The notes under the pieces: model-generated
The model's input: the letters and a program-made list of their open reading frames with translations, nothing else
Databases searched by the model: none
Told to the model about the DNA's origin: nothing
Translations under genes and position numbers: made by a program
Shown here: positions 1 through 64,000 of the stretch, piece after piece
Layout of the letters: the number at the start of each line of letters is the position of its first letter
Numbering within the stretch: the stretch's first letter is position 1
Assembly (NCBI GenBank): GCA_963816735.1
Contig: CAWFLY010000005.1
Coordinates: 294,539-358,538, forward strand
DNA length: 64,000 nt
Source of the DNA: an uncultured Actinomycetes bacterium
Lineage (GTDB): Bacteria > Actinomycetota > Thermoleophilia > Gaiellales > Gaiellaceae
Direction of reading: 5' to 3'

Positions 1-1028
1 GCGCCGCGAGCTGCACGTACGGCGGCAGCGCGAGCGCGGGCCAGCCGAGCGCGCTGAACGGATACGTGAACTCGGTCGCCGGAAGGCGGAGCTGCAGCTC
101 GTCGGACATCGGCCGGCGGCGCGACGCACGGGACGGTCGGCGTGACGAGCAGGTCGACGCCGGCGCACGCCGCCGCGAACCGCTCGCGGTACTCCTCGCG
201 TCTCGCGCGCCGCCGCGGCCGCCTCGGCGTCCGTCACCTCGAGGCAGCGCTCGATCTTGCCGCGGACGTTCTCGCCGTACAGCTCCTCGTTGCCGGGGAA
301 GAGCGCGCGGTGGACGTCCGCCACCTCGCGCATGAAGTCGGCGCGGTTCTTCGGCGCGAACGGCAGGTCGAGCTCACGCCGGCGCGGGAAGTGCTCCGCC
401 GCCGCCGCGACGCCCGCGCGCACGTCCGGCTCCGCCTCGTCGAGCCACGCAACTCCGACCTCGAGCTCTGACAACGCTTGTAACAAGCTGTTACTTGGGA
501 AGTTCGGGACGAGCGCGCGCATGAGCTCCTCGCAGCCCTCGACGGTCGAGGCGATCGGGCCGACGACGTCGCAGCTCGGCGCGAGCGGGAAGCAGCCGTC
601 GACCGGGACGAGGCCGTGGCGTCGGCTTGAAGCCGACGACGCCGCACCACGCGGCCGGGATCCGGATCGAGCCGGCGGAGTCCGTCCCGAGCGCGAGCTC
701 GACATCGCCCGCCGCGACCGCAGCAGCGGAACCGCCGCTCGAGCCGCCGGCGAGCCGTCCGGGGAACGCCGGATTCGGCACCGTCCCGAAGTGCGGGTTC
801 TGGGACGAGATCCCGTACGCGAACTCGTGAAGGTTCGTCTTCCCGGCGACGGCGTAGCCCGCGGCCTCGAGCCGTCGCACCGCCTCGGCGCTCTCGGCGG
901 GAACGTGGTCGACGAAGAGCGCCGACCCGTACGTCGTCGCGAGCCCGGCGGTGTCGAGGAGATCCTTGACGGCGACCGGCGTTCCCCGCGCCGACCACGT
1001 CCGGCCGCGCGAGCCAGATGCCGTCCAT
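1..1028 (-). CDS. Amidase-signature family amidase, 3'-partial at window edge, frame-disrupted
   Basis: ORF 491-880 carries KTNLHEFAYG, GGSSGGSAAAVA and GFKPT motifs. The continuations HGLVPVDGCFPLAPSCDVVGPIAS and FTYPFSALGWPA are readable only after frame switches (about 975, 600 and 190). ATG 1026-1028 overlaps the stop of the upstream small ORF (TAATG). Confidence 0.8.
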
Positions 1029-1144
1029 TACTGGAAGTGGAGGTACAGGAACGCGATCCCGATGCAGCCGGCGAAGAGCAGCAGGAAGATCGCGAACAGG
1101 AACCAGCCGAAGCGGACGTTCTTGCGTGCGAGTTCAGGATCCAT
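1028..1144 (-). CDS. 38-aa single-TM membrane protein, translationally coupled between ctaB and the amidase
   Basis: Reads MDPELARKNVRFGWFLFAIFLLLFAGCIGIAFLYLHFQ. ATGA overlap with the ctaB stop at 1141-1144 and TAATG overlap with the amidase start. No family recognised. Confidence 0.4.
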   Translation of the reverse strand: MDPELARKNVRFGWFLFAIFLLLFAGCIGIAFLYLHFQ

Positions 1145-2272
1145 CAGAAGGCGGCATCCAACGCCAGCGCCGCGAAGATCAGCGCGAGGTAGAGGAGCGA
1201 GTAGTGGAAGAGGAGCATCGCGCGGCGCGGCGTCGTGTCGCGGCGGAGCTTCTCCGCCATCCCGACGAAGACGGCGCCGAGCGCGAGCGCGCAGACGACG
1301 TAGACCGGGCCGGCGCCGCCCCAGGCCCACGGCAGCAGCGTCACGCCGACGAGCGCGACCGAGTAGAGGACGATCTGCCGCGCCGTCTCGCGGTCGCCGC
1401 GCACGACCGGCAGCATCGGCACCTTCGCGGCCGCGTAGTTGTCCTTGATGAGCAGCGCGAGCGCCCAGAAGTGCGGCGGCGTCCAGACGAAGACGATCGC
1501 GAAGAGGACCCACGCCGCGATGCCGAGGCTGCCCGGTCGCCGCGGCCCAGCCGACGAGCGGCGGCACGGCGCCCGCGGCTCCGCCGATCACGATGTTCTG
1601 CGACGTCGAGCGCTTCAGCCAGCGCGTGTAGACGATGACGTAGAACGCGCCGCCGGCGAGCGCGAGCACGGCGGTGAGGACGTTGACGGCGCTCGCGAGC
1701 AGGACGAAGGAGAACGCCAAGAGCACGAGGCCGAACTCGAGCGCGCGGCTCGCGGGGACGCGTCCCGAGGCGACCGGCCGCGCCTTCGTCCGCTCGCCCA
1801 TGAGCGGGTCGATGTCGCGGTCGAGGACGTGGTTGAGCGCCGACGCGCCGCCGCACGCGAGCGCGAGGCCGACCATCGCGGCGACCGCGATCTCGGTGCC
1901 GGGCCAGCCGTGGGCGCCGGCGATCATCCCGCAGAAGCCCGTGACGAGCAGGAGCGACATGATCCGCGGCTTCGTCAGCGCGACGTAGTCGCGCCAGCGA
2001 TCCCCACGGGATGCGCTCGCCGCGGAAGCTCTCGACGCCGACGACCGCGATCGCCGCGAGCGCGAGGGCCGCGAGCGTCGCGTGCGCCGAGCGGCCCGGG
2101 CACGGCAGCGGCCGCCGCGAAGAGCGCCGCGGCGACGAGCGCCGGCGCAACGAGCCGCCGGTGCGCGAACCACGCCGACGACGACGAGCGCAGCGAGCGG
2201 CGGCGCGACGAGCGCGGCAAGCAGCCGGTGCGTCGTGCCGAGCCCGGCCGCGCCGGAGACGACCGCGAGCAC
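1144..2272 (-). CDS. ctaB: Protoheme IX farnesyltransferase (heme O synthase) with an extra N-terminal TM region, frame-disrupted
   Basis: DYVALTKPRIMSLLL...ALNHVLDRDIDPLM...GGAAGAVPPLVGW, then (frame switch near 1533, CCC run) WTPPHFWALALLIKDNYAAAKVPMLPVV. Three hydrophobic segments between about 2000 and 2330 each sit in a different frame. The start is uncertain (2272, or GTG 2337 overlapping the ctaD stop). Confidence 0.8.
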
Positions 2273-2333
2273 CGTCCCGCCCGCGGCGACGAACGCCGAC
2301 AGGCGGAGCCACGGGCCCGGCGCGACGCCGGTC

Positions 2334-3986
2334 TCACGTCGCCTCCTCCGCGAGCCGCCGGCGCAGGTCGCGCAGCGGCCGCGGGCTCGTCACGTACGGG
2401 ACGGAGTCGAAGTTGTGCGCCGGCGGCGGCGAGGTCGTGTACCACTCGAGCGTGTCGGCGAGCCACGGGTCGTTCCCGACGCGCGCGCCCTTCCGCAGGC
2501 CGTGCGTGATCCAGATGTTCGCGACGAAGACCGCGACCGCCGATCGCCGTCAGCACGCCGCCGACGGTCGAGATCGAGTTGTAGACCGTCCCAGATCCCG
2601 CCGTGGTGGTACGTGTAGACGCACCGCGGCATCCCGAGCAGCCCGAGCATGTGCTGCGGCAGGAACGTCATGTTGAAGCCGATGAACATGAGCCAGAAGC
2701 TCCACTTCGCGAGGCGCTCGTCGAGCATCCGCCCGAACATCTTCGGCCACCAGTAGTACAGCCCGGCGAAGAGCGCGAAGACGATCCCGCCGAAGGCGAC
2801 GTAGTGGAAGTGCGCGACGACGTAGTACGAGTCGTTGAGCTGCCAGTCGACGGGGAACGCCGCGAGGAAGATCCCCGTCAGGCCGCCGAACGTGAAGAGC
2901 GCGAGGAAGCCGAGCGCGAACAGCATCGGCGAGTCGAACTGGAGGTTCCCGCGCCACGTCGTCGCGAGCCAGTTGAAGATCTTGATCCCCGTCGGCACCG
3001 CGATGATCATCGACGAGATCATGAAGAAGCTGTCGAGCCCGATCCCGAGCCCCGTCGTGAACATGTGGTGCGCCCAGACGAGCATCGAGAAGAACGCGAT
3101 CGCGAGCGTCGAGAACGCGACGGCCTTGTACCCGAAGATCGGCTTGCGGGAGAAGACCGGCAGGATCTCGGAGATCATCCCGAAGGCGGGCAGCACCATG
3201 ATGTAGACCTCGGGGTGCCCGAAGAACCAGAACATGTGCTGGTAGAGCACGAGGCTCCCGCCGTGCCCCGGGATGAAGAAGTGCGTGCCGAAGTTGCGGT
3301 CGAGCAGCAGGAGCGTCACCGCGGCCGAGATCGCCGGCATCGCGAGGAGAAGCAGGATCGAGTACGTCTCCATCGCCCAGACGAAGAGCGGCATGCGCAT
3401 CCACGTCATGCCCGCCGTGCGCATGTTGTGGATCGTGACGATGAAGTTGATCGCGCCGAAGATCGACGACAGCGTGAGGATGTGGATCGCGAGGATCCAG
3501 TAGTCCTGGCCGTGTCCCGGGCTCGCCCACGGCATTGCCTCCGACAGCGTCGGGTACGACCACCAGCCGGCGTGCGCCGCGCCGCCCTTCGAGAACCAGC
3601 TGAGCCAGAGCACGATTCCGCCGAGCAGGAAGAGCCAGTACGAAAGCGCGTTGAGGCGCGGGAACGCCATGTCGCGCGCGCCGATCATGAGCGGCACGAG
3701 GAAGTTGCCGAAGCCGGCCATGATCGGGACGACGACGAGGAAGACCATCGTCGTGCCGTGCATCGTCATGACCTCGTTGTACGAGTTCTTCGTGAGGAAG
3801 CTCTCGTTCGGCGTCGCGAGCTGCGCGCGCATGAGGACCGCGAGGAAGCCGGCGAGCGCGAAGAAGAAGATCGAGGTCGCGATGTACATGATCCCGATCC
3901 GCTTGTGGTCGACGGTGACGAGCCAGCTCGCCACGCGGCCGTTCTTCCAGCCGACGGGATGAGACCGTTTCGGAGCGCGTAGCCAT
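2334..3986 (-). CDS. ctaD: Cytochrome c oxidase subunit I, frame-disrupted at both ends
   Basis: 514-aa ORF 2390-3934 with [14 protein letters not shown] and VAHFHYV motifs. The true N-terminus [22 protein letters not shown] needs a switch at 3956-3958 (GGG run). The C-terminus [32 protein letters not shown]...EEAT* needs switches near 2585 and 2535. Confidence 0.9.
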
Positions 3987-4973
3987 TACGGCTCCTCCCG
4001 CGACCCCCGTGTAGATGTGCCGCTTCACGTACGCGATCGAGCGCGTCGATCTGCGCCGGTGTCCACGTGTCGCCGACCGGCGGCATCGCGCCGTTCGCGC
4101 CGACGAAGCCGTGCCGGAGAATCGTCCGTGAGCCCGGCGGGGTGGACGATGATCGAGTTGCTCGCGATGTTCGGGCCGTAGCCGCCCTGGCCGAGGTTGC
4201 CGTGGCACGTCGCGCAGACGCCTTTCCACTCCTGCTCGCCGATCGTCGCCGCAGCTTGCCGTGCCGACGTACGCGTCGTACGCCGCCCGCGACTCGACGA
4301 CGACGCGGCCGAGCATCGAGGCGTGGTAGACGCCGCAGAGCTCGCGCGCACTGGCCCTCGTATGTGCCGGCCTGCTCGGCCCGAACCACGTGTGGTTGAC
4401 GTGTCCGGGGATGGCCTGGATCTTGCCGCCGAGCGCCGGGATCCACCAGCTGTGGATGACGTCCGTCGCGACGACCTTGAGATCGACGACGGCTCCGACC
4501 GGGACGTACAGCGTGTTGATCGACGCGCGCGTGCGTTCGGATAGTCGAACTGCCAGTAGAACTGGTGCCCCTCGACGGTGATGTTGATCGGGTTCGGTCG
4601 GACGCCGGCGCGTCGGCGATCTTCGGCAGCAGGGCGAAGACGACGAGCGGCGATCACGGCGAGGATGATCACCGGGATCACCGTCCAGATCACCTCGAGG
4701 CGCGTGTGGCCGTGCACCTGCGGCCCTTCGACGGTGCGCGGCCGCGTCCGCGGCTCCGGTACTTCCAGATGAAGACGACGAGCAGTCCCTCGACGAGGAA
4801 GAAGACCGCCGCGGTGAAGCCGACGATCACCCAGTACGCCGTCACGATGTGGTGCGCGTTCGGCGAGGCCGGCTGAACCGGCGCCAAGCCGCCGTTCCCG
4901 GCTGCCGCGATACTCCGGCCGTCGCGAGCGCGGCCAGCACGGCGAGAACGAAGGTCGGCAGCTTCCGGCGCAC
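3986..4973 (-). CDS. ctaC: Cytochrome c oxidase subunit II with fused C-terminal cytochrome c domain (caa3-type), heavily frame-disrupted
   Basis: Fragments read in order: signal VRRKLPTFVLAVLAALATAG; TM helix HIVTAYWVIVGFTAAVFFLVEGLLVVFIW; HQFYWQFDYP; VIHSWWIPALGGK; a CuA site (CAELCGVYHASM); heme c CATCH; MPPVGDTWTPAQIDAL. The stop TAA overlaps the ctaD ATG (TAATG) if the C5 run at 4004-4008 is one base too long. Confidence 0.85.
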
Positions 4974-4987
4974 CCGCCGGGCATTCT

Positions 4988-5284
4988 ATGAAGGTGTCCG
5001 CGCGCACGCGCGTCGAACTGCCGTCTCACATCCCTCTGGACTTCGAGGTGTACGTCAACGGCGTCCGCCAGGAGCCCGGCCGCGACTTCGAGATGGAAGG
5101 TCGAGCGCTCGTCTTCCCGCGTCCGCTCGAGGAGGAAGGGAAGCTCGGTTTCTGGCGCTGGGCCTCGATGTGGCTCGGAATCGCGGGCACGTACCGCAAG
5201 CACGAGACGGTCGACATCGTCTACGAGAGCGGCGGCCGGCGTCAGGTCGAGACCGGCCTGAAGCTCGTCGCGGACGAGAACTAG
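4988..5284 (+). CDS. Hypothetical 98-aa protein
   Basis: Intact ORF with non-shadow composition, divergent from ctaC. Its stop shares CTAG with the convergent ATP-grasp gene. Confidence 0.5.
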   Translation: MKVSARTRVELPSHIPLDFEVYVNGVRQEPGRDFEMEGRALVFPRPLEEEGKLGFWRWASMWLGIAGTYRKHETVDIVYESGGRRQVETGLKLVADEN

Positions 5285-6151
5285 ACCGACAGCGAGAGCG
5301 GGGCGCCGCGGGCGACGGCGTCGAGCAGCGCGGCGATCGCGTCGGCGTACACGTCCGCTCCCGCAGCGCGTACAGCGGCCGGAAGTCGACGGCGCCGTTC
5401 ACCTCGAGCACGATCGAAGCCGTCTCGCGTCGGGAGGAGATCGACGCCGGCGAGATCGGCTCCGACGGCGTCGACGGCGGCGACGGCGAGCTGCCCGCGC
5501 GAGCGGCGGCGCGATCGCGCGGGATCGACCGTCGGCTCCGAGCGCGGCGTTCGTCCTCCACTCGCCCGGGGACGGAGACGCGGCGCGCCGAGCCGACGAC
5601 GCGGCCGCCGGCAACGACGACGCGGAGATCGCGTCCTCACGGTTCGACGAGCTCCTGCGCGATGCACGCCGTGCTCGGGGAACCAGGAGCGCGTGACGCG
5701 CAACGGCGAGCGCCTCCTCGAGCTCCTACGGCGTGCGGCAGAGCTCGACGTCGCGTCCCCAGCTGCCGAAGCGCGGCTTGAGCACGACCGGCAACTCGGG
5801 CGCGACCGCGGGAAGCGCAGGCGCGAGCAGCGTGGTGGCCGGATGCGGCAACCCGGCGAGCCGGAGAACCCGGGCGGTCAGCAGCTTGTCGTGAGCCGCT
5901 ACGAGTGCTCTCGGAGGATTGAGCACGTCGACGCCTTCGGCTGCGAGCCTCTCCAGCTCGCCGGTGCCGCTCTCGATGCCGTCGAGCTCGTCCCGGACGT
6001 CGAGCCGGGCGAGCGCCACATCGCCGGGCTCGAGGACCGCGAGCGCGCGCTGCGGCTCGAGCACCTCGGCCTCGAACCCGCACGAGCGTGCGGCGGCGGC
6101 GAGCGCTTCGTTCGTAGCGCTCCGCCGGTGGGCGACGACGGCGAACTTCAT
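5281..6151 (-). CDS. RimK-type ATP-grasp ligase, frame-disrupted
   Basis: N-terminus MKFAVVAHRRSATNEAL...VLKPRFGSWGRDVELC (ORF 5726-6151). Later fragments DLRVVVAGGRVVG, GEWRTNAALGA and IVLEVNGAVDFRPLY lie in other frames. Confidence 0.7.
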
Positions 6152-6235
6152 GCGAGAAATGGTGCTGACCGTCGACCGCCCGCTGGGGCTGCGGAATTGG
6201 TGACGGGCTGGTGTCGGAACCGCGACGGCCGCTAA

Positions 6236-6960
6236 CTACGCGGGAGTCTCGGCGTCTTCGCGGTCCTTCGACACCGGCTCGAGCCGGTACCCGACGCCGT
6301 AGCGCGTCTGGATGAAGGTGTGGCGGGACGAGCGGCCGGTCGACCTTCTCCCGCAGGCGGCGGACGAAGACGTCGACGGTGCGGTCGCGGTGCGACTCGC
6401 GGCGGCCCCAGAGCTTCTGCAGCAGCTCGTCGCGGGTGACGACGCGGCCGCGGTCGAGCGCGAGCTGGTAGAGGAGCCGGAACTCGGTCGGCGTCAGCTC
6501 GGCGCTCGACCCCGTCGACGAACGCCTGCACCTCGAGCGGATCGATCCGGAGCTCCTCGATCTCGATCGGCTCGCCGCGCGGCGTCTCCTCGCGACGGAT
6601 CGAGCGGCGGGACGCGGCGCGGACGCGCGCGACGAGCTCCTTCATCGAGAACGGCTTCACGAGGTAGTCGTCGGCGCCGATCTCGAGCGCGTGGACGCGG
6701 TCGTGCTCGGTGCCGCGCGCGGAGACGACGACGATCGGCGTGCCGATCCCCTCGTTGCGCGCGGTCTCGATGAGCTTCCAGCCGTCGATGCCGGGGAGCA
6801 TGAGGTCGAGCACGCAGACGTCGGGCTTCTCGTAGCGCAGCCGCGCGAGGCCTTGCGTCCCGTTCCCGACGGACACCGGATCGAAGCCGGCGGCGCCGAG
6901 ATGGCGCGACATTCCCTCCGCGATGACCTCGTCGTCCTCGACGATCAGAACCTTCGGCAT
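6236..6960 (-). CDS. OmpR/PhoB-family response regulator, frame-disrupted in the DNA-binding domain
   Basis: Receiver domain MPKVLIVEDDEVIAEG...DLMLPGIDG...GADDYLVKPFS is intact. The winged-helix pieces LTPTEFRLLYQLA, RTVDVFVRRLREK and FIQTRYGVGYRLEP lie in two other frames. Confidence 0.85.
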
Positions 6961-7006
6961 GCTGTCCCATTATCGAGTTCGAGGCCGGTTGGGAAAGGGT
7001 AGCCGG

Positions 7007-7901
7007 ATGGTGAAGGAGTGGTGAACGACCCGAGGATCGACCGTGCGCGCGCGTGACCGAAGAGCGCCGGCGAGCCGCTCGTCGTGCTCGACAGCGAGCG
7101 GCCGTGATCGTCGCCCTCAGCCCCGAGCGCGCGCTCGCTGCTCCCCGGTGTCGAGACCGGCTCGCGGCTCAGCGAGGAGACGCGCTCGCCGCGCATCCCG
7201 AGCTGCTCGTCCTCTTCTCGCGGCGCGCCACCGGAGCTCTCGGCGTACCAGGAGCTCCGCATGGGCTTCACCGCGGCCGTCTCGCACGAGCTGCGCACGC
7301 CGCTCGCGCGCCTCCTCGCGCTGCTCGAGAACGCAACGCTGCCCGGCTCGGACGTCGACGCGTTGATGGAGCAGGCGGTGCAGGAGGTGCTCGCAGACGC
7401 GGGAGCTCATCGACGACGTCCTCTTCCTCGGCGAGCTCGAGACGGGACGTGAGGTCGTGGCGCTCGGCCACACGGCGGCGAAGCCGGTCGTCGACGAGAT
7501 CGTCGACTCGCTCGCCGACCGCGCCGACCACGCCGGCGTGACGCTCGTCGTCGACGGCGACGCCGACGTCGAGCTGCCGCTACGCCCACGGATGCTGCGC
7601 GTCGTCGTCGAGAACCTCCTCGCGAACTCGATCCGCTACGCGGGCCAGGGGACGGACGTGCACGTCGAGCTGATCCGAGGGCGCTGCTCTCACGGTCTCC
7701 GACGACGGCGGCGGCGTGCCGGCGCCGACCTGCCGCGCCTCTTCGAGCGCTTCTACCGCGGCGACCAGGCCCGCACGAGCCGCGGCACGGGACTCGGCCT
7801 CGCGATCGTCAAGCACATCGTCACGTCGGCAGGCGGAACGATCGTCGCGACGAGCGAACCCGGGCCGGGGACTCACGATCCGGATCAGCTTTCCGACGTA
7901 A
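7007..7901 (+). CDS. Sensor histidine kinase (PhoR/SenX3-like, no TM segment seen), frame-disrupted, start uncertain
   Basis: H-box [17 protein letters not shown] (7261 on). HATPase N and G boxes VVENLLANSIRYA and GTGLGLAIVKHIV. The C-terminus GRGLTIRISFPT* is in another frame. The N-terminal part contains an in-frame TGA and frame switches. Confidence 0.7.
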
Positions 7902-8766
7902 CTAACCGAAGCGGCCGGTGACGTAGTCCTCGGTCCGCTTGTCGGACGGCGCCGTGAAGATCTTCTCCGTCGCGTCGTACTCGACGAGCTCGCCCCACCG
8001 CTCGCCTTCCTCGCCGCGGGAGATGGAGAAGAACGCCGTCATGTCGGCGACGCGCGCGGCCTGCTGCATGTTGTGCGTGACGATCACGAACGTGTACTCG
8101 CTCTTGAGGTTGTGCATGAGCTCCTCGATCTTCTGCGTCGCGATCGGGTCGAGCGCCGAGGCCGGCTCGTCCATGAGGACGACGTCGGGCTCGACCGCGA
8201 TCGCCCGCGCGATGCAGAGGCGCTGCTGCTGGCCGCCGGAGAGGCCGAGCGCGCTCGTCTTGAGGCGATCCTTCACCTCGTCCCAGAGCGCGGCCTGCGT
8301 GAGCGCCTTCTCGACGCGCTCGTTGAGGCCGTCCTTCATCCCGAGCACCTTCAGGCCCCACGCGACGTTGTCGAAGATCGACTTCGGGAACGGATTCGGC
8401 CGCTGGAAGACCATCCCGATCGTGCGGCGCACCGCGACAGGGTCGACGTCGCGCGACGAGATGTCGTAGCCGTGGTAGCGGATCGTGCCTGTCTGGCGGA
8501 AGCTCGGCACGAGGTCGTTCATCCGGTTCAGGCAGCGGATGAAGGTGCTCTTGCCGCAGCCGGACGGCCCGATGATCGCCGTGACGAGGTTCTTGTAGAT
8601 CTCGAACGAGACGCCCTTGAGCGCGGCCTTCGAGCCGTAGATGCGCGTCGAGATCGGAGATCTCGAACACCGTCTCGAGCCGTTCGCGCGGCGGCAGCGG
8701 CTGACGCTTGGTCTCGACGCGCACGGCAGGCTCGATGCTACTCGACTCGGTCATCGCCTCCGTCAT
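7902..8766 (-). CDS. pstB: Phosphate ABC transporter ATP-binding protein, one frame switch near 8650
   Basis: [22 protein letters not shown] (Walker A), [26 protein letters not shown] and [10 protein letters not shown]. The N-terminal 40 aa are in the frame of ATG 8766. Confidence 0.9.
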
Positions 8767-9673
8767 CTCGCAGTCCTCCCAAGCTTACGTTTGCTGCGGG
8801 CCGCGAGCCAGCGCGCCGCCGAGGCTCGCCACAGGATGAAGACCACGAGAACGAGCGCAGCCGCCCACGCGCGCGCGTGATCCTCCGGATCCGGCGATTC
8901 GGTCAGGCTGAAGATCGCGAGCGGGACGCTCTGCGAGCGGCGTGGAGCGGGTTCCAGTCGACGGCGTTGCTGCCGATCGAACACGAGGAACAGCAGCGGC
9001 GCCGCCTCGCCGGCGATGCGCGAGACGGCGAGGATGCTCCCGTCACGATCACCGCCGACGGTCTGCGGCAGGACGATGCCGAGCGTCGTCCGCCAGCGCG
9101 GAACGCCCGAGCCCGAGCGACGCCTCGCGCAGCGAGTTCGGCACGAGCAGCGAGCACCTCGATCGTCGAGCGCGCGACGAGCGGGAGCATGATCGTGGCG
9201 AGGGCGATCGACCCCCAGAGGGCCCGCTGCTGGTGCGTCGTGAGCACGAGCAGCCCGTAGTAGAAGATCCCGATCACGATCGCCGGGATGCCCATGAGGA
9301 CGTCGAGCACGAGGCTGACGAAGTTCCGCACTCGCCGCGGCGCGAACTCGACGAGGTAGATCGCGACGAGGATCCCGATACGGGATAGCCCATCGCCGCC
9401 GCGATCCCGACGATGACGATGCGTGCCCGCGAACGCGTTCGCGAGACCCTGCGGGATGCCCGGCGGGGCGAACGGGATCTGCCCTTCGTGAAGAGATCCC
9501 AGTTGAGCGCGCTCGCGCCGTTCCGGACGATCTAGTAGACGACGATCACGAGGATCGCGACGCCGATCGCCGCGGCGGTCATCGCGAGCAGCTCCATGCC
9601 GCGGTTGACGGCCTTCCGCCGGCGCAGCCGGTCGTTCGGCCGCGTCAGCGGCGTCGGTCTCGACGGCGCTCAT
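8763..9673 (-). CDS. pstA: Phosphate ABC transporter permease PstA, frame-disrupted
   Basis: Fragments GIPQGLANAFAGT, AIYLVEFAPRRVRNFVSLVLDVLMGIPAIVIGIF and LPLVARSTIEVL. ATGA overlap with the pstB start. Position after pstC. Confidence 0.8.
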
Positions 9674-10657
9674 GCTAGCCCCTGACGGCGCGGCCGCGCG
9701 CCGGATGATCATCTGCGCGATGAGGTTCACGACGAGCGAGAACGACGAGCAGGATCAGCCGCGAGATAGAAGAGCGATGAGGCTCCTTCGGCGCGTCTGG
9801 TACGCCCTGAGAACTCCGACGGCGATCCTCGCCGCGAGCGTGTTGCCCGGCTGGAAGAGGTTCGCGCTGATGATGTCGAGCCGCCGCCGACGACGAGGAG
9901 CACCGCGATCGCCTCGCCGATCGCGCGGCCGAGGCCGAGGATCATCGCGGCCGCGATGCCGCTGCGCGAGTACGGGAAGCACGACGCCGCGCACCATCTC
10001 CCAGCGCGTCGTGCCGAGGCCGAGCGCGCCCTCCTTCAGCTCGGGCGGCACGCCGAGGAAGAGCTCGCGCGAGATGCTCGAGATGATCGGGATGATCATG
10101 ATCGTCAGGACGACGATCGCCGGTGAAGAGGTTCGAGCCTTGCGTCGCCGGCCCGAAGAGCGGGATGAAGCCGAGCACCGAGTGAAGCGCCGGGTCGACG
10201 TGCGCTGAGGAGGAACGGCGCGAGGACGTAGAGAGCCCCCAGAGTCCGACGATGACGCTCGGGATCGCGGCGAGCGTCTCGACGAGCGCAGTCACCGGGC
10301 CGCGAATCCAGCCGGGAGCGAGCTCGCTGAGGTAGATCGCGATCCCGAGCGCGAGCGGGGTCGCGATGAGGAGCGCGCCGAGCCCCGTGACCGCGGTGCC
10401 GTAGATGAAGTTGCGCCGCGCCGAACTGGTCGTGCCGTGATGTCCCAGCGGTTCTGGTGAACGAGGAAGCCGAGGCCGAACGTCGAGATCGACAGCCTGG
10501 CGCCCTCGATGAGCTTGTAGGCGATCAGGCCGACGATGACGACGACGCCGAGCGCCGCCGCGCCGGCGACGACCTGGAGGATCAGATCGCCGAAACGCAC
10601 CCGCCGCCCCGAGAAGGGGCGGCGGGTGAGTTCAGTGGTTGTCTCGAGCGCGCTCAA
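9670..10657 (-). CDS. pstC: Phosphate ABC transporter permease PstC, frame-disrupted
   Basis: Fragments FGLGFLVHQNRWD, VETLAAIPSVIVGLWGL, IIPIISSISRELFLGVPPELKEGALGLGTTRWEM and ILGLGRAIGEAIAV. TTG start about 18 nt after the pstS stop. Confidence 0.8.
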
Positions 10658-10674
10658 TGTCCCGCTCGGGATTC

Positions 10675-11769
10675 TTACCTTACGAGACGATCTTCGTTGA
10701 TCTGCGTCTTGTCGCACTTGACGACCCCCGTCGGAAGCGGCACGAAGATAGTTCGCGGCCGCGTAGCTCTGGCCGGTCGTGACCGCCCAGGTGAGGAACG
10801 TCTTGCAGCGGAGCAGCCATCGAACCCGAATGCTTCTGGACATCGACGTACGTGTACGTCGAGATCGGGTACGCCCCGAAGTACTTGGTGGTGTTCGGCG
10901 GGTTGACGATCGAGAGCGACCCGTCGGCCTTCGGCGTGGTGTCGAGCTTGGACGCCGGTCGCGATCGACGCAAGCGTCGGGCTGGACGAAGCTGGCCGTG
11001 CTTGTTCTGGATGGACATGTACTTGAGGTGCGCCGTGATGCCGTACCAGACGTCGACGTAGCCGATCGCGCCGTTCGTGTCCGTCGACCGCCGCCGCGAC
11101 GCCGCTGCTGCCGTGCGCCTGAACGGCGTTGCTCCCGGGCCACGTCCGGATCAGCGTCGTGGCGCCGTACATGCGCCTTCCAGAACGTCGACGAGACGCG
11201 CGAGAGGTAGTCGGTGAAGTTGTACGTCGTGCCCGACGACGAGTCGCGGTGCACGGTCGTGATCGGCCGTGTGCGGGATGCTCACGCCCTTGTTGAGCGC
11301 CTTGATCGCCTTGTCGTCCCAGAACGTGATCTGGCCGAGGTAGATCTTCGCGAGCACCGGGCCGCTCATGTTGAGCGTCTTCGTGACGCCGTCGATGTGG
11401 TAGATCATCGCCGTGCCCGAGAGCGCCCACGGGATCTGAACGCACGTCGTGCACGTCGTGGCGAACGCGCTGAGCGGTGCGTCGCTCGCACCGAAGTCGA
11501 CCGTCTTGGTCGTGATGGCCGCGACACCGGCACCCGAGCCGCCGCCGCCGTAGGTCACGTTGATGTGCTTCGCCGACGTGAACGGGCTGGCGCCGGGGCT
11601 CGGAAGCTGAGTCCAGGCGTTGATGAGCGGCTGGACGAAGGTGCTGCCCGCGCCCTTGAGAGTCGGTGGACTGCCGGGCCGCGCCGGCCGCGGAGACCGC
11701 GATTGTTGCGAGAACCGCGACAGCGGCGAGCGCGAGTGAAATCCGAACGAGCATGCCGTTTTTCGGCAT
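10675..11769 (-). CDS. pstS: Phosphate-binding protein PstS (signal peptide), about 7 frame switches
   Basis: MPKNGMLVRISLALAAVAVLATIAVSAAGA, then TLKGAGSTFVQPLINAW, GGGGSGAGVAAITTKTVDFGASDAPL, HRDSSSGTTYNFTDYL, AIGYVDVWY and AYPISTYTYV, distributed over all three frames. Confidence 0.85.
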   Translation of the reverse strand: MPKNGMLVRISLALAAVAVLATIAVSAAGAARQSTDSQGRGQHLRPAAHQRLDSASEPRRQPVHVGEAHQRDLRRRRLGCRCRGHHDQDGRLRCERRTAQRVRHDVHDVRSDPVGALGHGDDLPHRRRHEDAQHERPGAREDLPRPDHVLGRQGDQGAQQGREHPAHGRSRPCTATRRRARRTTSPTTSRASRRRSGRRMYGATTLIRTWPGSNAVQAHGSSGVAAAVDGHERRDRLRRRLVRHHGAPQVHVHPEQARPASSSPTLASIATGVQARHHAEGRRVALDRQPAEHHQVLRGVPDLDVHVRRCPEAFGFDGCSAARRSSPGRSRPARATRPRTIFVPLPTGVVKCDKTQINEDRLVR

Positions 11770-11944
11770 CGAGTTTCCTCCTCTTGAGTAGCCCTAACTG
11801 GGTTCGCGGCCAACATACGGACGCGCCGTCTGCGAGCGTGGGCAACACGCGCGTTGCCGAATGGAGACGGAGTGGTGACAGGCGATTCGGGGCTGCCAGG
11901 GCAGCGACGCTCGCCGGTCAGAGCACCGAGTACTGTGGGATCGA

Positions 11945-12609
11945 TGGCCATGGACGACGCACTCGGGCAGGTCGAGGCCCAGCTACAGGAGATGGGGCAG
12001 CGCGTCCTGAGCGCCGTCCACGGTGCGACACGCGCCCTCCAGGATCGCGACCGGGAGCTCGCCGACGAGGTGATCGCGTTCGACGACGAGGTCGATCGCC
12101 ACTTCGTCGCGATCGAGCAGCAGATCCAGTCGCTCCTCGCCCTGCAGACGCCGGTCGCCCGCGACCTGCGGTTGCTGCTGGCGATCATCCACATCAACCT
12201 CCTGCTCGAGCGCACCGGCGACGGCTGCGTCACGATCGCGAAGCTGTCGAAGCTCGTCGCCGACATCGAGCCGGATCCCGCTCTCGCCGACGTCCTGACG
12301 GAGATGGCCGAGCGCGCCGAGGAGATGGTGCGCGTCGCGCTGAACTCGTTCAGCGAGCGCGACCTCGCCGGCGCCGAGAGCCTCGTCGAGCTCGACGAGC
12401 TCATCGACCGCGCCAACCGCCGCTTCGTCGAGCGCCTCGTCGACGTCATGGCCGACGAACCGATGCGCGAGTGGGGCCTGCGGATGGTCGTCGTCGCGCG
12501 GACGATCGAGCGGATCGGCGACCGCGCCGTCGACATCGGCGAACAGACCGCCTATCTCCTCACGGCCGAGTTCCGCGAGTTCACCGACGCCTCGCATCCG
12601 GCCGGCTAG
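11945..12609 (+). CDS. phoU: Phosphate transport system regulator PhoU
   Basis: Intact. Two PhoU repeats (DDEVDRHFVAIEQQ and ELIDRANRRFVERL, RTIERIGDRAVDIGE). Divergent from pstS. ATG 11945 is preferred over the ORF-track start 11854. Confidence 0.9.
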
Positions 12610-12640
12610 GTAGAACGCCGCTCGTGGCCGCCCACCGGAA

Positions 12641-12845
12641 ATGGCTCGTGCCGCTCGCCGTCGATCCTCGGCATCGTCCTGATCGTCGTCGGCATCGTCT
12701 ACTTCGTGGAGCCGGCGAGCTCGTTGCCGTCGTTCTTCCCGGGTCACGAGGCCGCCTCGTCGCACCATCACGTGAAGCACGGGATCGCCGCGATCCTCGT
12801 CGGGCTCGCGTGCTTCGCCTTCGCCTGGTTCAACACCGGGCCTAA
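12641..12845 (+). CDS. Small membrane protein (SFFPGH...HHHVKHG motif), frame-disrupted
   Basis: Reads ILGIVLIVVGIVYFVEPASSLPSFFPGHEAASSHHHVKHGIAAILVGLACFAFAWF. Both start and stop require a frame switch, so the boundaries are tentative. Confidence 0.35.
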
Positions 12846-12882
12846 GAAGAGCGCGCCGAGAAGCCCACCGCGTAACCTCCGC

Positions 12883-13742
12883 GTGGCTCCGATCAGCTAC
12901 TTCCAGGGCGCGATGCTCGGGCTGCTGCAGGGCGTGACGGAGCTCTTCCCCGTCTCGAGCCTCGGGCACAGCGTCATCCTCCCGAGCCTGCTCGGCTGGA
13001 ACATCCAGCAGAACAAGCCGTACTTCCTGAGCTTCCTCGTCGCGACCCATCTCGCGACGGCGCTCGTGCTGCTCGGGTTCTTCTGGAGCGACTGGGTGCG
13101 GATCGTCAAGGGCCTCGGCCGCTCGCTCCGCGACCGCGAGATCGGCGACGACCCCGATGCGAAGCTCGGCTGGCTGCTCATCGTCGCCACGATCCCGGCC
13201 GGGATTCTCGGACTGCTGCTGCAGGACGTCGCTGCGGAAGCTCTTCGCGTCGCCGGAGTACGCGAGCATCTTCCTCGCGCTCAACGGCGTGCTGCTCTTC
13301 GGCGCCGAGGCGCTGCGGCGGCGCGCGCCCGAGACGACGGACGACAACGACGAGCGGATCGCGCAGAAGGTCGGCTGGTGGCAGTCGGTCACGGTCGGCG
13401 CGCGCGCAGGCGATCGCGCTCATCCCCGGCTTCTCGCGTTCGGGCGCGGCGATGGGCGGCGGCCTGCTCGTCGGGCTCTCGCACAGGGACGCCGCACGCT
13501 TCGCGTTCCTCCTCGCGACGCCGATCATCCTCGCCGCCGCCGTTCTGAAGCTGCCGGAGCTCGCCGGCCCGCAGGGGAACGGCGTGCGCGGCCCGGCGTT
13601 CGTCGGCGCGCTGTGCTCGGGCCTGACGGCGTACTTCTCCGTGAAGTTCCTCATGCGCTACTTCGAGACGCGGACGCTGACGCCGTTCGCGATCTACTGC
13701 CTCTGCGCCGGCACCGCCTGCGCGATCTATTTCGCGGTCTAG
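12883..13742 (+). CDS. uppP: Undecaprenyl-diphosphate phosphatase, two frame switches
   Basis: LLQGVTELFPVSSLGHSVIL, ATIPAGILGLLL, IALIPGFSRSGAAMGGGLL and RFAFLLATPIILAA. GTG start at 12883. Confidence 0.85.
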
Positions 13743-14917
13743 CGGCGGTTCTTCTCGGCGAGATCGCGCAGGCGTCGCGCGAGCGCCGGCGTGAGCTGGC
13801 CCGGCTCGAGTCGCCACTGCCAGTTGCCCGTCCGCGGTGCCCGGCCGGTTCATCCGCGCCTCGCTGCCGAGCCCGAGCACGTCCTGCGCGGGGACGATGG
13901 CGAGCGACGCGGGCGAGCGGTACGCGATCTCGATCACGTCCCACGGAGACGGGCTGCCGCCGAAGTGGCCCGCGACCGTGTCGGTGTCGTGCGTGCTCGT
14001 GTAGACGACCTCGTTGACGGACGTGGTTCTCCGGCCGGTGGAGGTTGCGCAGCGAGCCGCCGAACCCCCAGAGGAGAACCGCCATGCCCGGCAGGCCGAG
14101 CTCGTCGCGCAGCCGGTAGACGGGCGGCGTGATGAGGCCGAGGTCCTCCGCGATCACCGGCAGGCCGCCGAGCTCGCGCTCGACCGCGCGGAACAGCTCG
14201 ATGCCCGGCCCGGGCCGCCAGTGGCCGCGCTTCGCGGTCTTGTGGCGCTCGGGGATCGCCCAGTACGAGACGAAGCCGCGGAAGTGGTCGACGCGGCATA
14301 GGTCGACGAGCTCGAACGTGCGCCGGAAGCGCTCGCGCCACCAGCGGTAGCCGGTCGCGCGGTGCGCGGGCCAGTCGTACAGCGGGTTCCCCCAGAGCTG
14401 GCCCGATTTGCTGAGCGCGTCGGGCGGCGCGCCGGCGACCTCGCCGTGCGCGAACAGCTCCGGCCAGCCGGCGAAGTCGGCGCCGTCGTCGGAGACGTAG
14501 ATCGGCACGTCGCCGATGAGACGCACGCCGCGCTCGGCGGCGTAGGCGCGCAACGCTCGCCACTCCCGCTCGAAGCGCACCTGGTCGGCGATCGCGTCCT
14601 CGCCGGCGAAGCTCGCCCACGTGCCCGTCCAGTACGGATGCCGCGCGACGAAGTCCTCGATCTCGGCGGCGGTGACGCGGCGCGTCGGGCTTCGCGAGGA
14701 GCGCGGGCGAGGCGGCGAACGCGGACGGCGAGCGGTACGGCGAGTCGAACTCGTCGGGCGGGCCGAGCGGCAGCATCTGCCACCACGACTGGCCTGCGGC
14801 GGCGAGCCAGTCGACGAACCGGTACGCGTCGCTGTCGATCCGGCCCGACGGAAGCGAGGTCGGGTGGAGCAGGACACCGGCGGAGCGTGCGAGCCTCACG
14901 CTTCGATCCTCTCGCAT
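13739..14917 (-). CDS. malQ: 4-alpha-glucanotransferase (amylomaltase), frame-disrupted
   Basis: SAGVLLHPTSLPSGRIDSDAYRFVDWLAAAGQSWWQMLPLGPP, LIGDVPIYVS, GAPPDALSKSGQLWGNPLYDW, VDHFRGF, VIAEDLG, YTSTHDTDT and MNRPGT.GNWQWRL. Confidence 0.85.
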
Positions 14918-14933
14918 CGGTGAGACTTCAGGC

Positions 14934-16743
14934 GTGCCTCTCCCGAAAACACGCCCGCGCGGATCGAGATCCAGGACGTCTCGCCGCAGATCGACTGCGG
15001 CCGCTGGGCCGTGAAACGCACGACCGGCGAGAGCGTCACCGTGTCGGCGCGGATCTTCCGCGACGGCCACGAGACGCTCGGCGCGGCGGTTCGCTACCGC
15101 CGGCCCGGCTCGACGCGCTGGGCCGAGGCGCCGCTCGTGCCGCAGGGGAACGACCTCTGGACCGGCTCGTTCGAGGTCGACAGGCCGGGACGCTGGAGCT
15201 TCCGAGTCGAGGCGTGGGTCGACCGCGTCGCCTCGTTCCAGACCGAGCTGCAGCGCAAGGTCGCCGCGGGGCAGGCCGACCTCGCGGGCGAGCTCTCGGA
15301 GGGCGCGGTTCTCCTCGAGCGCCGCGAGCTGACGGTCGACGAAGCGCTCGCCGCACCCGCGGGCGACCGCTCGGAGAAGGCGAAGTCGGCGACGTACGAC
15401 GTCGCGGTCGACCGGCCGCTCGCCCGCTTCGGCTCGTGGTACGAGCTCTTCCCGCGCTCGTGGGGCGGGTTCGAGGGCGTGCGCGAACAGCTGCCGCGCT
15501 TCGCCGAGCTCGGCTTCGACGTCCTCTACTTCCCGCCGATCCATCCGATCGGCGTGACGAACCGCAAGGGCCGCAACAACGCCGAGCGGGCGGAGCCGGG
15601 CGACGTCGGCAGCCCGTGGGCGATCGGCTCGCGAGGACGGCGGGCACGACGCGATCCACCCCGACCTCGGCACCGCTCGAGGACTTTCGCGCGCTCGTTG
15701 CCGAAGCGCGGGAGCATCGGCATCGAGATCGCGCTCGACTTCGCGATCCAGTGCTCGCCCGACCACCCGTGGCTGACCGAGCACCCGGAGTGGTTCTTCC
15801 GCCGCCCCGACGGGACACTGAAGTTCGCCGAGAACCCGCCGAAGCGCTACCAGGACATCTACAACGTCGACTTCGGCTGCGACGACTGGCGAGGGCTGTG
15901 GCAGGCGCTGCTCGACGTTGTTCGCCACTGGATCGGCGAGGGCGTCACGGTCTTCCGCGTCGACAACCCGCACACGAAGCCGGTCGCGTTCTGGGAGTGG
16001 CTGATCGCCGAGGTGCGCGCCGAACATCCCGAGGTCGTCTTCCTCGCCGAGGCGTTCACGCGGCCGGCGCCGATGACAACGCTCGCGAAAGCGGGCTTCT
16101 CCCAGAGCTACACGTACTTCACGTGGAAGAACACGCGCTGGGAGCTGCTCGAGTTCCTCGGCCAGCTGCTCGACTGGCGTCGACTTCTACCGGCCGAACT
16201 GCTTCGCGAACACGCCGGACATCCTCCACGAGTACCTCGTCAGCGGCGGCCGGCCCGCGTTCGAGGCGCGGCTCGTGCTGGCGGCGACGCTGTCGCCGTC
16301 GTACGGGATCTACTCCGGCTTCGAGTCGTGCGAGAACGTGCCCGTGCGGCCCGGCTCGGAGGAGTACCTCAACTCGGAGAAGTACGAGCTACGGCCGCGG
16401 ACTTTGGACGGGCCGCTGCTGCCGTTGGTGGCGCGGCTGAACGCAGCGCGCCGCGAGAACGAGGCGCTGCAATGGCTCGATCCGCTCACGGTGCTGGAGA
16501 CGGAGAACGAGCAGCTGTTCGCGTTCCTCAAGCGGCGCGGCGACAACGCGGTCGTCATCGTCGTCAATCTCGATCCGCAGGGGATCGCAGGAGGGCGCGT
16601 GCGTGGTGCCGGTCTCGACCGGACTCCCGCCGGCATATCGCGTCGAGGATCTCCTCGCAGGCGAGACGTACACGTGGCGGATCGGCCGTAACTACGTGAA
16701 GCTGCCGCCGGGCGGCGCGCATGTGCTGAGGTTGGGCGGATGA
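14934..16743 (+). CDS. glgE: Alpha-1,4-glucan:maltose-1-phosphate maltosyltransferase, frame-disrupted
   Basis: IEIQDVSPQIDCGRWAVKR, FGSWYELFPRS, LYFPPIHPIGVTNRKGRNN, FRVDNPHTKPVAFWEW, YFTWKNT and EKYELRPR. The C-terminus YRVEDLLAGETYTW...VLRLGG* is in another frame. Confidence 0.9.
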
Positions 16744-16764
16744 GCGAGGTACGTGTCTCCTTGA

Positions 16765-16795
16765 GACACGTCCGGAACCCGGTTCCGGACGTGTC
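16765..16795. repeat. 31-bp perfect palindrome GACACGTCCGGAACC-C-GGTTCCGGACGTGTC, copy 1
   Basis: Read directly: 15-bp arms and a 1-nt centre, 22 nt after the glgE stop. It overlaps a second, mutually exclusive inverted repeat ACGTGTCTC-CTT-GAGACACGT at 16751-16771. Confidence 0.95.
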
Positions 16796-16870
16796 CAAAA
16801 GAGCCAGTAACGGAAGGTCGTTCTTCTTGCAGTTCGCGGGACTCGCGGCCAACGAGCCGTGTCCCTACAA

Positions 16871-16901
16871 GACACGTCCGGAACCCGGTTCCGGACGTGT
16901 C
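16871..16901. repeat. 31-bp perfect palindrome, copy 2 (identical to copy 1)
   Basis: Read directly: ends 1 nt before the SD-like GGAGGAG (16903-16909) and 10 nt before the treS ATG (16912). Confidence 0.95.
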
Positions 16902-16911
16902 CGGAGGAGCC

Positions 16912-18570
<1,659 letters not shown>

Positions 18571-18574
<4 letters not shown>

Positions 18575-19859
18575 GCGCCGACCTGCTCGAGCAAATCACG
18601 CAGCGGCGCTGGTACGGCTCGAAGTCGCGGACGGCAACCCACGCGGAGATCCTCGACACCATCGCGGTGCGAGAGGAGCTGACGATCGCCCTCGTCGAAC
18701 TGCGGTACGACACGGGGGCGCACGATGTCTACCAGGTGCTGCTGGCCGGAGACGAGATCGAGCTCGCACGGGAACTTGTCGGGGCGATGCGCACGTGCGC
18801 GACGCTGCGCGGGTCCGACGGCGCCGTCGATTTCCATCCCGCCGACGGCTTCACGGCACTCGACAGAGAGCTGCGCGTCGGGCGGCTGATCGAGTCAGAG
18901 CAGTCGAACAGCTCGGTCGTCTTCGACGACGCGCTCATCCTCAAGGTCTTCCGCCGCCTCGAGCCTGGCATCAACCCCGAGCTCGAGCTGCTGCGCTTTC
19001 TCGCCGAGCGCGGCTTCCCCAACGTCCCGGCGTTCGGCGGTTCGTACGAGTACGCGGGCGGGCCGCTCACCGCGACGCTCGGGCTCGTGCAGGAGTTCGT
19101 CGCCGACGGAGTAGACGGCTGGCAGCTCGCGCTCGACGAGATTGCCTCCGCCCCGGAGCAGTTCCTCGACCGCGTCTCCCGGCTCGGTGAGGTCACTGCC
19201 GAGCTCCACAACACGCTCGCCTCCGACCTGAGCGACCCGGCCTTCTGCCCGGAGGACCCGAGCGCGGAGTCGCTCGCGCTCTTCGCGGCGGCCGTCGACG
19301 AGGAGGTCGGGCACGTCTTCCTCTCCCTGCCCGAGGACGACGAGAGGCTCGCTCCGATCGCCGGCCACGAGGAAGAGGTGCGCCGACAACTGCACATCCT
19401 CAGCCACGTCGGCTCCGCGGGACGGCTCATTCGCACCCACGGTGACTTCCATCTCGGCCAGACGCTGGCGACGGGAGACGACTGGATGATCCTCGACTTC
19501 GAGGGCGAGCCCGCGCGCACGCTCACGGAGCGGCGCCGCAAGCAGTCGCCGCTGCGCGATGTCGCGGGGATGCTCCGCTCGTTCGCGTACGTCGCCAACG
19601 CGGCCGCGATCCACCACGACACGGACGTGCCGGCGGACTGGGAGGAGCAGGCGCGCAAGCGGTTCCTCGACAGCTACCTCGGTGCGGTCGACGCGATCCT
19701 CTTGCCCGCCGGCGAGGCGGCGACCGGGCGGCTCCTCGCGATGTTCGAGCTCGAGAAGGCGGTGTACGAGCTCCGCTACGAGCTCGACAACCGGCCCGAC
19801 TGGATCCCCGTCTCTGTCGCGGGGATCGAGCGCCTGCTCAACACCGCGGCCGAGATCCT

Positions 19860-19863
<4 letters not shown>
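18571..19863 (+). CDS. mak: Maltokinase (Mak/Pep2), stand-alone
   Basis: Intact 430 aa: [35 protein letters not shown] and [13 protein letters not shown]. The GTG start overlaps the treS stop (GTGA). Confidence 0.85.
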
Positions 19864-21936
<2,073 letters not shown>

Positions 21937-21949
<13 letters not shown>

Positions 21950-22683
21950 CGCGCCAGCCGTCCCACGCGAGCTTCAGCCCGACGACACCGACGAAGACGG
22001 CGAACACGATCTTCAGCGTCGACGCCGGAAGAGCGAGCGCGAGCTTCGCGCCGGCGAACGGCCCCGATCGCTCCGACGAGGCCGAAGCGCAGGGCGAGCC
22101 CGAGGTTTCCGACGCCGCGGCGGCGCAGGGTGAGGCTGCCGACGATCGCGGTCGGGAGGATGACGAGCAGCGACGTCGCCTCGGCTCCGTGCTGGGTGAG
22201 ACCGACGGCGAGCACGAGGAACGGAACCATGAGCGTTCCGCCGCCGACGCCGAGCAGCCCCGACGCGACCCGGCGAGACGCCGAACGCGATGAGAGCGAC
22301 GTAGAGGCCCGGCCCGCTCACGCGCGCGCTCCGATGAGGATGGCGACCCCGACGAGGAAGAGCCCGAAGATGATCTTCAGCAGGCGCTCGTCGATCCGCG
22401 TGAGCCAGCCGCGCTCCGAGCCCGCGCCGACGATCGACCCCGCGGCGAGCCCGACCGCGTCGAGCTAATGCACCTGGCCGGCGACGCCGAACGTCGCGAT
22501 CCCGGCGATGCTGATCGGGATGATCGCGCCGAGCGACATCGCGTGTGCGTCGCGCTGGCCATAGGCGGCCCAGTAGACGAGGAGCGGCACCATGATGATC
22601 CCGCCGCCGACACCGAGGAGTCCGGAGAGCAGACCGCCGACGACGCCGATGACGAGGAGCTTCGGGTCGAGGACTCGCGCCAC
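21937..22683 (-). CDS. TauE/SafE family anion exporter, with an in-frame TAG and frame switches
   Basis: Two halves, each with an LGVGGG..MVP motif ([16 protein letters not shown] and [16 protein letters not shown]). TAG at 22465-22467 interrupts GQVH*LDAV. The 3' end overlaps the glgB end by 13 nt. Confidence 0.7.
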
Positions 22684-22709
22684 AGCCGGGGACGCTAGCG
22701 TCTACGGCG

Positions 22710-24405
22710 ATGATGACTCGCCCAGAGCTTCGCGGCACGTTCGGCATGGTCGCGTCGACGCACTGGCTCGCGTCGGCGGCGGGGATGGCCGTGCTCGAGC
22801 TCGGCGGCAACGCGTTCGACGCCGCGGTTGCGGCCGGGCTGACGCTGCAGGTCGTCGAGCCGCACCTCAACGGGCCCGGCGGCGACCTGCCCGCGCTCAT
22901 CTGGCCCGCGCACCGCGACCGCCCGCTCGTGCTCTGCGCGCAAGGCCCGGCCCCCGCCGCAGCGACGATCGAGCGCTACCGCGACGACCTCGGCCTCTCC
23001 TTGATCCCCGGCACCGGCCCGCTTTCGGCCGTCGTCCCCGGCGCGTTCGGCGGCTGGCTCGCGCTGCTCCGCGAGTACGGGACGATGCCGTTCGAGGAGG
23101 TCGCGCACTACGCGATCCACTACGCCGAGACCGGCTATCCCGTCCTGCCGCAGATCGCCGGCGCGATCCGCAACGTCGAGCAGCTCTTCCGCGAGGACTG
23201 GACGCCGTCGGCGGACCTCTACCTTCCCGTCGCCGAGCCGGGGACGATGGCGACGAACCCGCAGCTCGCCGAGACGTACCGTCGGCTCGCCGCGTCGAAG
23301 GATCCGGTGGAGGACTGGTACCGCGGCTGGGTCGCCGAGGAGTTCGTCGCGTTCCAGGAGCGCGAGTGGCGCGACAGCTCCGGCGAGCGTCACGCGGGCC
23401 TTCTCTCGGCGGAAGACTTGGCAACGTGGGAGCCGCGGTGGGAGGAGCCGCTCTCGGTCGACTACCACGGCTACGAGGTGTTCAAGGCCGGGCCGTGGAG
23501 CCAGGCGCCGGTCTTCCTCCAGCAGCTGCGGCTGCTCGAGGGCTTCGACCTCGCGGGGATGGGCCAGAACTCGGCGGAGTACATCCACACGATCACCGAG
23601 TGCGCGAAGCTCGCGTTCGCCGATCGCGAGGCGTGGTACGGCGATCCGGACTTCACCGACGTGCCGCTCGACATGCTCCTCTCGCGCGACTACGCGGAGG
23701 AGCGGCGCGGCCTGCTCGACGCAGGAGTCGTCGGCCGAGCTGCGGCCCGGCGGCGAGAACCCGCGCCTCGCGACGCCGGTCGGCGACGCGCCGCTCGCGC
23801 CCGGCGTCGGCGAGCCGACGCGCGGCGACACGGTCCACCTCGACGTCGTCGACCGCTGGGGGAACATGGTCGCGGCGACGCCGAGCGGCGGCTGGCTCTG
23901 GGGCGCGCCGGTCATCCCGTCGCTCGGGTTCTGCCTCGGCACGCGCGCGCAGATGTTCTGGCTCGAGGACGGCCTGCCGAACTCGCTCGCGCCGGGGAAG
24001 CGGCCGCGCACGACGCTCTCGCCGACGATGGCGGCGCGCGGCGGCGAGCCGTACCTCGCGACGGGCACGCCCGGCGGCGACCAGCAGGATCAGTGGACGC
24101 TCCACACCTTCCTCGGCCACGTCCATTTCGGCCTCAACCTCCAGGCCGCGATCGACGCGCCGAACCATCACACCGAGGCGTTCCCGTCGAGCTTCTATCC
24201 GCGCGAGACGCTGCCGCGGCACGTCGCGGTCGAGGAGCGCGTCGGCGAGGAGACGATCGCCGGCCTACGCGAGCGCGGCCACGAGGTCGAGGTCTCGCCG
24301 GCGTGGAGCCTCGGCCGCGTCAGCTCAGTCGCCCGCGAGCCGGACGGCGTGCTCGAAGCCGGCGCGAACCCGCGCGGCGAGCAGGGTTACGCAGTCGGCC
24401 GCTAG
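22710..24405 (+). CDS. ggt: Gamma-glutamyltransferase family protein, one frame switch near 23720
   Basis: MVASTHWLASAAGMAVLELGGNAFDAAVA, GDTVHLDVVDRWGNMVAATPSGG and TGTPGGDQQDQW. Confidence 0.85.
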
Positions 24406-24756
24406 GCGTGGCCGCGCGGCCCGACGCGCAGGGTGTCGAACGCGTGCAGCAGCGTTGGCAGAAGCGCCGACTCCGCCGACGCCGATGAACAGATAGAAGG
24501 CACGCCCGTGGTCGCGGAAGATGATCTCTTGCCAGCTGCCGATGAAGCCCTCGACCTGAGTCGTGAGATGCGCCGCAGGAAGTGCGCCGGGCGCGGCGGG
24601 AATCGGCGAAATACCCCGATTCGCCACCGCTCGCTCAAGCGGCATTCGCGAGCTGCTGGCCCATGGCGAGTCTCCTCGGTCCGACCACACATCGATGTGG
24701 CCCACGAACGGAAATCTGACATCGTGTGGCGGCTGCGACACGAACGGAGGACACCA

Positions 24757-26136
24757 ATGACCGGGACTTCCGCAGAGCCCCCCACAGCGGAACGCCAGAT
24801 CGCCGCCTCGGGCTTCCGTGATCGGACTCAAACGGAAGCCTGTTCAGCCTCCCGGGCCGGCGGCCCCTCGCGTCGTGCAGGCGCTGCAGTGGGGATTCCG
24901 CTACACCGAGTTCACGCAGGCGGCCCACGCCCGCTACGGGCCGACCTTCACGGCGCGGATCGGTGGCCTACCGGCGATGGTGGTGACGATCGACCGCGAC
25001 GCGATCCGCCGTCTGTTCAACGGCGACCCTCTGGTCCGGCGGCACGCCAACGACCAATTGCGGCCACTCTTCGGGGACGGAGCGCTGGCGATGCGGGAGC
25101 CGGCGGAGCACCTCGAACGCCGCCGCATGCTGCTGCCACCCTTCCACGGCGAAAGCGTGCGAGCGTACGGGGAGCTGACCGAGAGCCTGTGGCAGCGCGA
25201 GCTGGAGCGTTGGCCGACTGACGAGCCGCTGGCGGTGCTGCCGCGAGCCCAGCAGCTGACGCTGGACGTGATCCTGCACGCTCTCCTCGGCGACCCCGGG
25301 TCCGATGTGTGCCGGCGCGTGCGCGGGATATTCGACGCGATGGAGGCGATCCCCGGCTCGGCGATCGGCGGCTACTTCCCACGCCTGGGCAAGCGCCGCC
25401 GCTGGAACCTGCCGGCAGAGCGCTACTGGCGATTGCGCGACGAGTTCGACCGGGCGCTGAGGAGCAGATCGTGGCGGCGCGCACGGGCGGCGTCGAGGAG
25501 CACAGCATCCTCGCGCTGCTGCTGCACGCGAACGACTCGGACGAGGTGGTGCGCGACGAACTGAAGACCCTGATCGCAGCGGGACACGCCACGACCGCCG
25601 CCGCCATCACATGGGGCGTGGAGCTCCTGGCCCACAACCCGCACGTGCTGATGCGGATGCGGACGGCGCTCGAGCAGGGAGACGGCGAGTACGTCGACGC
25701 GCTGACCAACGAGGTCCTGCGGATGTGGCCCACGATCCCGCTGGCCGCGACCCGCCACGTGCTGGTCCCGTTCGAGATCGGCGGCTACACGATCGAGCCG
25801 CGAACGGTGATCGCCGTCAATGCATACGGCCTGCACCACGACCCCGAGCTGTACCCCGAACCCGAACGGATGCAGCCCGAGCGCTTCCTCGGCGGGGGTC
25901 CGGACGGATACAGCTTCCTGCCCTTCGGCGGCGGCGCGCACCGCTGCCTGGGAGCCCCGCTCGCCCTGCTCGAGATCAAGATCGCGCTGAGCGCGATCGT
26001 GCGCCGCTTCGAACTCGTCGCCGAGGACCCAACGCTGGCCCGTCCCGAGCGGCGCGGCACCACGCTCGTCCCCAGCGGCGGAGCACTGCGTGCGCGTGCA
26101 CGCGCGGTAATCCCTCAGCGGGGCGCCTGGCGGTAG
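24757..26136 (+). CDS. Cytochrome P450, frame-disrupted (start is 24757 with a GGAGGA SD, or GTG 24818)
   Basis: Heme loop FGGGAHRCLGAPLA, I-helix AGHATTAA, and EVLRMWP (EXXR). A frame switch near 25465, and possibly another near 24815. Confidence 0.8.
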
Positions 26137-26184
26137 CGTGAAGCTCGTGGCCGACTTCGCGAACCGGACCGTCGAGCTGCGCGA

Positions 26185-28275
26185 GTGAACGTCTGGCCCG
26201 GCAAGCCGTTCCCGCTCGGGCCGACGTGGGACGGCGAAGGGACGAACTTCGCGCTCTTCACCGAGAACGCCGAGCGCGTCGAGCTCTGCCTGTTCGACGA
26301 GAACGGCGCCGAGACGCGCGTCGAGCTCACCGACTACACCTCGCACAACTGGCACTGCTACATCCCCGGCGTCGGCCCCGGCCAGCGCTACGGCTACCGC
26401 GTCCACGGGCCGTACGACCCCGCGCGCGGGCACCGCTTCAACCCGAACAAGCTCCTCATCGACCCGTACGCGAAGTCGATCGAAGGGCCGATCCTCTGGG
26501 ACGCGGCGAACGTCCTCCCCTACGTCCCCGGCGGCGACGACACCGAGATGGACGACGAAGACGACGTCGATGCGATCCCGAAGTGCGTCGTCGTCGACCC
26601 GCACTTCGACTGGGAGGACGACGCGCCGCCCGACACGCCGTGGACCGAGACCGTCATCTACGAGGCGCACGTCAAAGGCTTCACGCAGCTCTCCGCCGAC
26701 GTGCGCGAGGACCTGCGCGGCACGTACGCCGGCCTCGCCTCCGAGCCCGCGATCGCGCATCTGCAGGACCTCGGCGTCACCGCGCTCGAGCTCCTCCCGA
26801 TCCACCACATCGCCGACGAGAGCTTCCTCCACGACCGCGGCCTGACGAACTACTGGGGCTACTCGTCGATCGGCTACCTCGCGCCGCACGCGCTCTACGC
26901 CGCGACCGGCACGCGCGGCGAGCAGGTGCTCGAGTTCAAGGGGATGGTGAAAGCCCTGCACAAGGCGGGAATCGAGGTCATCCTCGACGTCGTCTACAAC
27001 CACACGGCGGAGGGCAACCACCTCGGGCCGATGCTCGCCTTCAAGGGCGTCGACAACGCGAGCTACTACCGGCTCATGCCCGACGACCCGCGGCACTACA
27101 TGGACTTCACCGGGACGGGCAACTCGCTCAACCCCGTCCACCCGTCGGTGCTGCGGCTGATCATGGACTCGCTGCGGTACTTCGTCCTCGACTGCCACGT
27201 CGACGGCTTCCGCTTCGACCTCGCGTCGGCGCTCGCGCGCGAGTTCCACGACGTCGACCGCCTCTCGGCGTTCTTCGACATCATCCACCAGGATCCGGTC
27301 CTCTCCCAGGTGAAGCTCATCGCCGAGCCGTGGGACGTCGGGCCGGGCGGCTACCAGGTCGGCAACTTCCCCGTGCTGTGGGCGGAGTGGAACGGGCAAG
27401 TACCGCGACGCGATGCGCGACTTCTGGCGCGGACAGGCGAACGTCGGCGAGTTCGCGCAACGCTTCACCGGCTCGTCCGACCTCTACCAGGACGACGGCC
27501 GCGACCCGTTCGCGTCGATCAACTTCGTCACCGCGCACGACGGCTTCACGCTGCGCGACCTCGTCTCGTACAACGGCAAGCACAACGAGGCGAACGGCGA
27601 GGACGAACAAGGACGGCACCGACGACAACCGCTCGTGGAACCTCGGCGCCGAGGGCGAGACCGAGGACGCGGCGGTGAACGAGCTGCGCGCGCGCCAGCA
27701 GCGGAACTTCCTCGCGACGCTCTTCCTCTCGCAGGGCGTCCCGATGCTCCTCGCAGGCGACGAGATCGGGACGCACGCAGGGCGGTAACAACAACGCGTG
27801 GTGCCAGGACAACGAGGTCTCGTGGCTCGACTGGGACGCGGCCGACGCGGAGCTGCGCGAGTTCGCGCGGCGCGTGATCGCGCTGCGGCAGGAGCATCCG
27901 GTCTTCCGGCGCAGCTCGTTCCTCACCGGCGAGGCCGGCGATTCGGGGTTACCGGACGTCTGGTGGTTCCGGCCCGACGGGCGGCGAATGACGCAGCGCG
28001 ACTGGACCGCGGCCGAGACGAAAACACTCGGCGTCTTCCTCAACGGCGACGAGATCCGCGCGCGGACGCCGCACGGCGAGAAGATCGCGGACGACTCGTT
28101 CCTGTTGCTCTTCAACGCGCATTTCGAGCCCGTCGAGTTCACGCTGCCGACGCGGCGGTTCGGCGCGCGGTGGCACGTCGAGCTCGCGACCGGCGACTCG
28201 CTCGAAGGCGCGGTCGGCGCGCGCGCTCCCGTGCCGGTGCAGGAGCACTCGCTCTTGCTGCTGCGCCGCGTCTAG
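26185..28275 (+). CDS. glgX: Glycogen debranching enzyme GlgX, about 4 frame switches
   Basis: [74 protein letters not shown] and [11 protein letters not shown]. Confidence 0.9.
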
Positions 28276-28284
28276 CATCGGGGC

Positions 28285-28551
28285 ATGTGCAGAAACATCA
28301 GAACGCTCTACAACTTCGATCCGCCCACGAGCTCCGACGAGGTCGAGGCCGCCGCGCTCCAGTACGTGCGCAAGGTCAGCGGGATGACGAAGCCGTCGCA
28401 GGCGAACGAGGACGTGTTCAACCGCGCCGTCCACGAGATCGCGCACATCACGCAGCACCTCCTCGAGGATCTCGTCACGACCGCCGCACCGAAAGACCGC
28501 GAGGTCGAGGCGGAACGCCGCCGCGCCCGCGCTGTCGCGCGGTTCGGCTAG
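28285..28551 (+). CDS. DUF2277 family protein
   Basis: Intact 88 aa, beginning with the characteristic MCRNIRTLYNFDPP. Confidence 0.7.
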   Translation: MCRNIRTLYNFDPPTSSDEVEAAALQYVRKVSGMTKPSQANEDVFNRAVHEIAHITQHLLEDLVTTAAPKDREVEAERRRARAVARFG

Positions 28552-28974
28552 TCGAGCTCGACGATGTCGTCGCCGACGCGGATCACGCCGCTGACGAGGA
28601 TGTCGGCGTTGATCCCGGCGCGGTGGGCGAGGTCCTTGATGATCCCAGGCCGCGTCATCTTCTGCGAGGTGAGCGCATGGCTCGCACAACTCGACGCCGA
28701 GGCACTCGACCTCGCCGACGCGGAAGCGCTTGCCGACGAGAGCGTTGACGTCCACGCCGCGGACGGTCAGCTGGCGCCGAGTCTCGCCCGGCTGGAGCCC
28801 CACGGCCTCGACGCACTCTGCGTCGACAAGCGTGATCGCCTGTCCAGCGGGGGCGCCGTCCTCGTGGAAGTGACGGTCACCCTCGAGCCCCTTCCCGGCC
28901 ACGGCCCGGACCGACTCGACGGCCCAGAGCTCGGCGACGCGCGGGGCACCGAGATGTATCGCCTCAACCGGCAT
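28548..28974 (-). CDS. MOSC domain protein, one frame switch near 28670
   Basis: AVAGKGLEGDRH, ITLVDAE and GVELCEPCAHL, then KMTRPGIIKDLAHRAGINADILVSGVIRVGDDI. The start is 28974 or 28989. Confidence 0.7.
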
Positions 28975-28998
28975 ACCCCGATGATGCACTATCTCCCG

Positions 28999-29562
28999 CT
29001 AGCCGTCGCCGCCGTGGCCGCCGGCGAACCAGTGCACCCACGAGTCGCCGTAGCGGACGGTCGCCGCGGCGAGAACGACTCCCGCCGCAAGAGACGCCAC
29101 GAGCAGCGCGCGGCGGGCCGTGGCTCCGGGCACGGGCCGCGCGGGCGGCAGCAACCGGCGCAGGTGGGCGAGCACGTGTACCGCCGTCGCGAAGAACCAG
29201 ACGAAGAACGACGCCTTGTGCAGACCGACGAGGATCCCGCCCGCCGGGCCGACGACGATCAACGCGACACCCGTCCCGAACACGACCAGTGTCGAGACGA
29301 CAACGAGCGGGGCAAGCAGCCGTAGCGGCATGACTGGCGGCCCGCGGCGCACGTACTCGGGCGAGCCGGCGTAGTACTTGATGAAGCGCCAGCCAGTCGT
29401 GCCGAGTTTGAGGAGCACGGGCGGGATGAGAAGCATCCCGATCAGGACGTGCCACCAGATGAGCGGGCCGATGGCGAGAATCGTCACGCCGAGCGCCGCG
29501 AGCAGCACGATCAGCACGGCGCCCGTCGCCGCAGTCAGGCGCTCGTTGCGGTCGGCCCCCAC
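28999..29562 (-). CDS. Four-TM membrane protein with TM-embedded His residues (possibly heme-binding, DUF4405-like)
   Basis: Intact 187 aa. Four hydrophobic helices, with His in WWHVLIG and HKASFFVWFFATAVHVLAH. The family assignment is from memory only. Confidence 0.55.
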   Translation of the reverse strand: MGADRNERLTAATGAVLIVLLAALGVTILAIGPLIWWHVLIGMLLIPPVLLKLGTTGWRFIKYYAGSPEYVRRGPPVMPLRLLAPLVVVSTLVVFGTGVALIVVGPAGGILVGLHKASFFVWFFATAVHVLAHLRRLLPPARPVPGATARRALLVASLAAGVVLAAATVRYGDSWVHWFAGGHGGDG

Positions 29563-29604
29563 GAAACCAGTGGAGCAGCCCGCGCTGAGAGATCCCTGTG
29601 ACTG

Positions 29605-30120
29605 TCAGGTGAAGATGATCTCGCCGCCGGCTGCGAGCTCGTAGAACTCGCCGACGGTCAGGATCCCGTTCACCTGCGGCACGAAGTCGTCCTCGGTGAG
29701 CTTGAACATGTCGACGCTCGCCTTGCACGCCCAGAGGTGCGCGCCCGAGTCGGCGATCAGCTCGATGAACTCCGGGATCGGCGGAATGTCGAGCTTCTCC
29801 ATCTGCCGCCCCATCATCCACGTCGCCATCGAGGACATCCCGGGCAGGACGCCGACGACGGTCGGCATGTGCATGCCGGGATTCCCGACGGTCGCGACCT
29901 TGATGTGCTCGTGCCGGTCCTTGCGGATCGCGTCGAGGCCGAAGAAGGTGAAGAACAGGTCGGCTTCGATGCCCTCCATCCGCGCGCCGTTCGCGAGGAT
30001 CAGCGCGGGATAGATCCCTTCGAGCGAGCCCTTCGAGCAGACGATCGCGACTTTCTCGATCGTCTTCTTCGGCTCGGCGACCGAATCGGAGAGCCGCGGT
30101 TCACCCAGTAGCTGCGTCAT
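29605..30120 (-). CDS. DsrE/DsrF-like (DrsE_2-type) sulfur-relay family protein
   Basis: Intact 171 aa: KVAIVCSKGSLEGIYPALILANGA, FFTFFGLD and HLWACKASVDMF. Confidence 0.7.
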   Translation of the reverse strand: MTQLLGEPRLSDSVAEPKKTIEKVAIVCSKGSLEGIYPALILANGARMEGIEADLFFTFFGLDAIRKDRHEHIKVATVGNPGMHMPTVVGVLPGMSSMATWMMGRQMEKLDIPPIPEFIELIADSGAHLWACKASVDMFKLTEDDFVPQVNGILTVGEFYELAAGGEIIFT

Positions 30121-30121
30121 C

Positions 30122-30439
30122 TCAAATGCACCCTTTCGGCTTCGGAATGCCGCCGATCTTGGCGGCGAGCTTGGCGGGGCCCTTGGGGAAGAGCTCGTAG
30201 AGCTCCTTGACCGGGACGCCCGACTCCTTGCCGAGCGAGCGGATGGTCGGGGCCGTTCCCGTCGCGAGGTAGCGCTCTCGCATGAACCGGATCACGAGCC
30301 AGTGCCGCTCCGTCAGCTCGGGGATCCCCGCTTCGCGGGCGATCTCCGCCGCGAGCTCCTCGTCCCACTCCTGCGGATCGACGAGGAACCCTTCCGGGTC
30401 GACGTCGACCGTCCTGTTCGCAATCAGCGTTGCGGTCAT
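30122..30439 (-). CDS. TusE/DsrC/DsvC family sulfur-relay protein
   Basis: Intact 105 aa: HWLVIRFMRERY, LFPKGPAKLAAKIGGIPKPKGCI, with the conserved penultimate Cys. Confidence 0.8.
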   Translation of the reverse strand: MTATLIANRTVDVDPEGFLVDPQEWDEELAAEIAREAGIPELTERHWLVIRFMRERYLATGTAPTIRSLGKESGVPVKELYELFPKGPAKLAAKIGGIPKPKGCI

Positions 30440-30449
30440 CTCTCCTCCT

Positions 30450-31685
30450 TCACGCCGCGTCCTCGAGGTGCTTACCTCTCAGCGGCATCGCAGGGCCGAC
30501 GAGCGGGATGCGGTGTCCCGGGAGCAGCACGTGCCAGTAGACGGGCTGGAACGCGAGCTTCCCGAGGTGGCTCAGCCGCGACTCCTTGAGAAGCGGGAGC
30601 GGCCCGAAGTGGCCGGTCACCGGCTGGAGCTCGTCGTTGAAGTCGATCAGGAGCGCCTTGCCGCCGCCCGTCTCGACGAAGCAGTTCGCGTGCCCGTCGA
30701 AGCGGGCCGTGAGCGGCTCGCCGCGCAGGAACGCCTCGATGTTCTCGGCAAGGATCTCGCCTTCGAAGTGCGCGACCGAGCCGGCCTTCGACGCGCGCAG
30801 GTCGGTCGCATCTCCGATCGCGAAGACGTTCTCCGCGGCGTGCGCCTGCAGGGTCGCAGGGTCGGTCGGCACGAAGCCGAGCGCGTCGCCCAGGCCCTCC
30901 GAGCGCTCGACGTACGCCTGGCCGCCGTGCAGCGGGATCGTCACGAGCAGGTCGAACGGGATCTCGCGGCCGTCGTACGAGACGAGCCGGCCGCCGTCGC
31001 CGTCGACCTCGCCCGCGGCGAATTCGACTTCGAGCTCGATGCCCTTCTCGGCGAGCAGGTAGGTCAGATGCTTCGACGCGACGGGCTTCGTGAAGCAGCC
31101 GTCGAGCGGCGTCGCGAGCGTGAGCGTGGTCTTCTCGCGGATGCCGCGACGGCGGAGGTACCAGTCGGCGAGGAACGTGAACTCGATCGGCGCGACAGGG
31201 CACTTGATCGGCATATCGACGATGTCGACGACGAGATTGCCGCCGTCGAAGCGCGCGAGTGCGTCGCGTAGAGCCGTCGCCCCAGACAGGTCGTAGAACG
31301 TGAAGACGGACTTCTGCCAGGCGTCGCCGAGCATGCCCTCGGTCTCCTCCGGCAGGAGTCTCGCACCCGTCGCGACGACGAGAGCGTCGTACGGGAGCAC
31401 GGTGCCGTCGGCGAGCTCGACGCGGTTGTCGGCGAGCGCGACCCGATCGACTTCAGACTGGTGGTAGCCGATTCCACGCCGGAGCTGGGCTGTGCGCGAA
31501 CGGACGAGCGACTCCGGCTTCGCGAGCCCGAACGGAACGAAAAGGAGACCCGGCTGGTAGACGTGGACGCCGTCGCGGTCGACGACGTCGATCTGAAGCT
31601 CGTCCGCCGAGACGCGGCGGCGGAGCTGGTTGGCGAGCAACGTTCCCGCCGTACCCGCCCCGAGGACGACGAGTCGCTTGGTCAT
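30450..31685 (-). CDS. sqr: Sulfide:quinone oxidoreductase-like FAD-dependent oxidoreductase
   Basis: Intact 411 aa: LVVLGAGTAGT (FAD fold), PIKCPVAPIEF and HANCFVETG cysteines, and FAIGDAT. Confidence 0.8.
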   Translation of the reverse strand: MTKRLVVLGAGTAGTLLANQLRRRVSADELQIDVVDRDGVHVYQPGLLFVPFGLAKPESLVRSRTAQLRRGIGYHQSEVDRVALADNRVELADGTVLPYDALVVATGARLLPEETEGMLGDAWQKSVFTFYDLSGATALRDALARFDGGNLVVDIVDMPIKCPVAPIEFTFLADWYLRRRGIREKTTLTLATPLDGCFTKPVASKHLTYLLAEKGIELEVEFAAGEVDGDGGRLVSYDGREIPFDLLVTIPLHGGQAYVERSEGLGDALGFVPTDPATLQAHAAENVFAIGDATDLRASKAGSVAHFEGEILAENIEAFLRGEPLTARFDGHANCFVETGGGKALLIDFNDELQPVTGHFGPLPLLKESRLSHLGKLAFQPVYWHVLLPGHRIPLVGPAMPLRGKHLEDAA

Positions 31686-31784
31686 GGCTCAAGCGTCGCG
31701 CGCCCGCGGCCACCGCACATCCGGGCCAGAGGCGACCTCACTGCGGAGAACTACGGGCGTCGATCGAACCTCCAGCAACACGAT

Positions 31785-31822
31785 CCGGCGCCTTCTCCGC
31801 AGGGGATCCGGGAAGGCGCCGG
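31785..31822 (-). terminator. Hairpin downstream of the histidine kinase (11-bp perfect stem CCGGCGCCTTC/GAAGGCGCCGG, 16-nt loop)
   Basis: Read directly. No U-tract, as is common in high-GC genomes. A second 7-bp hairpin GACCCGC/GCGGGTC sits about 15 nt away. Confidence 0.45.
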
Positions 31823-31909
31823 ACCGGGCTGGCCGCGACCCGCATAGGCGGAGCGGGTCGGGAGGGGTTCGATGCACTCGCAATCGAATCACCCTCCGAT
31901 GAAAACAAT

Positions 31910-33241
31910 CTAAGAACGGCGTTTAGGCAGGGAGCCAGGCCGAGCCGCGCCGTTGAGGCTGAGCCGGAACCGCGCGCCGCCGCCCGCGGCGTTCTCCGCG
32001 ACAACAGTGCCGCCGTGCGATTCCGCAACCCCCCGGACAATCGAGAGGCCGAGCCCCGCGCCCGGCATCGAGCGCGCCGCGGCCGAGCGATAGAAGCGTT
32101 CGAAGACGAGGGGCTGATCCTCCTCGTCGATCCCCGGCCCGTGGTCGCGAACCGACAGCTCGCCGCCGGTGAGCGCGACCTCGACGGTGCCTCCGTCGCC
32201 GCTCCACTTGCCGGCGTTCTCGAGGAGGTTCCAGACCGCGCGCTCCATCCGGTCGCGATCGCCGTCGACGACGGTCGGCTCGACGACGGTCTCCTCCCAC
32301 GTGACAGACGGGAAGCGGGAACGGGCGCGTTCGAGCGTGTCCTCGACGAGCTCGTCGAGCTGGAACGGCTCGCGGGCGGGCTCGGCGCCGCTGCGCGCGA
32401 GCTCGAGCAGGCCGGCGATCAGCGAACGCATCTCCTGCGACTCGCGGTGAAGGTCGTCGAGGAGCGCCCGGCGCTGCTGCGGGCCGAGCTCGATGTCGCC
32501 GCGGAGGACGTCGATGTTCGTCTGGAGGCTCGTGAGCGGCGTCCGCAGCTCGTGCGACGCGTCGGCGACGAAGCGGCGCTGCGTCTCGAGCGACTCCTCG
32601 AGGGACGCGAGCATCGTGTTGAACGACGCGCCGAGCCGCGCCAGCTCTCCTTTGCCGCCCTCGGGAACGCGCTCGCTCGGCTCGCCCGTCTCCGCGATCC
32701 GCTCGGCCGCAGCGGTCAGCCGGCGGACCGGAGCCAGGGTCGCATCCGAGGCGAGCCGTACGAGGATGGCCGTGGCCGCAACGCCGGCGAGCGCAACGGC
32801 TATGAGGATCAGCCAGAGCCGGTGAAGGTCATGGTCGATGTAGTCAATGTTGCGAGCGACGACGACGGCGCCGGACGGAGAGAGCGGTTGCACGTGCTCG
32901 CGCAGCGTGACGACCTGGCCGGCACTCCCCGCCCGGACCTGAACGTTCCGGGAGAAGCCGTGTGTCTTACCTGTCGCGACGCCGACGATCGGCGCGTCGA
33001 TCGGGATGTTGTGCGGGTTGTCGACGGTGCCGTTCGCTGCGAGTTCGGCCACGTAGTCTCCGGCGTAGGGGCTGAAGTCGCCGAACGGCCCGTTTAGATC
33101 GCTCGCGTGGATCCCGAGCTGCGTGTCGACCTGCGCGTAGAGCTCATGCCGCATGAGGAAGTACGTCGCGGTCGCGGACAATGCGACGACAACCGCAACG
33201 ACGCCGGCGGCGACGAGCGTAAGGCGGCCGCGGAGAGTCAC
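31910..33241 (-). CDS. Sensor histidine kinase (2 TM, HAMP, HisKA, HATPase)
   Basis: Intact 444 aa from the GTG overlapping the regulator stop (GTGA). [31 protein letters not shown] and GAGLGLSIV. Confidence 0.85.
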
Positions 33242-33913
33242 GGTTCGCGCATGACGTAGCCGGTGCCGCGCACGGTGTGGATGAGGCGCGGTTCCTCGTC
33301 GGCCTCCGTCTTGCGGCGGAGGTAGCCGACATAGACGTCGAGCGCGTTCGACGAGTGGCTGAAGTCGTAGCCCCAGACGCGCTCGTAGATGAGCGAGCGC
33401 GGAAGCACCTGCCGCGGGTTGCGGAGGAAGAGCTCGAGGAGATGCGCCTCGGTCGTCGTCAGCTCGAAGCGGCGACCCGACCGGCGGGCATCCATCGAGC
33501 CGAGATCGAGCGTGAGATCGGCGAAGCGCAGCACGTCGCCCGGCGTCTCCGGCTTCGAACGGCGGAGCAGGGCGCGAAGGCGCGCGAGCAGCTCCTCGAG
33601 GTCGTACGGCTTCGGCAGGTAGTCGTCGGCGCCGGCGTCGAGCCCTTCGACGCGATCGCCGATCGCGTCGCGCGCCGTGAGGAGGAGGATCGGGACGCGG
33701 TTCCCGTCGCGCCGCAGGCGCCGCGTGACGTCGAGGCCGTCGAGGCCCGGCATCATCACGTCGAGCACGAGCGCGTCCGGCGTGCGCGCCTCGACGGCCG
33801 CGAGCGCGTCTGTCCCCGTCGGACGCGAGCGCGACTTCGTAGCCGTGCAGCTGCAGCGCGCGCTCGAGCGCTTCGCGCACGGCACGGTCGTCGTCGACTA
33901 CGAGTACGAGCAT
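33238..33913 (-). CDS. OmpR-family response regulator, one frame switch near 33825
   Basis: [16 protein letters not shown] / [10 protein letters not shown] / [12 protein letters not shown] / [12 protein letters not shown] / [12 protein letters not shown]. Confidence 0.85.
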
Positions 33914-34000
33914 TTCGGCTCTAAGTGTGCCTCCGGACGTGAGACGCCGTAAGGACAGGGCACCTCGAGCCACGTCCGTGCTGGACATGCGCGTACGCGC

Positions 34001-34918
34001 TCAGCGCGAGTCTGTTGCCTGCGTGCGGTTCCACTCCTCGGCGAGCTCGCGGAGCCCTGGCCCCGTGACGCGAATCGCGTCGTGCGCGTGCAGGCGCATC
34101 CGCGCCGCGAAGTCGTGGTCACGCGCCGAATCAGCCCGCGCAGCGCGTACTGCGCGCCGGTGAAAAGCGCCGCAGCACGCGCTCCCGCCGCAGAGTGGTG
34201 CTTCTCCCAATAGCGGTGCCGGCCGCGCCACTGCTCGTTGATCCGCCGCTCGGGAACGCCGCTCTCAGACCACGGCTGGTGATGCACGACCGTGACCGCC
34301 GGGAAGTATTCGATCCCCCAGCCCGCCGCGCGCAGTCGAGCGCAGAGGTCAGTCTCTTCCGAGTACATGAAGATCTCCTCGTCGAACAGTCCGACTTCGT
34401 CGAGCGCCTCGCGGCGGACGAGCAGCGCCGCGGCCGTCGCCCAGTCGACCTCGCGCGTCTCATTCCCGCGGGACTGGACGACCCCGAGGCGCGAGAGCGT
34501 GAGCAGCGAGAGCGCCGCGACCGCCGGAGTCGGGAAACGAAAGGCCGAGTCCTGCGGGCGGCCGTCTGCCCAGACGAGCCGCGGGCCGATCGCAGCAACG
34601 CGCGGGTGCGCGTCGAGGTACGCGGTCATCCGCTCGAGGCCCCAGTCGTCGCTCGTCGTGTCGGGGTTGAGGAGGTAGACGTAGCGGCTCGTCGTGGCGC
34701 GGATGATCGCGTTGTTGTTCTCCCCGAAGCCCGCCCGATGCCGCTGCTCGATCACGCGAACGCGCGGGAAGCGCTCGCGCACAGCGGCGACGGAGCCGTC
34801 GTCGGATGCGTTGTCGAGCACGACGATCTCGGCGTCGACTGTCGACTAGCGACTCGAGGCACGCGAGGAGGTCATCCCGCGAGTTCGCGTTGACGATCGC
34901 GATCGTTACGTCGGGCAC
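34001..34918 (-). CDS. Family 2 glycosyltransferase, two frame switches
   Basis: VTIAIVNANSRDDLLACLESL, VVLDNASDDGS, YLLNPDT and MYSEETDLCARL. Confidence 0.75.
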
Positions 34919-34936
34919 GTCGTCAGGCTAAACGGG

Positions 34937-35762
34937 ATGGCCGTCGTACACTCTCGGTGTCCGCACGGTCTTCCTCATCGGGCTCGCCTCTCTGCTTCTC
35001 GCCGGCTCCGCCGCCGCGCGAGTTACAGGATTGGCACCGCGGCTTGCGGCCGTCCACACATGGGCATTCGCGATCGGGAGCGGGACGCTCAAAGGCGACA
35101 TCGCACAGCGCTACGCGGGCTACGACCTCGTCGTCGTCGACGGCCAAGAGGTGACAAAGCAGCAGGTGGCGACCCTCCATACAGCGGCGGCGCGCTCGTC
35201 CTCGGCTACCTCGACGCGGGCACGCTCGAGCCGTACCGGCCGTGGTTCCGGCGCGCAAAGCCGTACCGGCTCGACTACTGGAAGCAGTGGGGCGAGTGGT
35301 ACGCGAACGTCAACGCGCCCGGCTTCCGGAAGCTCATCGTCGGCGTCGCGACGTCGTTCGAGCGGAAGGGTCTCGACGGCCTCTTCCTCGACAACACCGA
35401 CATGATCGAGACGCATCCGAAGCAGGCGCCGGGGATGCGACGCCTCGTCTGCGGCGCTCGCGAAGCTCGTCCACGGCCGCCGCGATTTTCTCTTCGCCCA
35501 GAACGGCGCCGACGTCGACAAGCCGATCATCCGCTACCTCGACGGCTGGAACCGCGAAGACATCGGCACCGACCGAAGCGCGGTGCGCGACCTGCGCGCG
35601 ATGCACGCGCGCGGCCTCCTGACGCTCGCGACCGGCTACGTCAAGCATGCGAGCTCGCCCGCCGTCGGCCGCGACATCCGGCTCGCGTGCCGGACGGGCG
35701 CGCTGCCGTTCGTCTCGAATCTCGAGCTGACGCGGATCCCGCAGCCGCCGCCGCACTGCTGA
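34937..35762 (+). CDS. GH114-like glycoside hydrolase (endo-alpha-1,4-polygalactosaminidase/TM1410-like), secreted, frame-disrupted
   Basis: Signal VRTVFLIGLASLLLAGSAAA; WAFAIGSG; YDLVVVDG; VLGYLDAGTLEPYRPWF; KGLDGLFLDNTDM. Family call is from motif memory. Confidence 0.55.
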
Positions 35763-35864
35763 GCCGCTTTACGTAGCGCTTACACAGAGGCGTCGGTAGG
35801 GCTTACACACGCCCTCGACACTGAGCGCACACCCAGATCGAACAACGAAAGGGAACAGACTCTT

Positions 35865-36281
35865 ATGAAGAAGGCACTCATTCTCGTTATCGCGGCGCTC
35901 GCTCTTCCGACTGTCGCACTCGCGGCGAAGCCGGCGCACGGCCACGGGAAGCCGCCGATGGTGACATACGTCCTCCACGGGACGCTCTCGGCGTACACGG
36001 CGTACGACGCCTCGACGAGCACGAACGGCTCGATCACGATCCTCGTCAAGCACGCGAACAAGCACGGCTACGTGCTGAAGGGTCAGAGCCTCACGTTCGC
36101 CGTCGATGCGAAGACCAAGCTCCATCTCGCGGTCGGCCTGACGACGGTCACGGACGGCGACCGCGGCGGCATCAGCCTCCGCGCACCGCGGAAGATCGCG
36201 GCTGCCGATCTCGTCGCGACTCTGCAGTTGTCGCCCGCACGGCACATTCACGACAACGGCGTCAAGAAGCCCAAGTCGTAG
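35865..36281 (+). CDS. Secreted hypothetical protein (signal peptide MKKALILVIAALALPTVALA)
   Basis: Intact 138-aa ORF with a clear signal peptide. No family recognised. Confidence 0.55.
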   Translation: MKKALILVIAALALPTVALAAKPAHGHGKPPMVTYVLHGTLSAYTAYDASTSTNGSITILVKHANKHGYVLKGQSLTFAVDAKTKLHLAVGLTTVTDGDRGGISLRAPRKIAAADLVATLQLSPARHIHDNGVKKPKS

Positions 36282-36354
36282 CTCTTCCCTACGGGGGGAC
36301 GGTGACGGGGCGGTCGCTTAGCGGCCGCCCTGTTCATTTCTCCGCAGCCGCTGG

Positions 36355-36678
36355 TCAGCGGCGGACGACGCGCAGCATCGCCTGCATGCCGCGCTCCTTG
36401 TGGTCGGCGACCGCGCACCACAGGTGGTACTTCCCGGGCTTGAGCGCCAGCATCTTGTCGACGTAATGGCCAGGCTCGACTTTCGGGAAGTGGAAGATGT
36501 GCGTGCCGCCAACCCGCTGCAGGTCGAGGTCGTGCGTGTCCTGGCCGTGGTTGACGAGCTCGATGACGACCTTCCCGGCCTTCACCTTGCGGCGCGAGAG
36601 GATGTAGCTGTACTCCTGCGCGACGACCTGGACGCGCGCGGGTGGCGGCGGCGCCGCGTGGTGAGGCTGCGCGATCAC
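36355..36678 (-). CDS. Cupredoxin-like (type-1 copper site) protein without a recognisable signal peptide
   Basis: VKAGKVVIELVNHGQDTHDL ... KPGKYHLWCAVADHKERGMQAML supplies candidate His/Cys/His/Met ligands. The GTG start overlaps the DUF1501 stop (GTGA). Confidence 0.6.
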   Translation of the reverse strand: MIAQPHHAAPPPPARVQVVAQEYSYILSRRKVKAGKVVIELVNHGQDTHDLDLQRVGGTHIFHFPKVEPGHYVDKMLALKPGKYHLWCAVADHKERGMQAMLRVVRR

Positions 36679-38057
36679 GCGATAAGCGCCGGACGCGTGA
36701 ACGACGACGCGTTCGGGATGATTCCGGCGGGGTCGACACCGAACCACTGCTCGAGCAGCGCGGCGTAGACACCGCGGAAGTCGGCGGTCTCGATGAGATT
36801 CCCGTCGTCGTCGAGCCCCGTCTTGAGGCCGGGGAACTCGCCGACCATCGTCCCGGTGACGCGCGAGCCAATGAGGAAGCCCGTGCCGGCCGCGCCGTGG
36901 TCGGTGCCGGCGTCGCCGTTCTCCTGCGCGCGCCGCCCGAACTCTGTCCAGACGTGCACGAGCACGCGGTCGGCGAGGCCGCGCGCCTCGAGGTCGCGCT
37001 GGAACGCGAGGAGCGAATCCGAGGTCAGTTGCAACCCGTCGGTGAGCGCGCCGGCCTCGTTCGTGTGCGTGTCGTACGAGCCGGGCGCGGTCAAGGCAAC
37101 GCAATGGAGCGGCAGGCCCGATCCGAGCATCGCGGCGAGCGCGGCAAGCCGCCTCGGGAACGCGTCGTCGGAACTCGGGTACTGGACCGGGCTCGAGTAG
37201 CCCTGGAACGGAAGGAGCTGGCGCCGTAGCCGGTCGACCTGCTTCGAGACGGCGGCGGCGGTGCGCAGGCCCGGGTCCTCGTGCTGGTTCCCAAGCAGCC
37301 CGATCCCCTCGAGCATCCGCTGCTCAACCTCGCCCCAGACGCGGTTCGAGTAGAAGCTGTAGTCGTCGGGCGTCGAGATCGACGCGACCGGCATCTTCGC
37401 TGTGGCGAGCGCCGGCGCGAGCGAGTCGTCGAGCGAGAGTCCCTGCAGCGGGTTGTTCGTCTTGCCGGTCTTGTCGAGGTAGCGCCCGAGCCAGCCGGTG
37501 CGGAGATCCGCATTGGTCGCGCCAACTTCCCAGTAGTGCCGCGACGTGAAATGCGATTGGTCGGGATGCGTGTAGCCGACCGCCGGCAGGACGTTGACCT
37601 TCTTCTCGGAGTAGAGCGTCTGCAGACCGCTGAGCGCCGGATGCCAGAAGAGGCGCGCGTCCTCGGTCAGCGCGGTGCCGCCGGAGAGCGCAAGGGTCGG
37701 GCGCAGCCCCGAATACAGTGAGTCGCCCTGCGGCGACAAGACCGACAGGCCGTCGGCGCCGCCCTCGAGGAAGACGGAGACGAAAACGGGAGCGGTCGGG
37801 CCGGTGGCCGCCGCGGCGATCCCTTCCTCGAAGGCGCGCAACCCGAGCTGTGAGCCCCCGTACACCGCGAGCGCCGCGCCGAGGCCTCCGATGACGAAGC
37901 GGCGGCGCGACAGACCGGTGCCGGCCGGCAGCGGCATTCCCGGCTCGATCGCCGGCAGCCCGCGGCCCGCTTCCGCGAATGCCTTGTGGAGCATCCGCGA
38001 GCGCGAGAGGCCGTCACAGTGGACGCAGTCGTCCCTCATGCTTCCCGCTCCCGGCAC
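36675..38057 (-). CDS. DUF1501 (sulfatase-like) protein with a twin-arginine signal
   Basis: Intact 460 aa. Tat motif SRRRFVIGGLGAALAV, and TDHGAAGTGFLIGSRVTG typical of DUF1501. Confidence 0.8.
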   Translation of the reverse strand: MPGAGSMRDDCVHCDGLSRSRMLHKAFAEAGRGLPAIEPGMPLPAGTGLSRRRFVIGGLGAALAVYGGSQLGLRAFEEGIAAAATGPTAPVFVSVFLEGGADGLSVLSPQGDSLYSGLRPTLALSGGTALTEDARLFWHPALSGLQTLYSEKKVNVLPAVGYTHPDQSHFTSRHYWEVGATNADLRTGWLGRYLDKTGKTNNPLQGLSLDDSLAPALATAKMPVASISTPDDYSFYSNRVWGEVEQRMLEGIGLLGNQHEDPGLRTAAAVSKQVDRLRRQLLPFQGYSSPVQYPSSDDAFPRRLAALAAMLGSGLPLHCVALTAPGSYDTHTNEAGALTDGLQLTSDSLLAFQRDLEARGLADRVLVHVWTEFGRRAQENGDAGTDHGAAGTGFLIGSRVTGTMVGEFPGLKTGLDDDGNLIETADFRGVYAALLEQWFGVDPAGIIPNASSFTRPALIA

Positions 38058-38106
38058 CGGCCAAGCCGGCGCCTCCGCTCATTGATGAGCTCCGTCAAGC
38101 CTGCGC

Positions 38107-39438
38107 TCATGCGGCCTGCAACTCCGGCGAGACGGCGATCAGGTGACGAAGCGCGTTGTCGACCATCGGCGGGTACTGCTGCTTCTTCCAGTCGGCGCCG
38201 GCGTCGCCGAGCGCGCGGTGCGCGAACGTCTGCAGCGCCTGGTGCGTCGTCTTCCCGAGCGGCGGCTCGTGCCAGAAGTCAAGCGCGTTCTTGAGGAGCT
38301 TCTTCGCGTTGTCCGGCTTGCCCGCCTTCTCGGGATCGAGCGCATACGGATCGAGCGCCGCCTGCGCGATCCACCACCGGCCGCGCCACGTCGCCGTGTC
38401 AAGCCAGCGCGTGTCGTCCCAGCCGGCGACGTTCGGCGGGTAGAAGAGCTGCTGCCCCGCCATCGAGTCGAGCCAGACCCAGCTGGTCGTGTCGATCCCG
38501 CGGCGGATGCGCCGCAGGAGGCCCGCGTTGTAGAGGACCGGCGACTTGACGAGCCGCGGCCCGTTGTAGAGCTGCGGGTGCTTGAGGATCGCCTCGACGA
38601 CGGGCCGAATCGCGTAGCCCGACGAGATGTAGAGCTTCCGCAACTCGCGTGCCGTTGCGTTGTCGGGCGGCACCGGCACGAAGTAGCTCCAGAGCTTCTC
38701 GACGAAATAGCCCGCGTGCGCGGGATGCGCGACGCAGAGCCGGCACGAGTCCTTCCACATGAAGTGGCCTTTGAGACCGAAGATCGTCTTGACGCCCGTG
38801 TCGTGGTACGAGGCGTCGTAGCGGAAGTTCGCCGGGCCGCTGTCCGTCCAGTCGTACCGCCACCCGGTGAGCGCCCGCGCCTGCTGGCGCACGTCGTCCT
38901 CGGTGTACCCGCTGCCGTGCCCGAGCGTGAAGAGCTCCATCATCTCGCGGCCGTAGTTCTCGTTCGGCGAGTCCTTTGAGTTGTCGCCGCCATTGAGCCA
39001 GAGGAGCATGGCGGGGTTGCAGGTCACGTCGACCAGGAGGTCGTGGAACGAACCGAGTCCCTTCTTCCGGAAGAGGTCGTTCTGGTTGAGCATGAGCCGC
39101 TGGGAATTGACGCCGGCGTTGGACGTCGCGAACCAGTCGTGCCAGATGAGCGCCATCCGCTCGACGAGCGGGCGAGACGTGCGGACCATCCGGTCGAGCC
39201 ACCAGAGGTGGTCATGTCCCCACGCGTCGTACGGAGCGAGCGGCAGCCCGTTGTCGTCGTGCGGCGCGCGCCCGACGAGCTTTTCGTGGTGGGGATGGGT
39301 CAGCGAGTGGACCGCGCCGTTCAGTCCGAGCTTGGCGAGCGCTTCCGCTTCCCCGGGCCGCGGGCCGAACCCAGCACGCCAGAGGAGCCGCTCTGCCTCT
39401 GCGGCTCGGAACTTCCCTTTCCAGACGGCGACTCCCAC
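38107..39438 (-). CDS. DUF1800 protein
   Basis: Intact 443 aa. ERLLWRAGFGPRPGE, MALIWHDWFATS, NENYGREMMELFTLG and the usual pairing with DUF1501. Confidence 0.8.
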   Translation of the reverse strand: MGVAVWKGKFRAAEAERLLWRAGFGPRPGEAEALAKLGLNGAVHSLTHPHHEKLVGRAPHDDNGLPLAPYDAWGHDHLWWLDRMVRTSRPLVERMALIWHDWFATSNAGVNSQRLMLNQNDLFRKKGLGSFHDLLVDVTCNPAMLLWLNGGDNSKDSPNENYGREMMELFTLGHGSGYTEDDVRQQARALTGWRYDWTDSGPANFRYDASYHDTGVKTIFGLKGHFMWKDSCRLCVAHPAHAGYFVEKLWSYFVPVPPDNATARELRKLYISSGYAIRPVVEAILKHPQLYNGPRLVKSPVLYNAGLLRRIRRGIDTTSWVWLDSMAGQQLFYPPNVAGWDDTRWLDTATWRGRWWIAQAALDPYALDPEKAGKPDNAKKLLKNALDFWHEPPLGKTTHQALQTFAHRALGDAGADWKKQQYPPMVDNALRHLIAVSPELQAA

Positions 39439-39606
39439 TTACCGACGCTATCGACGCGGGCTGACGTCGCCCTTGATCCCCTTCGGGGGATTCCAGCCGA
39501 CTGTGTCTCTAGGTTGGGTCTCTAACTTGCAACCCAGCCCAGCGTCGAAATGGACAACACGGAAGATCGCGACGCAAACGCCGGCCCACACTGGCAGTCG
39601 CGTACC

Positions 39607-39643
39607 GAAGCCCCTGGCAACGCAGAGGATCCCCAGGGGCTTC
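39607..39643 (-). terminator. Hairpin after the cupin gene (11-bp perfect stem GAAGCCCCTGG/CCAGGGGCTTC, 15-nt loop)
   Basis: Read directly, 19 nt downstream of the cupin stop on the minus strand. Confidence 0.45.
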
Positions 39644-39661
39644 GACCTCTCTCCGCGAGGA

Positions 39662-40129
39662 TCACGAGGCGGCAGGTGTGAGCCCGTGGCGGTGCATCAC
39701 GTCAGCGATTGCCGCCAGGTCGGGCGGGCCGGTGGTGGCCGCGTCGACGATCGCACCGACCTCGCGGAAGTAATCGGGGCCGAGGATGCCCGGGGTGACG
39801 ATCGCGAGCGCCTTGGCGTCGACGTCCCCGGTGTTGGCGAAGTGGTGGACTGCGCCGCGTGGAATGCAGATGACTTCGCCGGGGCCGACTTCGTGAGACT
39901 CGCCCTCGATCGTCCACACGAGCGTCCCCTCGAGGCCGTAGATCGTCTCCTCATAGCCGTCGTGGCTGTGCGGCGCCGCGATCCTCGAACCGGCGGGGAC
40001 GTCGAACTCGAACATCGCCACCGATCCGTCCGACTGCTCGCCCTCGAGCAGGAACCGGATGGTCATCTCTCCCACTTTGATCTCCTCGCGCGTGTTCTCC
40101 GTTATCACCTTGCGCCTCCTTGCTGTCAT
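39662..40129 (-). CDS. Cupin domain protein
   Basis: FEFDVPAGSRIAAPHSHDGYEETIYGLEGTL, GEVICIPRGAVHHF. ATG 40129 was chosen because the longer ORF would overlap the marR start. Confidence 0.7.
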   Translation of the reverse strand: MTARRRKVITENTREEIKVGEMTIRFLLEGEQSDGSVAMFEFDVPAGSRIAAPHSHDGYEETIYGLEGTLVWTIEGESHEVGPGEVICIPRGAVHHFANTGDVDAKALAIVTPGILGPDYFREVGAIVDAATTGPPDLAAIADVMHRHGLTPAAS

Positions 40130-40151
40130 TGGTAAAGTAACTTGACAATAC

Positions 40152-40631
40152 ATGGCAGCCCCACGTAAGTCAAGTCGCTTTACAACACCCCCAAGTGGCG
40201 GAACCGAGCCACTCGGCCCGCCGCTGATTGGAGCCCTGCTTCGCATGCCGTGGGAGGCCGTGCAGGAACGGATGCTCGGACGGCTCCAGACTCAGGGGTT
40301 CGCCGACTTCGACGCCGCCTACCTGACGGTCTTCCAGTACCCCGGCCCGCAAGGGCAAAGACCGGCAGAGCTCGCCGGCCGGCTGCGCATCAGCAAGCAG
40401 GCACTCAACCACCTGCTGGGACAGCTTGAACGGCGCGGCTACCTCACACGGGAAGCCGACCCAACCGACGGACGCTCCAAGCGCATCCGCCTCACGGCGC
40501 GCGGAACCAACGCTGGTCTTGTCATCCGCGAGGCGGTCACCGAAATGGAAGACGCCTGGGCGCAACAGCTCGGCCCCGAGCGCTTTACCCAGCTCCGCAC
40601 CCTCCTCCAGGAGCTCGACCGCGTCGAGTAG
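40152..40631 (+). CDS. MarR family transcriptional regulator
   Basis: Intact 159 aa. Winged helix LAGRLRISKQALNHLLGQLERRGYLTREADPTDGRSKRIRLT. Divergent from the cupin gene, with only 22 bp between the starts. Confidence 0.85.
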   Translation: MAAPRKSSRFTTPPSGGTEPLGPPLIGALLRMPWEAVQERMLGRLQTQGFADFDAAYLTVFQYPGPQGQRPAELAGRLRISKQALNHLLGQLERRGYLTREADPTDGRSKRIRLTARGTNAGLVIREAVTEMEDAWAQQLGPERFTQLRTLLQELDRVE

Positions 40632-40635
40632 CAGT

Positions 40636-40678
40636 GCCCCCGGCATGAGTCGAACATGCGCACGCGGATCAGGAAACG
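40636..40678. repeat. 43-bp copy of the 3' half of tRNA-Arg(CCU) (att-like direct repeat)
   Basis: tgcccccggcatgaGtcgaacatgcgcacgcggAtCaggaaac matches 53873-53915 at 40 of 43 positions in the same orientation. Confidence 0.85.
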
Positions 40679-41616
40679 GCGTGGTCGTTGGCTTGGGACT
40701 CGAGGAGGTCGCGCCGTTGCGCGAGCGCCGGTGACAGCGCCGCAGCAAGGATCAGGACGGTGCCGATCAGGATGATCCAGAAGAAGATCGCGATGACGAT
40801 CCCGAACGCGCCGTAGGTCGTCGAGTACCAGTTCAGCCAGTGGGTGAGCAAGAGCACGGAGATCAGCCGCAGGGCCACGAGGCAAAGCACGGTGAAGACG
40901 GCGCCGGGGACGAGGTTGCGTGTCGAGACGCGGTGATGGAGCAAGATCCGCGGCGCCCAGACAAAGAAGCCGAACAAGAGCGCCAGCCAGCCGAGATCAA
41001 GGACCCAGCCGAGCCAGGACGGCTCCCCTCTGAGAGCCCTTCCCTCGACTATGACGAGCGCCGCACCGAGGACGAGGGCCGAGAGGACCTCGACATACCG
41101 GGCCTGATCCGCGAGCACCGACTTGCCCAGGTCGATCCCCCAGGAGCGGGCGTGCACGATCTGCAACACACGGGGGAACCCGAGCCCGAAGAAGAAGAGG
41201 TCGACGATCGCAATCATGACCGCGGAGAACTTGTGCTCCCCGGTGCCGACCATCACCGACGAGAACAGCTGGGCGGTCGTTCCCTTCAGTCCGAGGCGGT
41301 GCTCGATCCGGTCGGCAAGAGCAGTCGGATCCTTGTACGAGTAGCTCGCAACGACGAGGAACACCGGCAGGAGCGTCAGGAGCAGGTATGCGCTCAGGAG
41401 GACGGCGAACAGCTGCCCGTTGGAAGCCTGGTAGCGGCGCACCCAGCCGATCGTGGCGCCCTTGCGTGAATCCGGCGGCTGGTTCTCGATCCAGAGACGG
41501 CCCCGCTCGGCAACCGCAGCACCTTTCGCGGCGGCCTTCTGCGCCCGAGCCGGGACGCGCGAGGGACGGGGCGACCCGCCGCCTCCCGGTGCCGGCTCAG
41601 TCGGCGCGCCGCTCAT
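40669..41616 (-). CDS. YihY/BrkB family membrane protein (paralog 1)
   Basis: Intact 315 aa, multi-TM, YGAFGIVIAIFFWIILIGTVLILAAAL. Its stop lies inside the att-like repeat. Confidence 0.75.
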   Translation of the reverse strand: MSGAPTEPAPGGGGSPRPSRVPARAQKAAAKGAAVAERGRLWIENQPPDSRKGATIGWVRRYQASNGQLFAVLLSAYLLLTLLPVFLVVASYSYKDPTALADRIEHRLGLKGTTAQLFSSVMVGTGEHKFSAVMIAIVDLFFFGLGFPRVLQIVHARSWGIDLGKSVLADQARYVEVLSALVLGAALVIVEGRALRGEPSWLGWVLDLGWLALLFGFFVWAPRILLHHRVSTRNLVPGAVFTVLCLVALRLISVLLLTHWLNWYSTTYGAFGIVIAIFFWIILIGTVLILAAALSPALAQRRDLLESQANDHAVS

Positions 41617-43108
41617 TCCCGCACGCTAATCGCAGTCCCGACGAAGCCGGAGCTAGACGCCCGTCTCGGCCGTGATCTTCCCGCTCTTTGACGGCCTTGC
41701 TGAACGTGTCGTAGTCGCGTTCGTTTTGGTCCGCGTAGGACTCGGCGAAGAGGGCGAGGGCACGGTCGAAGGTGTCGTTGGTGCCGAGGTAGCTCGCAAT
41801 CGCGATCGCATCTCCGGCGCGGGCGTGGGCGCGTGCGAGCTCGGAGGCGCACGCCTTTGCGTAGAAGGACATGATCGTGGGCTCCATCAGCTCGACAAGT
41901 GCGCTGCCTTTCTCGTCCCAGAGCTGACGGAGGTAGAAGTCGCGTTTGACGCCGTCGATGCCTTCGACCTTGACGTAGCCGAGCATGATGTCGCTCGCCG
42001 CCTGGGTGAGACGCTGGCCTTCGACGACGCGCTGGCCGTGGTTTGCGTAACTGCTCTTGCCGAGGAACCGCTCGAGCACCGACGCTTCTGCCTCCTTGAT
42101 CTGAAGGAAGAGCGGATCGTTGTCGTCGCGGCCGAGCAGGAGCATGATGTACGCCCTGGTGCCGACGCTGCCGACGCCGACGACCTTCCGAGCGGCGTGC
42201 ACGTAGCGGTACCGCTCGAGCAGCGTGCGGCGGTCGCCGGAGAGCGTGCGCCGGTAGGAGCGCAAGGCGCCGTGCAGGAAGTCGTCGAACTCGTGCGCGC
42301 GGTCGGCGGGGAAGAGATCCCCGATCGGAATCACGGTGGGAGGGTCAGCGGTGATGCGCCGCTCGCCGTCGACGATCTCGGTCAGCTTCGCGAACGCTTT
42401 GAGGCTGGTTTTTGTCCGCGTCTTCGCCACGTTCTGCTCTGCCCGCTTGCGCTCCTTTGACGTCGCGATCAGCTGCCCGCTGGCCATCAGATCCTCTACG
42501 TCGAGGCGCACGTACCAGAGGTTGAGGTTGCCCGTCGCGGCATAGCCGCTCATTGCCTCCCGGTACGCCTTTCCGACCGCGAGGTTGACGGCTGCCCGCT
42601 GCTTGTCGTCGAACCCACGGTCGCGCCCGGCGACGGCGAAACTCGCGGCGAGACGCTTCACGTCCCACTCGAACGGGCCTGGCAGCGTTTCGTCGAAATC
42701 GTTGACGCTGAACACCAGCCGACGATCCGGCGCCGCGAACGCACCGAAGTTCGACAAATGCGCGTCACCGCACAACTGCGTTTGCAGCCCCGTCCTCGCC
42801 GACGCCGCGAGATCAGCCGCCATCACGAGCGCCGCGCCCCGATAGAACGTGAACGGGGACACCAACATCCGCCCGTAGCGAATCGGCACCAGCTCCGGCA
42901 CCCGCGTCTTTGCCTGCTCCTCCAGCAACTCGACCGGGCTTACACGATCCGCCGACGGCTCCCACGCACCATGCGCGGAACGCGGAACCTCGGCCCGCGC
43001 CGCCTTCCCGCGCGCGACCCGCTCCTCCACGGTGAAATGCTCGACCCGCCCGGCCTTGCTCGACCGCGCGCTCACCTCATCAGTTGCAGTAGTGCCATCG
43101 GCGCTCAT
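41597..43108 (-). CDS. DUF2252 protein
   Basis: Intact 503 aa: LVPIRYGRMLVSPFTFYRGAA, GDAHLSNFG and VFSVNDFDE. 20-nt overlap with the downstream gene. Confidence 0.75.
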   Translation of the reverse strand: MSADGTTATDEVSARSSKAGRVEHFTVEERVARGKAARAEVPRSAHGAWEPSADRVSPVELLEEQAKTRVPELVPIRYGRMLVSPFTFYRGAALVMAADLAASARTGLQTQLCGDAHLSNFGAFAAPDRRLVFSVNDFDETLPGPFEWDVKRLAASFAVAGRDRGFDDKQRAAVNLAVGKAYREAMSGYAATGNLNLWYVRLDVEDLMASGQLIATSKERKRAEQNVAKTRTKTSLKAFAKLTEIVDGERRITADPPTVIPIGDLFPADRAHEFDDFLHGALRSYRRTLSGDRRTLLERYRYVHAARKVVGVGSVGTRAYIMLLLGRDDNDPLFLQIKEAEASVLERFLGKSSYANHGQRVVEGQRLTQAASDIMLGYVKVEGIDGVKRDFYLRQLWDEKGSALVELMEPTIMSFYAKACASELARAHARAGDAIAIASYLGTNDTFDRALALFAESYADQNERDYDTFSKAVKEREDHGRDGRLAPASSGLRLACGNERRAD

Positions 43109-43138
43109 TCAGTTGCCTCCCTCCGTCGCTTCGCCAGC

Positions 43139-43378
43139 TCAGGCCATCGCCTCGTCGGCCATCGGCGGCCGCGTGACCATGTAAGCGATCGCACCGATTA
43201 GCGGCACGAACATGATGAAAAGCAGCCACCCGGCTTTCGCCCAGCCACTGTGGTCGTGGCGCCTGAAGTTGTCGATCAAGATGAAGATCACGAAACCAAC
43301 CCAGATCACGAGTAGGAAGAAGATGAACATCGACCACATGATGTTCAAGAACGGATAGCTGCTGGCAAGAAGAGTCAT
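43139..43378 (-). CDS. PLDc_N domain small membrane protein
   Basis: Intact 79 aa with two TM helices, GWAKAGWLLFIMFVPLIGAIAYMV. Visibly AT-richer than its neighbours. Confidence 0.65.
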   Translation of the reverse strand: MTLLASSYPFLNIMWSMFIFFLLVIWVGFVIFILIDNFRRHDHSGWAKAGWLLFIMFVPLIGAIAYMVTRPPMADEAMA

Positions 43379-43412
43379 AGTCGAGCCTCTCTTTCTCTCG
43401 GATGGATGTCAG

Positions 43413-43443
43413 CTCCCTGTCCCCGTCGCACGGGGACAGGGAG
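43413..43443 (-). terminator. Hairpin after the DUF1269 gene (13-bp perfect stem CTCCCTGTCCCCG/CGGGGACAGGGAG, 5-nt loop)
   Basis: Read directly, 10 nt downstream of the stop at 43453. Confidence 0.5.
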
Positions 43444-43452
43444 CGCTGATTC

Positions 43453-43968
43453 CTAGCTCGCGACCGGTGCGGGTGCTGCGGCCTCGGCCTGCTTGACGCT
43501 GTCACTGTCGACCTCGTGCTTCGAGACCTTGTCGGCCTTCGGCAGCGCCTTCTCGATGTCGGCGGCCGAGCCCTCCTCGAACAACGCCACGATGGCGGAG
43601 CTTCCGGGCGGAACATCGTCCGCGACCTCGGCCTTGATCTCCTTCTTCTCGTGATGCGAGACGAGACCGCCGGTGGCGGCGCCGATGCCGGCGCCTACGG
43701 CTCCCGCTGCGAGGAACGCCGGCGGGAAGATCAGACCGATGAGCAGGCCGCCGGCGGCGCCGATGGCCGTGCCGACGCCGACCGTGTGGGCGGTGTCCTT
43801 CTCGTGGATCTTCCCGTCGGTGTCGCGGCTGACGAGCACGAGGCCGTCGACCGCGATCGTCCTGTCCTTCGCCAACTCCTTGATGTCGTCCCAGTCGGCC
43901 TGGGCGGCGTCCGGGTCGGCGTACGCGGCGATGTACAGAAAAGTGGGGGTGTCGCTGTCAGATCCCAT
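43453..43968 (-). CDS. DUF1269-like membrane protein (glycine-zipper)
   Basis: FLYIAAYADPDAAQADWDDI, DGLVLVSRDTDGKIH, a Gly-zipper GVGTAIGAAGGLLIG...GAVGAGIGAATGG, and SSAIVALFE. ATG 43968 has a GAGGAG SD. Confidence 0.65.
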   Translation of the reverse strand: MGSDSDTPTFLYIAAYADPDAAQADWDDIKELAKDRTIAVDGLVLVSRDTDGKIHEKDTAHTVGVGTAIGAAGGLLIGLIFPPAFLAAGAVGAGIGAATGGLVSHHEKKEIKAEVADDVPPGSSAIVALFEEGSAADIEKALPKADKVSKHEVDSDSVKQAEAAAPAPVAS

Positions 43969-44116
43969 GGGATCTCCTCTCGGTTGTAGTCCCTCTCCCC
44001 GAAACGTCTCACCTTCTGGGCCGTGGTTTGCGGGAACGAGGGTCAATCACCCTGGTGATTCCGATTTCCCCGCCGTGCCGGTACCCGCGGCCGTGTGAAA
44101 GGCTCCGAGCTGACTC

Positions 44117-45175
44117 ATGAGCCAACCCACGAAGATGTTTTCGGTCAATCGGAAGGCATTCAGTCTTCCCGCCGGCGTGGCCATCGGCGGAATCCTGCTG
44201 CTGATCTGGTTCGCCATCGCCGAGCTCGACCAACAGAAGTACGTCGTCAGCGTCATCTTCGCCGTCCTGACGACGGCCCTGAGCGACCCGGGCGGTGGAT
44301 ACCCGAAGCGGGCGCTGAGCATGGGTGCCTTCGGCCTCGGCGGTGCGGCGGTGACCGCCGTGGCGTTCTCCGTCGGAACTCACGCCTGGGGACTCGTGGT
44401 GCTCGCCCTCTTCGTGGTCACGTTGTCGGCCGGGTTGGCGGTGAAGTTCGGACTGCATCGATTCAGCGTGGGGTTATTGCTCAACATCTGGTTCGTCGTC
44501 GCTGTCTTCCTGCCGGTCAGTTACCGCGCCGCTCACGTCAAGACCACCGGCTGGGACCAGGCGCTGGCATGGCTGATCGGATCGGCATCGTGGATCGCGT
44601 TGATGGGCATCGTGTGGTTGCTGAGCAGGTGCAAATGGAAGCCGCGTCCGGTCATCGACCTCCCCGGTGAGCCCTTCGCCCCGGTCAAGCTCAGCCGACC
44701 CGTGGTGCTCTTCGCCCTCATCCGGGCCCTGGCCCTCGCAGCATCCGCCGCCATCGCCTACGGGTTCCACGAACCGAACGCAGATTGGATGGTGATCGCC
44801 ACCTTGATCGCGATGAAGCCGAGCCTCGAGCAGTCGAGGCTGGTGGGCCGTCAGCGCGTGATCGGCGCGGCCATGGGCGCGCTCGTGGCCATACCGATCT
44901 TGCTGGCAGTCCACGACAAGGACGCCTTGGTCGTGATCATCATCCTCCTGGCCGCGCTCGGGGCGTCCATCCACGGCGTGAACTACGCCTACTACACGGC
45001 TGCCATCGCCAGTGCGGCGCTCATCGCCGCAGACCTGCCACACCCCACCAACTATGCGGCCGAGGGTCGCCGGGTGCTCTTCACGTTCATCGGCGTGGGG
45101 ATCGCCGTGGTGGTCATGTTCATTGCGGACCGGATGAAAGAACGTTCGGCAACGGCCGCGCCGGCACCCGCGTGA
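44117..45175 (+). CDS. FUSC-like (aromatic acid exporter family) membrane protein
   Basis: Intact 352 aa, multi-TM, WMVIATLIAMKPSLEQSRLVGRQRVIGAAMGALVA. Confidence 0.6.
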   Translation: MSQPTKMFSVNRKAFSLPAGVAIGGILLLIWFAIAELDQQKYVVSVIFAVLTTALSDPGGGYPKRALSMGAFGLGGAAVTAVAFSVGTHAWGLVVLALFVVTLSAGLAVKFGLHRFSVGLLLNIWFVVAVFLPVSYRAAHVKTTGWDQALAWLIGSASWIALMGIVWLLSRCKWKPRPVIDLPGEPFAPVKLSRPVVLFALIRALALAASAAIAYGFHEPNADWMVIATLIAMKPSLEQSRLVGRQRVIGAAMGALVAIPILLAVHDKDALVVIIILLAALGASIHGVNYAYYTAAIASAALIAADLPHPTNYAAEGRRVLFTFIGVGIAVVVMFIADRMKERSATAAPAPA

Positions 45176-45200
45176 GTCTCAGGCGCGGTGTTCTCTAGCG

Positions 45201-45908
45201 TCAGGGCGGGCCAGGCAGCGAGAGGATCTGTTCGGCCGCCAGGAGCAGCAACAACGCGCCTGTTGCGAGCAACCCGTACCGCACACCGCGTGACGAGAAC
45301 TGGGTGCTGATGCCGACGAGGAAGAGCACGCTCGCGAGGACAAGGGTTACGCGCACGTAGTTGTCGCCCGTTCCTGCCGCATTTTGGCCCTGCGCGTAGT
45401 ACGCGTCGGCCTGCGAGTCGAGCGAACGCGAAAGGGCCTCCCCGATCGGTTTGTACTGCGGCATCGACTGCGGTCCCGGCGGCGCGTTCGGGTTCGTGAA
45501 CGGGTGGGTCGCAAGCCAGGCGACGAAAGCGACCTCGAACTGAGGTGGGAAGCGCTTCTCGGCCACGCGCATGCCGTTCTTGTTGCCGGCGATGTAGGCG
45601 CCGAACCAGGCGTTGAAGAGGAGCGCGTCTGCGGTGCGGTAGCCCAGCCCCTCCTGGAAGTAGCGGTTGGCCTTGGTCCGCGTCGCCGACGCCTTGGCGA
45701 GGTTCAGCGACGACTCGGTGCCCCACTTCGCGGCCGAGTAGCCGGACCAGGCCGCAGTGATGGTCACGATCGAGAGCAGCACTGCCCCGGCAAGCGAGAT
45801 CACCCGGTCGTGGCGGCTCGCCCCGGTGTGTCCGTTGGCGTGCTTGGCGTGCTTGGCGTGCTCGCCGATCTCCTTGCCGACCTCAGTTGCAGATAGCCCC
45901 TCGGGCAT
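45201..45908 (-). CDS. DUF4337-like membrane protein
   Basis: EVGKEIGEHAKHAKHANGH..RVISLAGAVLLSIVTITAAWSGYSAAKW, plus a C-terminal TM. The internal ATG 45908 is preferred. Confidence 0.5.
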   Translation of the reverse strand: MPEGLSATEVGKEIGEHAKHAKHANGHTGASRHDRVISLAGAVLLSIVTITAAWSGYSAAKWGTESSLNLAKASATRTKANRYFQEGLGYRTADALLFNAWFGAYIAGNKNGMRVAEKRFPPQFEVAFVAWLATHPFTNPNAPPGPQSMPQYKPIGEALSRSLDSQADAYYAQGQNAAGTGDNYVRVTLVLASVLFLVGISTQFSSRGVRYGLLATGALLLLLAAEQILSLPGPP

Positions 45909-46008
45909 GACGGCTCCGTTCTCGGTTCGCAGTCGACGGACCTGTGCGGCGAACAGGGTCAGACCGCCACGCGGCGGATCTGACCCTGTCATCGAGAGGC
46001 GCTGAAGG

Positions 46009-46341
46009 CTAGGCCTCCTGCGTCTCGTCGGTCTCGAGCTCAGCGAGGTCGATCGCGATGCCGAGCGCGCGCACGATGTTGCCCGTCGCCGACGCGACGC
46101 GTGCCGTTCCCACGATGGGCGCGATCGCAGTGAGGATGCCGCGAACGTCGTCCGCGTCGACGTCGAAGTCGGCGGCCGTGCCGAGGTTGTACAAGTATGA
46201 GACCGGCGGAGCGTCCATCGCCACGAGGGCGGCGATGCGTACGAGCATGACCTGCTCGGGATCGAGGGTCGTCGCCTCGATCGAGTCGGCGGTCATGCTG
46301 GCGAGCAGATCGAGGACTGGTGTCTCGGTCAGTTCCGGCAT
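46009..46341 (-). CDS. Carboxymuconolactone decarboxylase/AhpD-like small protein
   Basis: 111 aa from the ATG with an AAGGAG SD. MLVRIAALVAMDAPPVSY...DVRGILTAIAPIVGTARV. Confidence 0.55.
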   Translation of the reverse strand: MPELTETPVLDLLASMTADSIEATTLDPEQVMLVRIAALVAMDAPPVSYLYNLGTAADFDVDADDVRGILTAIAPIVGTARVASATGNIVRALGIAIDLAELETDETQEA

Positions 46342-46468
46342 GAGGATCTCCTTGTCTCGACGAGCTGTGCGGTCGTCGACGCCGCTACACGGCCCGAAGG
46401 ACCGTCTGCTTGGGGCACGCTCGACGTTACGCCGTCGGCCTCGCGGACGGGCGGGAGGCCGGCCGGAT

Positions 46469-48799
46469 TCACTCAGGTGAACGCGAACGACCGGCTTCAG
46501 CTCGCCCCAGCAGGCCGAGCGCGGTCGCGCGCGCGACGGCATCGGGGCGGGAGTTCGCGCCGAGCTTGCGGTAGAGCGCACGCGTGTGCGACCGGATCGT
46601 GTTGGGGGAGACGAACAGGTGCTCCCCGATCTCACGTGTCGACAGATCGCCGGCCAGCAGCCGGAGGACGGCGAGCTCCGCCTTGCTCGGTCGTTCGAGC
46701 ATCTCTCCGCTGTCGGCGTGAGCCGTTGCCGTCCCGAGCTCCTGTTCGACGTCCTCGACCAACGAGGCTAGTCGGCCGCCGTCCGGGAGCTCCTCGAGTG
46801 CTTTCCGTGCCGCTTGGAGAGTGGCATCCGCCCGGTCGAGGCGGCCGCGTTGGGTTTGCACCCTGGCGAGAAGCACGAGCAGCCAGGCGTGGTGGACGGT
46901 GGCGATCTCGTCCCTGAAGTAGTGCTCCGCGTAGGAGAGCTCGTGCTCGGCCTCCGCGAGCTTTCCCTCGCTTGCGAGGACGGCGCCGAGCGCCGTGGAC
47001 GCGTTTGCGCCGAGCCAGCTGCGGCTGGTGCCGATCCGGCCGACGACCGCCTTCGCCCTCTCGGCATGGCCCCGTGCGGACTCGAGCCACCCGCGCTCGA
47101 CCGCCACGAGCGCCAGTGTCGTCCGGGCGAGCGCATGGCTGGGAGGGCGGTGCTCGATGCTCGGATGCTCGATGACACTGAGGGCGACCTTCCACGCTTC
47201 GTCGAGGCTGCCCGCGAAGTAGAGAGCGAGCGCATACCCGGCAAGGGCGCCCGTGAGGAGCTCGTCCAACCCGGTACGGGCGAGCTCGACCGCGCGACGG
47301 CCGTCCTCGACCGCCCGTGCGACGCCTCCGTCGATCGTGATCGCGCGTTCCACCAGGGCGAACGCTTCGACGTACGGCGTAACACGCTCGGGGCGCTCTG
47401 CCTGCGCCCGCTCGACGATCCGAAGATACCGACGGTGCTCGATGGTGCCCTGACCGGCCATCACCGCGGCCGCCGCGGCGGCTACGGCGAGCTCCGGATG
47501 CTCGAGGACGTTCTCGTCCGGGAGCGGCCGAACCCATCGCAGCAACGTCCTCGTGAGTCCGCTCCTGATCAGCGGCATGTGGTGCTCGGCGAGCAACCGC
47601 GCAACGAGCTCGTCGTCACCCGCCGCAGCGGCGTGCTCGACCGCCTCCACCGGCAGTCCTTGCGACAACAGCCAGTCGGCGGCGCGCAGATGGATCCGTG
47701 CCGCCTCGCCCGGCTTCTGCGCTGAGAATTGAGCAACGGCGAACTCGGCAAACAATGCGTGGGCACGGAACCAGCCCCCTCGCTCCAGCCGGTGGATGAA
47801 CAGGTTCGAGCGCTCCAAGCCGGCCAGTACGGACGCCGAGTCGGTGCGCTCGAGCACAGCGTCGCAGAGTTCGGCGGTGAATCGGCCCAGAACCGAGGCT
47901 CCTTGCAGGAACGAGCGAGTCTCGTCGTCGAGCGACGCGAGGACTTCCTGGCTCAGGTACTCGACCACGAAGCGCTGGTCTCCCCCGAACCCGGACACGG
48001 CCTGGCGCGGGTCATCGACGCCCCGAAGCCAGAGCCCGGCGAGGACGAGCGCAGCGGGCCAGCCCTCGGTCTTCTCGACAAGCAGCTCGATCTCCTCCGC
48101 TCGGAGCTCGACCTGCCCTCGCTCGACGACCAGCTCGTGCGCCTCCGCGGCGGTGAAGGCCAGCTCGTCGGCACGCAGTTCCACGAGAGCGCCCCGAGCA
48201 CGCAGCCGCGCCAACCCGAGCCCGGGATCTGCCCGCGTGATGGCGAGGATGCGTGCGCTCGCCGGCAGATGTCTGAGCGCGAAGTCGATCGAGGCAAGAC
48301 ACTCCCGATCCGTCACCGCCTGAAGGTCGTCGAGCACGAGAGCCATCCCGGTGCCGTACGCGGCGATTGCGTTCATCAGCTCGTCGACGGCATGTTCGAG
48401 GGAGCTCCCCGCCACGCTCAGGGTCTGCAACGCGCTCCGCCCGAGCCCCTGCCGAACCCGATCGACGGCAGTCGCGACATACGTCCACAGCCGAACCGGA
48501 TCGTTGTCACCGTCGTCGAGCGTGACCCACGCGAGGGCGCCCTCCCGGTTCTCGCACCAGGCGCGCACCGCGGTCGTCTTGCCGTAGCCCGCCGGCGCCG
48601 CAACGAGCGTCAGTGGCACGCCTTCGCCCGCGTTGAGCGCCTGCAGAATGCGCGGCCGTTTGACGTGGTCACCACCCGCTCCCGGGGGCTGGAGCTTGGC
48701 CTCGACCAATGGCGGATTGTCGCCTGCTTCTCGGCGGCTACGCCGACCCTTCGCCAGCTCACGTGAATCCATCACCGTCATCGTGACGATTATTGCCAA
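46469..48799 (-). CDS. LuxR-family (LAL/MalT-like) regulator: ATPase, TPR-like and HTH domains
   Basis: Intact 776 aa. Walker A APAGYGKTT, Walker B LVLDDLQ, and the C-terminal LuxR HTH LSTREIGEHLFVSPNTIRSHTRALYRKLG. Confidence 0.85.
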   Translation of the reverse strand: MAIIVTMTVMDSRELAKGRRSRREAGDNPPLVEAKLQPPGAGGDHVKRPRILQALNAGEGVPLTLVAAPAGYGKTTAVRAWCENREGALAWVTLDDGDNDPVRLWTYVATAVDRVRQGLGRSALQTLSVAGSSLEHAVDELMNAIAAYGTGMALVLDDLQAVTDRECLASIDFALRHLPASARILAITRADPGLGLARLRARGALVELRADELAFTAAEAHELVVERGQVELRAEEIELLVEKTEGWPAALVLAGLWLRGVDDPRQAVSGFGGDQRFVVEYLSQEVLASLDDETRSFLQGASVLGRFTAELCDAVLERTDSASVLAGLERSNLFIHRLERGGWFRAHALFAEFAVAQFSAQKPGEAARIHLRAADWLLSQGLPVEAVEHAAAAGDDELVARLLAEHHMPLIRSGLTRTLLRWVRPLPDENVLEHPELAVAAAAAAVMAGQGTIEHRRYLRIVERAQAERPERVTPYVEAFALVERAITIDGGVARAVEDGRRAVELARTGLDELLTGALAGYALALYFAGSLDEAWKVALSVIEHPSIEHRPPSHALARTTLALVAVERGWLESARGHAERAKAVVGRIGTSRSWLGANASTALGAVLASEGKLAEAEHELSYAEHYFRDEIATVHHAWLLVLLARVQTQRGRLDRADATLQAARKALEELPDGGRLASLVEDVEQELGTATAHADSGEMLERPSKAELAVLRLLAGDLSTREIGEHLFVSPNTIRSHTRALYRKLGANSRPDAVARATALGLLGRAEAGRSRSPE

Positions 48800-48886
48800 C
48801 TGACGGCTACCGGCAGGTTAGGGCAGCCCCTGGTGTAGTCGTGGTGTCTGCAGGCGTCCGGTGTCCGTGGATTCCCGGATGCCGAG

Positions 48887-48967
48887 GCGATCGGAATCAC
48901 CAGGGTGATCGGCCTGCGCCTGTCGTGAGCGCCCGGCGGGAGGTGCCATCCTCGGAGCTGTGCCCGG
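48887..48967 (+). repeat. 81-bp conserved non-coding element, copy 1
   Basis: Aligns without gaps to 49579-49659 at 69 of 81 positions. Contains the 14-bp palindrome ATCACCAGGGTGAT (48896-48909) and an SD-like GGGAGG. Ends 23 nt before the lipoprotein ATG. Confidence 0.9.
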
Positions 48968-48990
48968 AATCGACCCGAGGAGGTTTCACG

Positions 48991-49575
48991 ATGACCGTTG
49001 ACCGGAGTGGACAAAGGTCTCCCGCCCGCAGCTGGGCTACCGCCGTGCCGATGCTGGCACTGTTCGCCGTCCTGGCTCTCGTCGCCGCGGGCTGTGGTGG
49101 CAGCAGCAGCTCCGACACGAAGGCGAACGACGCCTACGCGAGCGGCGTTTGCAGCGCAATCGGCACCTGGGTGCAGCAGATCAAGAGCATCACCTCGAGC
49201 GGCTTCACCGGCGGCATCTCCAAGGCAACACTGGACTCGAAGATCGCCCAGGCGGAGACCGCCACCAAGACACTCGCGAAGCAGATCAAGGCCGTTCCCC
49301 CTCCCAATACCTCGGACGGGCAGGCGGCGAAGGCGCAGGTCGATCAGTTCTCGAGCGATGCGGCGAGCACGGCCAGTACCGCACAAACCGCCGTCGCCTC
49401 TATCCCGGCCGACGCCTCGGCCACGACGGTCGCGGTGGCGCTCCTACCGCTCGCGCCGCAGGTCAAGAGCCTCGTGACCACGGCACAGACGACAATCACG
49501 TCGCTCCAGACGGCGAAGAACTCGCTCGCCTCGGCCTTCAAGAGCGCCGACTCCTGCCAGAGCCTCGGCGGCTAG
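48991..49575 (+). CDS. Lipoprotein (lipobox LVAAGC), Ala/Ser/Thr-rich
   Basis: AVPMLALFAVLALVAAGCGGSSSS. ATG 48991 has a GAGGAGG SD. Confidence 0.65.
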   Translation: MTVDRSGQRSPARSWATAVPMLALFAVLALVAAGCGGSSSSDTKANDAYASGVCSAIGTWVQQIKSITSSGFTGGISKATLDSKIAQAETATKTLAKQIKAVPPPNTSDGQAAKAQVDQFSSDAASTASTAQTAVASIPADASATTVAVALLPLAPQVKSLVTTAQTTITSLQTAKNSLASAFKSADSCQSLGG

Positions 49576-49578
49576 CGG

Positions 49579-49659
49579 GCAATCGGAATCATCAGGGTGA
49601 TCGGCTCCCTCCCGTCGTGAGCCCGCGGCGGGAGGTGCCATCCTCGGTGACGTGCCCGG
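49579..49659 (+). repeat. 81-bp conserved non-coding element, copy 2
   Basis: See copy 1. Its 3' end overlaps the GTG start (49652) of the small ORF. CCTCCCG (49608-49614) is complementary to CGGGAGG (49629-49635). Confidence 0.9.
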
Positions 49660-49882
49660 CAGGACGTATCGGCTGATCGTCGCAGGGGAGCTCAGCGACC
49701 AGGTGGGGGCCGCCTTCGAGGGCATGACCCTCACGCGCGCCGACGGGACGACGACGTTGAGCGGACACATCCGCGACCAGTCGCAGCTGCAGGGTCTGCT
49801 GCAGCGCGTCTCCGATCTCGGGCTCACCCTGCTCGAGGTGAAAGGCTCCGAGGCCGAGCCGCCAATAGGATCGCCGTCGTGA
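49652..49882 (+). CDS. Small conserved-looking hypothetical protein (76 aa)
   Basis: YRLIVAGELSDQVGAAFEGMTLTRADGTTTLSGHIRDQSQLQGLLQRVSDLGLTLLEV. Its stop overlaps the MFS GTG start (GTGA). Confidence 0.5.
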   Translation: MPGRTYRLIVAGELSDQVGAAFEGMTLTRADGTTTLSGHIRDQSQLQGLLQRVSDLGLTLLEVKGSEAEPPIGSPS

Positions 49883-51519
49883 CGACCGCACCGACTGCGT
49901 CCTCGGTAGCTGCCAAGGCTTCCGGTCTCGTACTGCTCACGCTGGCATCGGCGCAGTTCGTCATGGCCCTGGACATGACGGTGATGAACACGGCTATCGC
50001 GACGGTCGCCAAAGACGTCGGGACCGATGTGACCGGGATCCAGCTGGCGATCACGCTCTACACGCTGGTGATGGCGTCGTTCATGATCACCGGCGGCAGG
50101 GTCGGGGAGATCATCGGCCGGAAGCGCGCGTTCACGATCGGGTGCGTCGTCTACGCGTGCGGGTCGCTCACGACGGCGCTGTCTCACAGCCTGACGGTGC
50201 TGATCATCGGCTGGTCGTTCCTGGAGGGCTTCGGCGCGGTGCTGATCTTTCCGGCGATCGTCGCGCTCGTCGCCTCGAACTTCGGCAAGCCGGACCGGCC
50301 GCGCGCGTACGGGCTCGTGGCTGCCGCCGGCGCGATGGCCGCCGCGGTCGGGCCGGTGATCGGCGGCTTCTTCACGAGTTATGCGTCGTGGCGGTGGGTG
50401 TTCGTCAGCGAGGTGCTGATCGTGATCGTGATTCTCGCCCTCGCGCGGCGGGTGAACGACACACCGCCCGAGAAGGGCGCCAGGCTCGACCTGGTCGGCA
50501 CGGCACTGTCGGCCGCCGGCCTCGGCCTGATCGTGATCGGCACCTTGAAGTCGGGTGCGTGGGGGTTCGTGCGGGCCAAGTCGGGTGCTCCCGAGTGGCT
50601 CGGGCTCTCACCGGTGATCTGGCTTGTGCTTGCGGGCTGCGTGGTGGTTGGCCTGTTCGCGATGTGGGAGAACCGGCGGATCGCCCGCGGCCAGGCTGCG
50701 CTGATCGACCCGAAGATGCTGCGGAACATCCAGCTGCGCGACGGCGTCACGTCGTTCTTCTTCCTGTTCCTCGTGCAGGCCGGGATCTTCTTCGTCGTGC
50801 CGCTGTTCCTGTCGGTCGCGCTCGGTATGTCGGCGGTCGCGACGGGCATGCATCTGCTGCCGCTCTCGCTGATGTTGCTGCTCTTCGCGGCCGGAGTCCC
50901 CAAGGTGTTCCCGCACGCGAACCCGCGGCTGGTGATCCGGCTCGGCTTCATCGCCATGTTCGGCGGGCTCGTGCTCCTGCTCGCCTTGCTCGACTACGGC
51001 GCCGGAGCGGCGATCGTCACGTGGCCGCTGCTGCTCGCGGGTGCCGGAATCGGCTCGATCGCCTCCCAGCTGGGAGCCGTGACCGTGTCGTCGGTGCCCG
51101 ACGAGCAGAGCGGCGAGGTCGGCGGAATCCAGAACACCGGCACGCAGCTCGGCGCGTCGATCGGCACGGCGCTGGCGGGCGCCGTGCTCATCTCGGCGCT
51201 GACCGCGTCGTTCATTACCGGCGTCCAGAACAACCCGGCCGTCCCCAACCGCGTCGCCGCCCAGGCTCAGACGAACCTCGCCGGCGGCATCCCGTTCATC
51301 TCCGACGCCGACCTGAAGGCCGCGCTCTCCGACGCGCACGTCCCCCCGCGGACCGCCGACGCGATCGTGCAGACGAACGAGCAGAGCCGGATCGACGGGC
51401 TGCGCGTCGCCGTCTCGATCCTCGCGCTCTTCGCGCTCATCGCCCTGCTGTTCACCGGGGGCATCCCGACAACCCAACCCGGCGCCCAACCCAAACCCAA
51501 GAACACGAAGCGGAGGTGA
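49879..51519 (+). CDS. MFS transporter, DHA2 (EmrB/QacA-like, 14-TMS) family
   Basis: Intact 546 aa: LDMTVMNTAIATVAKDVG, GGRVGEIIGRKRAF, and about 14 hydrophobic segments. Confidence 0.85.
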   Translation: MTTAPTASSVAAKASGLVLLTLASAQFVMALDMTVMNTAIATVAKDVGTDVTGIQLAITLYTLVMASFMITGGRVGEIIGRKRAFTIGCVVYACGSLTTALSHSLTVLIIGWSFLEGFGAVLIFPAIVALVASNFGKPDRPRAYGLVAAAGAMAAAVGPVIGGFFTSYASWRWVFVSEVLIVIVILALARRVNDTPPEKGARLDLVGTALSAAGLGLIVIGTLKSGAWGFVRAKSGAPEWLGLSPVIWLVLAGCVVVGLFAMWENRRIARGQAALIDPKMLRNIQLRDGVTSFFFLFLVQAGIFFVVPLFLSVALGMSAVATGMHLLPLSLMLLLFAAGVPKVFPHANPRLVIRLGFIAMFGGLVLLLALLDYGAGAAIVTWPLLLAGAGIGSIASQLGAVTVSSVPDEQSGEVGGIQNTGTQLGASIGTALAGAVLISALTASFITGVQNNPAVPNRVAAQAQTNLAGGIPFISDADLKAALSDAHVPPRTADAIVQTNEQSRIDGLRVAVSILALFALIALLFTGGIPTTQPGAQPKPKNTKRR

Positions 51520-51524
51520 GCACG

Positions 51525-51983
51525 ATGGATGAGAAGCAGATCGCAGAGCTCGAAGCCGAGCAATCGATGTTCGTGCAGACAGCGCAGGGCATCACGAGCG
51601 ACGGCGGGACCCTCACGCTCCAAGGGATCACGCCCTCGACGCTTTATTTCTCCGACCGGCCCCAGCGGGTCGTCGGGCACATGAGCACGACGGACTTCGT
51701 CGACCTGTGGGACGAAGGCGACAACAGCTTCGAGGCCGACCCGCCGAACGCGGTGCTCGCGTTCCTCCAGCCGGGCGACGAGGTGCCCGAGGACGCGGTG
51801 GTGGTGATCCAGGAGCCGCGCCTCGACGACGGTGAGCTCTCGTACTCGATCGAGGTCCTCGACGGGAAGGTTCCGGCGACGGCCGGGCCGGTCACGCTGT
51901 TCATCGACCCGTTCGGCAGGCCGCTCTCGCCCGTGTCGGTGTGCGGCATGCGGAGGCGCGAACGGAGGCGCGATCGGCGCTGA
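51525..51983 (+). CDS. Hypothetical 152-aa protein with an Arg-rich tail
   Basis: ATG 51525 has a GGAGG SD 8 nt upstream. STLYFSDRPQRVVGHMSTTDFVDLW. No family named. Confidence 0.55.
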   Translation: MDEKQIAELEAEQSMFVQTAQGITSDGGTLTLQGITPSTLYFSDRPQRVVGHMSTTDFVDLWDEGDNSFEADPPNAVLAFLQPGDEVPEDAVVVIQEPRLDDGELSYSIEVLDGKVPATAGPVTLFIDPFGRPLSPVSVCGMRRRERRRDRR

Positions 51984-52006
51984 CGGGTGAGAATACCGGC
52001 CTGGCG

Positions 52007-52867
52007 ATGAGCAGCCCCGAGACGACATCCGGACATGCTCGTCTCCGGGCCGTGCACGATTGGCTGGGCCGCCGAGCCGACACGAGCGCCGGCCGGCTGG
52101 CGTTGCAGTGGTTCCGCGCCTACTTCGCGGCGAGCCGCAGCTCCGGGTGCGCGGTGACCGTGTACTCGACGCTGTCGGTGCTCCCGGCCGTGCTCGTGTT
52201 CGCTGCCGTCCTCCACCCGTCGAGCGGGGACACGACTGTCTTCGCACAACGTCTGGTCACCCACCTGAAGCTGAACGGAGACAGCGCCAGCCTCGTCCAG
52301 GGCACGTTCGGCAACGCTTCGTCGAACGCCCTGGCGGCGAGCCTTACGGTGTTCGTCAGCTTCCTTCTGTGGGGCATAGGCATCGGCCAGATCTACCAGG
52401 ACGTCTACGCACGCGCCTGGGGGATCAAGGTCAACTCGCTGGCCGACCAGGGATTGTTCGCGATCTTCTTCTTCGTCCTCACCGGCGTCCTCGCGCTCGC
52501 CGTCCTCGCGTCCGCGCGGTTGCACGAGACGGGCTGGCTCGTGCTGATACCCGTTTGGCTCGTCGGCTCGACCGTGTTCTGGCTCTGGGTGCCGCGGTTC
52601 CTGCTGCACCGGAGGATCGGGCTGCGCGCGCTGCTGCCCGGCGCGCTGCTCGCCTCCGTCGTGGTCGGTGGGACGGCCGCCACCTCGCCATTCTTTCTGG
52701 CAGCTCCGTTGAACGCGAACGGCAGGACATTCGGCGCGTTCGGGGTGGTGATCACGTTCATCGGCGCAGTGTTCGTGCTGATCACGATTTCGCTGGTGTG
52801 CGCGGTCTTCTCGCCCGTGTGGGCGAACTGGCGCGAGACGGAGAAGGAACGCCACAGCACGCCGTGA
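52007..52867 (+). CDS. YihY/BrkB family membrane protein (paralog 2)
   Basis: Intact, multi-TM, FGAFGVVITFIGAVFVLITISLV. Homologous in layout to 40669-41616. Confidence 0.7.
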   Translation: MSSPETTSGHARLRAVHDWLGRRADTSAGRLALQWFRAYFAASRSSGCAVTVYSTLSVLPAVLVFAAVLHPSSGDTTVFAQRLVTHLKLNGDSASLVQGTFGNASSNALAASLTVFVSFLLWGIGIGQIYQDVYARAWGIKVNSLADQGLFAIFFFVLTGVLALAVLASARLHETGWLVLIPVWLVGSTVFWLWVPRFLLHRRIGLRALLPGALLASVVVGGTAATSPFFLAAPLNANGRTFGAFGVVITFIGAVFVLITISLVCAVFSPVWANWRETEKERHSTP

Positions 52868-52874
52868 CTCTCGC

Positions 52875-53399
52875 CTACGGAACGGGCAGTCGATTGCCGA
52901 GATCGCGGAGCATCGACTCGACACGCTTGAGGTCCGTGGCGAGCTCGTCCAGCCGCCCCTCGAGGCGCGAGTCCTGCGCCGCATCGTCCGCATCTGTCGC
53001 CTGAGCACGTTCGCTTTGGGCGCGCGTGACGAAGGTCGACGTGATCGCGGCCGTGACGATCGCCAAGAAGGCGATACCTTCCAACATCACGAATACACCG
53101 ACGAGCCTGCCGGCGACGTCTTTCGGTGTGACGTCGCCATAGCCGACGGTCGTCACCGTCTGGATCGACCACCACATTCCGACCCAGACATTCGCGTACT
53201 CGCGGTGGTCGAGTACCCGGATCAAGATGCCACCGCCGACGACGACCGCCGCCGTGGCCATGACGATCACGCTCGCGGCAATCCGGATCGAGGGCGGCTC
53301 GCGCAGGAACTTCGACAAGCGCCGCTCGACCAGACTCGCTGGAGCGGCGCGAACCTTCCGGCCGGCGTCGGCGATCGGCTTGCGGCGCGGACTCGTCAC
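52875..53399 (-). CDS. Two-TM potassium channel (pore-only)
   Basis: Selectivity filter TVGYGD in WWSIQTVTTVGYGDVTP, flanked by two TM helices. The GTG 53399 start is tentative. Confidence 0.75.
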   Translation of the reverse strand: MTSPRRKPIADAGRKVRAAPASLVERRLSKFLREPPSIRIAASVIVMATAAVVVGGGILIRVLDHREYANVWVGMWWSIQTVTTVGYGDVTPKDVAGRLVGVFVMLEGIAFLAIVTAAITSTFVTRAQSERAQATDADDAAQDSRLEGRLDELATDLKRVESMLRDLGNRLPVP

Positions 53400-53455
53400 C
53401 GAATTTCGCCGACTCTCACCTCGAGCAAGGTACGCCCGAGATCGGACACGCCCAA

Positions 53456-53824
53456 CTACCGGGCCTGGTCGTTCCTTCTCTCCCTCAACCGATTCCACGG
53501 CCACACGCCGTCGATCTCGACGTCGAGCGAGAAGCTGAGCAGGATCCGGATCAGGACGATGATTCCGAGCACGGTCACGCTCTGGAAGGTCTGATCGACG
53601 ACGACGGTGCGGACGATGTCCGCGACGATGAGCACTTCGAGCCCGAGCAGAATGCACCGGCCGAGATTGCGGCGAAGCCGTTCGTACGACCCAGCTCGTC
53701 TCGCGTCTGTGGCTGCGTCGCGCAGAAACGAGAGGAACGCGCCCAGTCCACCGAGGACCATGATGGCTGTGCCGACCGTCTCGACGACCTTGACGACCAC
53801 CGAAATCCGCTGCTCGTAGCTCAC
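53456..53824 (-). CDS. DUF1622 membrane protein
   Basis: RRNLGRCILLGLEVLIVADIVRTV...LGIIVLIRILLSFSLDVE. GTG 53824 was chosen because the longer ORF runs through the tRNA gene. Confidence 0.65.
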   Translation of the reverse strand: MSYEQRISVVVKVVETVGTAIMVLGGLGAFLSFLRDAATDARRAGSYERLRRNLGRCILLGLEVLIVADIVRTVVVDQTFQSVTVLGIIVLIRILLSFSLDVEIDGVWPWNRLRERRNDQAR

Positions 53825-53872
53825 GGACGAGAGGCTACTCCCATCAACGAGACGCCCTGCGGTCTGATCCGA

Positions 53873-53944
53873 TGCCCCCGGCATGAATCGAACATGCGCA
53901 CGCGGTTTAGGAAACCACTGCTCTATCCACTGAGCTACGGGGGC
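53873..53944 (-). tRNA. tRNA-Arg (anticodon CCU), 72 nt, CCA not encoded
   Basis: Minus-strand fold: GCCCCCG-TA-GCTC-AGTGGATA-GAGC-A-GTGGT-TTCCTAA-ACCGC-GTGC-GCATG-TTCGATT-CATGC-CGGGGGC-A. All four stems pair (one G-U). Confidence 0.9.
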
Positions 53945-53988
53945 TCGGCGGACATTGTGCCGAGTGACCGGAGCTAGAGTCACCTGCG

Positions 53989-55356
53989 ATGGGCGAGTTC
54001 AGCGTCGCGGAGCTGCTCGAGTCGCGCCGCGGCGAGGATCTCGACCTCTGGACGCGCACGATCAACCCGCAGTTCGCCCGCGTGCTCAAGACGATCGGCT
54101 TCGACCGCACGTGGGCGCGCGCCGAAGGCGCGTACCTCTACGACGCGAACGGAAACCGCTTCCTCGACATGCTCGGCGGGTTCGGGATGTACAACGTCGG
54201 CCGCAACAATCCGCGCGTCCGCGCCGCGCTCGTCGAGGCGCTCTCGCTCGACACGCCGGGGATGCTCGCGATGGGGACGACGCTCCTGCCCGGCCTGCTC
54301 GCCGAGGAGCTGATCGGCATCGCCGGCGGGCGGATCGAGCGCTGTCTCTTCACGAGCACCGGCACCGAGGCTGTCGAGGCGGCGCTCAAGCTCGGCCGCG
54401 CCGCCACCGGTCGCACGCGCGTCGTCTCGTGCGACCACGGCTTCCACGGCCTCACGCTCGGCGCGCTCTCCGCGAACGGCTGCCCCGAGTTCACCGACCG
54501 GTTTCAGCCGCTCCTGCCCGGCTTCAGCCGCGTCCCGTTCGGTGATCTCGCCGCGCTCGAGACGGAACTGCAGCGCGAGGACGTGGCCGTCTTCCTCGTC
54601 GAGCCGGTGCAGGGAAAAGGCGTCCACCTGCCGCCGGACGGCTACCTCGAGGGCGCGCAGGAGCTGTGCCGCCGCTACGGGACACTCTTCGCCGTCGACG
54701 AGGTGCAGACCGGCTTCGGCCGCACGGGGCGCGTGTTCGCGTTCCAGCACTGGGGCCTCGAGCCGGATCTCGTCCCCGTCGCGAAGTCGCTGAGCGGCGG
54801 CTACGTCCCGGTCGGCGGGCTGCTCATGTCGCGCGCAGTCCACGACGCGGTCTTCGACTCGATGGAGCACGCCGTCTCGCACGGCTCGACGTTCGCGCCG
54901 AACGAGCTCGGGATGGTGGCAGGCCTCGCGACGCTGCGCGAGTTGCGCGGGCAGCGGCTCGTGGAGGAGAGCGCGCGCCGCGGCAACCTGCTCCTCGATC
55001 TGACTCAGCCTCTCGTGGACGAGTTCGACGTCGTGAGCGACGTGCGCGGGCTCGGACTCATGTGGGCGATCGAGTTCGCCGAGCCGCCGTCGGGCAGCCG
55101 CTCGTGGCGCCTGATGGAGCGGATGCAGAAGGGCCTCTTCGGGCAACTCGTCGTCGGGCCGCTCTTCTCCAAGCACCGGATCCTCACCCAGGTCGCCGGC
55201 CACAACATGGCCGTCGTCAAGGTGCTGCCGCCGCTCGTGCTCTCTGATGCGGACGTCGAGGAGTTCGCGAGCGCGCTGCACTCGACGGTCGCGTCCGCGC
55301 GACACGTGCCGTTCTCGCTGACGAAGTTCGCGGTTTCGGCGGCCGTGCGCCGCTAG
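53989..55356 (+). CDS. Class III pyridoxal-phosphate-dependent aminotransferase
   Basis: Intact 455 aa: FTSTGTEAVEAALKL, DEVQTGFGRTG, and VAKSLSGGYVP (the PLP lysine). Confidence 0.85.
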   Translation: MGEFSVAELLESRRGEDLDLWTRTINPQFARVLKTIGFDRTWARAEGAYLYDANGNRFLDMLGGFGMYNVGRNNPRVRAALVEALSLDTPGMLAMGTTLLPGLLAEELIGIAGGRIERCLFTSTGTEAVEAALKLGRAATGRTRVVSCDHGFHGLTLGALSANGCPEFTDRFQPLLPGFSRVPFGDLAALETELQREDVAVFLVEPVQGKGVHLPPDGYLEGAQELCRRYGTLFAVDEVQTGFGRTGRVFAFQHWGLEPDLVPVAKSLSGGYVPVGGLLMSRAVHDAVFDSMEHAVSHGSTFAPNELGMVAGLATLRELRGQRLVEESARRGNLLLDLTQPLVDEFDVVSDVRGLGLMWAIEFAEPPSGSRSWRLMERMQKGLFGQLVVGPLFSKHRILTQVAGHNMAVVKVLPPLVLSDADVEEFASALHSTVASARHVPFSLTKFAVSAAVRR

Positions 55357-55818
55357 TGCGAAGGCCCGAGCATCTGGAAGTCGAACGCGGCCTCGGTGGG
55401 GGCCCAGCCCGCGGCAGGGTCGTACGTGAAGCAATCGACCTCGGCCGTCGCTCCTCCGTTCGGCGCGATCTTCTCGGAGGCGACCGTGCACGTCGGCGGG
55501 ATCTTCTGCTCAAAGCCCGAGCCGCTGATCGTGATCACCTGCGGCGTGATGCTGAGGCGCGGGGCCAGGAAAAGCTTGCTGTTGGGCGCGAACTGGTTGC
55601 CGCTGATGGTGAGCGTGTAGACGCCTTTGCTTCGCTCAGTGCCGTGGGACAAACCGCCAATCAACTTGCCGTTCGCCGACATGCTGCCGGACACGAGCGT
55701 CGACCGGCTTCGGCGACTTGACGAAGGCAGTGGCCGCCGCAAAGCCGGCGCCGCCGAGCGCGAGGAACAGCGCGATCGAGGCGATGACGAGAGCCGGGGA
55801 TGGAAGACGATGCCGCAT
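55353..55818 (-). CDS. N-terminally anchored hypothetical protein, paralog A (one frame switch near 55700)
   Basis: MRHRLPSPALVIASIALFLALGGAGFAAA / LVSGSMSANGKLIGGLSHGTE...CTVASEK...GGATAEVDCFTYDP. Confidence 0.55.
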
Positions 55819-55826
55819 CGAACTCG

Positions 55827-56282
55827 TTAGTGGGACTGCCCTATCATCTGGAAGTCGAACCCGGCCTCGGCCGGCTTCCAGCCGGTGGCCGGGTCGTACG
55901 TGAAGCAGTCCACCTCGGCCGTCGCGCCTCCGTTCGCCGAGAGCTTCTCGGAGGCGACCGCGCAACTCGGTGGACTCACCGCCGCGCCGATCCCCGAGAT
56001 GGTGAGCGTGGGCGTGACGCTGAGACGTGGCTGCGGGAACAACCTGGTGACCCTGAACGTGTTCGCGGGGAGCGTGAACGTGTAGTGGCCCGGGCTTATC
56101 TCGGTGCCGTGCGACAGCCCACCGATGAGTTTCCCGTTCGCCGACATGCTGCCCGAGACGAGCGTTGTCGGCTGCGGCGCCTTGACGAGAGCGAAGCTCG
56201 CGGCGAATCCCGCGCCGCCAAGCGCGACGAACAGCGCGATGCAGGCGATCACGAGAGCCGGAGTGGGAAGGCGCCGCCGCAT
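55827..56282 (-). CDS. N-terminally anchored hypothetical protein, paralog B
   Basis: MRRRLPTPALVIACIALFVALGGAGFAAS...LVSGSMSANGKLIGGLSHGTE...CAVASEK...GGATAEVDCFTYDP. Intact. Confidence 0.6.
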   Translation of the reverse strand: MRRRLPTPALVIACIALFVALGGAGFAASFALVKAPQPTTLVSGSMSANGKLIGGLSHGTEISPGHYTFTLPANTFRVTRLFPQPRLSVTPTLTISGIGAAVSPPSCAVASEKLSANGGATAEVDCFTYDPATGWKPAEAGFDFQMIGQSH

Positions 56283-56296
56283 GGCGGAACTATCGC

Positions 56297-57010
56297 TCAA
56301 CCGCGCTCGATTGGCAAGCCACGCTTGGACCACTCAGACCAGGAGCCGGGATAGAGGCGTCCCTCACGACCGGCGAGCCAGGCGCGGTGCAGCGTGACGC
56401 ACGAGCTGACTCCCGACCCGCAATATGCGACGAGCTCGCCCGGCGGCAGCTTGTCGGGGAACGGCTCCATCCATGGTGCGTTCGCCGCTCCAGGGATCCT
56501 GCCCGCCGGGTCGTCGATCGGGTTCGGCTCCCCGCGCCAACGGCTCGCGGCGCGCGCGTCGACGAGCGCGAGCGTCGGATCGGCGAGACGCGCAACGATC
56601 TCTTCCGCCTGGATCGTGTCGCCGGCACGCTCGCGCGGGGCAAACACGAGCGGCGCGAGCTCCTCCTCGCCGGCGCGCAGCTCGCCGCCCCACGCCTCGA
56701 TCCCGCCGAGCAGCACAGCGCAATCGTCGTGGCCGAAGTGGCGGAGGAGCCACCAGAGCCGCTCGGGGCCGCCACCCGAGCCGTACGCGACGACGTAAAC
56801 GCCCGCGCCGATCCCGGCGCGTCCGGCGGCGGCAGCGAAGGTCTCCGCGGACGGCAGTGGATGCCGGCCCGCGTCCGGGACCGAAAGGTCGGAGAGATCC
56901 GCGTCGACGTCGAGGTACGACGCTCCCGGAACGTGCCCGGCGAGGTACGCGCGCCGGCCGGCCTCCGCGTCGAGAAGCTCCCAGCGGCAGTCGACGAACT
57001 GGTAGCGCAT
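56297..57010 (-). CDS. Rhodanese-domain sulfurtransferase (thiosulfate/3-mercaptopyruvate type)
   Basis: Intact 237 aa from ATG 57010. YLAGHVPGASYLD, active-site loop YCGSGVSS, and YPGSWSEW. Confidence 0.8.
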   Translation of the reverse strand: MRYQFVDCRWELLDAEAGRRAYLAGHVPGASYLDVDADLSDLSVPDAGRHPLPSAETFAAAAGRAGIGAGVYVVAYGSGGGPERLWWLLRHFGHDDCAVLLGGIEAWGGELRAGEEELAPLVFAPRERAGDTIQAEEIVARLADPTLALVDARAASRWRGEPNPIDDPAGRIPGAANAPWMEPFPDKLPPGELVAYCGSGVSSCVTLHRAWLAGREGRLYPGSWSEWSKRGLPIERG

Positions 57011-57642
57011 CACCGGCTCGGGCTCCACGCCGCCGAGAGGAGACCGAGGCAGACGAGCACCGAACCGCCGACCCATCGCTGCACCCACGCGATCGTGTTC
57101 GTGCCGCGCATCCGCTCGGCGAGAGAGCCCGCCGCGAGCGCGTACGCGCAATCGCTGAGGAAGGCGAGAACCGTGAAACTCAGCCCGAGCACAAGCGTCT
57201 GTAGCCACGGGCGCGACGCGTTCGGATCGACGAACTGCGGCAGGAGAGCGAAGACGAAGACGATCATCTTCGGGTTCGTCAGATTGACGAGAAAGCCCTG
57301 CGAGTACGCGCGCCGCCGCGTCCGCGGCACGGGTTCCTGCGCCTCTTCGTCGAGGCCGCGGCCGAGCAACCGGCGCACGCCGAGGATGACGAGATAGACC
57401 GCGCCCGCGTACTTCACGACGTCGAACGCGGCGGCCGAGGCGATAACGAGCGAGGAGAGCCCGGCCGTGGCGAGGATGACGTACGCGGCCGTCGCGGTCG
57501 TGATCCCGGCGACCGAGGCGATCCCGCCGGCGCGTCCCATCTCGATGCTCCGCGTCACGACGTACAGCACCGCCGGGCCGGGGACGAGGAGGATCGCGAG
57601 CGCGGTCGCGAGGAACACGGCGTACGCGGAGAGCGACGGCAT
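57010..57642 (-). CDS. LysE/RhtB family amino-acid exporter
   Basis: Intact 210 aa: LLVPGPAVLYVV, GFLVNLTNPKMIVFVFALLPQF. Its stop overlaps the downstream ATG by 1 nt. Confidence 0.8.
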   Translation of the reverse strand: MPSLSAYAVFLATALAILLVPGPAVLYVVTRSIEMGRAGGIASVAGITTATAAYVILATAGLSSLVIASAAAFDVVKYAGAVYLVILGVRRLLGRGLDEEAQEPVPRTRRRAYSQGFLVNLTNPKMIVFVFALLPQFVDPNASRPWLQTLVLGLSFTVLAFLSDCAYALAAGSLAERMRGTNTIAWVQRWVGGSVLVCLGLLSAAWSPSR

Positions 57643-57659
57643 CCCAAGAACGTACAGAT

Positions 57660-58140
57660 GTGATTGGCTCCGGCCATGACACCGACGCGAACGTCTGGGC
57701 GGACGAGTGGGGCGAGCAGGGCGAGGACTGGAGCGGAGGCGGCGCGCTCGTGAAGCGCCTCGTGCCGAGCGGCCCGTTTCTCGGCGCGAGCCTCTACGAG
57801 CTCGGTCCCGGCAACTTCGTGATCTTCCATTTCCACCACGGCTCCGACGAGCTCCTCGTCGTCCTCCGCGGCACGCCGACGCTGCGGACAATGGACGGCG
57901 AGCGGCGTCTCGAGGAGGGCGAGGTCGTGCCATTTCCCGCCCGGCCCAGCCGGTGCGCACGAGCTCCGCAACGACACGGACGAGCCGGTGCGCTACGTCA
58001 TGGCCGGCACGCGCGTCTCGCCCGAGATCGCCGAGTACCCCGATCTCGGCCAGGTGACGGCTCAGTCGCGCGAGCTGAATCAGAAGGGCGAACCGCTCTT
58101 CCTGATCCATTCGCTTGACGTTTCGGATCCGAGCGCCTAG
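57660..58140 (+). CDS. Cupin domain protein, one frame switch near 57935
   Basis: LYELGPGNFVIFHFHHGSDELLVVLRG / PAGAHELRNDTDEPVRYVMAG. Confidence 0.6.
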
Positions 58141-58295
58141 GCTGGCCGCCTGATGTTGCTCGCGAACGTGATGAACCGGATCCAGGCGTGGGGTAGCACT
58201 CCCGCGCCCGGCCTGCGCGACCGCTAGGTCCGCGCGCCGCCGTCTGGGCGGCTCCCGTTCTCCGTTTCGTTCACTTCGATTTCTGAAGGAGCAGC

Positions 58296-59170
58296 ATGAC
58301 TCTCGCAACACCTACATCCGATTTGACCGCACGTCTAGACCTCGAGGCACCCGCCGTCGAGGTCCGCGACCTGCGGAAGACGTTCAACCGCAAAGACAAG
58401 AAGGCGGGCCGCTTCGCCCGCAAGCGTCCGTGGCCGGCGCTCGAAGACGTCACGTTCACGATCACGCGCGGCGAGTGCGTCGCGATCCTCGGCCAGAACG
58501 GCTCGGGGAAGTCGACGCTCGTCCGTCTCCTCTCGACGCTGCTCATCAACGACGGCGGCGAGGCGCGGATCTTCGGCCACGACGCGTTCGAGGAGACGAC
58601 GGCGATCCGCCGGCTGGTCAACCGCGTCTCTGTCGAGGCCAGCTTCTTCAAGAAGATGTCCGCGTCGGAGAACCTCTCGTACGCGGCGCGCTTCTACGGG
58701 ATGACACCGAGGCAGACGCGCGTCGCCAGGTTCCCGCGATCCTCGAGCAGGTCGGCTTCCCCGCCGACCGGCGCAACGAGGCGATGGAGAACCTGTCGCG
58801 CGGCATGCAACAAAAGGTCGCCCTCGCGCGGGCGCTCCTGACCTCGCCCGTCCTGCTCCTGCTCGACGAGCCGACCACGGGTCTCGACCCGCGGTCGAAG
58901 CTCGAGGTGCAGGAGTTCATCCGGAAGGTGCGGGCCGAGCACGACGCGACGATCCTGCTCTGCACACACGACATGGGGGAGGCGGAGGCGCTCGCCGACC
59001 GGATCGGACTGCTCGACCGCGGGAAGCTCCTCTTCCTCGAGCCGGTCGACGACGTGAAGCGGCGCTTCGGCGTCGAGACGCTCGAGGAGGCGTTCTTCGC
59101 CGCAACCGGGCGCGAGTTCGAGAACGAGGCAACCGAAGACGACGAGTACAGGGAGGTGTTCGGAGGATGA
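58296..59170 (+). CDS. ABC transporter ATP-binding protein, one frame switch near 58720
   Basis: GQNGSGKSTL (Walker A), LSRGMQQKVALARAL (signature), and LLLLDEPTTGLD (Walker B). Confidence 0.85.
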
Positions 59171-59988
59171 GTAGCTATGCAGTAGAGGGCCGGCGCCAGC
59201 TTGTCGGCCTTTTCGGGATCGTCGAGCGGAACGTCTATCTCACGAAGCGCTACTTCCTGTGGGACATCGCCTTCATGGTCTGGACGATCGCGAACACGCT
59301 CACGATCGTGTTCATCGCCCGCAACTTGCAGCAGTCACCGGCCGAAGTGAATGCCGCGGAGACCGCGCTGCTCGTCGGCGCAACGATCTGGGCGTTCCTC
59401 GGGATCATCTTCGAGTTCATGACGGAGACGGTCGCGTGGGAGCGCTGGGAAGGGACGATCGAGTACACGTTCATGGCCCCGCTGTCGCGGTTCGTCCACC
59501 TCGGCGGCCAGGGCGCGTTCGCGGTGCTCTACGGGATCATCCGGGCGGCGATCCTCTTCTTCGCGGTCGCCACGATGCTCGGCCTCAGTGCGCCGAACGC
59601 GAACTACCCCGCGGCGCTCGCGCTGCTCGCGATCGGCTCGCTCTCGTTCATCGGTATCGGGATCATGACGTCGGTCCTGCCGCTCATCTCGCCGGAGAAG
59701 GGCGCGCAGCTCGGCTTCGTCGCGCAGGGCATGATGCTCGTGGTCTCGGGCGTCTACTACTCGGTGACCGTCATGCCGGAGTGGATGCAGTGGCTCTCGA
59801 AGATCTCGCCGGCGACGTACGTGCTGCGAGGCGAACGGGCGTCGATCCTCTACGGGCAGGGGCTCGCCTGGGCGGACGTCTGGCCGTTGCTCATCATCGC
59901 TGTCTTCGCTACGCCGATCGGGCTGGCGATCTTCCGCGTCGGCGAGCGCCACGCGAAGAAGACCGGGAAGCTGAAGCGGGCCGGCTGA
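59167..59988 (+). CDS. ABC-2 type transporter permease
   Basis: Intact 273 aa with about 6 TM segments. ATGA overlap with the ATPase gene. Confidence 0.75.
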   Translation: MSSYAVEGRRQLVGLFGIVERNVYLTKRYFLWDIAFMVWTIANTLTIVFIARNLQQSPAEVNAAETALLVGATIWAFLGIIFEFMTETVAWERWEGTIEYTFMAPLSRFVHLGGQGAFAVLYGIIRAAILFFAVATMLGLSAPNANYPAALALLAIGSLSFIGIGIMTSVLPLISPEKGAQLGFVAQGMMLVVSGVYYSVTVMPEWMQWLSKISPATYVLRGERASILYGQGLAWADVWPLLIIAVFATPIGLAIFRVGERHAKKTGKLKRAG

Positions 59989-60677
59989 TGAAGGACTGGT
60001 TCGCGGGGAACGTTGCGGAGCGGTACGACGCAGGCTCGGCCGGGATGCCGGTCGAGCCTGTTGTCGACTTTCTCCTCCCGTTCGCGAGCGATGGCGCGCT
60101 CGAGCTCGCGATCGGGACAGGCCGGATCGCGGTGCCGCTCGCGGCGCGCGGCGTTCGCGTCGCGGGGATCGACCTTTCGCCGGACATGGTTGCGCAGTTG
60201 CTCCGGAAAACCGACTCGATCCCGGTTGCAATCGGCGACATGACGACCGAGCGGGTCGACGGTGAGTTCTCGCTTGCGTACCTCGTCTACAACTCGATCA
60301 ACAACGCCACGACGCAGGAGGGACAGACGGCGGTGTTCGCGAACGCGGCGGCGCATCTCGCGCCGGGCGGCTGCTTCGTCGTCGAGGTCGGTGTGCCCGG
60401 CAAGCAGCGGCTCGAGGTGTTCGACCTCAGCGACACGCACGTCGGCGTCGACGAGTACGACTTCGACACGCAGGCGCTCGTCTCGCATCACTTCAATCTC
60501 GTCGACGGCGAGTGGAAGCGACTTTCGGTTCCGTTCCGCGCGGTCTCACCGGCGGAGCTCGACCTGATGGCGCAGCTCGCGGGCCTCGAACTGCGCGAGC
60601 GCTGGGCGGACTGGGACCGATCGCCGTTCACCGCCGAGAGCACGAAGCACGTCTCCGTCTGGGAGAAGGTCGCGTGA
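59988..60677 (+). CDS. Class I SAM-dependent methyltransferase
   Basis: ALELAIGTGRIAVPLAARGVRVAGIDLSPDM (motif I / post-I). The ATG overlaps the upstream stop (TGATG). Confidence 0.8.
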   Translation: MKDWFAGNVAERYDAGSAGMPVEPVVDFLLPFASDGALELAIGTGRIAVPLAARGVRVAGIDLSPDMVAQLLRKTDSIPVAIGDMTTERVDGEFSLAYLVYNSINNATTQEGQTAVFANAAAHLAPGGCFVVEVGVPGKQRLEVFDLSDTHVGVDEYDFDTQALVSHHFNLVDGEWKRLSVPFRAVSPAELDLMAQLAGLELRERWADWDRSPFTAESTKHVSVWEKVA

Positions 60678-61126
60678 GGATCGAGCTGCCGATCGAGTCG
60701 GAGCATCTCGTTATCCGCGAGCTCGTCCTCTCCGACGCCGAGGAGATGGGCGAGTCACCGGAGTGGATCGCGGAGAAGATCGCCCGGTACGAGCGCGACG
60801 GCGGGATGAGCCTTTGGGCAGTCGTCGAGAAGTCGACCGGACTTGCGGTCGGCCTCGCCGGGCTGCAATGGGAGGATCTCGAGGGCCGGCGCGTGCTCGA
60901 CCTCGGCTGCGTCATCGGCGAGAAAGCTCAGCTGCGCGGCATCGGCACGGAGGCCTCCGAGGCCGTCGTCCAGGCAGCCTTCGCCACGGGTTTTGACGAG
61001 GTCACGGCGATGACGAAGCCCGACAACGCCGTCGCGCTGCACGTCCTCGAGAACCTCGGCTTCGAGCCGCTCGGCGAGGTGACGTTCGAGGGGACGGTCT
61101 ACACCGCGTTCGTCCGGCGGCGTTAG
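60674..61126 (+). CDS. GNAT family N-acetyltransferase
   Basis: LRGIGTEASEAVVQAAF (motif A), VLENLGFEP. The GTG start overlaps the methyltransferase stop (GTGA). Confidence 0.7.
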   Translation: MRIELPIESEHLVIRELVLSDAEEMGESPEWIAEKIARYERDGGMSLWAVVEKSTGLAVGLAGLQWEDLEGRRVLDLGCVIGEKAQLRGIGTEASEAVVQAAFATGFDEVTAMTKPDNAVALHVLENLGFEPLGEVTFEGTVYTAFVRRR

Positions 61127-61136
61127 CGTCTCCCGC

Positions 61137-61958
61137 GTGACCGCTCGCGCCCGTCGTTCCTGTCTCAGCGTCCCCGCCTCGAGCGAGCGGATGCTCACGA
61201 AGGCACCGTCGCTCGGAGCGGACGAGGTGATCGTCGATCTCGAGGACGCGGTCGCGCCCGCGGACAAGGCGGCCGCTCGTGAGCTCGCCGTCGCCGCGGT
61301 GCGCCACGGGCCGCTCGCCCGCACGACCGCGATCCGAGTCAATGCGCGCGGCTCCGAGTGGTGGGAAGACGACCTGCGCGCCGCCGCCGAGGCGAGGCCC
61401 GACGTCGTCGTACTCCCCAAGGTCGAGTCCGCGGAGGACGTGTCCGCAGCGGCCGAGCTGCTCCCGGCCGGCACCGGGATCGAGGCACAGATCGAGACGG
61501 CACGCGGCCTCGCGAACGCCGACGCAATCGCCGCGGCCGGGCACGGGCTCGAGGCGCTCGTCTTCGGCCCGGCGGATCTCGCTGCGTCGCTCGGGATTCC
61601 CGTCCTCACGATCGGGGACGGCGCGAACGACTACGCCTTCGCGCGTGTGGTCGCGGCGGCACGCGCCGCAGGGCTCCAGGCGATCGACGGCCCGCACGCG
61701 CGGCTCGGCGACAACCTCGGGCTCGTCGTCTCCGCCCGCCGCGCCTTCGAGCACGGCTACGACGGCAAGTGGGTCATCCACCCGAGCCAGATCGGGCCGG
61801 TGCATCTCATCTTCACTCCGTCGCCGGCGGAGATCGAGCGCGCGAAGCGAATCCTCGGCGCGCCGCCGGGAGCGGTGCGCTTCGAGGGAGAGCTCATCGA
61901 CGAGGCTTCACGTCGCCTCGCAGAGTCGCTCCTCAGTAGGGCCGCGCTGCTCTCTTAG
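61137..61958 (+). CDS. HpcH/HpaI aldolase / citrate lyase beta subunit-like (CitE family) protein
   Basis: Intact 273 aa: RSCLSVPASSERMLTKA..ADEVIVDLEDAV, VVLPKVES, FGPADLAASLG and KWVIHPSQI. Confidence 0.8.
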   Translation: MTARARRSCLSVPASSERMLTKAPSLGADEVIVDLEDAVAPADKAAARELAVAAVRHGPLARTTAIRVNARGSEWWEDDLRAAAEARPDVVVLPKVESAEDVSAAAELLPAGTGIEAQIETARGLANADAIAAAGHGLEALVFGPADLAASLGIPVLTIGDGANDYAFARVVAAARAAGLQAIDGPHARLGDNLGLVVSARRAFEHGYDGKWVIHPSQIGPVHLIFTPSPAEIERAKRILGAPPGAVRFEGELIDEASRRLAESLLSRAALLS

Positions 61959-62147
61959 CGGCTCTCCGAGCGGCCTTCCGCCGTCTGACTTCCGGCACTG
62001 CGAGCACACCGCGGTACCAGAGGTGTAAAAGTGCTCCAAGCCCGGCAGCGAGCACTCCCGCGATCAACAGCATGAGGCGCGCCATCGAGGCCAGCGTAAT
62101 CCAGCCGACCGACCGACTCCACCCCGCCGATGAAAGGACTCGTTGAG

Positions 62148-62594
62148 ATGAACACCACGAAGGAAAAGGTCGCGGACGCGAAAGCGCACGTCCGCCCAAT
62201 CGTCGAACGCGCACTCCGCGACGAGGAGCTGCGCCAGAACGTGAAGGACGCGTACATCTCCGCCCGCGCGCTCTACGACCAGCTGCTCGCCAAGAACGAC
62301 GTCAGCCACGTCGCGACGAAGCTCGTCAGCGACGAGGACGTCCAGGCCCAGTTGCGGAACGTCGTCGCCCAGATCCGCGGCGCCGCCGGCCGCGCCCAGG
62401 CGGCACAGGAGGAGGCGCATAAGGAAGAGCGCAGCGCCCGCCACACCCTCCTGCTCGTCACGGGAATCGTGATCGGCCTGCTGGTCAACCCGCTGACCGG
62501 CCCGTCGCTCCGCCGTTTCGTCAAGCGGCGGGTGTTCGGCCGCAAGGGCGACGCCTTCGTCTACCACGAGGGCAACGGCACGCACCTGAGCTAA
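62148..62594 (+). CDS. Hypothetical protein with one TM segment
   Basis: Intact ORF (alternative start 62130). Charged helical N-terminal region, then HTLLLVTGIVIGLLVNPL. Confidence 0.45.
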   Translation: MNTTKEKVADAKAHVRPIVERALRDEELRQNVKDAYISARALYDQLLAKNDVSHVATKLVSDEDVQAQLRNVVAQIRGAAGRAQAAQEEAHKEERSARHTLLLVTGIVIGLLVNPLTGPSLRRFVKRRVFGRKGDAFVYHEGNGTHLS

Positions 62595-62641
62595 CGCGTA
62601 CCTGAAGAGCTCCCGGCCCGAGAGCCTCCTATCCTTGGGCC

Positions 62642-63355
62642 GTGGAGCTCCTTCAGCAGTTGGCCGCCGCGCCCGAGGAGACGGGGCTGTTCCTCGACTT
62701 CGACGGCGTCCTCGCACCGATCGTCGCGCGGCCGGAGGACGCGGTCGCGCCGCCGGAGACGCGAGCGGAGCTCGAGCGGCTCGTGGCGCGCTACGCGCTC
62801 GTCGCGGTCGTCAGCGGGCGCGCGGGCGACGACGTGCGCGAGCGAGTCGGCGTCGACGGTGTCGTCTGCGTCGGCTCGCACGGCCTCGAGGCTGAGCCGC
62901 TGGCCGAGCGCTGGCGGCAGCCGCTCGTCGACTTTGCGGCGAACGCGCCGTGGCCGCCGAGCGCCATCGAAGTGAAAGGATTCGCCGTGGCGTTCCACTT
63001 CCGTGACCGCGCTGACGAGGCCACTGCGGTCCGCGAGCTCGACCGCATCGCGGCCACGGCGCGCGAGCACGGGCTCGTCGCGCGGTACGGACGCAAGGTG
63101 CTCGAAGTCCTCCCGCCCGTCGACTCGAATAAGGGGACGGCGGTGCGGCGGATGCTCGACGAGCGCGGACTGCGGCGCGCGCTGGCCGCCGGCGACGACA
63201 CGACGGACCTCGACGCGTTCGCCGCGCTGGACGGTCTTGACGTCGCGCTGCGCGTCGCGGTCGGCTCGGAGGAGTCCCCGGCGGCGCTCCTCGATGCGGC
63301 CGATGTCGTCGTGCGCTCAACGGACGAGTTCCTCGCTCTGCTGCGGGCGCTCTAA
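62642..63355 (+). CDS. otsB: Trehalose-6-phosphate phosphatase (HAD family)
   Basis: Intact 237 aa: LFLDFDGVLAPIV (motif I), VSGR, KGTAV and AAGDDTTDLDAF. Confidence 0.8.
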   Translation: MELLQQLAAAPEETGLFLDFDGVLAPIVARPEDAVAPPETRAELERLVARYALVAVVSGRAGDDVRERVGVDGVVCVGSHGLEAEPLAERWRQPLVDFAANAPWPPSAIEVKGFAVAFHFRDRADEATAVRELDRIAATAREHGLVARYGRKVLEVLPPVDSNKGTAVRRMLDERGLRRALAAGDDTTDLDAFAALDGLDVALRVAVGSEESPAALLDAADVVVRSTDEFLALLRAL

Positions 63356-63515
63356 GAACTCGTCGCGGAATGACCACGCGCTGGCTGGGTGTGATGGCCG
63401 AGTGTGAGGCTAGGACGCAGGGAGCGGCAATAGCAGCGCTATTGGCGCGACCGAGGACGACGCATCGCGCCGGACAGCGCGGCCAGACGGCCCGTGTTTC
63501 ACTTTGAGACGAGTT

Positions 63516-63836
63516 CTAACTCTTCGAGACCTTGCACGCAGTGCCGTAGGCGCAGATCTCCGCCCAGCCGTTGCCGATCTCGGACGCGTCGAAGCGCATC
63601 GCGATCACTGCGTTCGCACCCTTCGCTTCGGCCTCCTCGGACAGGCGCTCGACCACTTGCTGGCGGCTGGCGATCAGCGCCTTGGTCTGGCCCTTGAGCT
63701 CCCCGCCGACGATCGACTTGAGGCCGGAGCCGAACTGGGAACCGAGATTGCGCGCACGCACGGTCAGCCCGAACACCTCGCCGTACACCTCGTCGACCGT
63801 GTAGCCGGGGATGTCGTTCATCGTCGTGACGATCAT
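63516..63836 (-). CDS. ybjQ: YbjQ/UPF0145 family protein
   Basis: Intact 106 aa: MIVTTMNDIPGYTVDEVYGEVFGLTVRARN...GANAVIAMRFD. GAGGAG SD. Confidence 0.8.
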   Translation of the reverse strand: MIVTTMNDIPGYTVDEVYGEVFGLTVRARNLGSQFGSGLKSIVGGELKGQTKALIASRQQVVERLSEEAEAKGANAVIAMRFDASEIGNGWAEICAYGTACKVSKS

Positions 63837-63854
63837 CGTGATCTCCTCTCGTTG

Positions 63855-64000
63855 TCAGCGGAGCAGTACAACACGGACGCCGAGGCCGACCAGCACCAAC
63901 CCGGTTGCGCGCTCGAGCCACGTGCGCACGCGCGGGCGCGCGAGGACACGGCCGAGCGCTCCGACCCCAAGGGAGAAGGCGCGCCACCAGACGACGGCGA
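63855..64000 (-). CDS. LysE-like exporter, C-terminal fragment (5' end beyond the window)
   Basis: Minus-strand reading ...WWRAFSLGVGALGRVLARPRVRTWLERATGLVLVGLGVRVVLLR* ends at 63855. Confidence 0.55.
   Translation of the reverse strand, partial: AVVWWRAFSLGVGALGRVLARPRVRTWLERATGLVLVGLGVRVVLLR

Follow-up and report, generated by a model that had tools for sequence, protein, structure and literature searches.

An integrase-less gene block beside tRNA-Arg(CCU) in a Gaiellaceae genome as a likely module of a tandem island array

The window, i.e., the whole 64-kb stretch of Gaiellaceae DNA analysed here, carries an intact tRNA-Arg(CCU) gene and a displaced copy of positions 30–72 of this tRNA (Table 1). 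The start-to-start spacing is 13,238 bp, in line with the value of about 13.2 kb given by the first-pass annotation, and the genes in between are referred to below as the block.

Table 1. Features of the tRNA-Arg(CCU) locus and its distal flank (window positions)
Feature	Positions	Strand	Basis or remark
Terminator-like hairpin	39607–39653		GAAGCCCCTGG...CCAGGGGCTTC
Cupin	39662–40246	-	Pfam
MarR	40245–40631	+	Pfam; distal flank of the 43-mer repeat
Displaced copy of tRNA positions 30–72, attR-type core	40635–40677	-	40/43 identical
YihY/BrkB paralogue A (YihY_A)	40669–41616	-	PF03631
DUF2252 protein	41597–43108	-	PF10009, E=6e-137
PLDc_N small membrane protein	43139–43378	-	PF13396
DUF1269/glycine-zipper membrane protein	43453–44046	-	PF06897
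Operator-like element, partial inverted copy, in the DUF1269/FUSC divergent promoter	44041–44090		
FUSC_2 (fusaric-acid-resistance-like) membrane protein	44117–45175	+	PF13515
Membrane protein without Pfam match, 263 aa	45201–45992	-	GC3 gene call
Carboxymuconolactone-decarboxylase/AhpD-like protein, 110 aa	46009–46341	-	
LAL-type LuxR regulator	46469–48799	-	Pfam, AAA_16 + GerE
82-nt repeated promoter/operator-like element, copy 1	48886–48967	+	Palindrome ATCACCAGGGTGAT
Putative lipoprotein	48991–49575	+	Signal peptide then Cys; no Pfam match
82-nt repeated element, copy 2	49578–49659	+	85% identical to copy 1
Small protein of 76 aa at the start of the MFS operon	49652–49882	+	
MFS transporter	49879–51519	+	PF07690
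YihY/BrkB paralogue B	51941–52867	+	PF03631
Pore-only K+ channel, Ion_trans_2	52875–53440	-	Start approximate, from the 187-aa L082 orthologue
DUF1622 membrane protein	53456–53800	-	Pfam, E=2e-22
attL-type core, 3' 43 nt of intact tRNA-Arg	53873–53915		
Intact tRNA-Arg(CCU)	53873–53944	-	ARAGORN and Rfam RF00005 (65 bits), both as tRNA-Arg(CCT)

The gene functions proposed earlier were largely recovered: Pfam matches were obtained for both BrkB/YihY proteins, DUF2252, PLDc_N, DUF1269, FUSC_2, AAA_16 with GerE, MFS_1, Ion_trans_2 and DUF1622, and the lipoprotein call is plausible from its signal peptide and Cys, while the proteins named “DUF4337-like” (the 263-aa membrane protein) and “AhpD-like” have no match at E<=0.01. 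The former is kept in the related loci L082, L084 and L085; a homologue of the latter on a Streptomyces plasmid is annotated as carboxymuconolactone decarboxylase. The LAL-LuxR protein, whose orthologues bear the WHD_MalT domain (PF25873), is probably the block’s own regulator. Copy 1 of the 82-nt element is conserved in L083 and L085–L087, and a gene is called at the position of the 76-aa protein in L081–L087 too. At the proximal end, the DUF1622 gene starts about 70 nt from the tRNA-Arg 3' end. No other part of the window has so atypical a tetranucleotide profile as the block (z up to +2.6), whose GC content is 67.2 vs. 69.3% outside. The accessory character ascribed to the block is supported.

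The tRNA itself was called by both programs at the positions and on the strand first given, and its copy lies in the same orientation, one base below the 40636–40678 originally claimed. Identity extends from the anticodon stem/loop to the exact tRNA 3' end. The 43-mer has 2 matches in the window vs. 0 in 100 dinucleotide-preserving shuffles, and no additional copies, degraded ones included, occur elsewhere in the 64 kb. The GACTC T-loop variant of the copy occurs in functional tRNAs elsewhere, which fits the idea that the copy was originally the host's own 3' half, and its three mismatches indicate that the integration was not recent. The canonical endpoints, and the same-endpoint tRNA-Arg fragments found around other cargo in L031, L056 and L082, support the attL/attR-type interpretation, in which the 43-mer was left behind as an att-type scar when DNA integrated site-specifically into tRNA-Arg(CCU). 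Dispersal of the 43-mer at loci unconnected with this gene, suggested earlier as evidence to the contrary, was not seen, since all copies found sit downstream of tRNA-Arg.

Comparison with about 175 related loci places this scar in a highly variable region. In 43 Gaiellaceae species, the DNA 3' of tRNA-Arg diverges within 2 nt, from the second base on, and the regions downstream encode 146 Pfam families in 142 ORFs with hardly any common neighbour. L031 contains a 3.6-kb island with a tyrosine integrase abutting tRNA-Arg and a perfect 43/43 repeat. L089 has a row of three tRNA-Arg fragments, and every one of them is accompanied by a conserved arm, at least 140 nt long, with many (C/G)AGCGGAC repeats. 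Only three tyrosine integrases were found in the whole comparison set; modules without an integrase and with perfect or near-perfect fragment repeats occur commonly both here and at tRNA-Asn (L056, L134, the L089 array), and no ICE or conjugation module was seen at any related locus. The tRNA-Arg(CCU) locus is a hypervariable tandem-array integration hotspot with the block as one of its modules, which corrects the initial picture of a single isolated island.

The distal end of the block is a derived fusion within the last YihY codons, not a clean element terminus. All YihY_A orthologues have their native end at 313 aa; in the window, the native last residues are swapped for the 43-mer-encoded “...AVS*”, so that the copy holds the YihY_A stop codon, and the MarR stop codon is 3 nt away. 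L088 has the YihY_A–fragment joint as well, followed there by another module, as expected if the joint travels with the block. MarR was correctly recognised as the distal boundary: L089 shares the MarR–fragment joint, with other cargo behind it. The MarR–cupin pair is missing from L082 and L002 and stands in different left-hand contexts in L089–L093. The right edge of the hairpin (39652/3) is a shared synteny breakpoint at which the conserved DUF1800-side DNA starts. This break at 39653 and a fourth arm copy past the cupin in L089 suggest that MarR–cupin, too, probably belongs to the array as an older module. The predicted empty site, with tRNA-Arg directly beside marR/cupin, was not found among the approximately 175 loci; the nearest states are L091 (MarR–6.1 kb–tRNA, without the repeat) and L002 (tRNA–CaCA antiporter–DUF1800, without MarR/cupin).

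The block recurs at 85–94% nucleotide identity in at least five contexts, which are unrelated although the genomes are only about 10% diverged. Among 80 related species, it is missing from the window’s locus in 79, and it stands beside the tRNA in none of the 80 anchored on the flanking aminotransferase. In L085, tRNA-Asn 3' fragments (44/45 identical) enclose it, and the right-hand one leads into the host flank that also follows the intact tRNA-Asn in L103; the empty site is visible in relatives, and 44/80 contigs have an intact tRNA-Asn call upstream of PepM32, often immediately adjacent. The polarity of the block is identical at both tRNAs, and its ends differ between them, with no conserved termini or arms definable. 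Between the window and L082, third-codon-position identity is 0.85–0.93 for the block genes vs. 0.75–0.81 for the flanks, the sole block gene out of range being hyp260 (0.75), so the block is less diverged than its surroundings. Judged from these sequence comparisons, the block is mobile cargo.

A six-frame Pfam scan of stop-to-stop ORFs of at least 60 aa over 40.5–54.0 kb, identified genes excluded, gave DUF1622 and, marginally, DUF6215 as the sole matches. Genes for a recombinase, a transposase or transfer functions are absent between tRNA-Arg and the copy, which confirms what had been claimed for recombinases from the listed reading frames. Nor was a helper integrase found within the window, or a phage or plasmid vehicle, a circular form or an attP-bearing vehicle of the block. 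One could suppose that an unrecognised recombinase among the block proteins (DUF2252, the YihY pair or the ORFs without Pfam match) inserts the block into tRNA genes, given that a YihY paralogue stands at either end, that several proteins are uncharacterised and that two different tRNAs are occupied. We regard this as very improbable: YihY, DUF1269, PLDc_N, FUSC and the 263-aa protein are membrane proteins, no likeness to a nuclease or recombinase fold is apparent at the sequence level, other modules at the same sites have wholly different gene content, and the L031 enzyme is a conventional integrase for the same att site.

Supply in trans deserves somewhat more credit, although its strong form is still improbable. 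Here, integrases acting in trans would actively shuttle integrase-less modules between tRNA arrays like integron cassettes, with tRNA 3' halves as recombination sites, and the block would be currently mobile and re-targeted between tRNA-Arg and tRNA-Asn. The abundance of integrase-less modules at both tRNAs beside so few integrases, the long arms conserved in the L089 modules, and one block in one polarity at two tRNAs would agree with it. However, the window’s own joints have no arm-like sequence and the distal one lies within a gene, the mismatches speak against a recent event, neither circle, helper nor vehicle was detected, and no mechanism has been demonstrated by which att specificity could change without a cis integrase.

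One conflict comes from L082, where the order is tRNA–CaCA antiporter–43-mer–cupredoxin–block with flanks as in the window, and the YihY_A remnant has a native-type 3' end with no Arg-fragment joint. The block therefore lies outside the bracket, and its history was not one simple insertion. Relatives sharing the gene order without the repeat had been named as evidence against integration; L082 goes half-way, since it shares the order and has the 43-mer between tRNA and block. It may thus be argued that the block is vertically inherited accessory chromosome in a rearrangement-prone region and never integrated site-specifically, the 43-mer being a scar of unrelated small elements (such as that of L031 or the L082 antiporter module) placed beyond it by deletions, insertions or homologous replacement. 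Orthologue-like relatives of the block genes occur across the family at 63–90% identity, which vertical inheritance with rearrangement would fit too, and LuxR, MarR and YihY_A show smooth identity gradients over Gaiellaceae. The MarR–fragment joint predates the current content, the distal joint looks like an illegitimate fusion, and integrase and arms are both missing. Set against this are the unrelated contexts in genomes so little diverged, the tRNA-Asn bracket of L085 with its demonstrable empty site, the YihY_A joint repeated in L088 before another module, the low divergence and atypical composition of the block, and its almost general absence from the locus in related species. We consider this explanation unlikely, though the strongest of the alternatives.

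We find it fairly likely that the 43-mer represents a genuine att scar and that the 13.2-kb block belongs, as an integrase-less cargo module, to a tandem island array on tRNA-Arg(CCU); the best reading of this module is a decayed or cis-mobilisable one. Entry of the block itself by site-specific recombination is inferred, as is the manner of its mobilisation. The initial integration proposal is retained for the att scar, the accessory character and the lack of an integrase, and is corrected with regard to the isolated island and the tRNA–marR empty site. We suggest that tyrosine integrases of the L031 type recombine an element’s attP with the 43-bp tRNA segment from the anticodon loop to the 3' end; the incoming element would bring a new tRNA 3' half, displacing the old host half downstream as a fragment. 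Repeated integrations, deletions between fragments, and integrase loss or supply in trans may then leave modules lined up one after another, with tRNA fragments at the boundaries of each and mostly no integrase. The module of the window would represent a self-regulated membrane and ion-transport set (K+ channel, DUF1622, two YihY, MFS, FUSC, DUF1269, PLDc_N, DUF2252), its LAL-LuxR regulator putatively paired with three operator-like repeats. It may spread among Gaiellaceae as passenger DNA, probably mobilised by integrase-bearing neighbours through accretion, as cis-mobilisable elements are, or derived from a larger element whose integrase was lost. In this genome, the block is probably fixed now, since its distal joint is fused into coding sequence and arm-like sites are missing.

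Among known systems, the actinobacterial AICEs (pSAM2, SLP1) integrate into tRNA 3' ends, are 9–24 kb in size and have an identity segment of about 40–60 bp from the anticodon loop to the tRNA 3' end. The block is similar in its actinobacterial host, target, identity segment and size, but consists of cargo genes only, without int, xis, rep or FtsK-like tra. Streptococcus cis-mobilisable elements (CIMEs), for which Pavlovic et al. in 2004 and Bellanger et al. in 2011 are said to have described an accretion-mobilisation model, are likewise att-flanked, lack recombination and transfer genes, and occupy a site used by integrase-bearing elements; unlike them, the window shows no recognisable functional att arms, mobilisation of the block is putative, and related loci hold no ICE or conjugation module. 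The tycheposon islands of Prochlorococcus lie beside tRNA genes, where successive integrations move older elements inward, and contain scattered partial tRNAs, degenerate remnants and adaptive transport/uptake cargo, the tycheposons bearing their own tyrosine recombinase and replication module (Hackl et al., bioRxiv 10.1101/2020.12.28.424599). The island of the window shares the tRNA-adjacent position, the succession of integrations, the partial tRNAs and remnants, and the transport cargo; it differs in missing these hallmark genes, in lineage (Thermoleophilia) and in GC content.

[quoted passage not shown] 2011, PMC3146451). Their target is tmRNA with a 20-bp repeat and their cognate integrase a CcrB-like serine recombinase, whereas here a tRNA with a 43-bp core from the anticodon loop is used and the integrase is a tyrosine recombinase; the window has one repeat only, and the Gaiellaceae module also occurs at a second tRNA. 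The serial islands, 3'-end repeats, variable content and integrase-less modules are common to both systems. The tRNA-Arg(CCU) locus thus represents a known kind of genomic island, now in the little-studied soil actinobacterial lineage Gaiellaceae.

The only tRNA that ARAGORN finds in the window is a minus-strand tRNA-Arg(CCT), and Rfam agrees with this call (65 bits). Its last 43 nt (tRNA positions 30–72) recur on the same strand with three mismatches (40/43), and no such match appeared in 100 dinucleotide-preserving shuffles. The tRNA gene and the displaced copy of its 3′ half, described by the first-pass annotation, are therefore real; only the position of the copy had been given one base too high. 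The identity starts two bases into the 5′ side of the anticodon stem and stops exactly at the discriminator base, and the sequences flanking the tRNA and the copy are unrelated to each other. This location within the tRNA (anticodon loop to 3′ end) is canonical, and four other genomes share its endpoints. Searches of the 64 kb with the 43-mer (up to 13 mismatches) and with 25-mers (up to five) revealed no further or degraded tRNA fragments beyond these two. The repeat represents a genuine att scar, its site being one on which tyrosine integrases act, and the block of 13.2 kb enclosed by it had been correctly recognised as a tRNA-linked island.

Since the genome has 69% GC, genes were called by third-position GC and then scanned against Pfam. 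Starting from the distal copy, the block encodes YihY/BrkB (paralogue A), DUF2252, PLDc_N, DUF1269, FUSC_2, a 263-aa membrane protein without a Pfam match, a 110-aa CMD/AhpD-like protein, a LAL-type LuxR regulator, a lipoprotein, a 76-aa protein, an MFS transporter, YihY/BrkB (paralogue B), a pore-only K+ channel, and DUF1622, which starts about 70 nt from tRNA-Arg. Every other stop-to-stop ORF of at least 60 aa in 40.5–54.0 kb was compared with Pfam in one six-frame batch, and only DUF1622 and a marginal DUF6215 matched. On these grounds no tyrosine or serine recombinase, transposase, relaxase, replication or phage gene is present among the called genes and six-frame ORFs of the block, which bears out the earlier statement that it lacks a recombinase. 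Relatives of the tyrosine and serine recombinases that adjoin tRNA-Arg in two related loci (L031 and L015) were likewise absent from the window. Against the six-frame result, we consider the existence of a recombinase hidden within the block hardly credible.

Prophage, AICE (actinomycete integrative and conjugative element), integron and transposon readings were ruled out, as the block has no hallmark gene of any of them. No int, xis, replication initiator or FtsK-like transfer gene of an AICE was detected, and a prophage or phage satellite is rejected by the lack of phage structural or replication domains and of att or cargo matches in IMG/VR (no match to the att 41-mer and no DUF2252 relative). 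PLSDB gave only distant, single-gene matches, and a plasmid counterpart was not found there.

Coordinates of the features discussed, in the window and in related loci from metagenome assemblies (L-numbers)
Locus	Feature	Position	Details
Window	tRNA-Arg(CCT)	53873-53944	minus strand
Window	Displaced copy of the tRNA-Arg 3′ half	40635-40677	minus strand
Window	82-nt element, two copies	48886-48967; 49578-49659	85% identity
Window	Partial inverted copy of the 82-nt element	44041-44090	
Window	Inverted match	49806-49851; 53406-53451	46 nt, 83% identity
Window	Gene-free stretch between YihY_B and MFS	51520-51940	420 bp
Window	Terminator-like hairpin	39607-39643	common start of the DUF1800 side
Window	Breakpoint	39653	
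L015	Complete large serine recombinase	8411-9874	1 nt from tRNA-Arg
L056	Defence-like genes (HD+PRTase-CE, HNH)	4307-7165 and 1605-2291	
L082	DUF2252/DUF1800-hairpin junction	17029-17130	
L083	tRNA-Glu	13524-13596	directly after DUF1269
L084	Odd "tRNA-Gly(gcc)"	6183-6277	95 nt
L087	Odd "tRNA-Gly(gcc)"	6314-6408	95 nt
L087	Small element between DUF1269 and tRNA-Glu	13754-16447	
L085	Direct repeat bracketing the block	3998-4042; 19577-19621	45 nt, 44/45
L089	Three tRNA-Arg fragments	6930-13831	
L089	Fourth arm copy	5351-5384	no recognisable fragment
L134	Island within a perfect 44-nt repeat	5562-8091	2.5 kb

The comparison of composition suggested by the first-pass annotation set the block apart as the most atypical part of the window (tetranucleotide z from +0.7 to +2.6; GC 67.2% versus 69.3%). 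The block also holds all three window occurrences of a 25-nt element whose core is the palindrome ATCACC-NN-GGTGAT (none expected), each at a promoter position. Two of them belong to a repeated 82-nt element which combines the palindrome with a GGGAGG RBS-like motif. One site precedes the lipoprotein gene, another the 76-aa/MFS operon, and the third lies in the divergent DUF1269/FUSC promoter. The 82-nt element is kept in block copies of other genomes and probably serves as operator for the LuxR regulator of the block. Because the palindromic elements sit only in the block and at promoter positions, the block resembles a self-contained regulon in which a LuxR-type regulator of its own would control membrane and ion-transport functions.

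Some smaller features of the block may be recorded here. It contains a 46-nt inverted match: a paralogous fragment of the 3′ part of the 76-aa ORF lies just upstream of the K+ channel gene, which in L086 and L087 is preceded by a fuller copy of this type of small gene. In the YihY_B/MFS intergenic region of two related copies (L084 and L087) ARAGORN calls an odd "tRNA-Gly(gcc)"; in the equivalent gene-free stretch of the window neither ARAGORN nor Rfam calls anything.

To place the block among related genomes, the class-III aminotransferase adjoining the tRNA was used as an anchor, which gave 80 species-level loci (69–91% identity), all from Gaiellaceae or Thermoleophilia MAGs. Block genes are absent beside tRNA-Arg in at least 79 of these 80 species. 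Among the 43 loci with a called tRNA, the DNA 3′ of tRNA-Arg(CCU) diverges within two bases, and a search there for a shared P′ arm found only a conserved CT or TC dinucleotide. The content at this site is hypervariable: 142 GC3-supported ORFs, taken from the first 5 kb downstream of the 43 tRNAs and from the modules of L088 and L089, hit 146 different Pfam families, and neighbour families are hardly ever common to loci.

Displaced fragments with the same endpoints as in the window enclose 3.6 kb in L031 (43/43), 7.4 kb with HD+PRTase-CE and HNH genes in L056 (43/43), and 1.2 kb with a CaCA antiporter in L082 (41/43). L031 is the canonical arrangement, with an integrase beside the tRNA inside a perfect repeat: a tyrosine integrase of about 390 aa, retaining the R...HxxR...Y residues and split by one frameshift, abuts the tRNA and is followed by a Fic/DOC gene. 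The att site of the window repeat is thus used, in a related genome, by an element that does carry an integrase. A jackhmmer profile built from the integrases recovered only three tyrosine recombinases across all loci compared, and most modules at the tRNA-Arg(CCU) and tRNA-Asn(GTT) sites have no integrase. As a probe for tRNA-Arg-linked integrases, the integrase of L087 was uninformative.

Other observations at this hotspot concern a complete serine recombinase almost touching tRNA-Arg in L015, the defence-like character of the genes in the L056 island, and a 497-aa ORF without a Pfam match that adjoins the tRNA in the latter. The displaced, non-functional fragments in the window, L031, L056, L082 and L088 each carry the compensatory T-stem variant of their own genome's tRNA (GCATG/CATGC, ACAAG/CTTGT or GCAAG/CTTGC); possible causes are same-population donors, gene conversion, or elements that excised and integrated again several times.

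At the distal end, the stop codon of the adjoining YihY gene falls within the 43-mer, and only 3 nt separate the end of the 43-mer from the stop of a convergent MarR gene. MarR orthologues are common, and their contexts were compared. In L089, cupin-cupin-MarR is directly followed by a 41-nt tRNA-Arg fragment, a joint homologous to that of the window; two further fragments, spaced by about 3.3 kb, bound integrase-less modules (TetR, MFS, AHSA1 and a cyclase; a solute-binding protein and HD-GerE; a two-component system and an ABC transporter). On the module side, all three L089 fragments are joined to a common sequence of at least 140 nt in which (C/G)AGCGGAC repeats abound, and a fourth copy of this arm lies beyond cupin-cupin-MarR. 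Judged by their sequence, these arms look like putative retained integrase or Xis arm sites. Such an arm or motif cluster was not found in the window, and among the other loci searched only one weak match (L013) was obtained besides L089. In L091, MarR is followed by two cyclase/STAND genes (6.1 kb), tRNA-Arg and the aminotransferase, with no fragment. L088, the closest relative on the left flank (88–91% nucleotide identity over 28.9–40.6 kb of the window), has the order DUF1501-DUF1800-cupin-cupin-MarR, a different 5.4-kb module and the 43-mer, where the contig stops; its 43-mer is preceded by the same "acgaccacgcc" end of YihY_A as in the window.

L002 and L082 keep the DUF1800 and aminotransferase flanks and lack MarR-cupin. 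The conserved DUF1800 side begins at one common point, and the junction at the breakpoint in the window, L082 and L002 is a conserved hairpin; alignment scores for a decayed tRNA fragment there fell within the shuffle range in all three. An exact tRNA/MarR junction, i.e., an empty site, was not found among the related loci, the nearest states being tRNA-1.15 kb-DUF1800 in L002 and MarR-6.1 kb-tRNA in L091. From the contexts in L089, L091, L088, L002 and L082 we conclude that the span from the tRNA to the breakpoint represents variable island space, that MarR-cupin is probably an old module, and that the joint between MarR and the fragment is older than the present cargo.

A simple single insertion does not account for the order in L082, which is tRNA, CaCA antiporter, 43-mer, cupredoxin, block and hairpin-DUF1800. 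Here the block lies outside the tRNA/43-mer bracket, and no tRNA fragment was found at its proximal boundary. The DUF2252/DUF1800-hairpin junction of this locus retains a 30-nt 3′ remnant of YihY_A (FWIILIGTVL) followed by native-type sequence; 'caccgtcctgaacgca' is duplicated there in tandem, and the junction has the appearance of a microhomology-mediated deletion. In L002 the antiporter alone separates the tRNA from the hairpin. As no single event turns any of these states into the next, the window, L082 and L002 require more than one insertion and deletion in their history. Throughout L082 the DUF1800, DUF1501 and aminotransferase genes are split into many frame-shifted pieces, a pattern typical of uncorrected long-read assembly, and for this reason they should not be taken as pseudogenes.

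The L082 order would also agree with vertical inheritance of the block combined with local rearrangement, the scar having been left by unrelated elements. We regard this explanation as rather unlikely, given the rarity of the block beside tRNA-Arg and its recurrence elsewhere. The block's LuxR gene has hundreds of relatives (63–90% identity), and the block or a rearranged variant of it is found in several settings, mostly at 84–94% nucleotide identity (segments 74–94%). Besides the same locus in L082, it lies beside ketosynthase and HAD genes (L084), between ferredoxin/Pyr_redox genes and peptidase M32 (L085), before DUF6345 and cyclase genes (L174), between arginase and PFOR (L081), and between tRNA-Met or tRNA-Val and tRNA-Glu (L083, L086 and L087).

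At third codon positions, the identity of the window to L082 is 0.81 for the aminotransferase, 0.81 for DUF1800 and 0.75 for DUF1501 in the flanks, against 0.90 for MFS, 0.89 for DUF2252, 0.93 for the 263-aa membrane protein and 0.85 for LuxR in the block, where the lipoprotein (0.75) is the one exception. Block copies in the unrelated contexts of L084 and L085 are about as close to that of the window as the L082 copy is. These identities would fit an exchange of the block later than that of its flanks, although part of the difference could stem from stronger constraint or codon bias.

In L085 the block is bracketed by a direct repeat which comparison with L103 identified as tRNA-Asn positions 31–74; ARAGORN and Rfam reject both copies as intact tRNAs, and they represent tRNA-Asn fragments. 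With the peptidase M32 gene as a second anchor, 80 metagenome contigs (among L094–L173) were collected, and in 44 of them an intact tRNA-Asn(GTT) lies upstream of this gene, often directly adjoining it. The closest relative, L103 (94%), has the order tRNA-Asn-h117-PepM32. By this comparison the right-hand L085 copy is a textbook attR, since the host flank after it is that found after the intact tRNA-Asn of L103, and the left-hand copy, which lacks the tRNA 5′ half, is an internal joint of an array. The polarity of the block is the same at both tRNAs, with the K+ channel end towards the tRNA and the YihY_A end at the displaced fragment, and the block ends differ between the two contexts.

The tRNA-Asn(GTT) site just upstream of peptidase M32 is itself a second integration hotspot. 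Several of its contigs show displaced fragments enclosing small integrase-less islands, such as that of L134 (GC 0.63 versus 0.70 for the locus). A search for long-range repeats in L081, L083, L084 and L087 found no tRNA fragment; L083 and L087 showed short matches of the operator element and nothing else, and the sole result in L086 was a weak match (35/40) that consists of the tRNA-Met 3′ end and a terminator. In the rearranged variant, L083 has tRNA-Glu directly after DUF1269; in L087 the two are separated by a small element with an HTH gene, a recombinase fragment and a 323-aa tyrosine integrase, which is another tRNA-linked insertion beside the block.

Taken as a whole, we favour, with reasonable confidence, the reading that the att scar is true and that the block is recombinase-less mobile cargo, one module in a tRNA-anchored tandem array. 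The window itself carries a single tRNA-Arg fragment; fragments in series and tandem modules are seen only in relatives, with modules on either side of a fragment in L082 and L088 and with three fragments in L089. Most likely, the block would have been carried or co-mobilised by integrase-bearing neighbours, or would derive from a larger element, the integrase being lost afterwards. The inner flank of the window 43-mer is YihY_A coding sequence: YihY_A orthologues all end natively at 313 aa, and only in the window and L088 are the last residues replaced by the 43-mer-encoded "AVS*". Because the distal joint thus lies inside a coding sequence and arm-like sites are missing, the module is probably now fixed in the window genome. 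An active cassette-like system of Gaiellaceae, in which integrases supplied in trans insert, excise and re-order integrase-less modules of 1–15 kb at tRNA genes, would use tRNA 3′ halves as recombination sites and would have moved the 13-kb module between tRNA-Arg and tRNA-Asn arrays. The shared polarity at the two tRNAs is in its favour; with a joint of the kind just described, we hold it to be improbable.

Mobile cargo in a tandem array thus remains our preferred reading, and the block is best filed as an integrase-less module, CIME-like (cis-mobilisable element) or of a decayed island, at a tRNA hotspot. Its unusual side is the presence of the same module at two different tRNAs in an unstudied lineage. 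To our knowledge, no mobile elements have been described for Gaiellaceae, and our data document tRNA-anchored integration hotspots at tRNA-Arg(CCU) and tRNA-Asn(GTT) in this abundant uncultured soil lineage, with one self-regulated membrane/ion-transport module placed at both. If the modules were moved in trans, they would offer a natural system for studying the spread of integrase-less islands; if not, the locus would be a well-resolved case of island decay and turnover, and a caution that a tRNA/fragment pair alone need not delimit one insertion event.

The att geometry, with a 43-bp core that spans the tRNA from its anticodon loop to its 3′ end, is shared with classical actinomycete integrative elements. 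The block lacks all of their int, xis, rep and tra genes. It resembles a CIME in being att-flanked and free of recombination or transfer modules, and differs in retaining no functional att arms, the inner flank of the 43-mer being coding sequence. The closest description is that of the tandem ssrA islands of Dehalococcoides: fifteen of these are without an integration module, and a cis-mobilisable nature was proposed for them (PMC3146451). A further close case is Prochlorococcus, in which one tycheposon after another has integrated to build up tRNA-linked islands, with partial tRNAs left behind (bioRxiv 10.1101/2020.12.28.424599).

Follow-up and report, generated by a model that had tools for sequence, protein, structure and literature searches.

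The window, i.e., the whole stretch of 64,000 nucleotides that was analysed, contains two 81-bp repeats within a cluster of genes for a large LuxR-type regulator of the LAL type, a lipoprotein, a small protein, an efflux pump and, on the minus strand, a DUF1269 protein. The genes that adjoin the repeats and their partial third copy are as follows.

43453–43968, minus strand: DUF1269/glycine-zipper membrane protein gene (Pfam DUF1269, 4e-11), putative target of the class A promoter
46469–48781, minus strand: MalT-like LAL regulator of 776 aa (STAND NTPase and C-terminal GerE HTH), candidate operator-binding protein
48991–49575, plus strand: lipoprotein gene (194 aa, lipobox VAAGC), putative target of copy 1
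49652–49882, plus strand: small ORF (76 aa), with its GTG start at a predicted transcription start
49879–51519, plus strand: DHA2-family MFS efflux pump (Pfam MFS_1, 2.4e-45; TIGR00711 EmrB, 8.6e-45)

The N-terminal two thirds of the LAL are clearly MalT-like (NCBIfam MalT model, 1.4e-101; PDB MalT 8bob, 2.7e-52), and its output domain, at roughly residues 695–770, matched GerE (7.6e-13; GerE structure 1fse, 1e-5). No other gene in the cluster encodes a DNA-binding domain. The lipoprotein has 405 homologues and belongs to no Pfam family. The small ORF overlaps the MFS gene by 4 nt, the GTG of the latter (49879) lying over the small-ORF stop codon, and the pump is placed downstream in the copy-2 transcription unit, a predicted small-ORF/MFS/BrkB operon.

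The repeats, 48887–48967 (copy 1) and 49579–49659 (copy 2), aligned without gaps at 69 of 81 positions between unrelated flanks, as a preliminary description of the locus had stated; the in-register similarity ended abruptly on both sides, and blastn within the window gave E = 8.6e-20. The placement given in that description was also borne out: copy 1 ends 23 nt upstream of the lipoprotein gene (ATG at 48991), copy 2 overlaps the start of the small-ORF/MFS operon (GTG 49652 of the 76-aa ORF, then MFS), and both are next to the divergent 776-aa LuxR-type regulator, in which we found AAA_16 and GerE domains. The 14-bp palindrome reported for both copies, ATCACCAGGGTGAT, lies at 48896–48909 in copy 1, and its C>T variant at 49588–49601 in copy 2. 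For the block GGCGGGAGGTGCCATCCTCGG, the window has two occurrences, as compared with 0.02 expected. Although both copies are real, the count of two overlooked a third, partial copy comprising only the 5' part of the element, at 44046–44066 on the minus strand upstream of the DUF1269 gene. The sequence there, AAATCGGAATCACCAGGGTGAT (44046–44067, minus strand), has an exact 20-mer in common with copy 1 and is located 78 nt upstream of the gene.

Operator, promoter core and their conservation

The elements recognised within the three copies are listed below; transcription starts are predicted from sequence.

44003–44013, minus strand: extended -10 of class A, GGTGA GACGTT, with a 32-nt spacing and the same TG/A/T as in copies 1 and 2
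44042–44070, minus strand: third operator (class A), GGGA AATCGGAATCACCAGGGTGAT TGAC; 21-mer at 44046–44066; PWM 51.7 bits
48885–48915, plus strand: operator of copy 1, GGC GATCGGAATCACCAGGGTGAT CGGCCT; 21-mer at 48889–48909
48923–48928, plus strand: weak -35-like region of copy 1, TCGTGA, with an invariant A at about -32 (column A46 of alignment A2)
48942–48952, plus strand: extended -10 of copy 1, GGTGC CATCCT
48960–48962, plus strand: predicted start of the lipoprotein mRNA, GTG (ATG in the three species L006, L007 and L012)
49577–49607, plus strand: operator of copy 2, GGGC AATCGGAATCATCAGGGTGAT CGGCTC; 21-mer at 49581–49601; PWM 52.7 bits
49634–49644, plus strand: extended -10 of copy 2, GGTGC CATCCT

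A scan of 185,579 species genomes for exact matches to the shared 21-mer (R)ATCGGAATCAYCAGGGTGAT returned 15 loci from about 11 MAG species, all within the same syntenic cluster; since only exact matches were considered, degenerate sites may occur elsewhere in the same genomes, and a regulator may be encoded elsewhere. We aligned 29 instances (alignment A2) from six promoter contexts, i.e., copy 1, copy 2, A and D (DUF1269), C (DUF2252) and B2 (a paralogous small ORF). All 29 have one orientation and the same spacing between operator and -10 region, while the spacer sequence diverges, and each genome carries three or four copies, all in one cluster. The architecture is conserved among relatives and, as judged from exact matches, restricted to this cluster. 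A metagenome scan with the LAL protein added one rearranged locus, L022 (74% identity), without the operator. The distant lipoprotein homologues (58–68% identity) were found in other contexts in which the operator is absent, and so did not widen the phylogenetic range. Locus L023 repeats the L001/L010 lineage.

The operator is near-invariant in all promoter classes and contains the inverted repeat AATCAYC-AG-GGTGATY. Its core, ATCACC-AG-GGTGAT, is complementary at 6/6 positions, and at seven in class A (AATCACC/GGTGATT). GerE-type output domains bind, as dimers, inverted heptamers 2 bp apart (NarL 7-2-7, PMC4549865), and LAL and LuxR proteins bind short palindromes (PMC9628970); the two half-sites of 6–7 bp separated by 2 bp conform to the dimer-operator geometry of the LuxR/GerE family. 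In copy 1, the repeat AATCACC-AG-GGTGATC is centred at about -57.5 relative to the predicted start, which is neither the classic class I nor the classic class II position of an activator. The core is near-invariant in the 10 orthologous copy-1 sites as well as in the whole set of 29. The copy-2 operator begins 2 nt past the lipoprotein stop codon, and exact 21-mer matches were present at this position in eight other species. The DUF1269 gene and a FUSC-like gene diverge from the region that holds the class A operator, which is 51 nt from the FUSC-like gene and has orthologous sites in L007, L008, L009 and L013. A PWM scan of the window detected only these three operators, at about 50 bits each (copy 1 included), the next best site scoring 5 bits. 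The invariance is unusual in that it extends to the asymmetric central AG and to a 5' extension, GGGCRATCGG, and a simple symmetric dimer does not explain it.

Downstream of the operator, the spacer to the -10 region is fixed in length (32–33 nt) and free in sequence. Between operator and start, invariant columns are limited to one A (at about -32), the TG and, in the hexamer, the A at position 2 and the T at position 6; T62, G63, A66 and T70 of the alignment are the same in every instance, and the other bases differ by promoter class. An extended -10, consisting of TG, one base and a hexamer with A and T at these positions, is thus present in all six contexts. Apart from its invariant A, the TCGTGA of copy 1 is a poor match to TTGACA, and the lack of any canonical promoter in a sigma-70 consensus scan of 43500–50500 is as expected from such a poor -35. 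Such features are consistent with a promoter reliant on an activator or on its extended -10.

A purine is found 7 nt past the hexamer in every class (G; A in three copy-1 orthologues), and on this basis we predict transcription starts at 48960, 49652 and about 43995. The first would give the lipoprotein mRNA a 31-nt leader with the Shine-Dalgarno sequence GAGGAGG, and the last a 27-nt leader to the ATG at 43968. In copy 2, the purine is the G of the small-ORF start codon GTG (49652). This codon is the earliest start in its frame, with no Shine-Dalgarno sequence at 5–10 nt; GGGAGG ends 16 nt upstream. Since the GTG coincides with the predicted start and lacks a Shine-Dalgarno sequence, the small-ORF mRNA is probably leaderless. 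At the protein level, the N-terminus of the small protein, VPGRTY, is kept from this codon on, even in species without copy 2. Of the mapped promoters of M. smegmatis, 79% have ANNNT between -13 and -6; they show no -35 consensus, transcription begins at G or A, and leaderless mRNAs make up 24% of transcripts (PMC6448022). With a start 7 nt past the hexamer, ANNNT falls at -12 to -8 here, in agreement with those mycobacterial promoters (PMC6448022).

Several other readings of these motifs were rejected. As a general promoter signature of the genome, GGTGCNANNNT failed, with four occurrences in the window against 4.5 expected, and this lack of enrichment marks it as specific to the cluster promoters. 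An ECF/SigR-type reading of the operator (GGAAT-N18-GTT) is opposed by a GGAAT to GTT/CGT distance that varies from 20 to 27 nt between classes and by a palindrome that stays invariant although it would fall within the spacer. The idea that the repeat encodes a small peptide was dismissed because the reading frames differ between the copies and the copy-1 mini-ORF ranges across species from 5 codons to an in-frame lipoprotein fusion. AGGTGC-nAnnnT-like strings were also seen upstream of distant lipoprotein paralogues in L019–L021, and in L022.

The two full copies are separated by only 692 bp and have in common GTGCCCGG, the first eight transcribed bases according to the predicted starts, which in copy 2 form the first codons of the small ORF; this shows that the promoters arose by duplication. 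A recent, functionless local duplication would be expected to leave neither further copies nor conservation in relatives, and we found both a third copy and orthologous sites. In 9 species with proteins 75–97% identical, both copies are retained at orthologous sites, and within one genome only 61–73 of the 81 positions agree, the mark of an old duplication under selection. Nor is the element dispersed as a small REP- or MITE-like repeat would be, being present at three or four sites per genome in one cluster (three in this 64-kb window), without terminal inverted repeats or target-site duplications. A functionless repeat of either kind is extremely unlikely and is already contradicted by the conservation.

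The copy-2 hairpin and a possible leader RNA

Copy 2 carries one further feature.

49608–49635, plus strand: copy-2-specific hairpin, CCTCCCGTCG / CGGCGGGAGG, 10–12 bp, over the copy-2 promoter spacer; z = -3.1

The preliminary description had noted that CCTCCCG can pair with CGGGAGG in copy 2, a pairing lacking in copy 1. This proved correct: 49608–49617 pair with 49626–49635, while copy 1 folds worse than its shuffles (z = +2.5). Each of the 9 copy-2 orthologues has the stem (z between -1.7 and -4.9) in one of two registers, CCTCCCGTCG/CGGCGGGAGG or GCACCTCYCG/CGGGAGGTGC, and the stem includes T-G pairs that are tolerated only in sense-strand RNA. It is mostly absent from copy 1 and from classes A, C and D (Mann-Whitney p = 2.6e-4). 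The hairpin belongs specifically to the copy behind the lipoprotein gene and forms no part of the element common to all copies. In all 9 species, about 30 nt separate the lipoprotein stop codon from this GC-rich stem-loop, which is placed just past the gene as in intrinsic terminators. No U-tract follows the stem, TGCCATCCTCGG coming next, and a terminator scan reported none at that position, which makes a terminator role uncertain. In RNA read out of the lipoprotein gene, the hairpin probably serves either as a 3' stem or as a terminator that lacks the U-tract, and the pump operon would then depend on its own promoter.

We also considered that copy 2 may be dual-purpose, the same 45 bp acting in DNA as the core of an activator-dependent leaderless promoter and in the lipoprotein read-out RNA as a selected hairpin. 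Register-shifting changes would then maintain the hairpin against the invariant block upstream of the -10, and the hairpin would insulate the pump operon from upstream transcription. This idea is speculative and probably incorrect. Alongside it, the RTG-NYC-GG that all promoter classes have conserved at +1 could be the sign of leaderless mini-ORFs with a regulatory role. The sequence downstream of the class D promoter reads VVGRTRELIVNEG*, a relic of the small ORF.

Of the two roles proposed in the preliminary description, a new cis-regulatory leader RNA fared poorly. Such a leader or riboswitch would be transcribed from an upstream start, and the hairpin ATCAC-CAGG-GTGAT, together with the anti-SD/SD pairing, would control translation or termination for the genes that follow. 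The operator core can indeed form this 5-bp hairpin, its sole variation, C>T, keeping a G-U pair, and the strong copy-2 hairpin covers GGGAGG and is conserved in its two registers. However, single-sequence folds gave a signal for copy 2 only; in copy 1 and the A, C and D classes, z was between about +0.3 and +2.5, no better than for shuffled sequences. RNAalifold on the 29 instances yielded no supported structure (12 pairs, -5.07 kcal/mol, covariation term -0.58); double-sided changes were seen at a single pair, which is broken in four instances. No riboswitch consensus had been matched previously, and Rfam likewise gave nothing relevant: at E ≤ 10 the region returned only a spurious H19_2 match (E = 1.4), and at the gathering threshold the whole window returned one tRNA and nothing else.

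The positions that are conserved point in the same direction. The block with the SD-like GGGAGG, described as invariant, is present in both window copies, but GGGAGG is not kept in copy-1 orthologues, where it is replaced by GGAAGA, TGGAAA or GCGAAG next to the invariant TG, A and T. A spacer of fixed length and free sequence, combined with these TG/A/T invariants, argues for a promoter rather than a folded RNA. In addition, the predicted transcription start comes after most of the element, the small ORF begins inside the element, probably without a leader, and sequence upstream of the 21-mer shows no conservation between classes. We therefore regard a leader RNA as very unlikely; the repeats are most likely ordinary regulatory DNA and not a new RNA element.

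The candidate regulator and known systems

The other role proposed previously, a shared operator/promoter tied to the LuxR-type regulator, gained support from the near-invariance of the palindrome and its flanks in 29 instances. It is further backed by the common orientation, the 32–33 nt to TG-n-nAnnnT, and the confinement to one cluster in which only the LAL gene encodes a DNA-binding domain. The LAL adjoins the sites in the window and is syntenic with the operators in those related loci long enough to show synteny. Taken together, the sequence comparisons make it likely that the 81-bp repeats are paralogous promoter modules of the activator type, bound most probably by the adjacent MalT-like LAL; we infer both that the LAL is the binding protein and that it activates rather than represses. 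Each module would consist of an operator of about 30 bp, GGGC-RATCGGAATCAYC-AG-GGTGATYGRCCC, with a core inverted repeat in the 7-2-7 style, then a spacer of 32–33 nt with a poor -35, an extended -10 (TG-n-nAnnnT) and a purine start 7 nt on. Three such modules would drive the lipoprotein gene (from about 48960), the small-ORF/MFS/BrkB operon (from 49652, leaderless) and the DUF1269 gene (from about 43995, minus strand). The LAL would bind the operator as a dimer of its GerE-type HTH and, bound at about -57.5, would activate transcription once a ligand switches its STAND sensor domain on.

An alternative explanation is that the same operator and promoter are bound by a regulator encoded elsewhere, or that the LAL is a repressor or autoregulator. 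It is linkage that ties the LAL to the sites, and MalT boxes are absent: GGGGA(T/G)GAGG, with one mismatch, occurred 12 times in the window against 11 expected, with none near 44000 or 48800–49700. The LAL SCO6993 is a repressor whose footprints cover short palindromes (PMC9628970). Moreover, one site could control both directions, given that the LAL and lipoprotein genes diverge from the intergenic region that contains the copy-1 operator, and that a divergent FUSC-like gene is found close to the class A operator. Against a regulator from outside stand the confinement of the exact 21-mer to the cluster across the genome collection and the lack of a further cluster gene with a DNA-binding domain. 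Activator sites usually lie upstream of the promoter at a fixed distance and orientation, whereas repressor sites normally overlap the core promoter; the operator here precedes a core promoter whose -35 is poor, and neither its distance nor its orientation varies. We consider this alternative unlikely, and prefer the hypothesis that the LAL activates these promoters.

If so, the cluster represents a regulon that can be tested, controlled by a MalT-like STAND regulator not previously characterised, in an uncultured clade of Danish-soil actinomycetes, with an operator of about 30 bp, a fixed geometry to the extended -10 and three or four targets per genome (lipoprotein, small ORF-MFS-BrkB operon, DUF1269 and DUF2252). 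The conservation of the operator would suit it directly to EMSA or DAP-seq work, and it could also serve as an inducible promoter part. The analysis also removes a false lead, in that the 81-bp element is not a new riboswitch class; the promoter-embedded hairpin of copy 2 remains a small curiosity.

The promoter core resembles actinobacterial SigA extended -10 promoters of leaderless mRNAs in having ANNNT at -12 to -8, TG one base before the hexamer, a purine at +1, no -35 consensus and, for the small ORF, a start codon at +1, with the starts here being predicted; it differs in that the first base of the hexamer is not T (CATCCT, GACGTT, GAGTTT, AACGTT). The operator shares with those of NarL, DosR and GerE (NarL, TACCCCT-AA-AGGGGTA) the inverted half-sites of 6–7 bp placed 2 bp apart and, in this cluster, a GerE-type HTH regulator encoded beside the sites. 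However, the half-site sequence is unrelated, the candidate regulator is of the STAND/MalT type and not a response regulator, and the site has an asymmetric GGGCRATCGG extension, an invariant central AG, a single orientation and a centre at about -57.5.

Like the MalT regulon of E. coli, the system has a MalT-like regulator, several promoters of one small regulon that carry the site, and targets whose promoters have a poor -35 preceded, at a constant distance, by a conserved site. E. coli MalT, however, recognises asymmetric MalT boxes and not an inverted repeat like the one seen here, and it controls maltodextrin genes, as opposed to the genes for membrane and efflux proteins that are the putative targets in this cluster. 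Finally, the cluster-situated LALs of actinomycetes (such as PikD, NysRI and SCO6993) are likewise large ATP-binding LuxR-family proteins encoded beside their presumed targets. They mostly control antibiotic biosynthesis through short, degenerate sites, in contrast to the almost invariant site of about 30 bp described here, whose putative targets encode a lipoprotein, an MFS pump, BrkB, DUF1269 and DUF2252 proteins.

The repeats and their genes in the window and in relatives

The preliminary description had placed two 81-bp elements beside a lipoprotein gene, a small ORF/MFS operon and a divergent 776-aa LuxR-type regulator (LAL), and the gene context was found to be as described.

43968, minus strand: start of the DUF1269 gene (glycine-zipper membrane protein)
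44046-44067, minus strand: third, partial copy of the repeat
46009-46341, minus strand: 110-aa ORF between the LAL gene and a membrane ORF, with its own Shine-Dalgarno AAGGAG
46469-48781, minus strand: LAL gene, 776 aa, divergent; AAA_16/STAND N-terminal part and C-terminal GerE helix-turn-helix
48887-48967: copy 1
48991: ATG of the lipoprotein gene
49579-49659: copy 2
49652-49882: small ORF of 76 aa, start GTG 49652, overlapping the MFS gene by 4 nt
49879-51519: DHA2-type MFS pump gene

LAL is clearly MalT-like, with matches to the NCBIfam MalT model (1.4e-101), MalT in the PDB (8bob, 2.7e-52) and GerE (1fse, 1e-5). The 110-aa ORF resembled the carboxymuconolactone decarboxylase (CMD/AhpD-like) family weakly, at a sub-threshold E of 0.0023. 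The small ORF (VPGRTYRLIVAGELSDQ...LQGLLQRVSDLGLTLLEV) had no match in Pfam, NCBIfam or the PDB, and at least one paralogue that has a promoter copy of its own was found (minus strand, ~7494, in L006, one of the loci L001-L023 fetched from related genomes and metagenomes). One tRNA gene (53873-53944, minus strand; Rfam tRNA, 65 bits) was the sole Rfam family match in the 64-kb window.

Copies 1 and 2 were indeed identical at 69 of 81 positions without gaps (E = 8.6e-20, blastn within the window), and their similarity began and ended sharply when they were compared in register. The block GGCGGGAGGTGCCATCCTCGG occurred exactly twice in the window, as compared with 0.02 occurrences expected, and the palindrome was located at 48896-48909 in copy 1 and, as the C>T variant, at 49588-49601 in copy 2. 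The same blastn run revealed the third copy, corresponding to the 5' part of the repeat (AAATCGGAATCACCAGGGTGAT), which has an exact 20-mer in common with copy 1 and lies 78 nt upstream of the DUF1269 gene; a divergent FUSC-like gene is 51 nt away. The third copy resembles copies 1 and 2 in the 5' block, and lacks their GGCGGGAGG...CATCCT block. A position weight matrix built from all instances scored the three sites at ~50-53 bits, as compared with 5 bits for the next-best position in the 64 kb.

A scan of 185,579 species, each represented by a single genome, for the exact pattern AATCGGAATCAYCAGGGTGAT returned 15 loci from ~11 "uncultured Actinomycetes" MAGs of the MFD (Microflora Danica) series, all 15 representing one syntenic cluster: DUF2252 - DUF1269 <-[site]-> FUSC-like - membrane ORF - weak CMD-like ORF - LAL <-[copy 1]-> lipoprotein ->[copy 2]-> small ORF - MFS - BrkB. 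A relaxed-pattern and positional search of these loci yielded 29 instances. They fall into six contexts, named here with the gene that each lies upstream of.

Copy 1: lipoprotein gene, 10 species
Copy 2: small ORF, 9 species
Class A: DUF1269
Class D: DUF1269, in a different lineage
Class C: DUF2252, in the three species that lack copy 2 and have a lipoprotein-small ORF gap of 3-20 nt
Class B2: a paralogous small ORF

Within one genome, copies 1 and 2 were identical at 61-73 of 81 positions. The preliminary description had allowed for a local duplication with no further copies and no conservation in relatives; since a third copy and 29 instances were found, the element is old and conserved. Copy 2 is absent from the L001 lineage (lipoprotein-small ORF gap of 6 nt in L001), L005 and L011, and so was either gained or lost in particular lineages. 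In the L001/L023 lineage, the copy-1 promoter and the LAL gene are separated by an inserted TMEM175-like gene and 68-aa ORF. The operator is absent at more distant lipoprotein homologues (58-68% identity), which sit in other contexts, and from the rearranged locus L022, whose LAL is 74% identical, so that the module seems confined to a narrow clade.

Loci L016-L018 carry a paralogous cluster (e.g. L017 478-6552) of DUF2252, DUF1622, MIP, BrkB, an ion channel, DUF7144 and a lipoprotein homologue, in which another LuxR-type regulator (PAS_4 and GerE, 204 aa) replaces LAL and the operator is absent; the intergenic regions of this cluster include two in which GATCACCCCGATCGG and ATCGGGGTG recur. 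AGGTGC-GAATAT, which precedes the lipoprotein homologue of L019-L021 by ~75 nt, and GGGAGGTGC-CACTGT in L022 (897-911) resemble the element's extended -10 block with no operator upstream, and may represent related promoters from which the regulator site has been lost or in which it never existed.

Proposed promoter architecture and the probably leaderless small ORF

Two roles had been proposed for the element, a shared operator/promoter and a new leader RNA. The former was supported by a single architecture common to all 29 instances.

Operator: GGGC-RATCGGAATCAYC-AG-GGTGAT-YGRCCC
Spacer: 32 nt (33 nt in two cases), almost wholly different in sequence between classes
Downstream block: (R)GTGC, then a hexamer nAnnnT (CATCCT, CATTCT, CATATT, AACGTT, GACGTT or GAGTTT)
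7 nt past the hexamer: a purine, mostly the G of GTG (ATG in three copy-1 orthologues)

Between operator and purine, the only invariant columns of the 29-sequence alignment were an A at ~-32, the TG, and the second (A) and sixth (T) bases of the hexamer, a pattern that is, as read from sequence, an extended -10 promoter signature. Setting the purine as the predicted +1 puts ANNNT at -12 to -8. In M. smegmatis, ANNNT lies between -13 and -6 in 79% of mapped promoters, which have no -35 consensus and start at G or A; leaderless mRNAs make up 24% of its transcripts (PMC6448022). The -35 region is poor here (TCGTGA, CGCAAA, TCACAA), and a canonical sigma-70 scan found no promoter at these sites. 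Such a weak -35, combined with an upstream site that is conserved and kept at fixed distance and orientation, is what an activator-dependent promoter would normally look like. Taken together, the operator-plus-promoter reading appears quite probable.

The preliminary description also noted an SD-like GGGAGG in an invariant block. The copy-1 orthologues have GGAAGATGCC, TGGAAATGAC, GCGAAGTGCC or GGGAGATGCC at this block; because the purine-rich part is free to vary while the TG and the hexamer A and T are constant, GGGAGG is neither a conserved Shine-Dalgarno sequence nor an obligatory pairing partner, and the conserved part of the block is the predicted extended -10. Transcription from copy 2 is predicted to begin at the G of GTG 49652, which is also the earliest start codon in frame with the small ORF. 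No Shine-Dalgarno lies 5-10 nt upstream of this codon, since GGGAGG ends 16 nt before it. The protein is conserved from the GTG on (VPGRTY(R/Q)(L/V)IVAGELSDQ), and the VPGRTY N-terminus is kept also where the small ORF directly follows the lipoprotein gene, suggesting that its mRNA is probably leaderless. The first eight predicted transcribed bases of copy 2, GTGCCCGG, are common to copy 1, and a small-ORF relic, VVGRTRELIVNEG*, follows class D; judging from these shared bases, the promoters seem to have spread by duplication together with the first codons of a putatively leaderless small ORF.

Within the leader predicted for the lipoprotein mRNA at its 5' end, the stretch 48963-48976 (CCCGGAATCGACCC) again shows the operator half-site CGGAATC along with the right-flank string ATCGACCC, and its GGAATC is retained in 7 of 10 copy-1 orthologues. 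This could be an additional downstream regulator half-site or a leftover of duplication.

RNA folding and the copy-2 hairpin

The leader RNA alternative found no support. The Rfam search gave no relevant match, and RNAalifold predicted 12 base pairs for the 29 instances, at -5.07 kcal/mol, of which the covariation term was -0.58. Copy 1 folded more poorly than its shuffles (z = +2.5), and classes A, C and D gave z between -1.0 and +1.6. These data are evidence against an RNA structure shared by the copies.

Copy 2 is the exception, with a 10-12 bp stem in 9/9 orthologues (-20 to -30 kcal/mol, z -1.7 to -4.9). Its folding differed from that of copy 1 (Mann-Whitney p = 2.6e-4, for sequences that are phylogenetically related and not independent). 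Two registers of the stem were seen, CCTCCCGTCG pairing with CGGCGGGAGG in one and GCACCTCYCG pairing with CGGGAGGTGC in the other, and in both the variable spacer is kept complementary to the invariant block. Copy 2 is the sole class directly after a gene, its operator starting 2 nt past the lipoprotein stop codon, and the T-G pairs of its stems are acceptable in sense-strand RNA only; we therefore assign the hairpin to the lipoprotein transcript, as a putative 3' stabilising stem or U-tract-less terminator. No U-run follows the stem, and a terminator scan reported nothing there.

Candidate regulator and known systems

LAL is the only cluster gene with a DNA-binding domain, and LAL and LuxR proteins bind short palindromes (PMC9628970). 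The exact 21-mer was not found outside the cluster in the 185,579-species scan, in which exact matches were required. The operator is extended asymmetrically on its 5' side, its central AG is invariant, and its centre, ~-57.5 from the predicted start, is not at a textbook activator position. On balance, LAL is a reasonable candidate for the operator-binding protein, and activation would be slightly likelier than repression.

A second palindrome type, TTCAC-N4-GTGAA, was seen in three settings: as TTCACCTGAGTGAA overlapping the LAL stop codon (46468-46481, minus strand), again in L022 (808-821), and as TTCACTCGGGTGAA ~40 nt upstream of copy 1 in L006, L007, L012, L015 and L001, though not in the window.

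In contrast to the E. coli MalT regulon, no E. coli MalT boxes are present at these elements. The operator core, AATCAYC-AG-GGTGATY, has in common with NarL-type sites the 7-2-7 geometry used by GerE-type output-domain dimers such as NarL (PMC4549865). The very high site conservation, the predicted leaderless target and the promoter-embedded hairpin in one copy are minor curiosities; by its sequence features, the element belongs to a well-known type, as a new case of a cluster-situated LuxR/MalT-family regulon in which operator-promoter modules have been duplicated.
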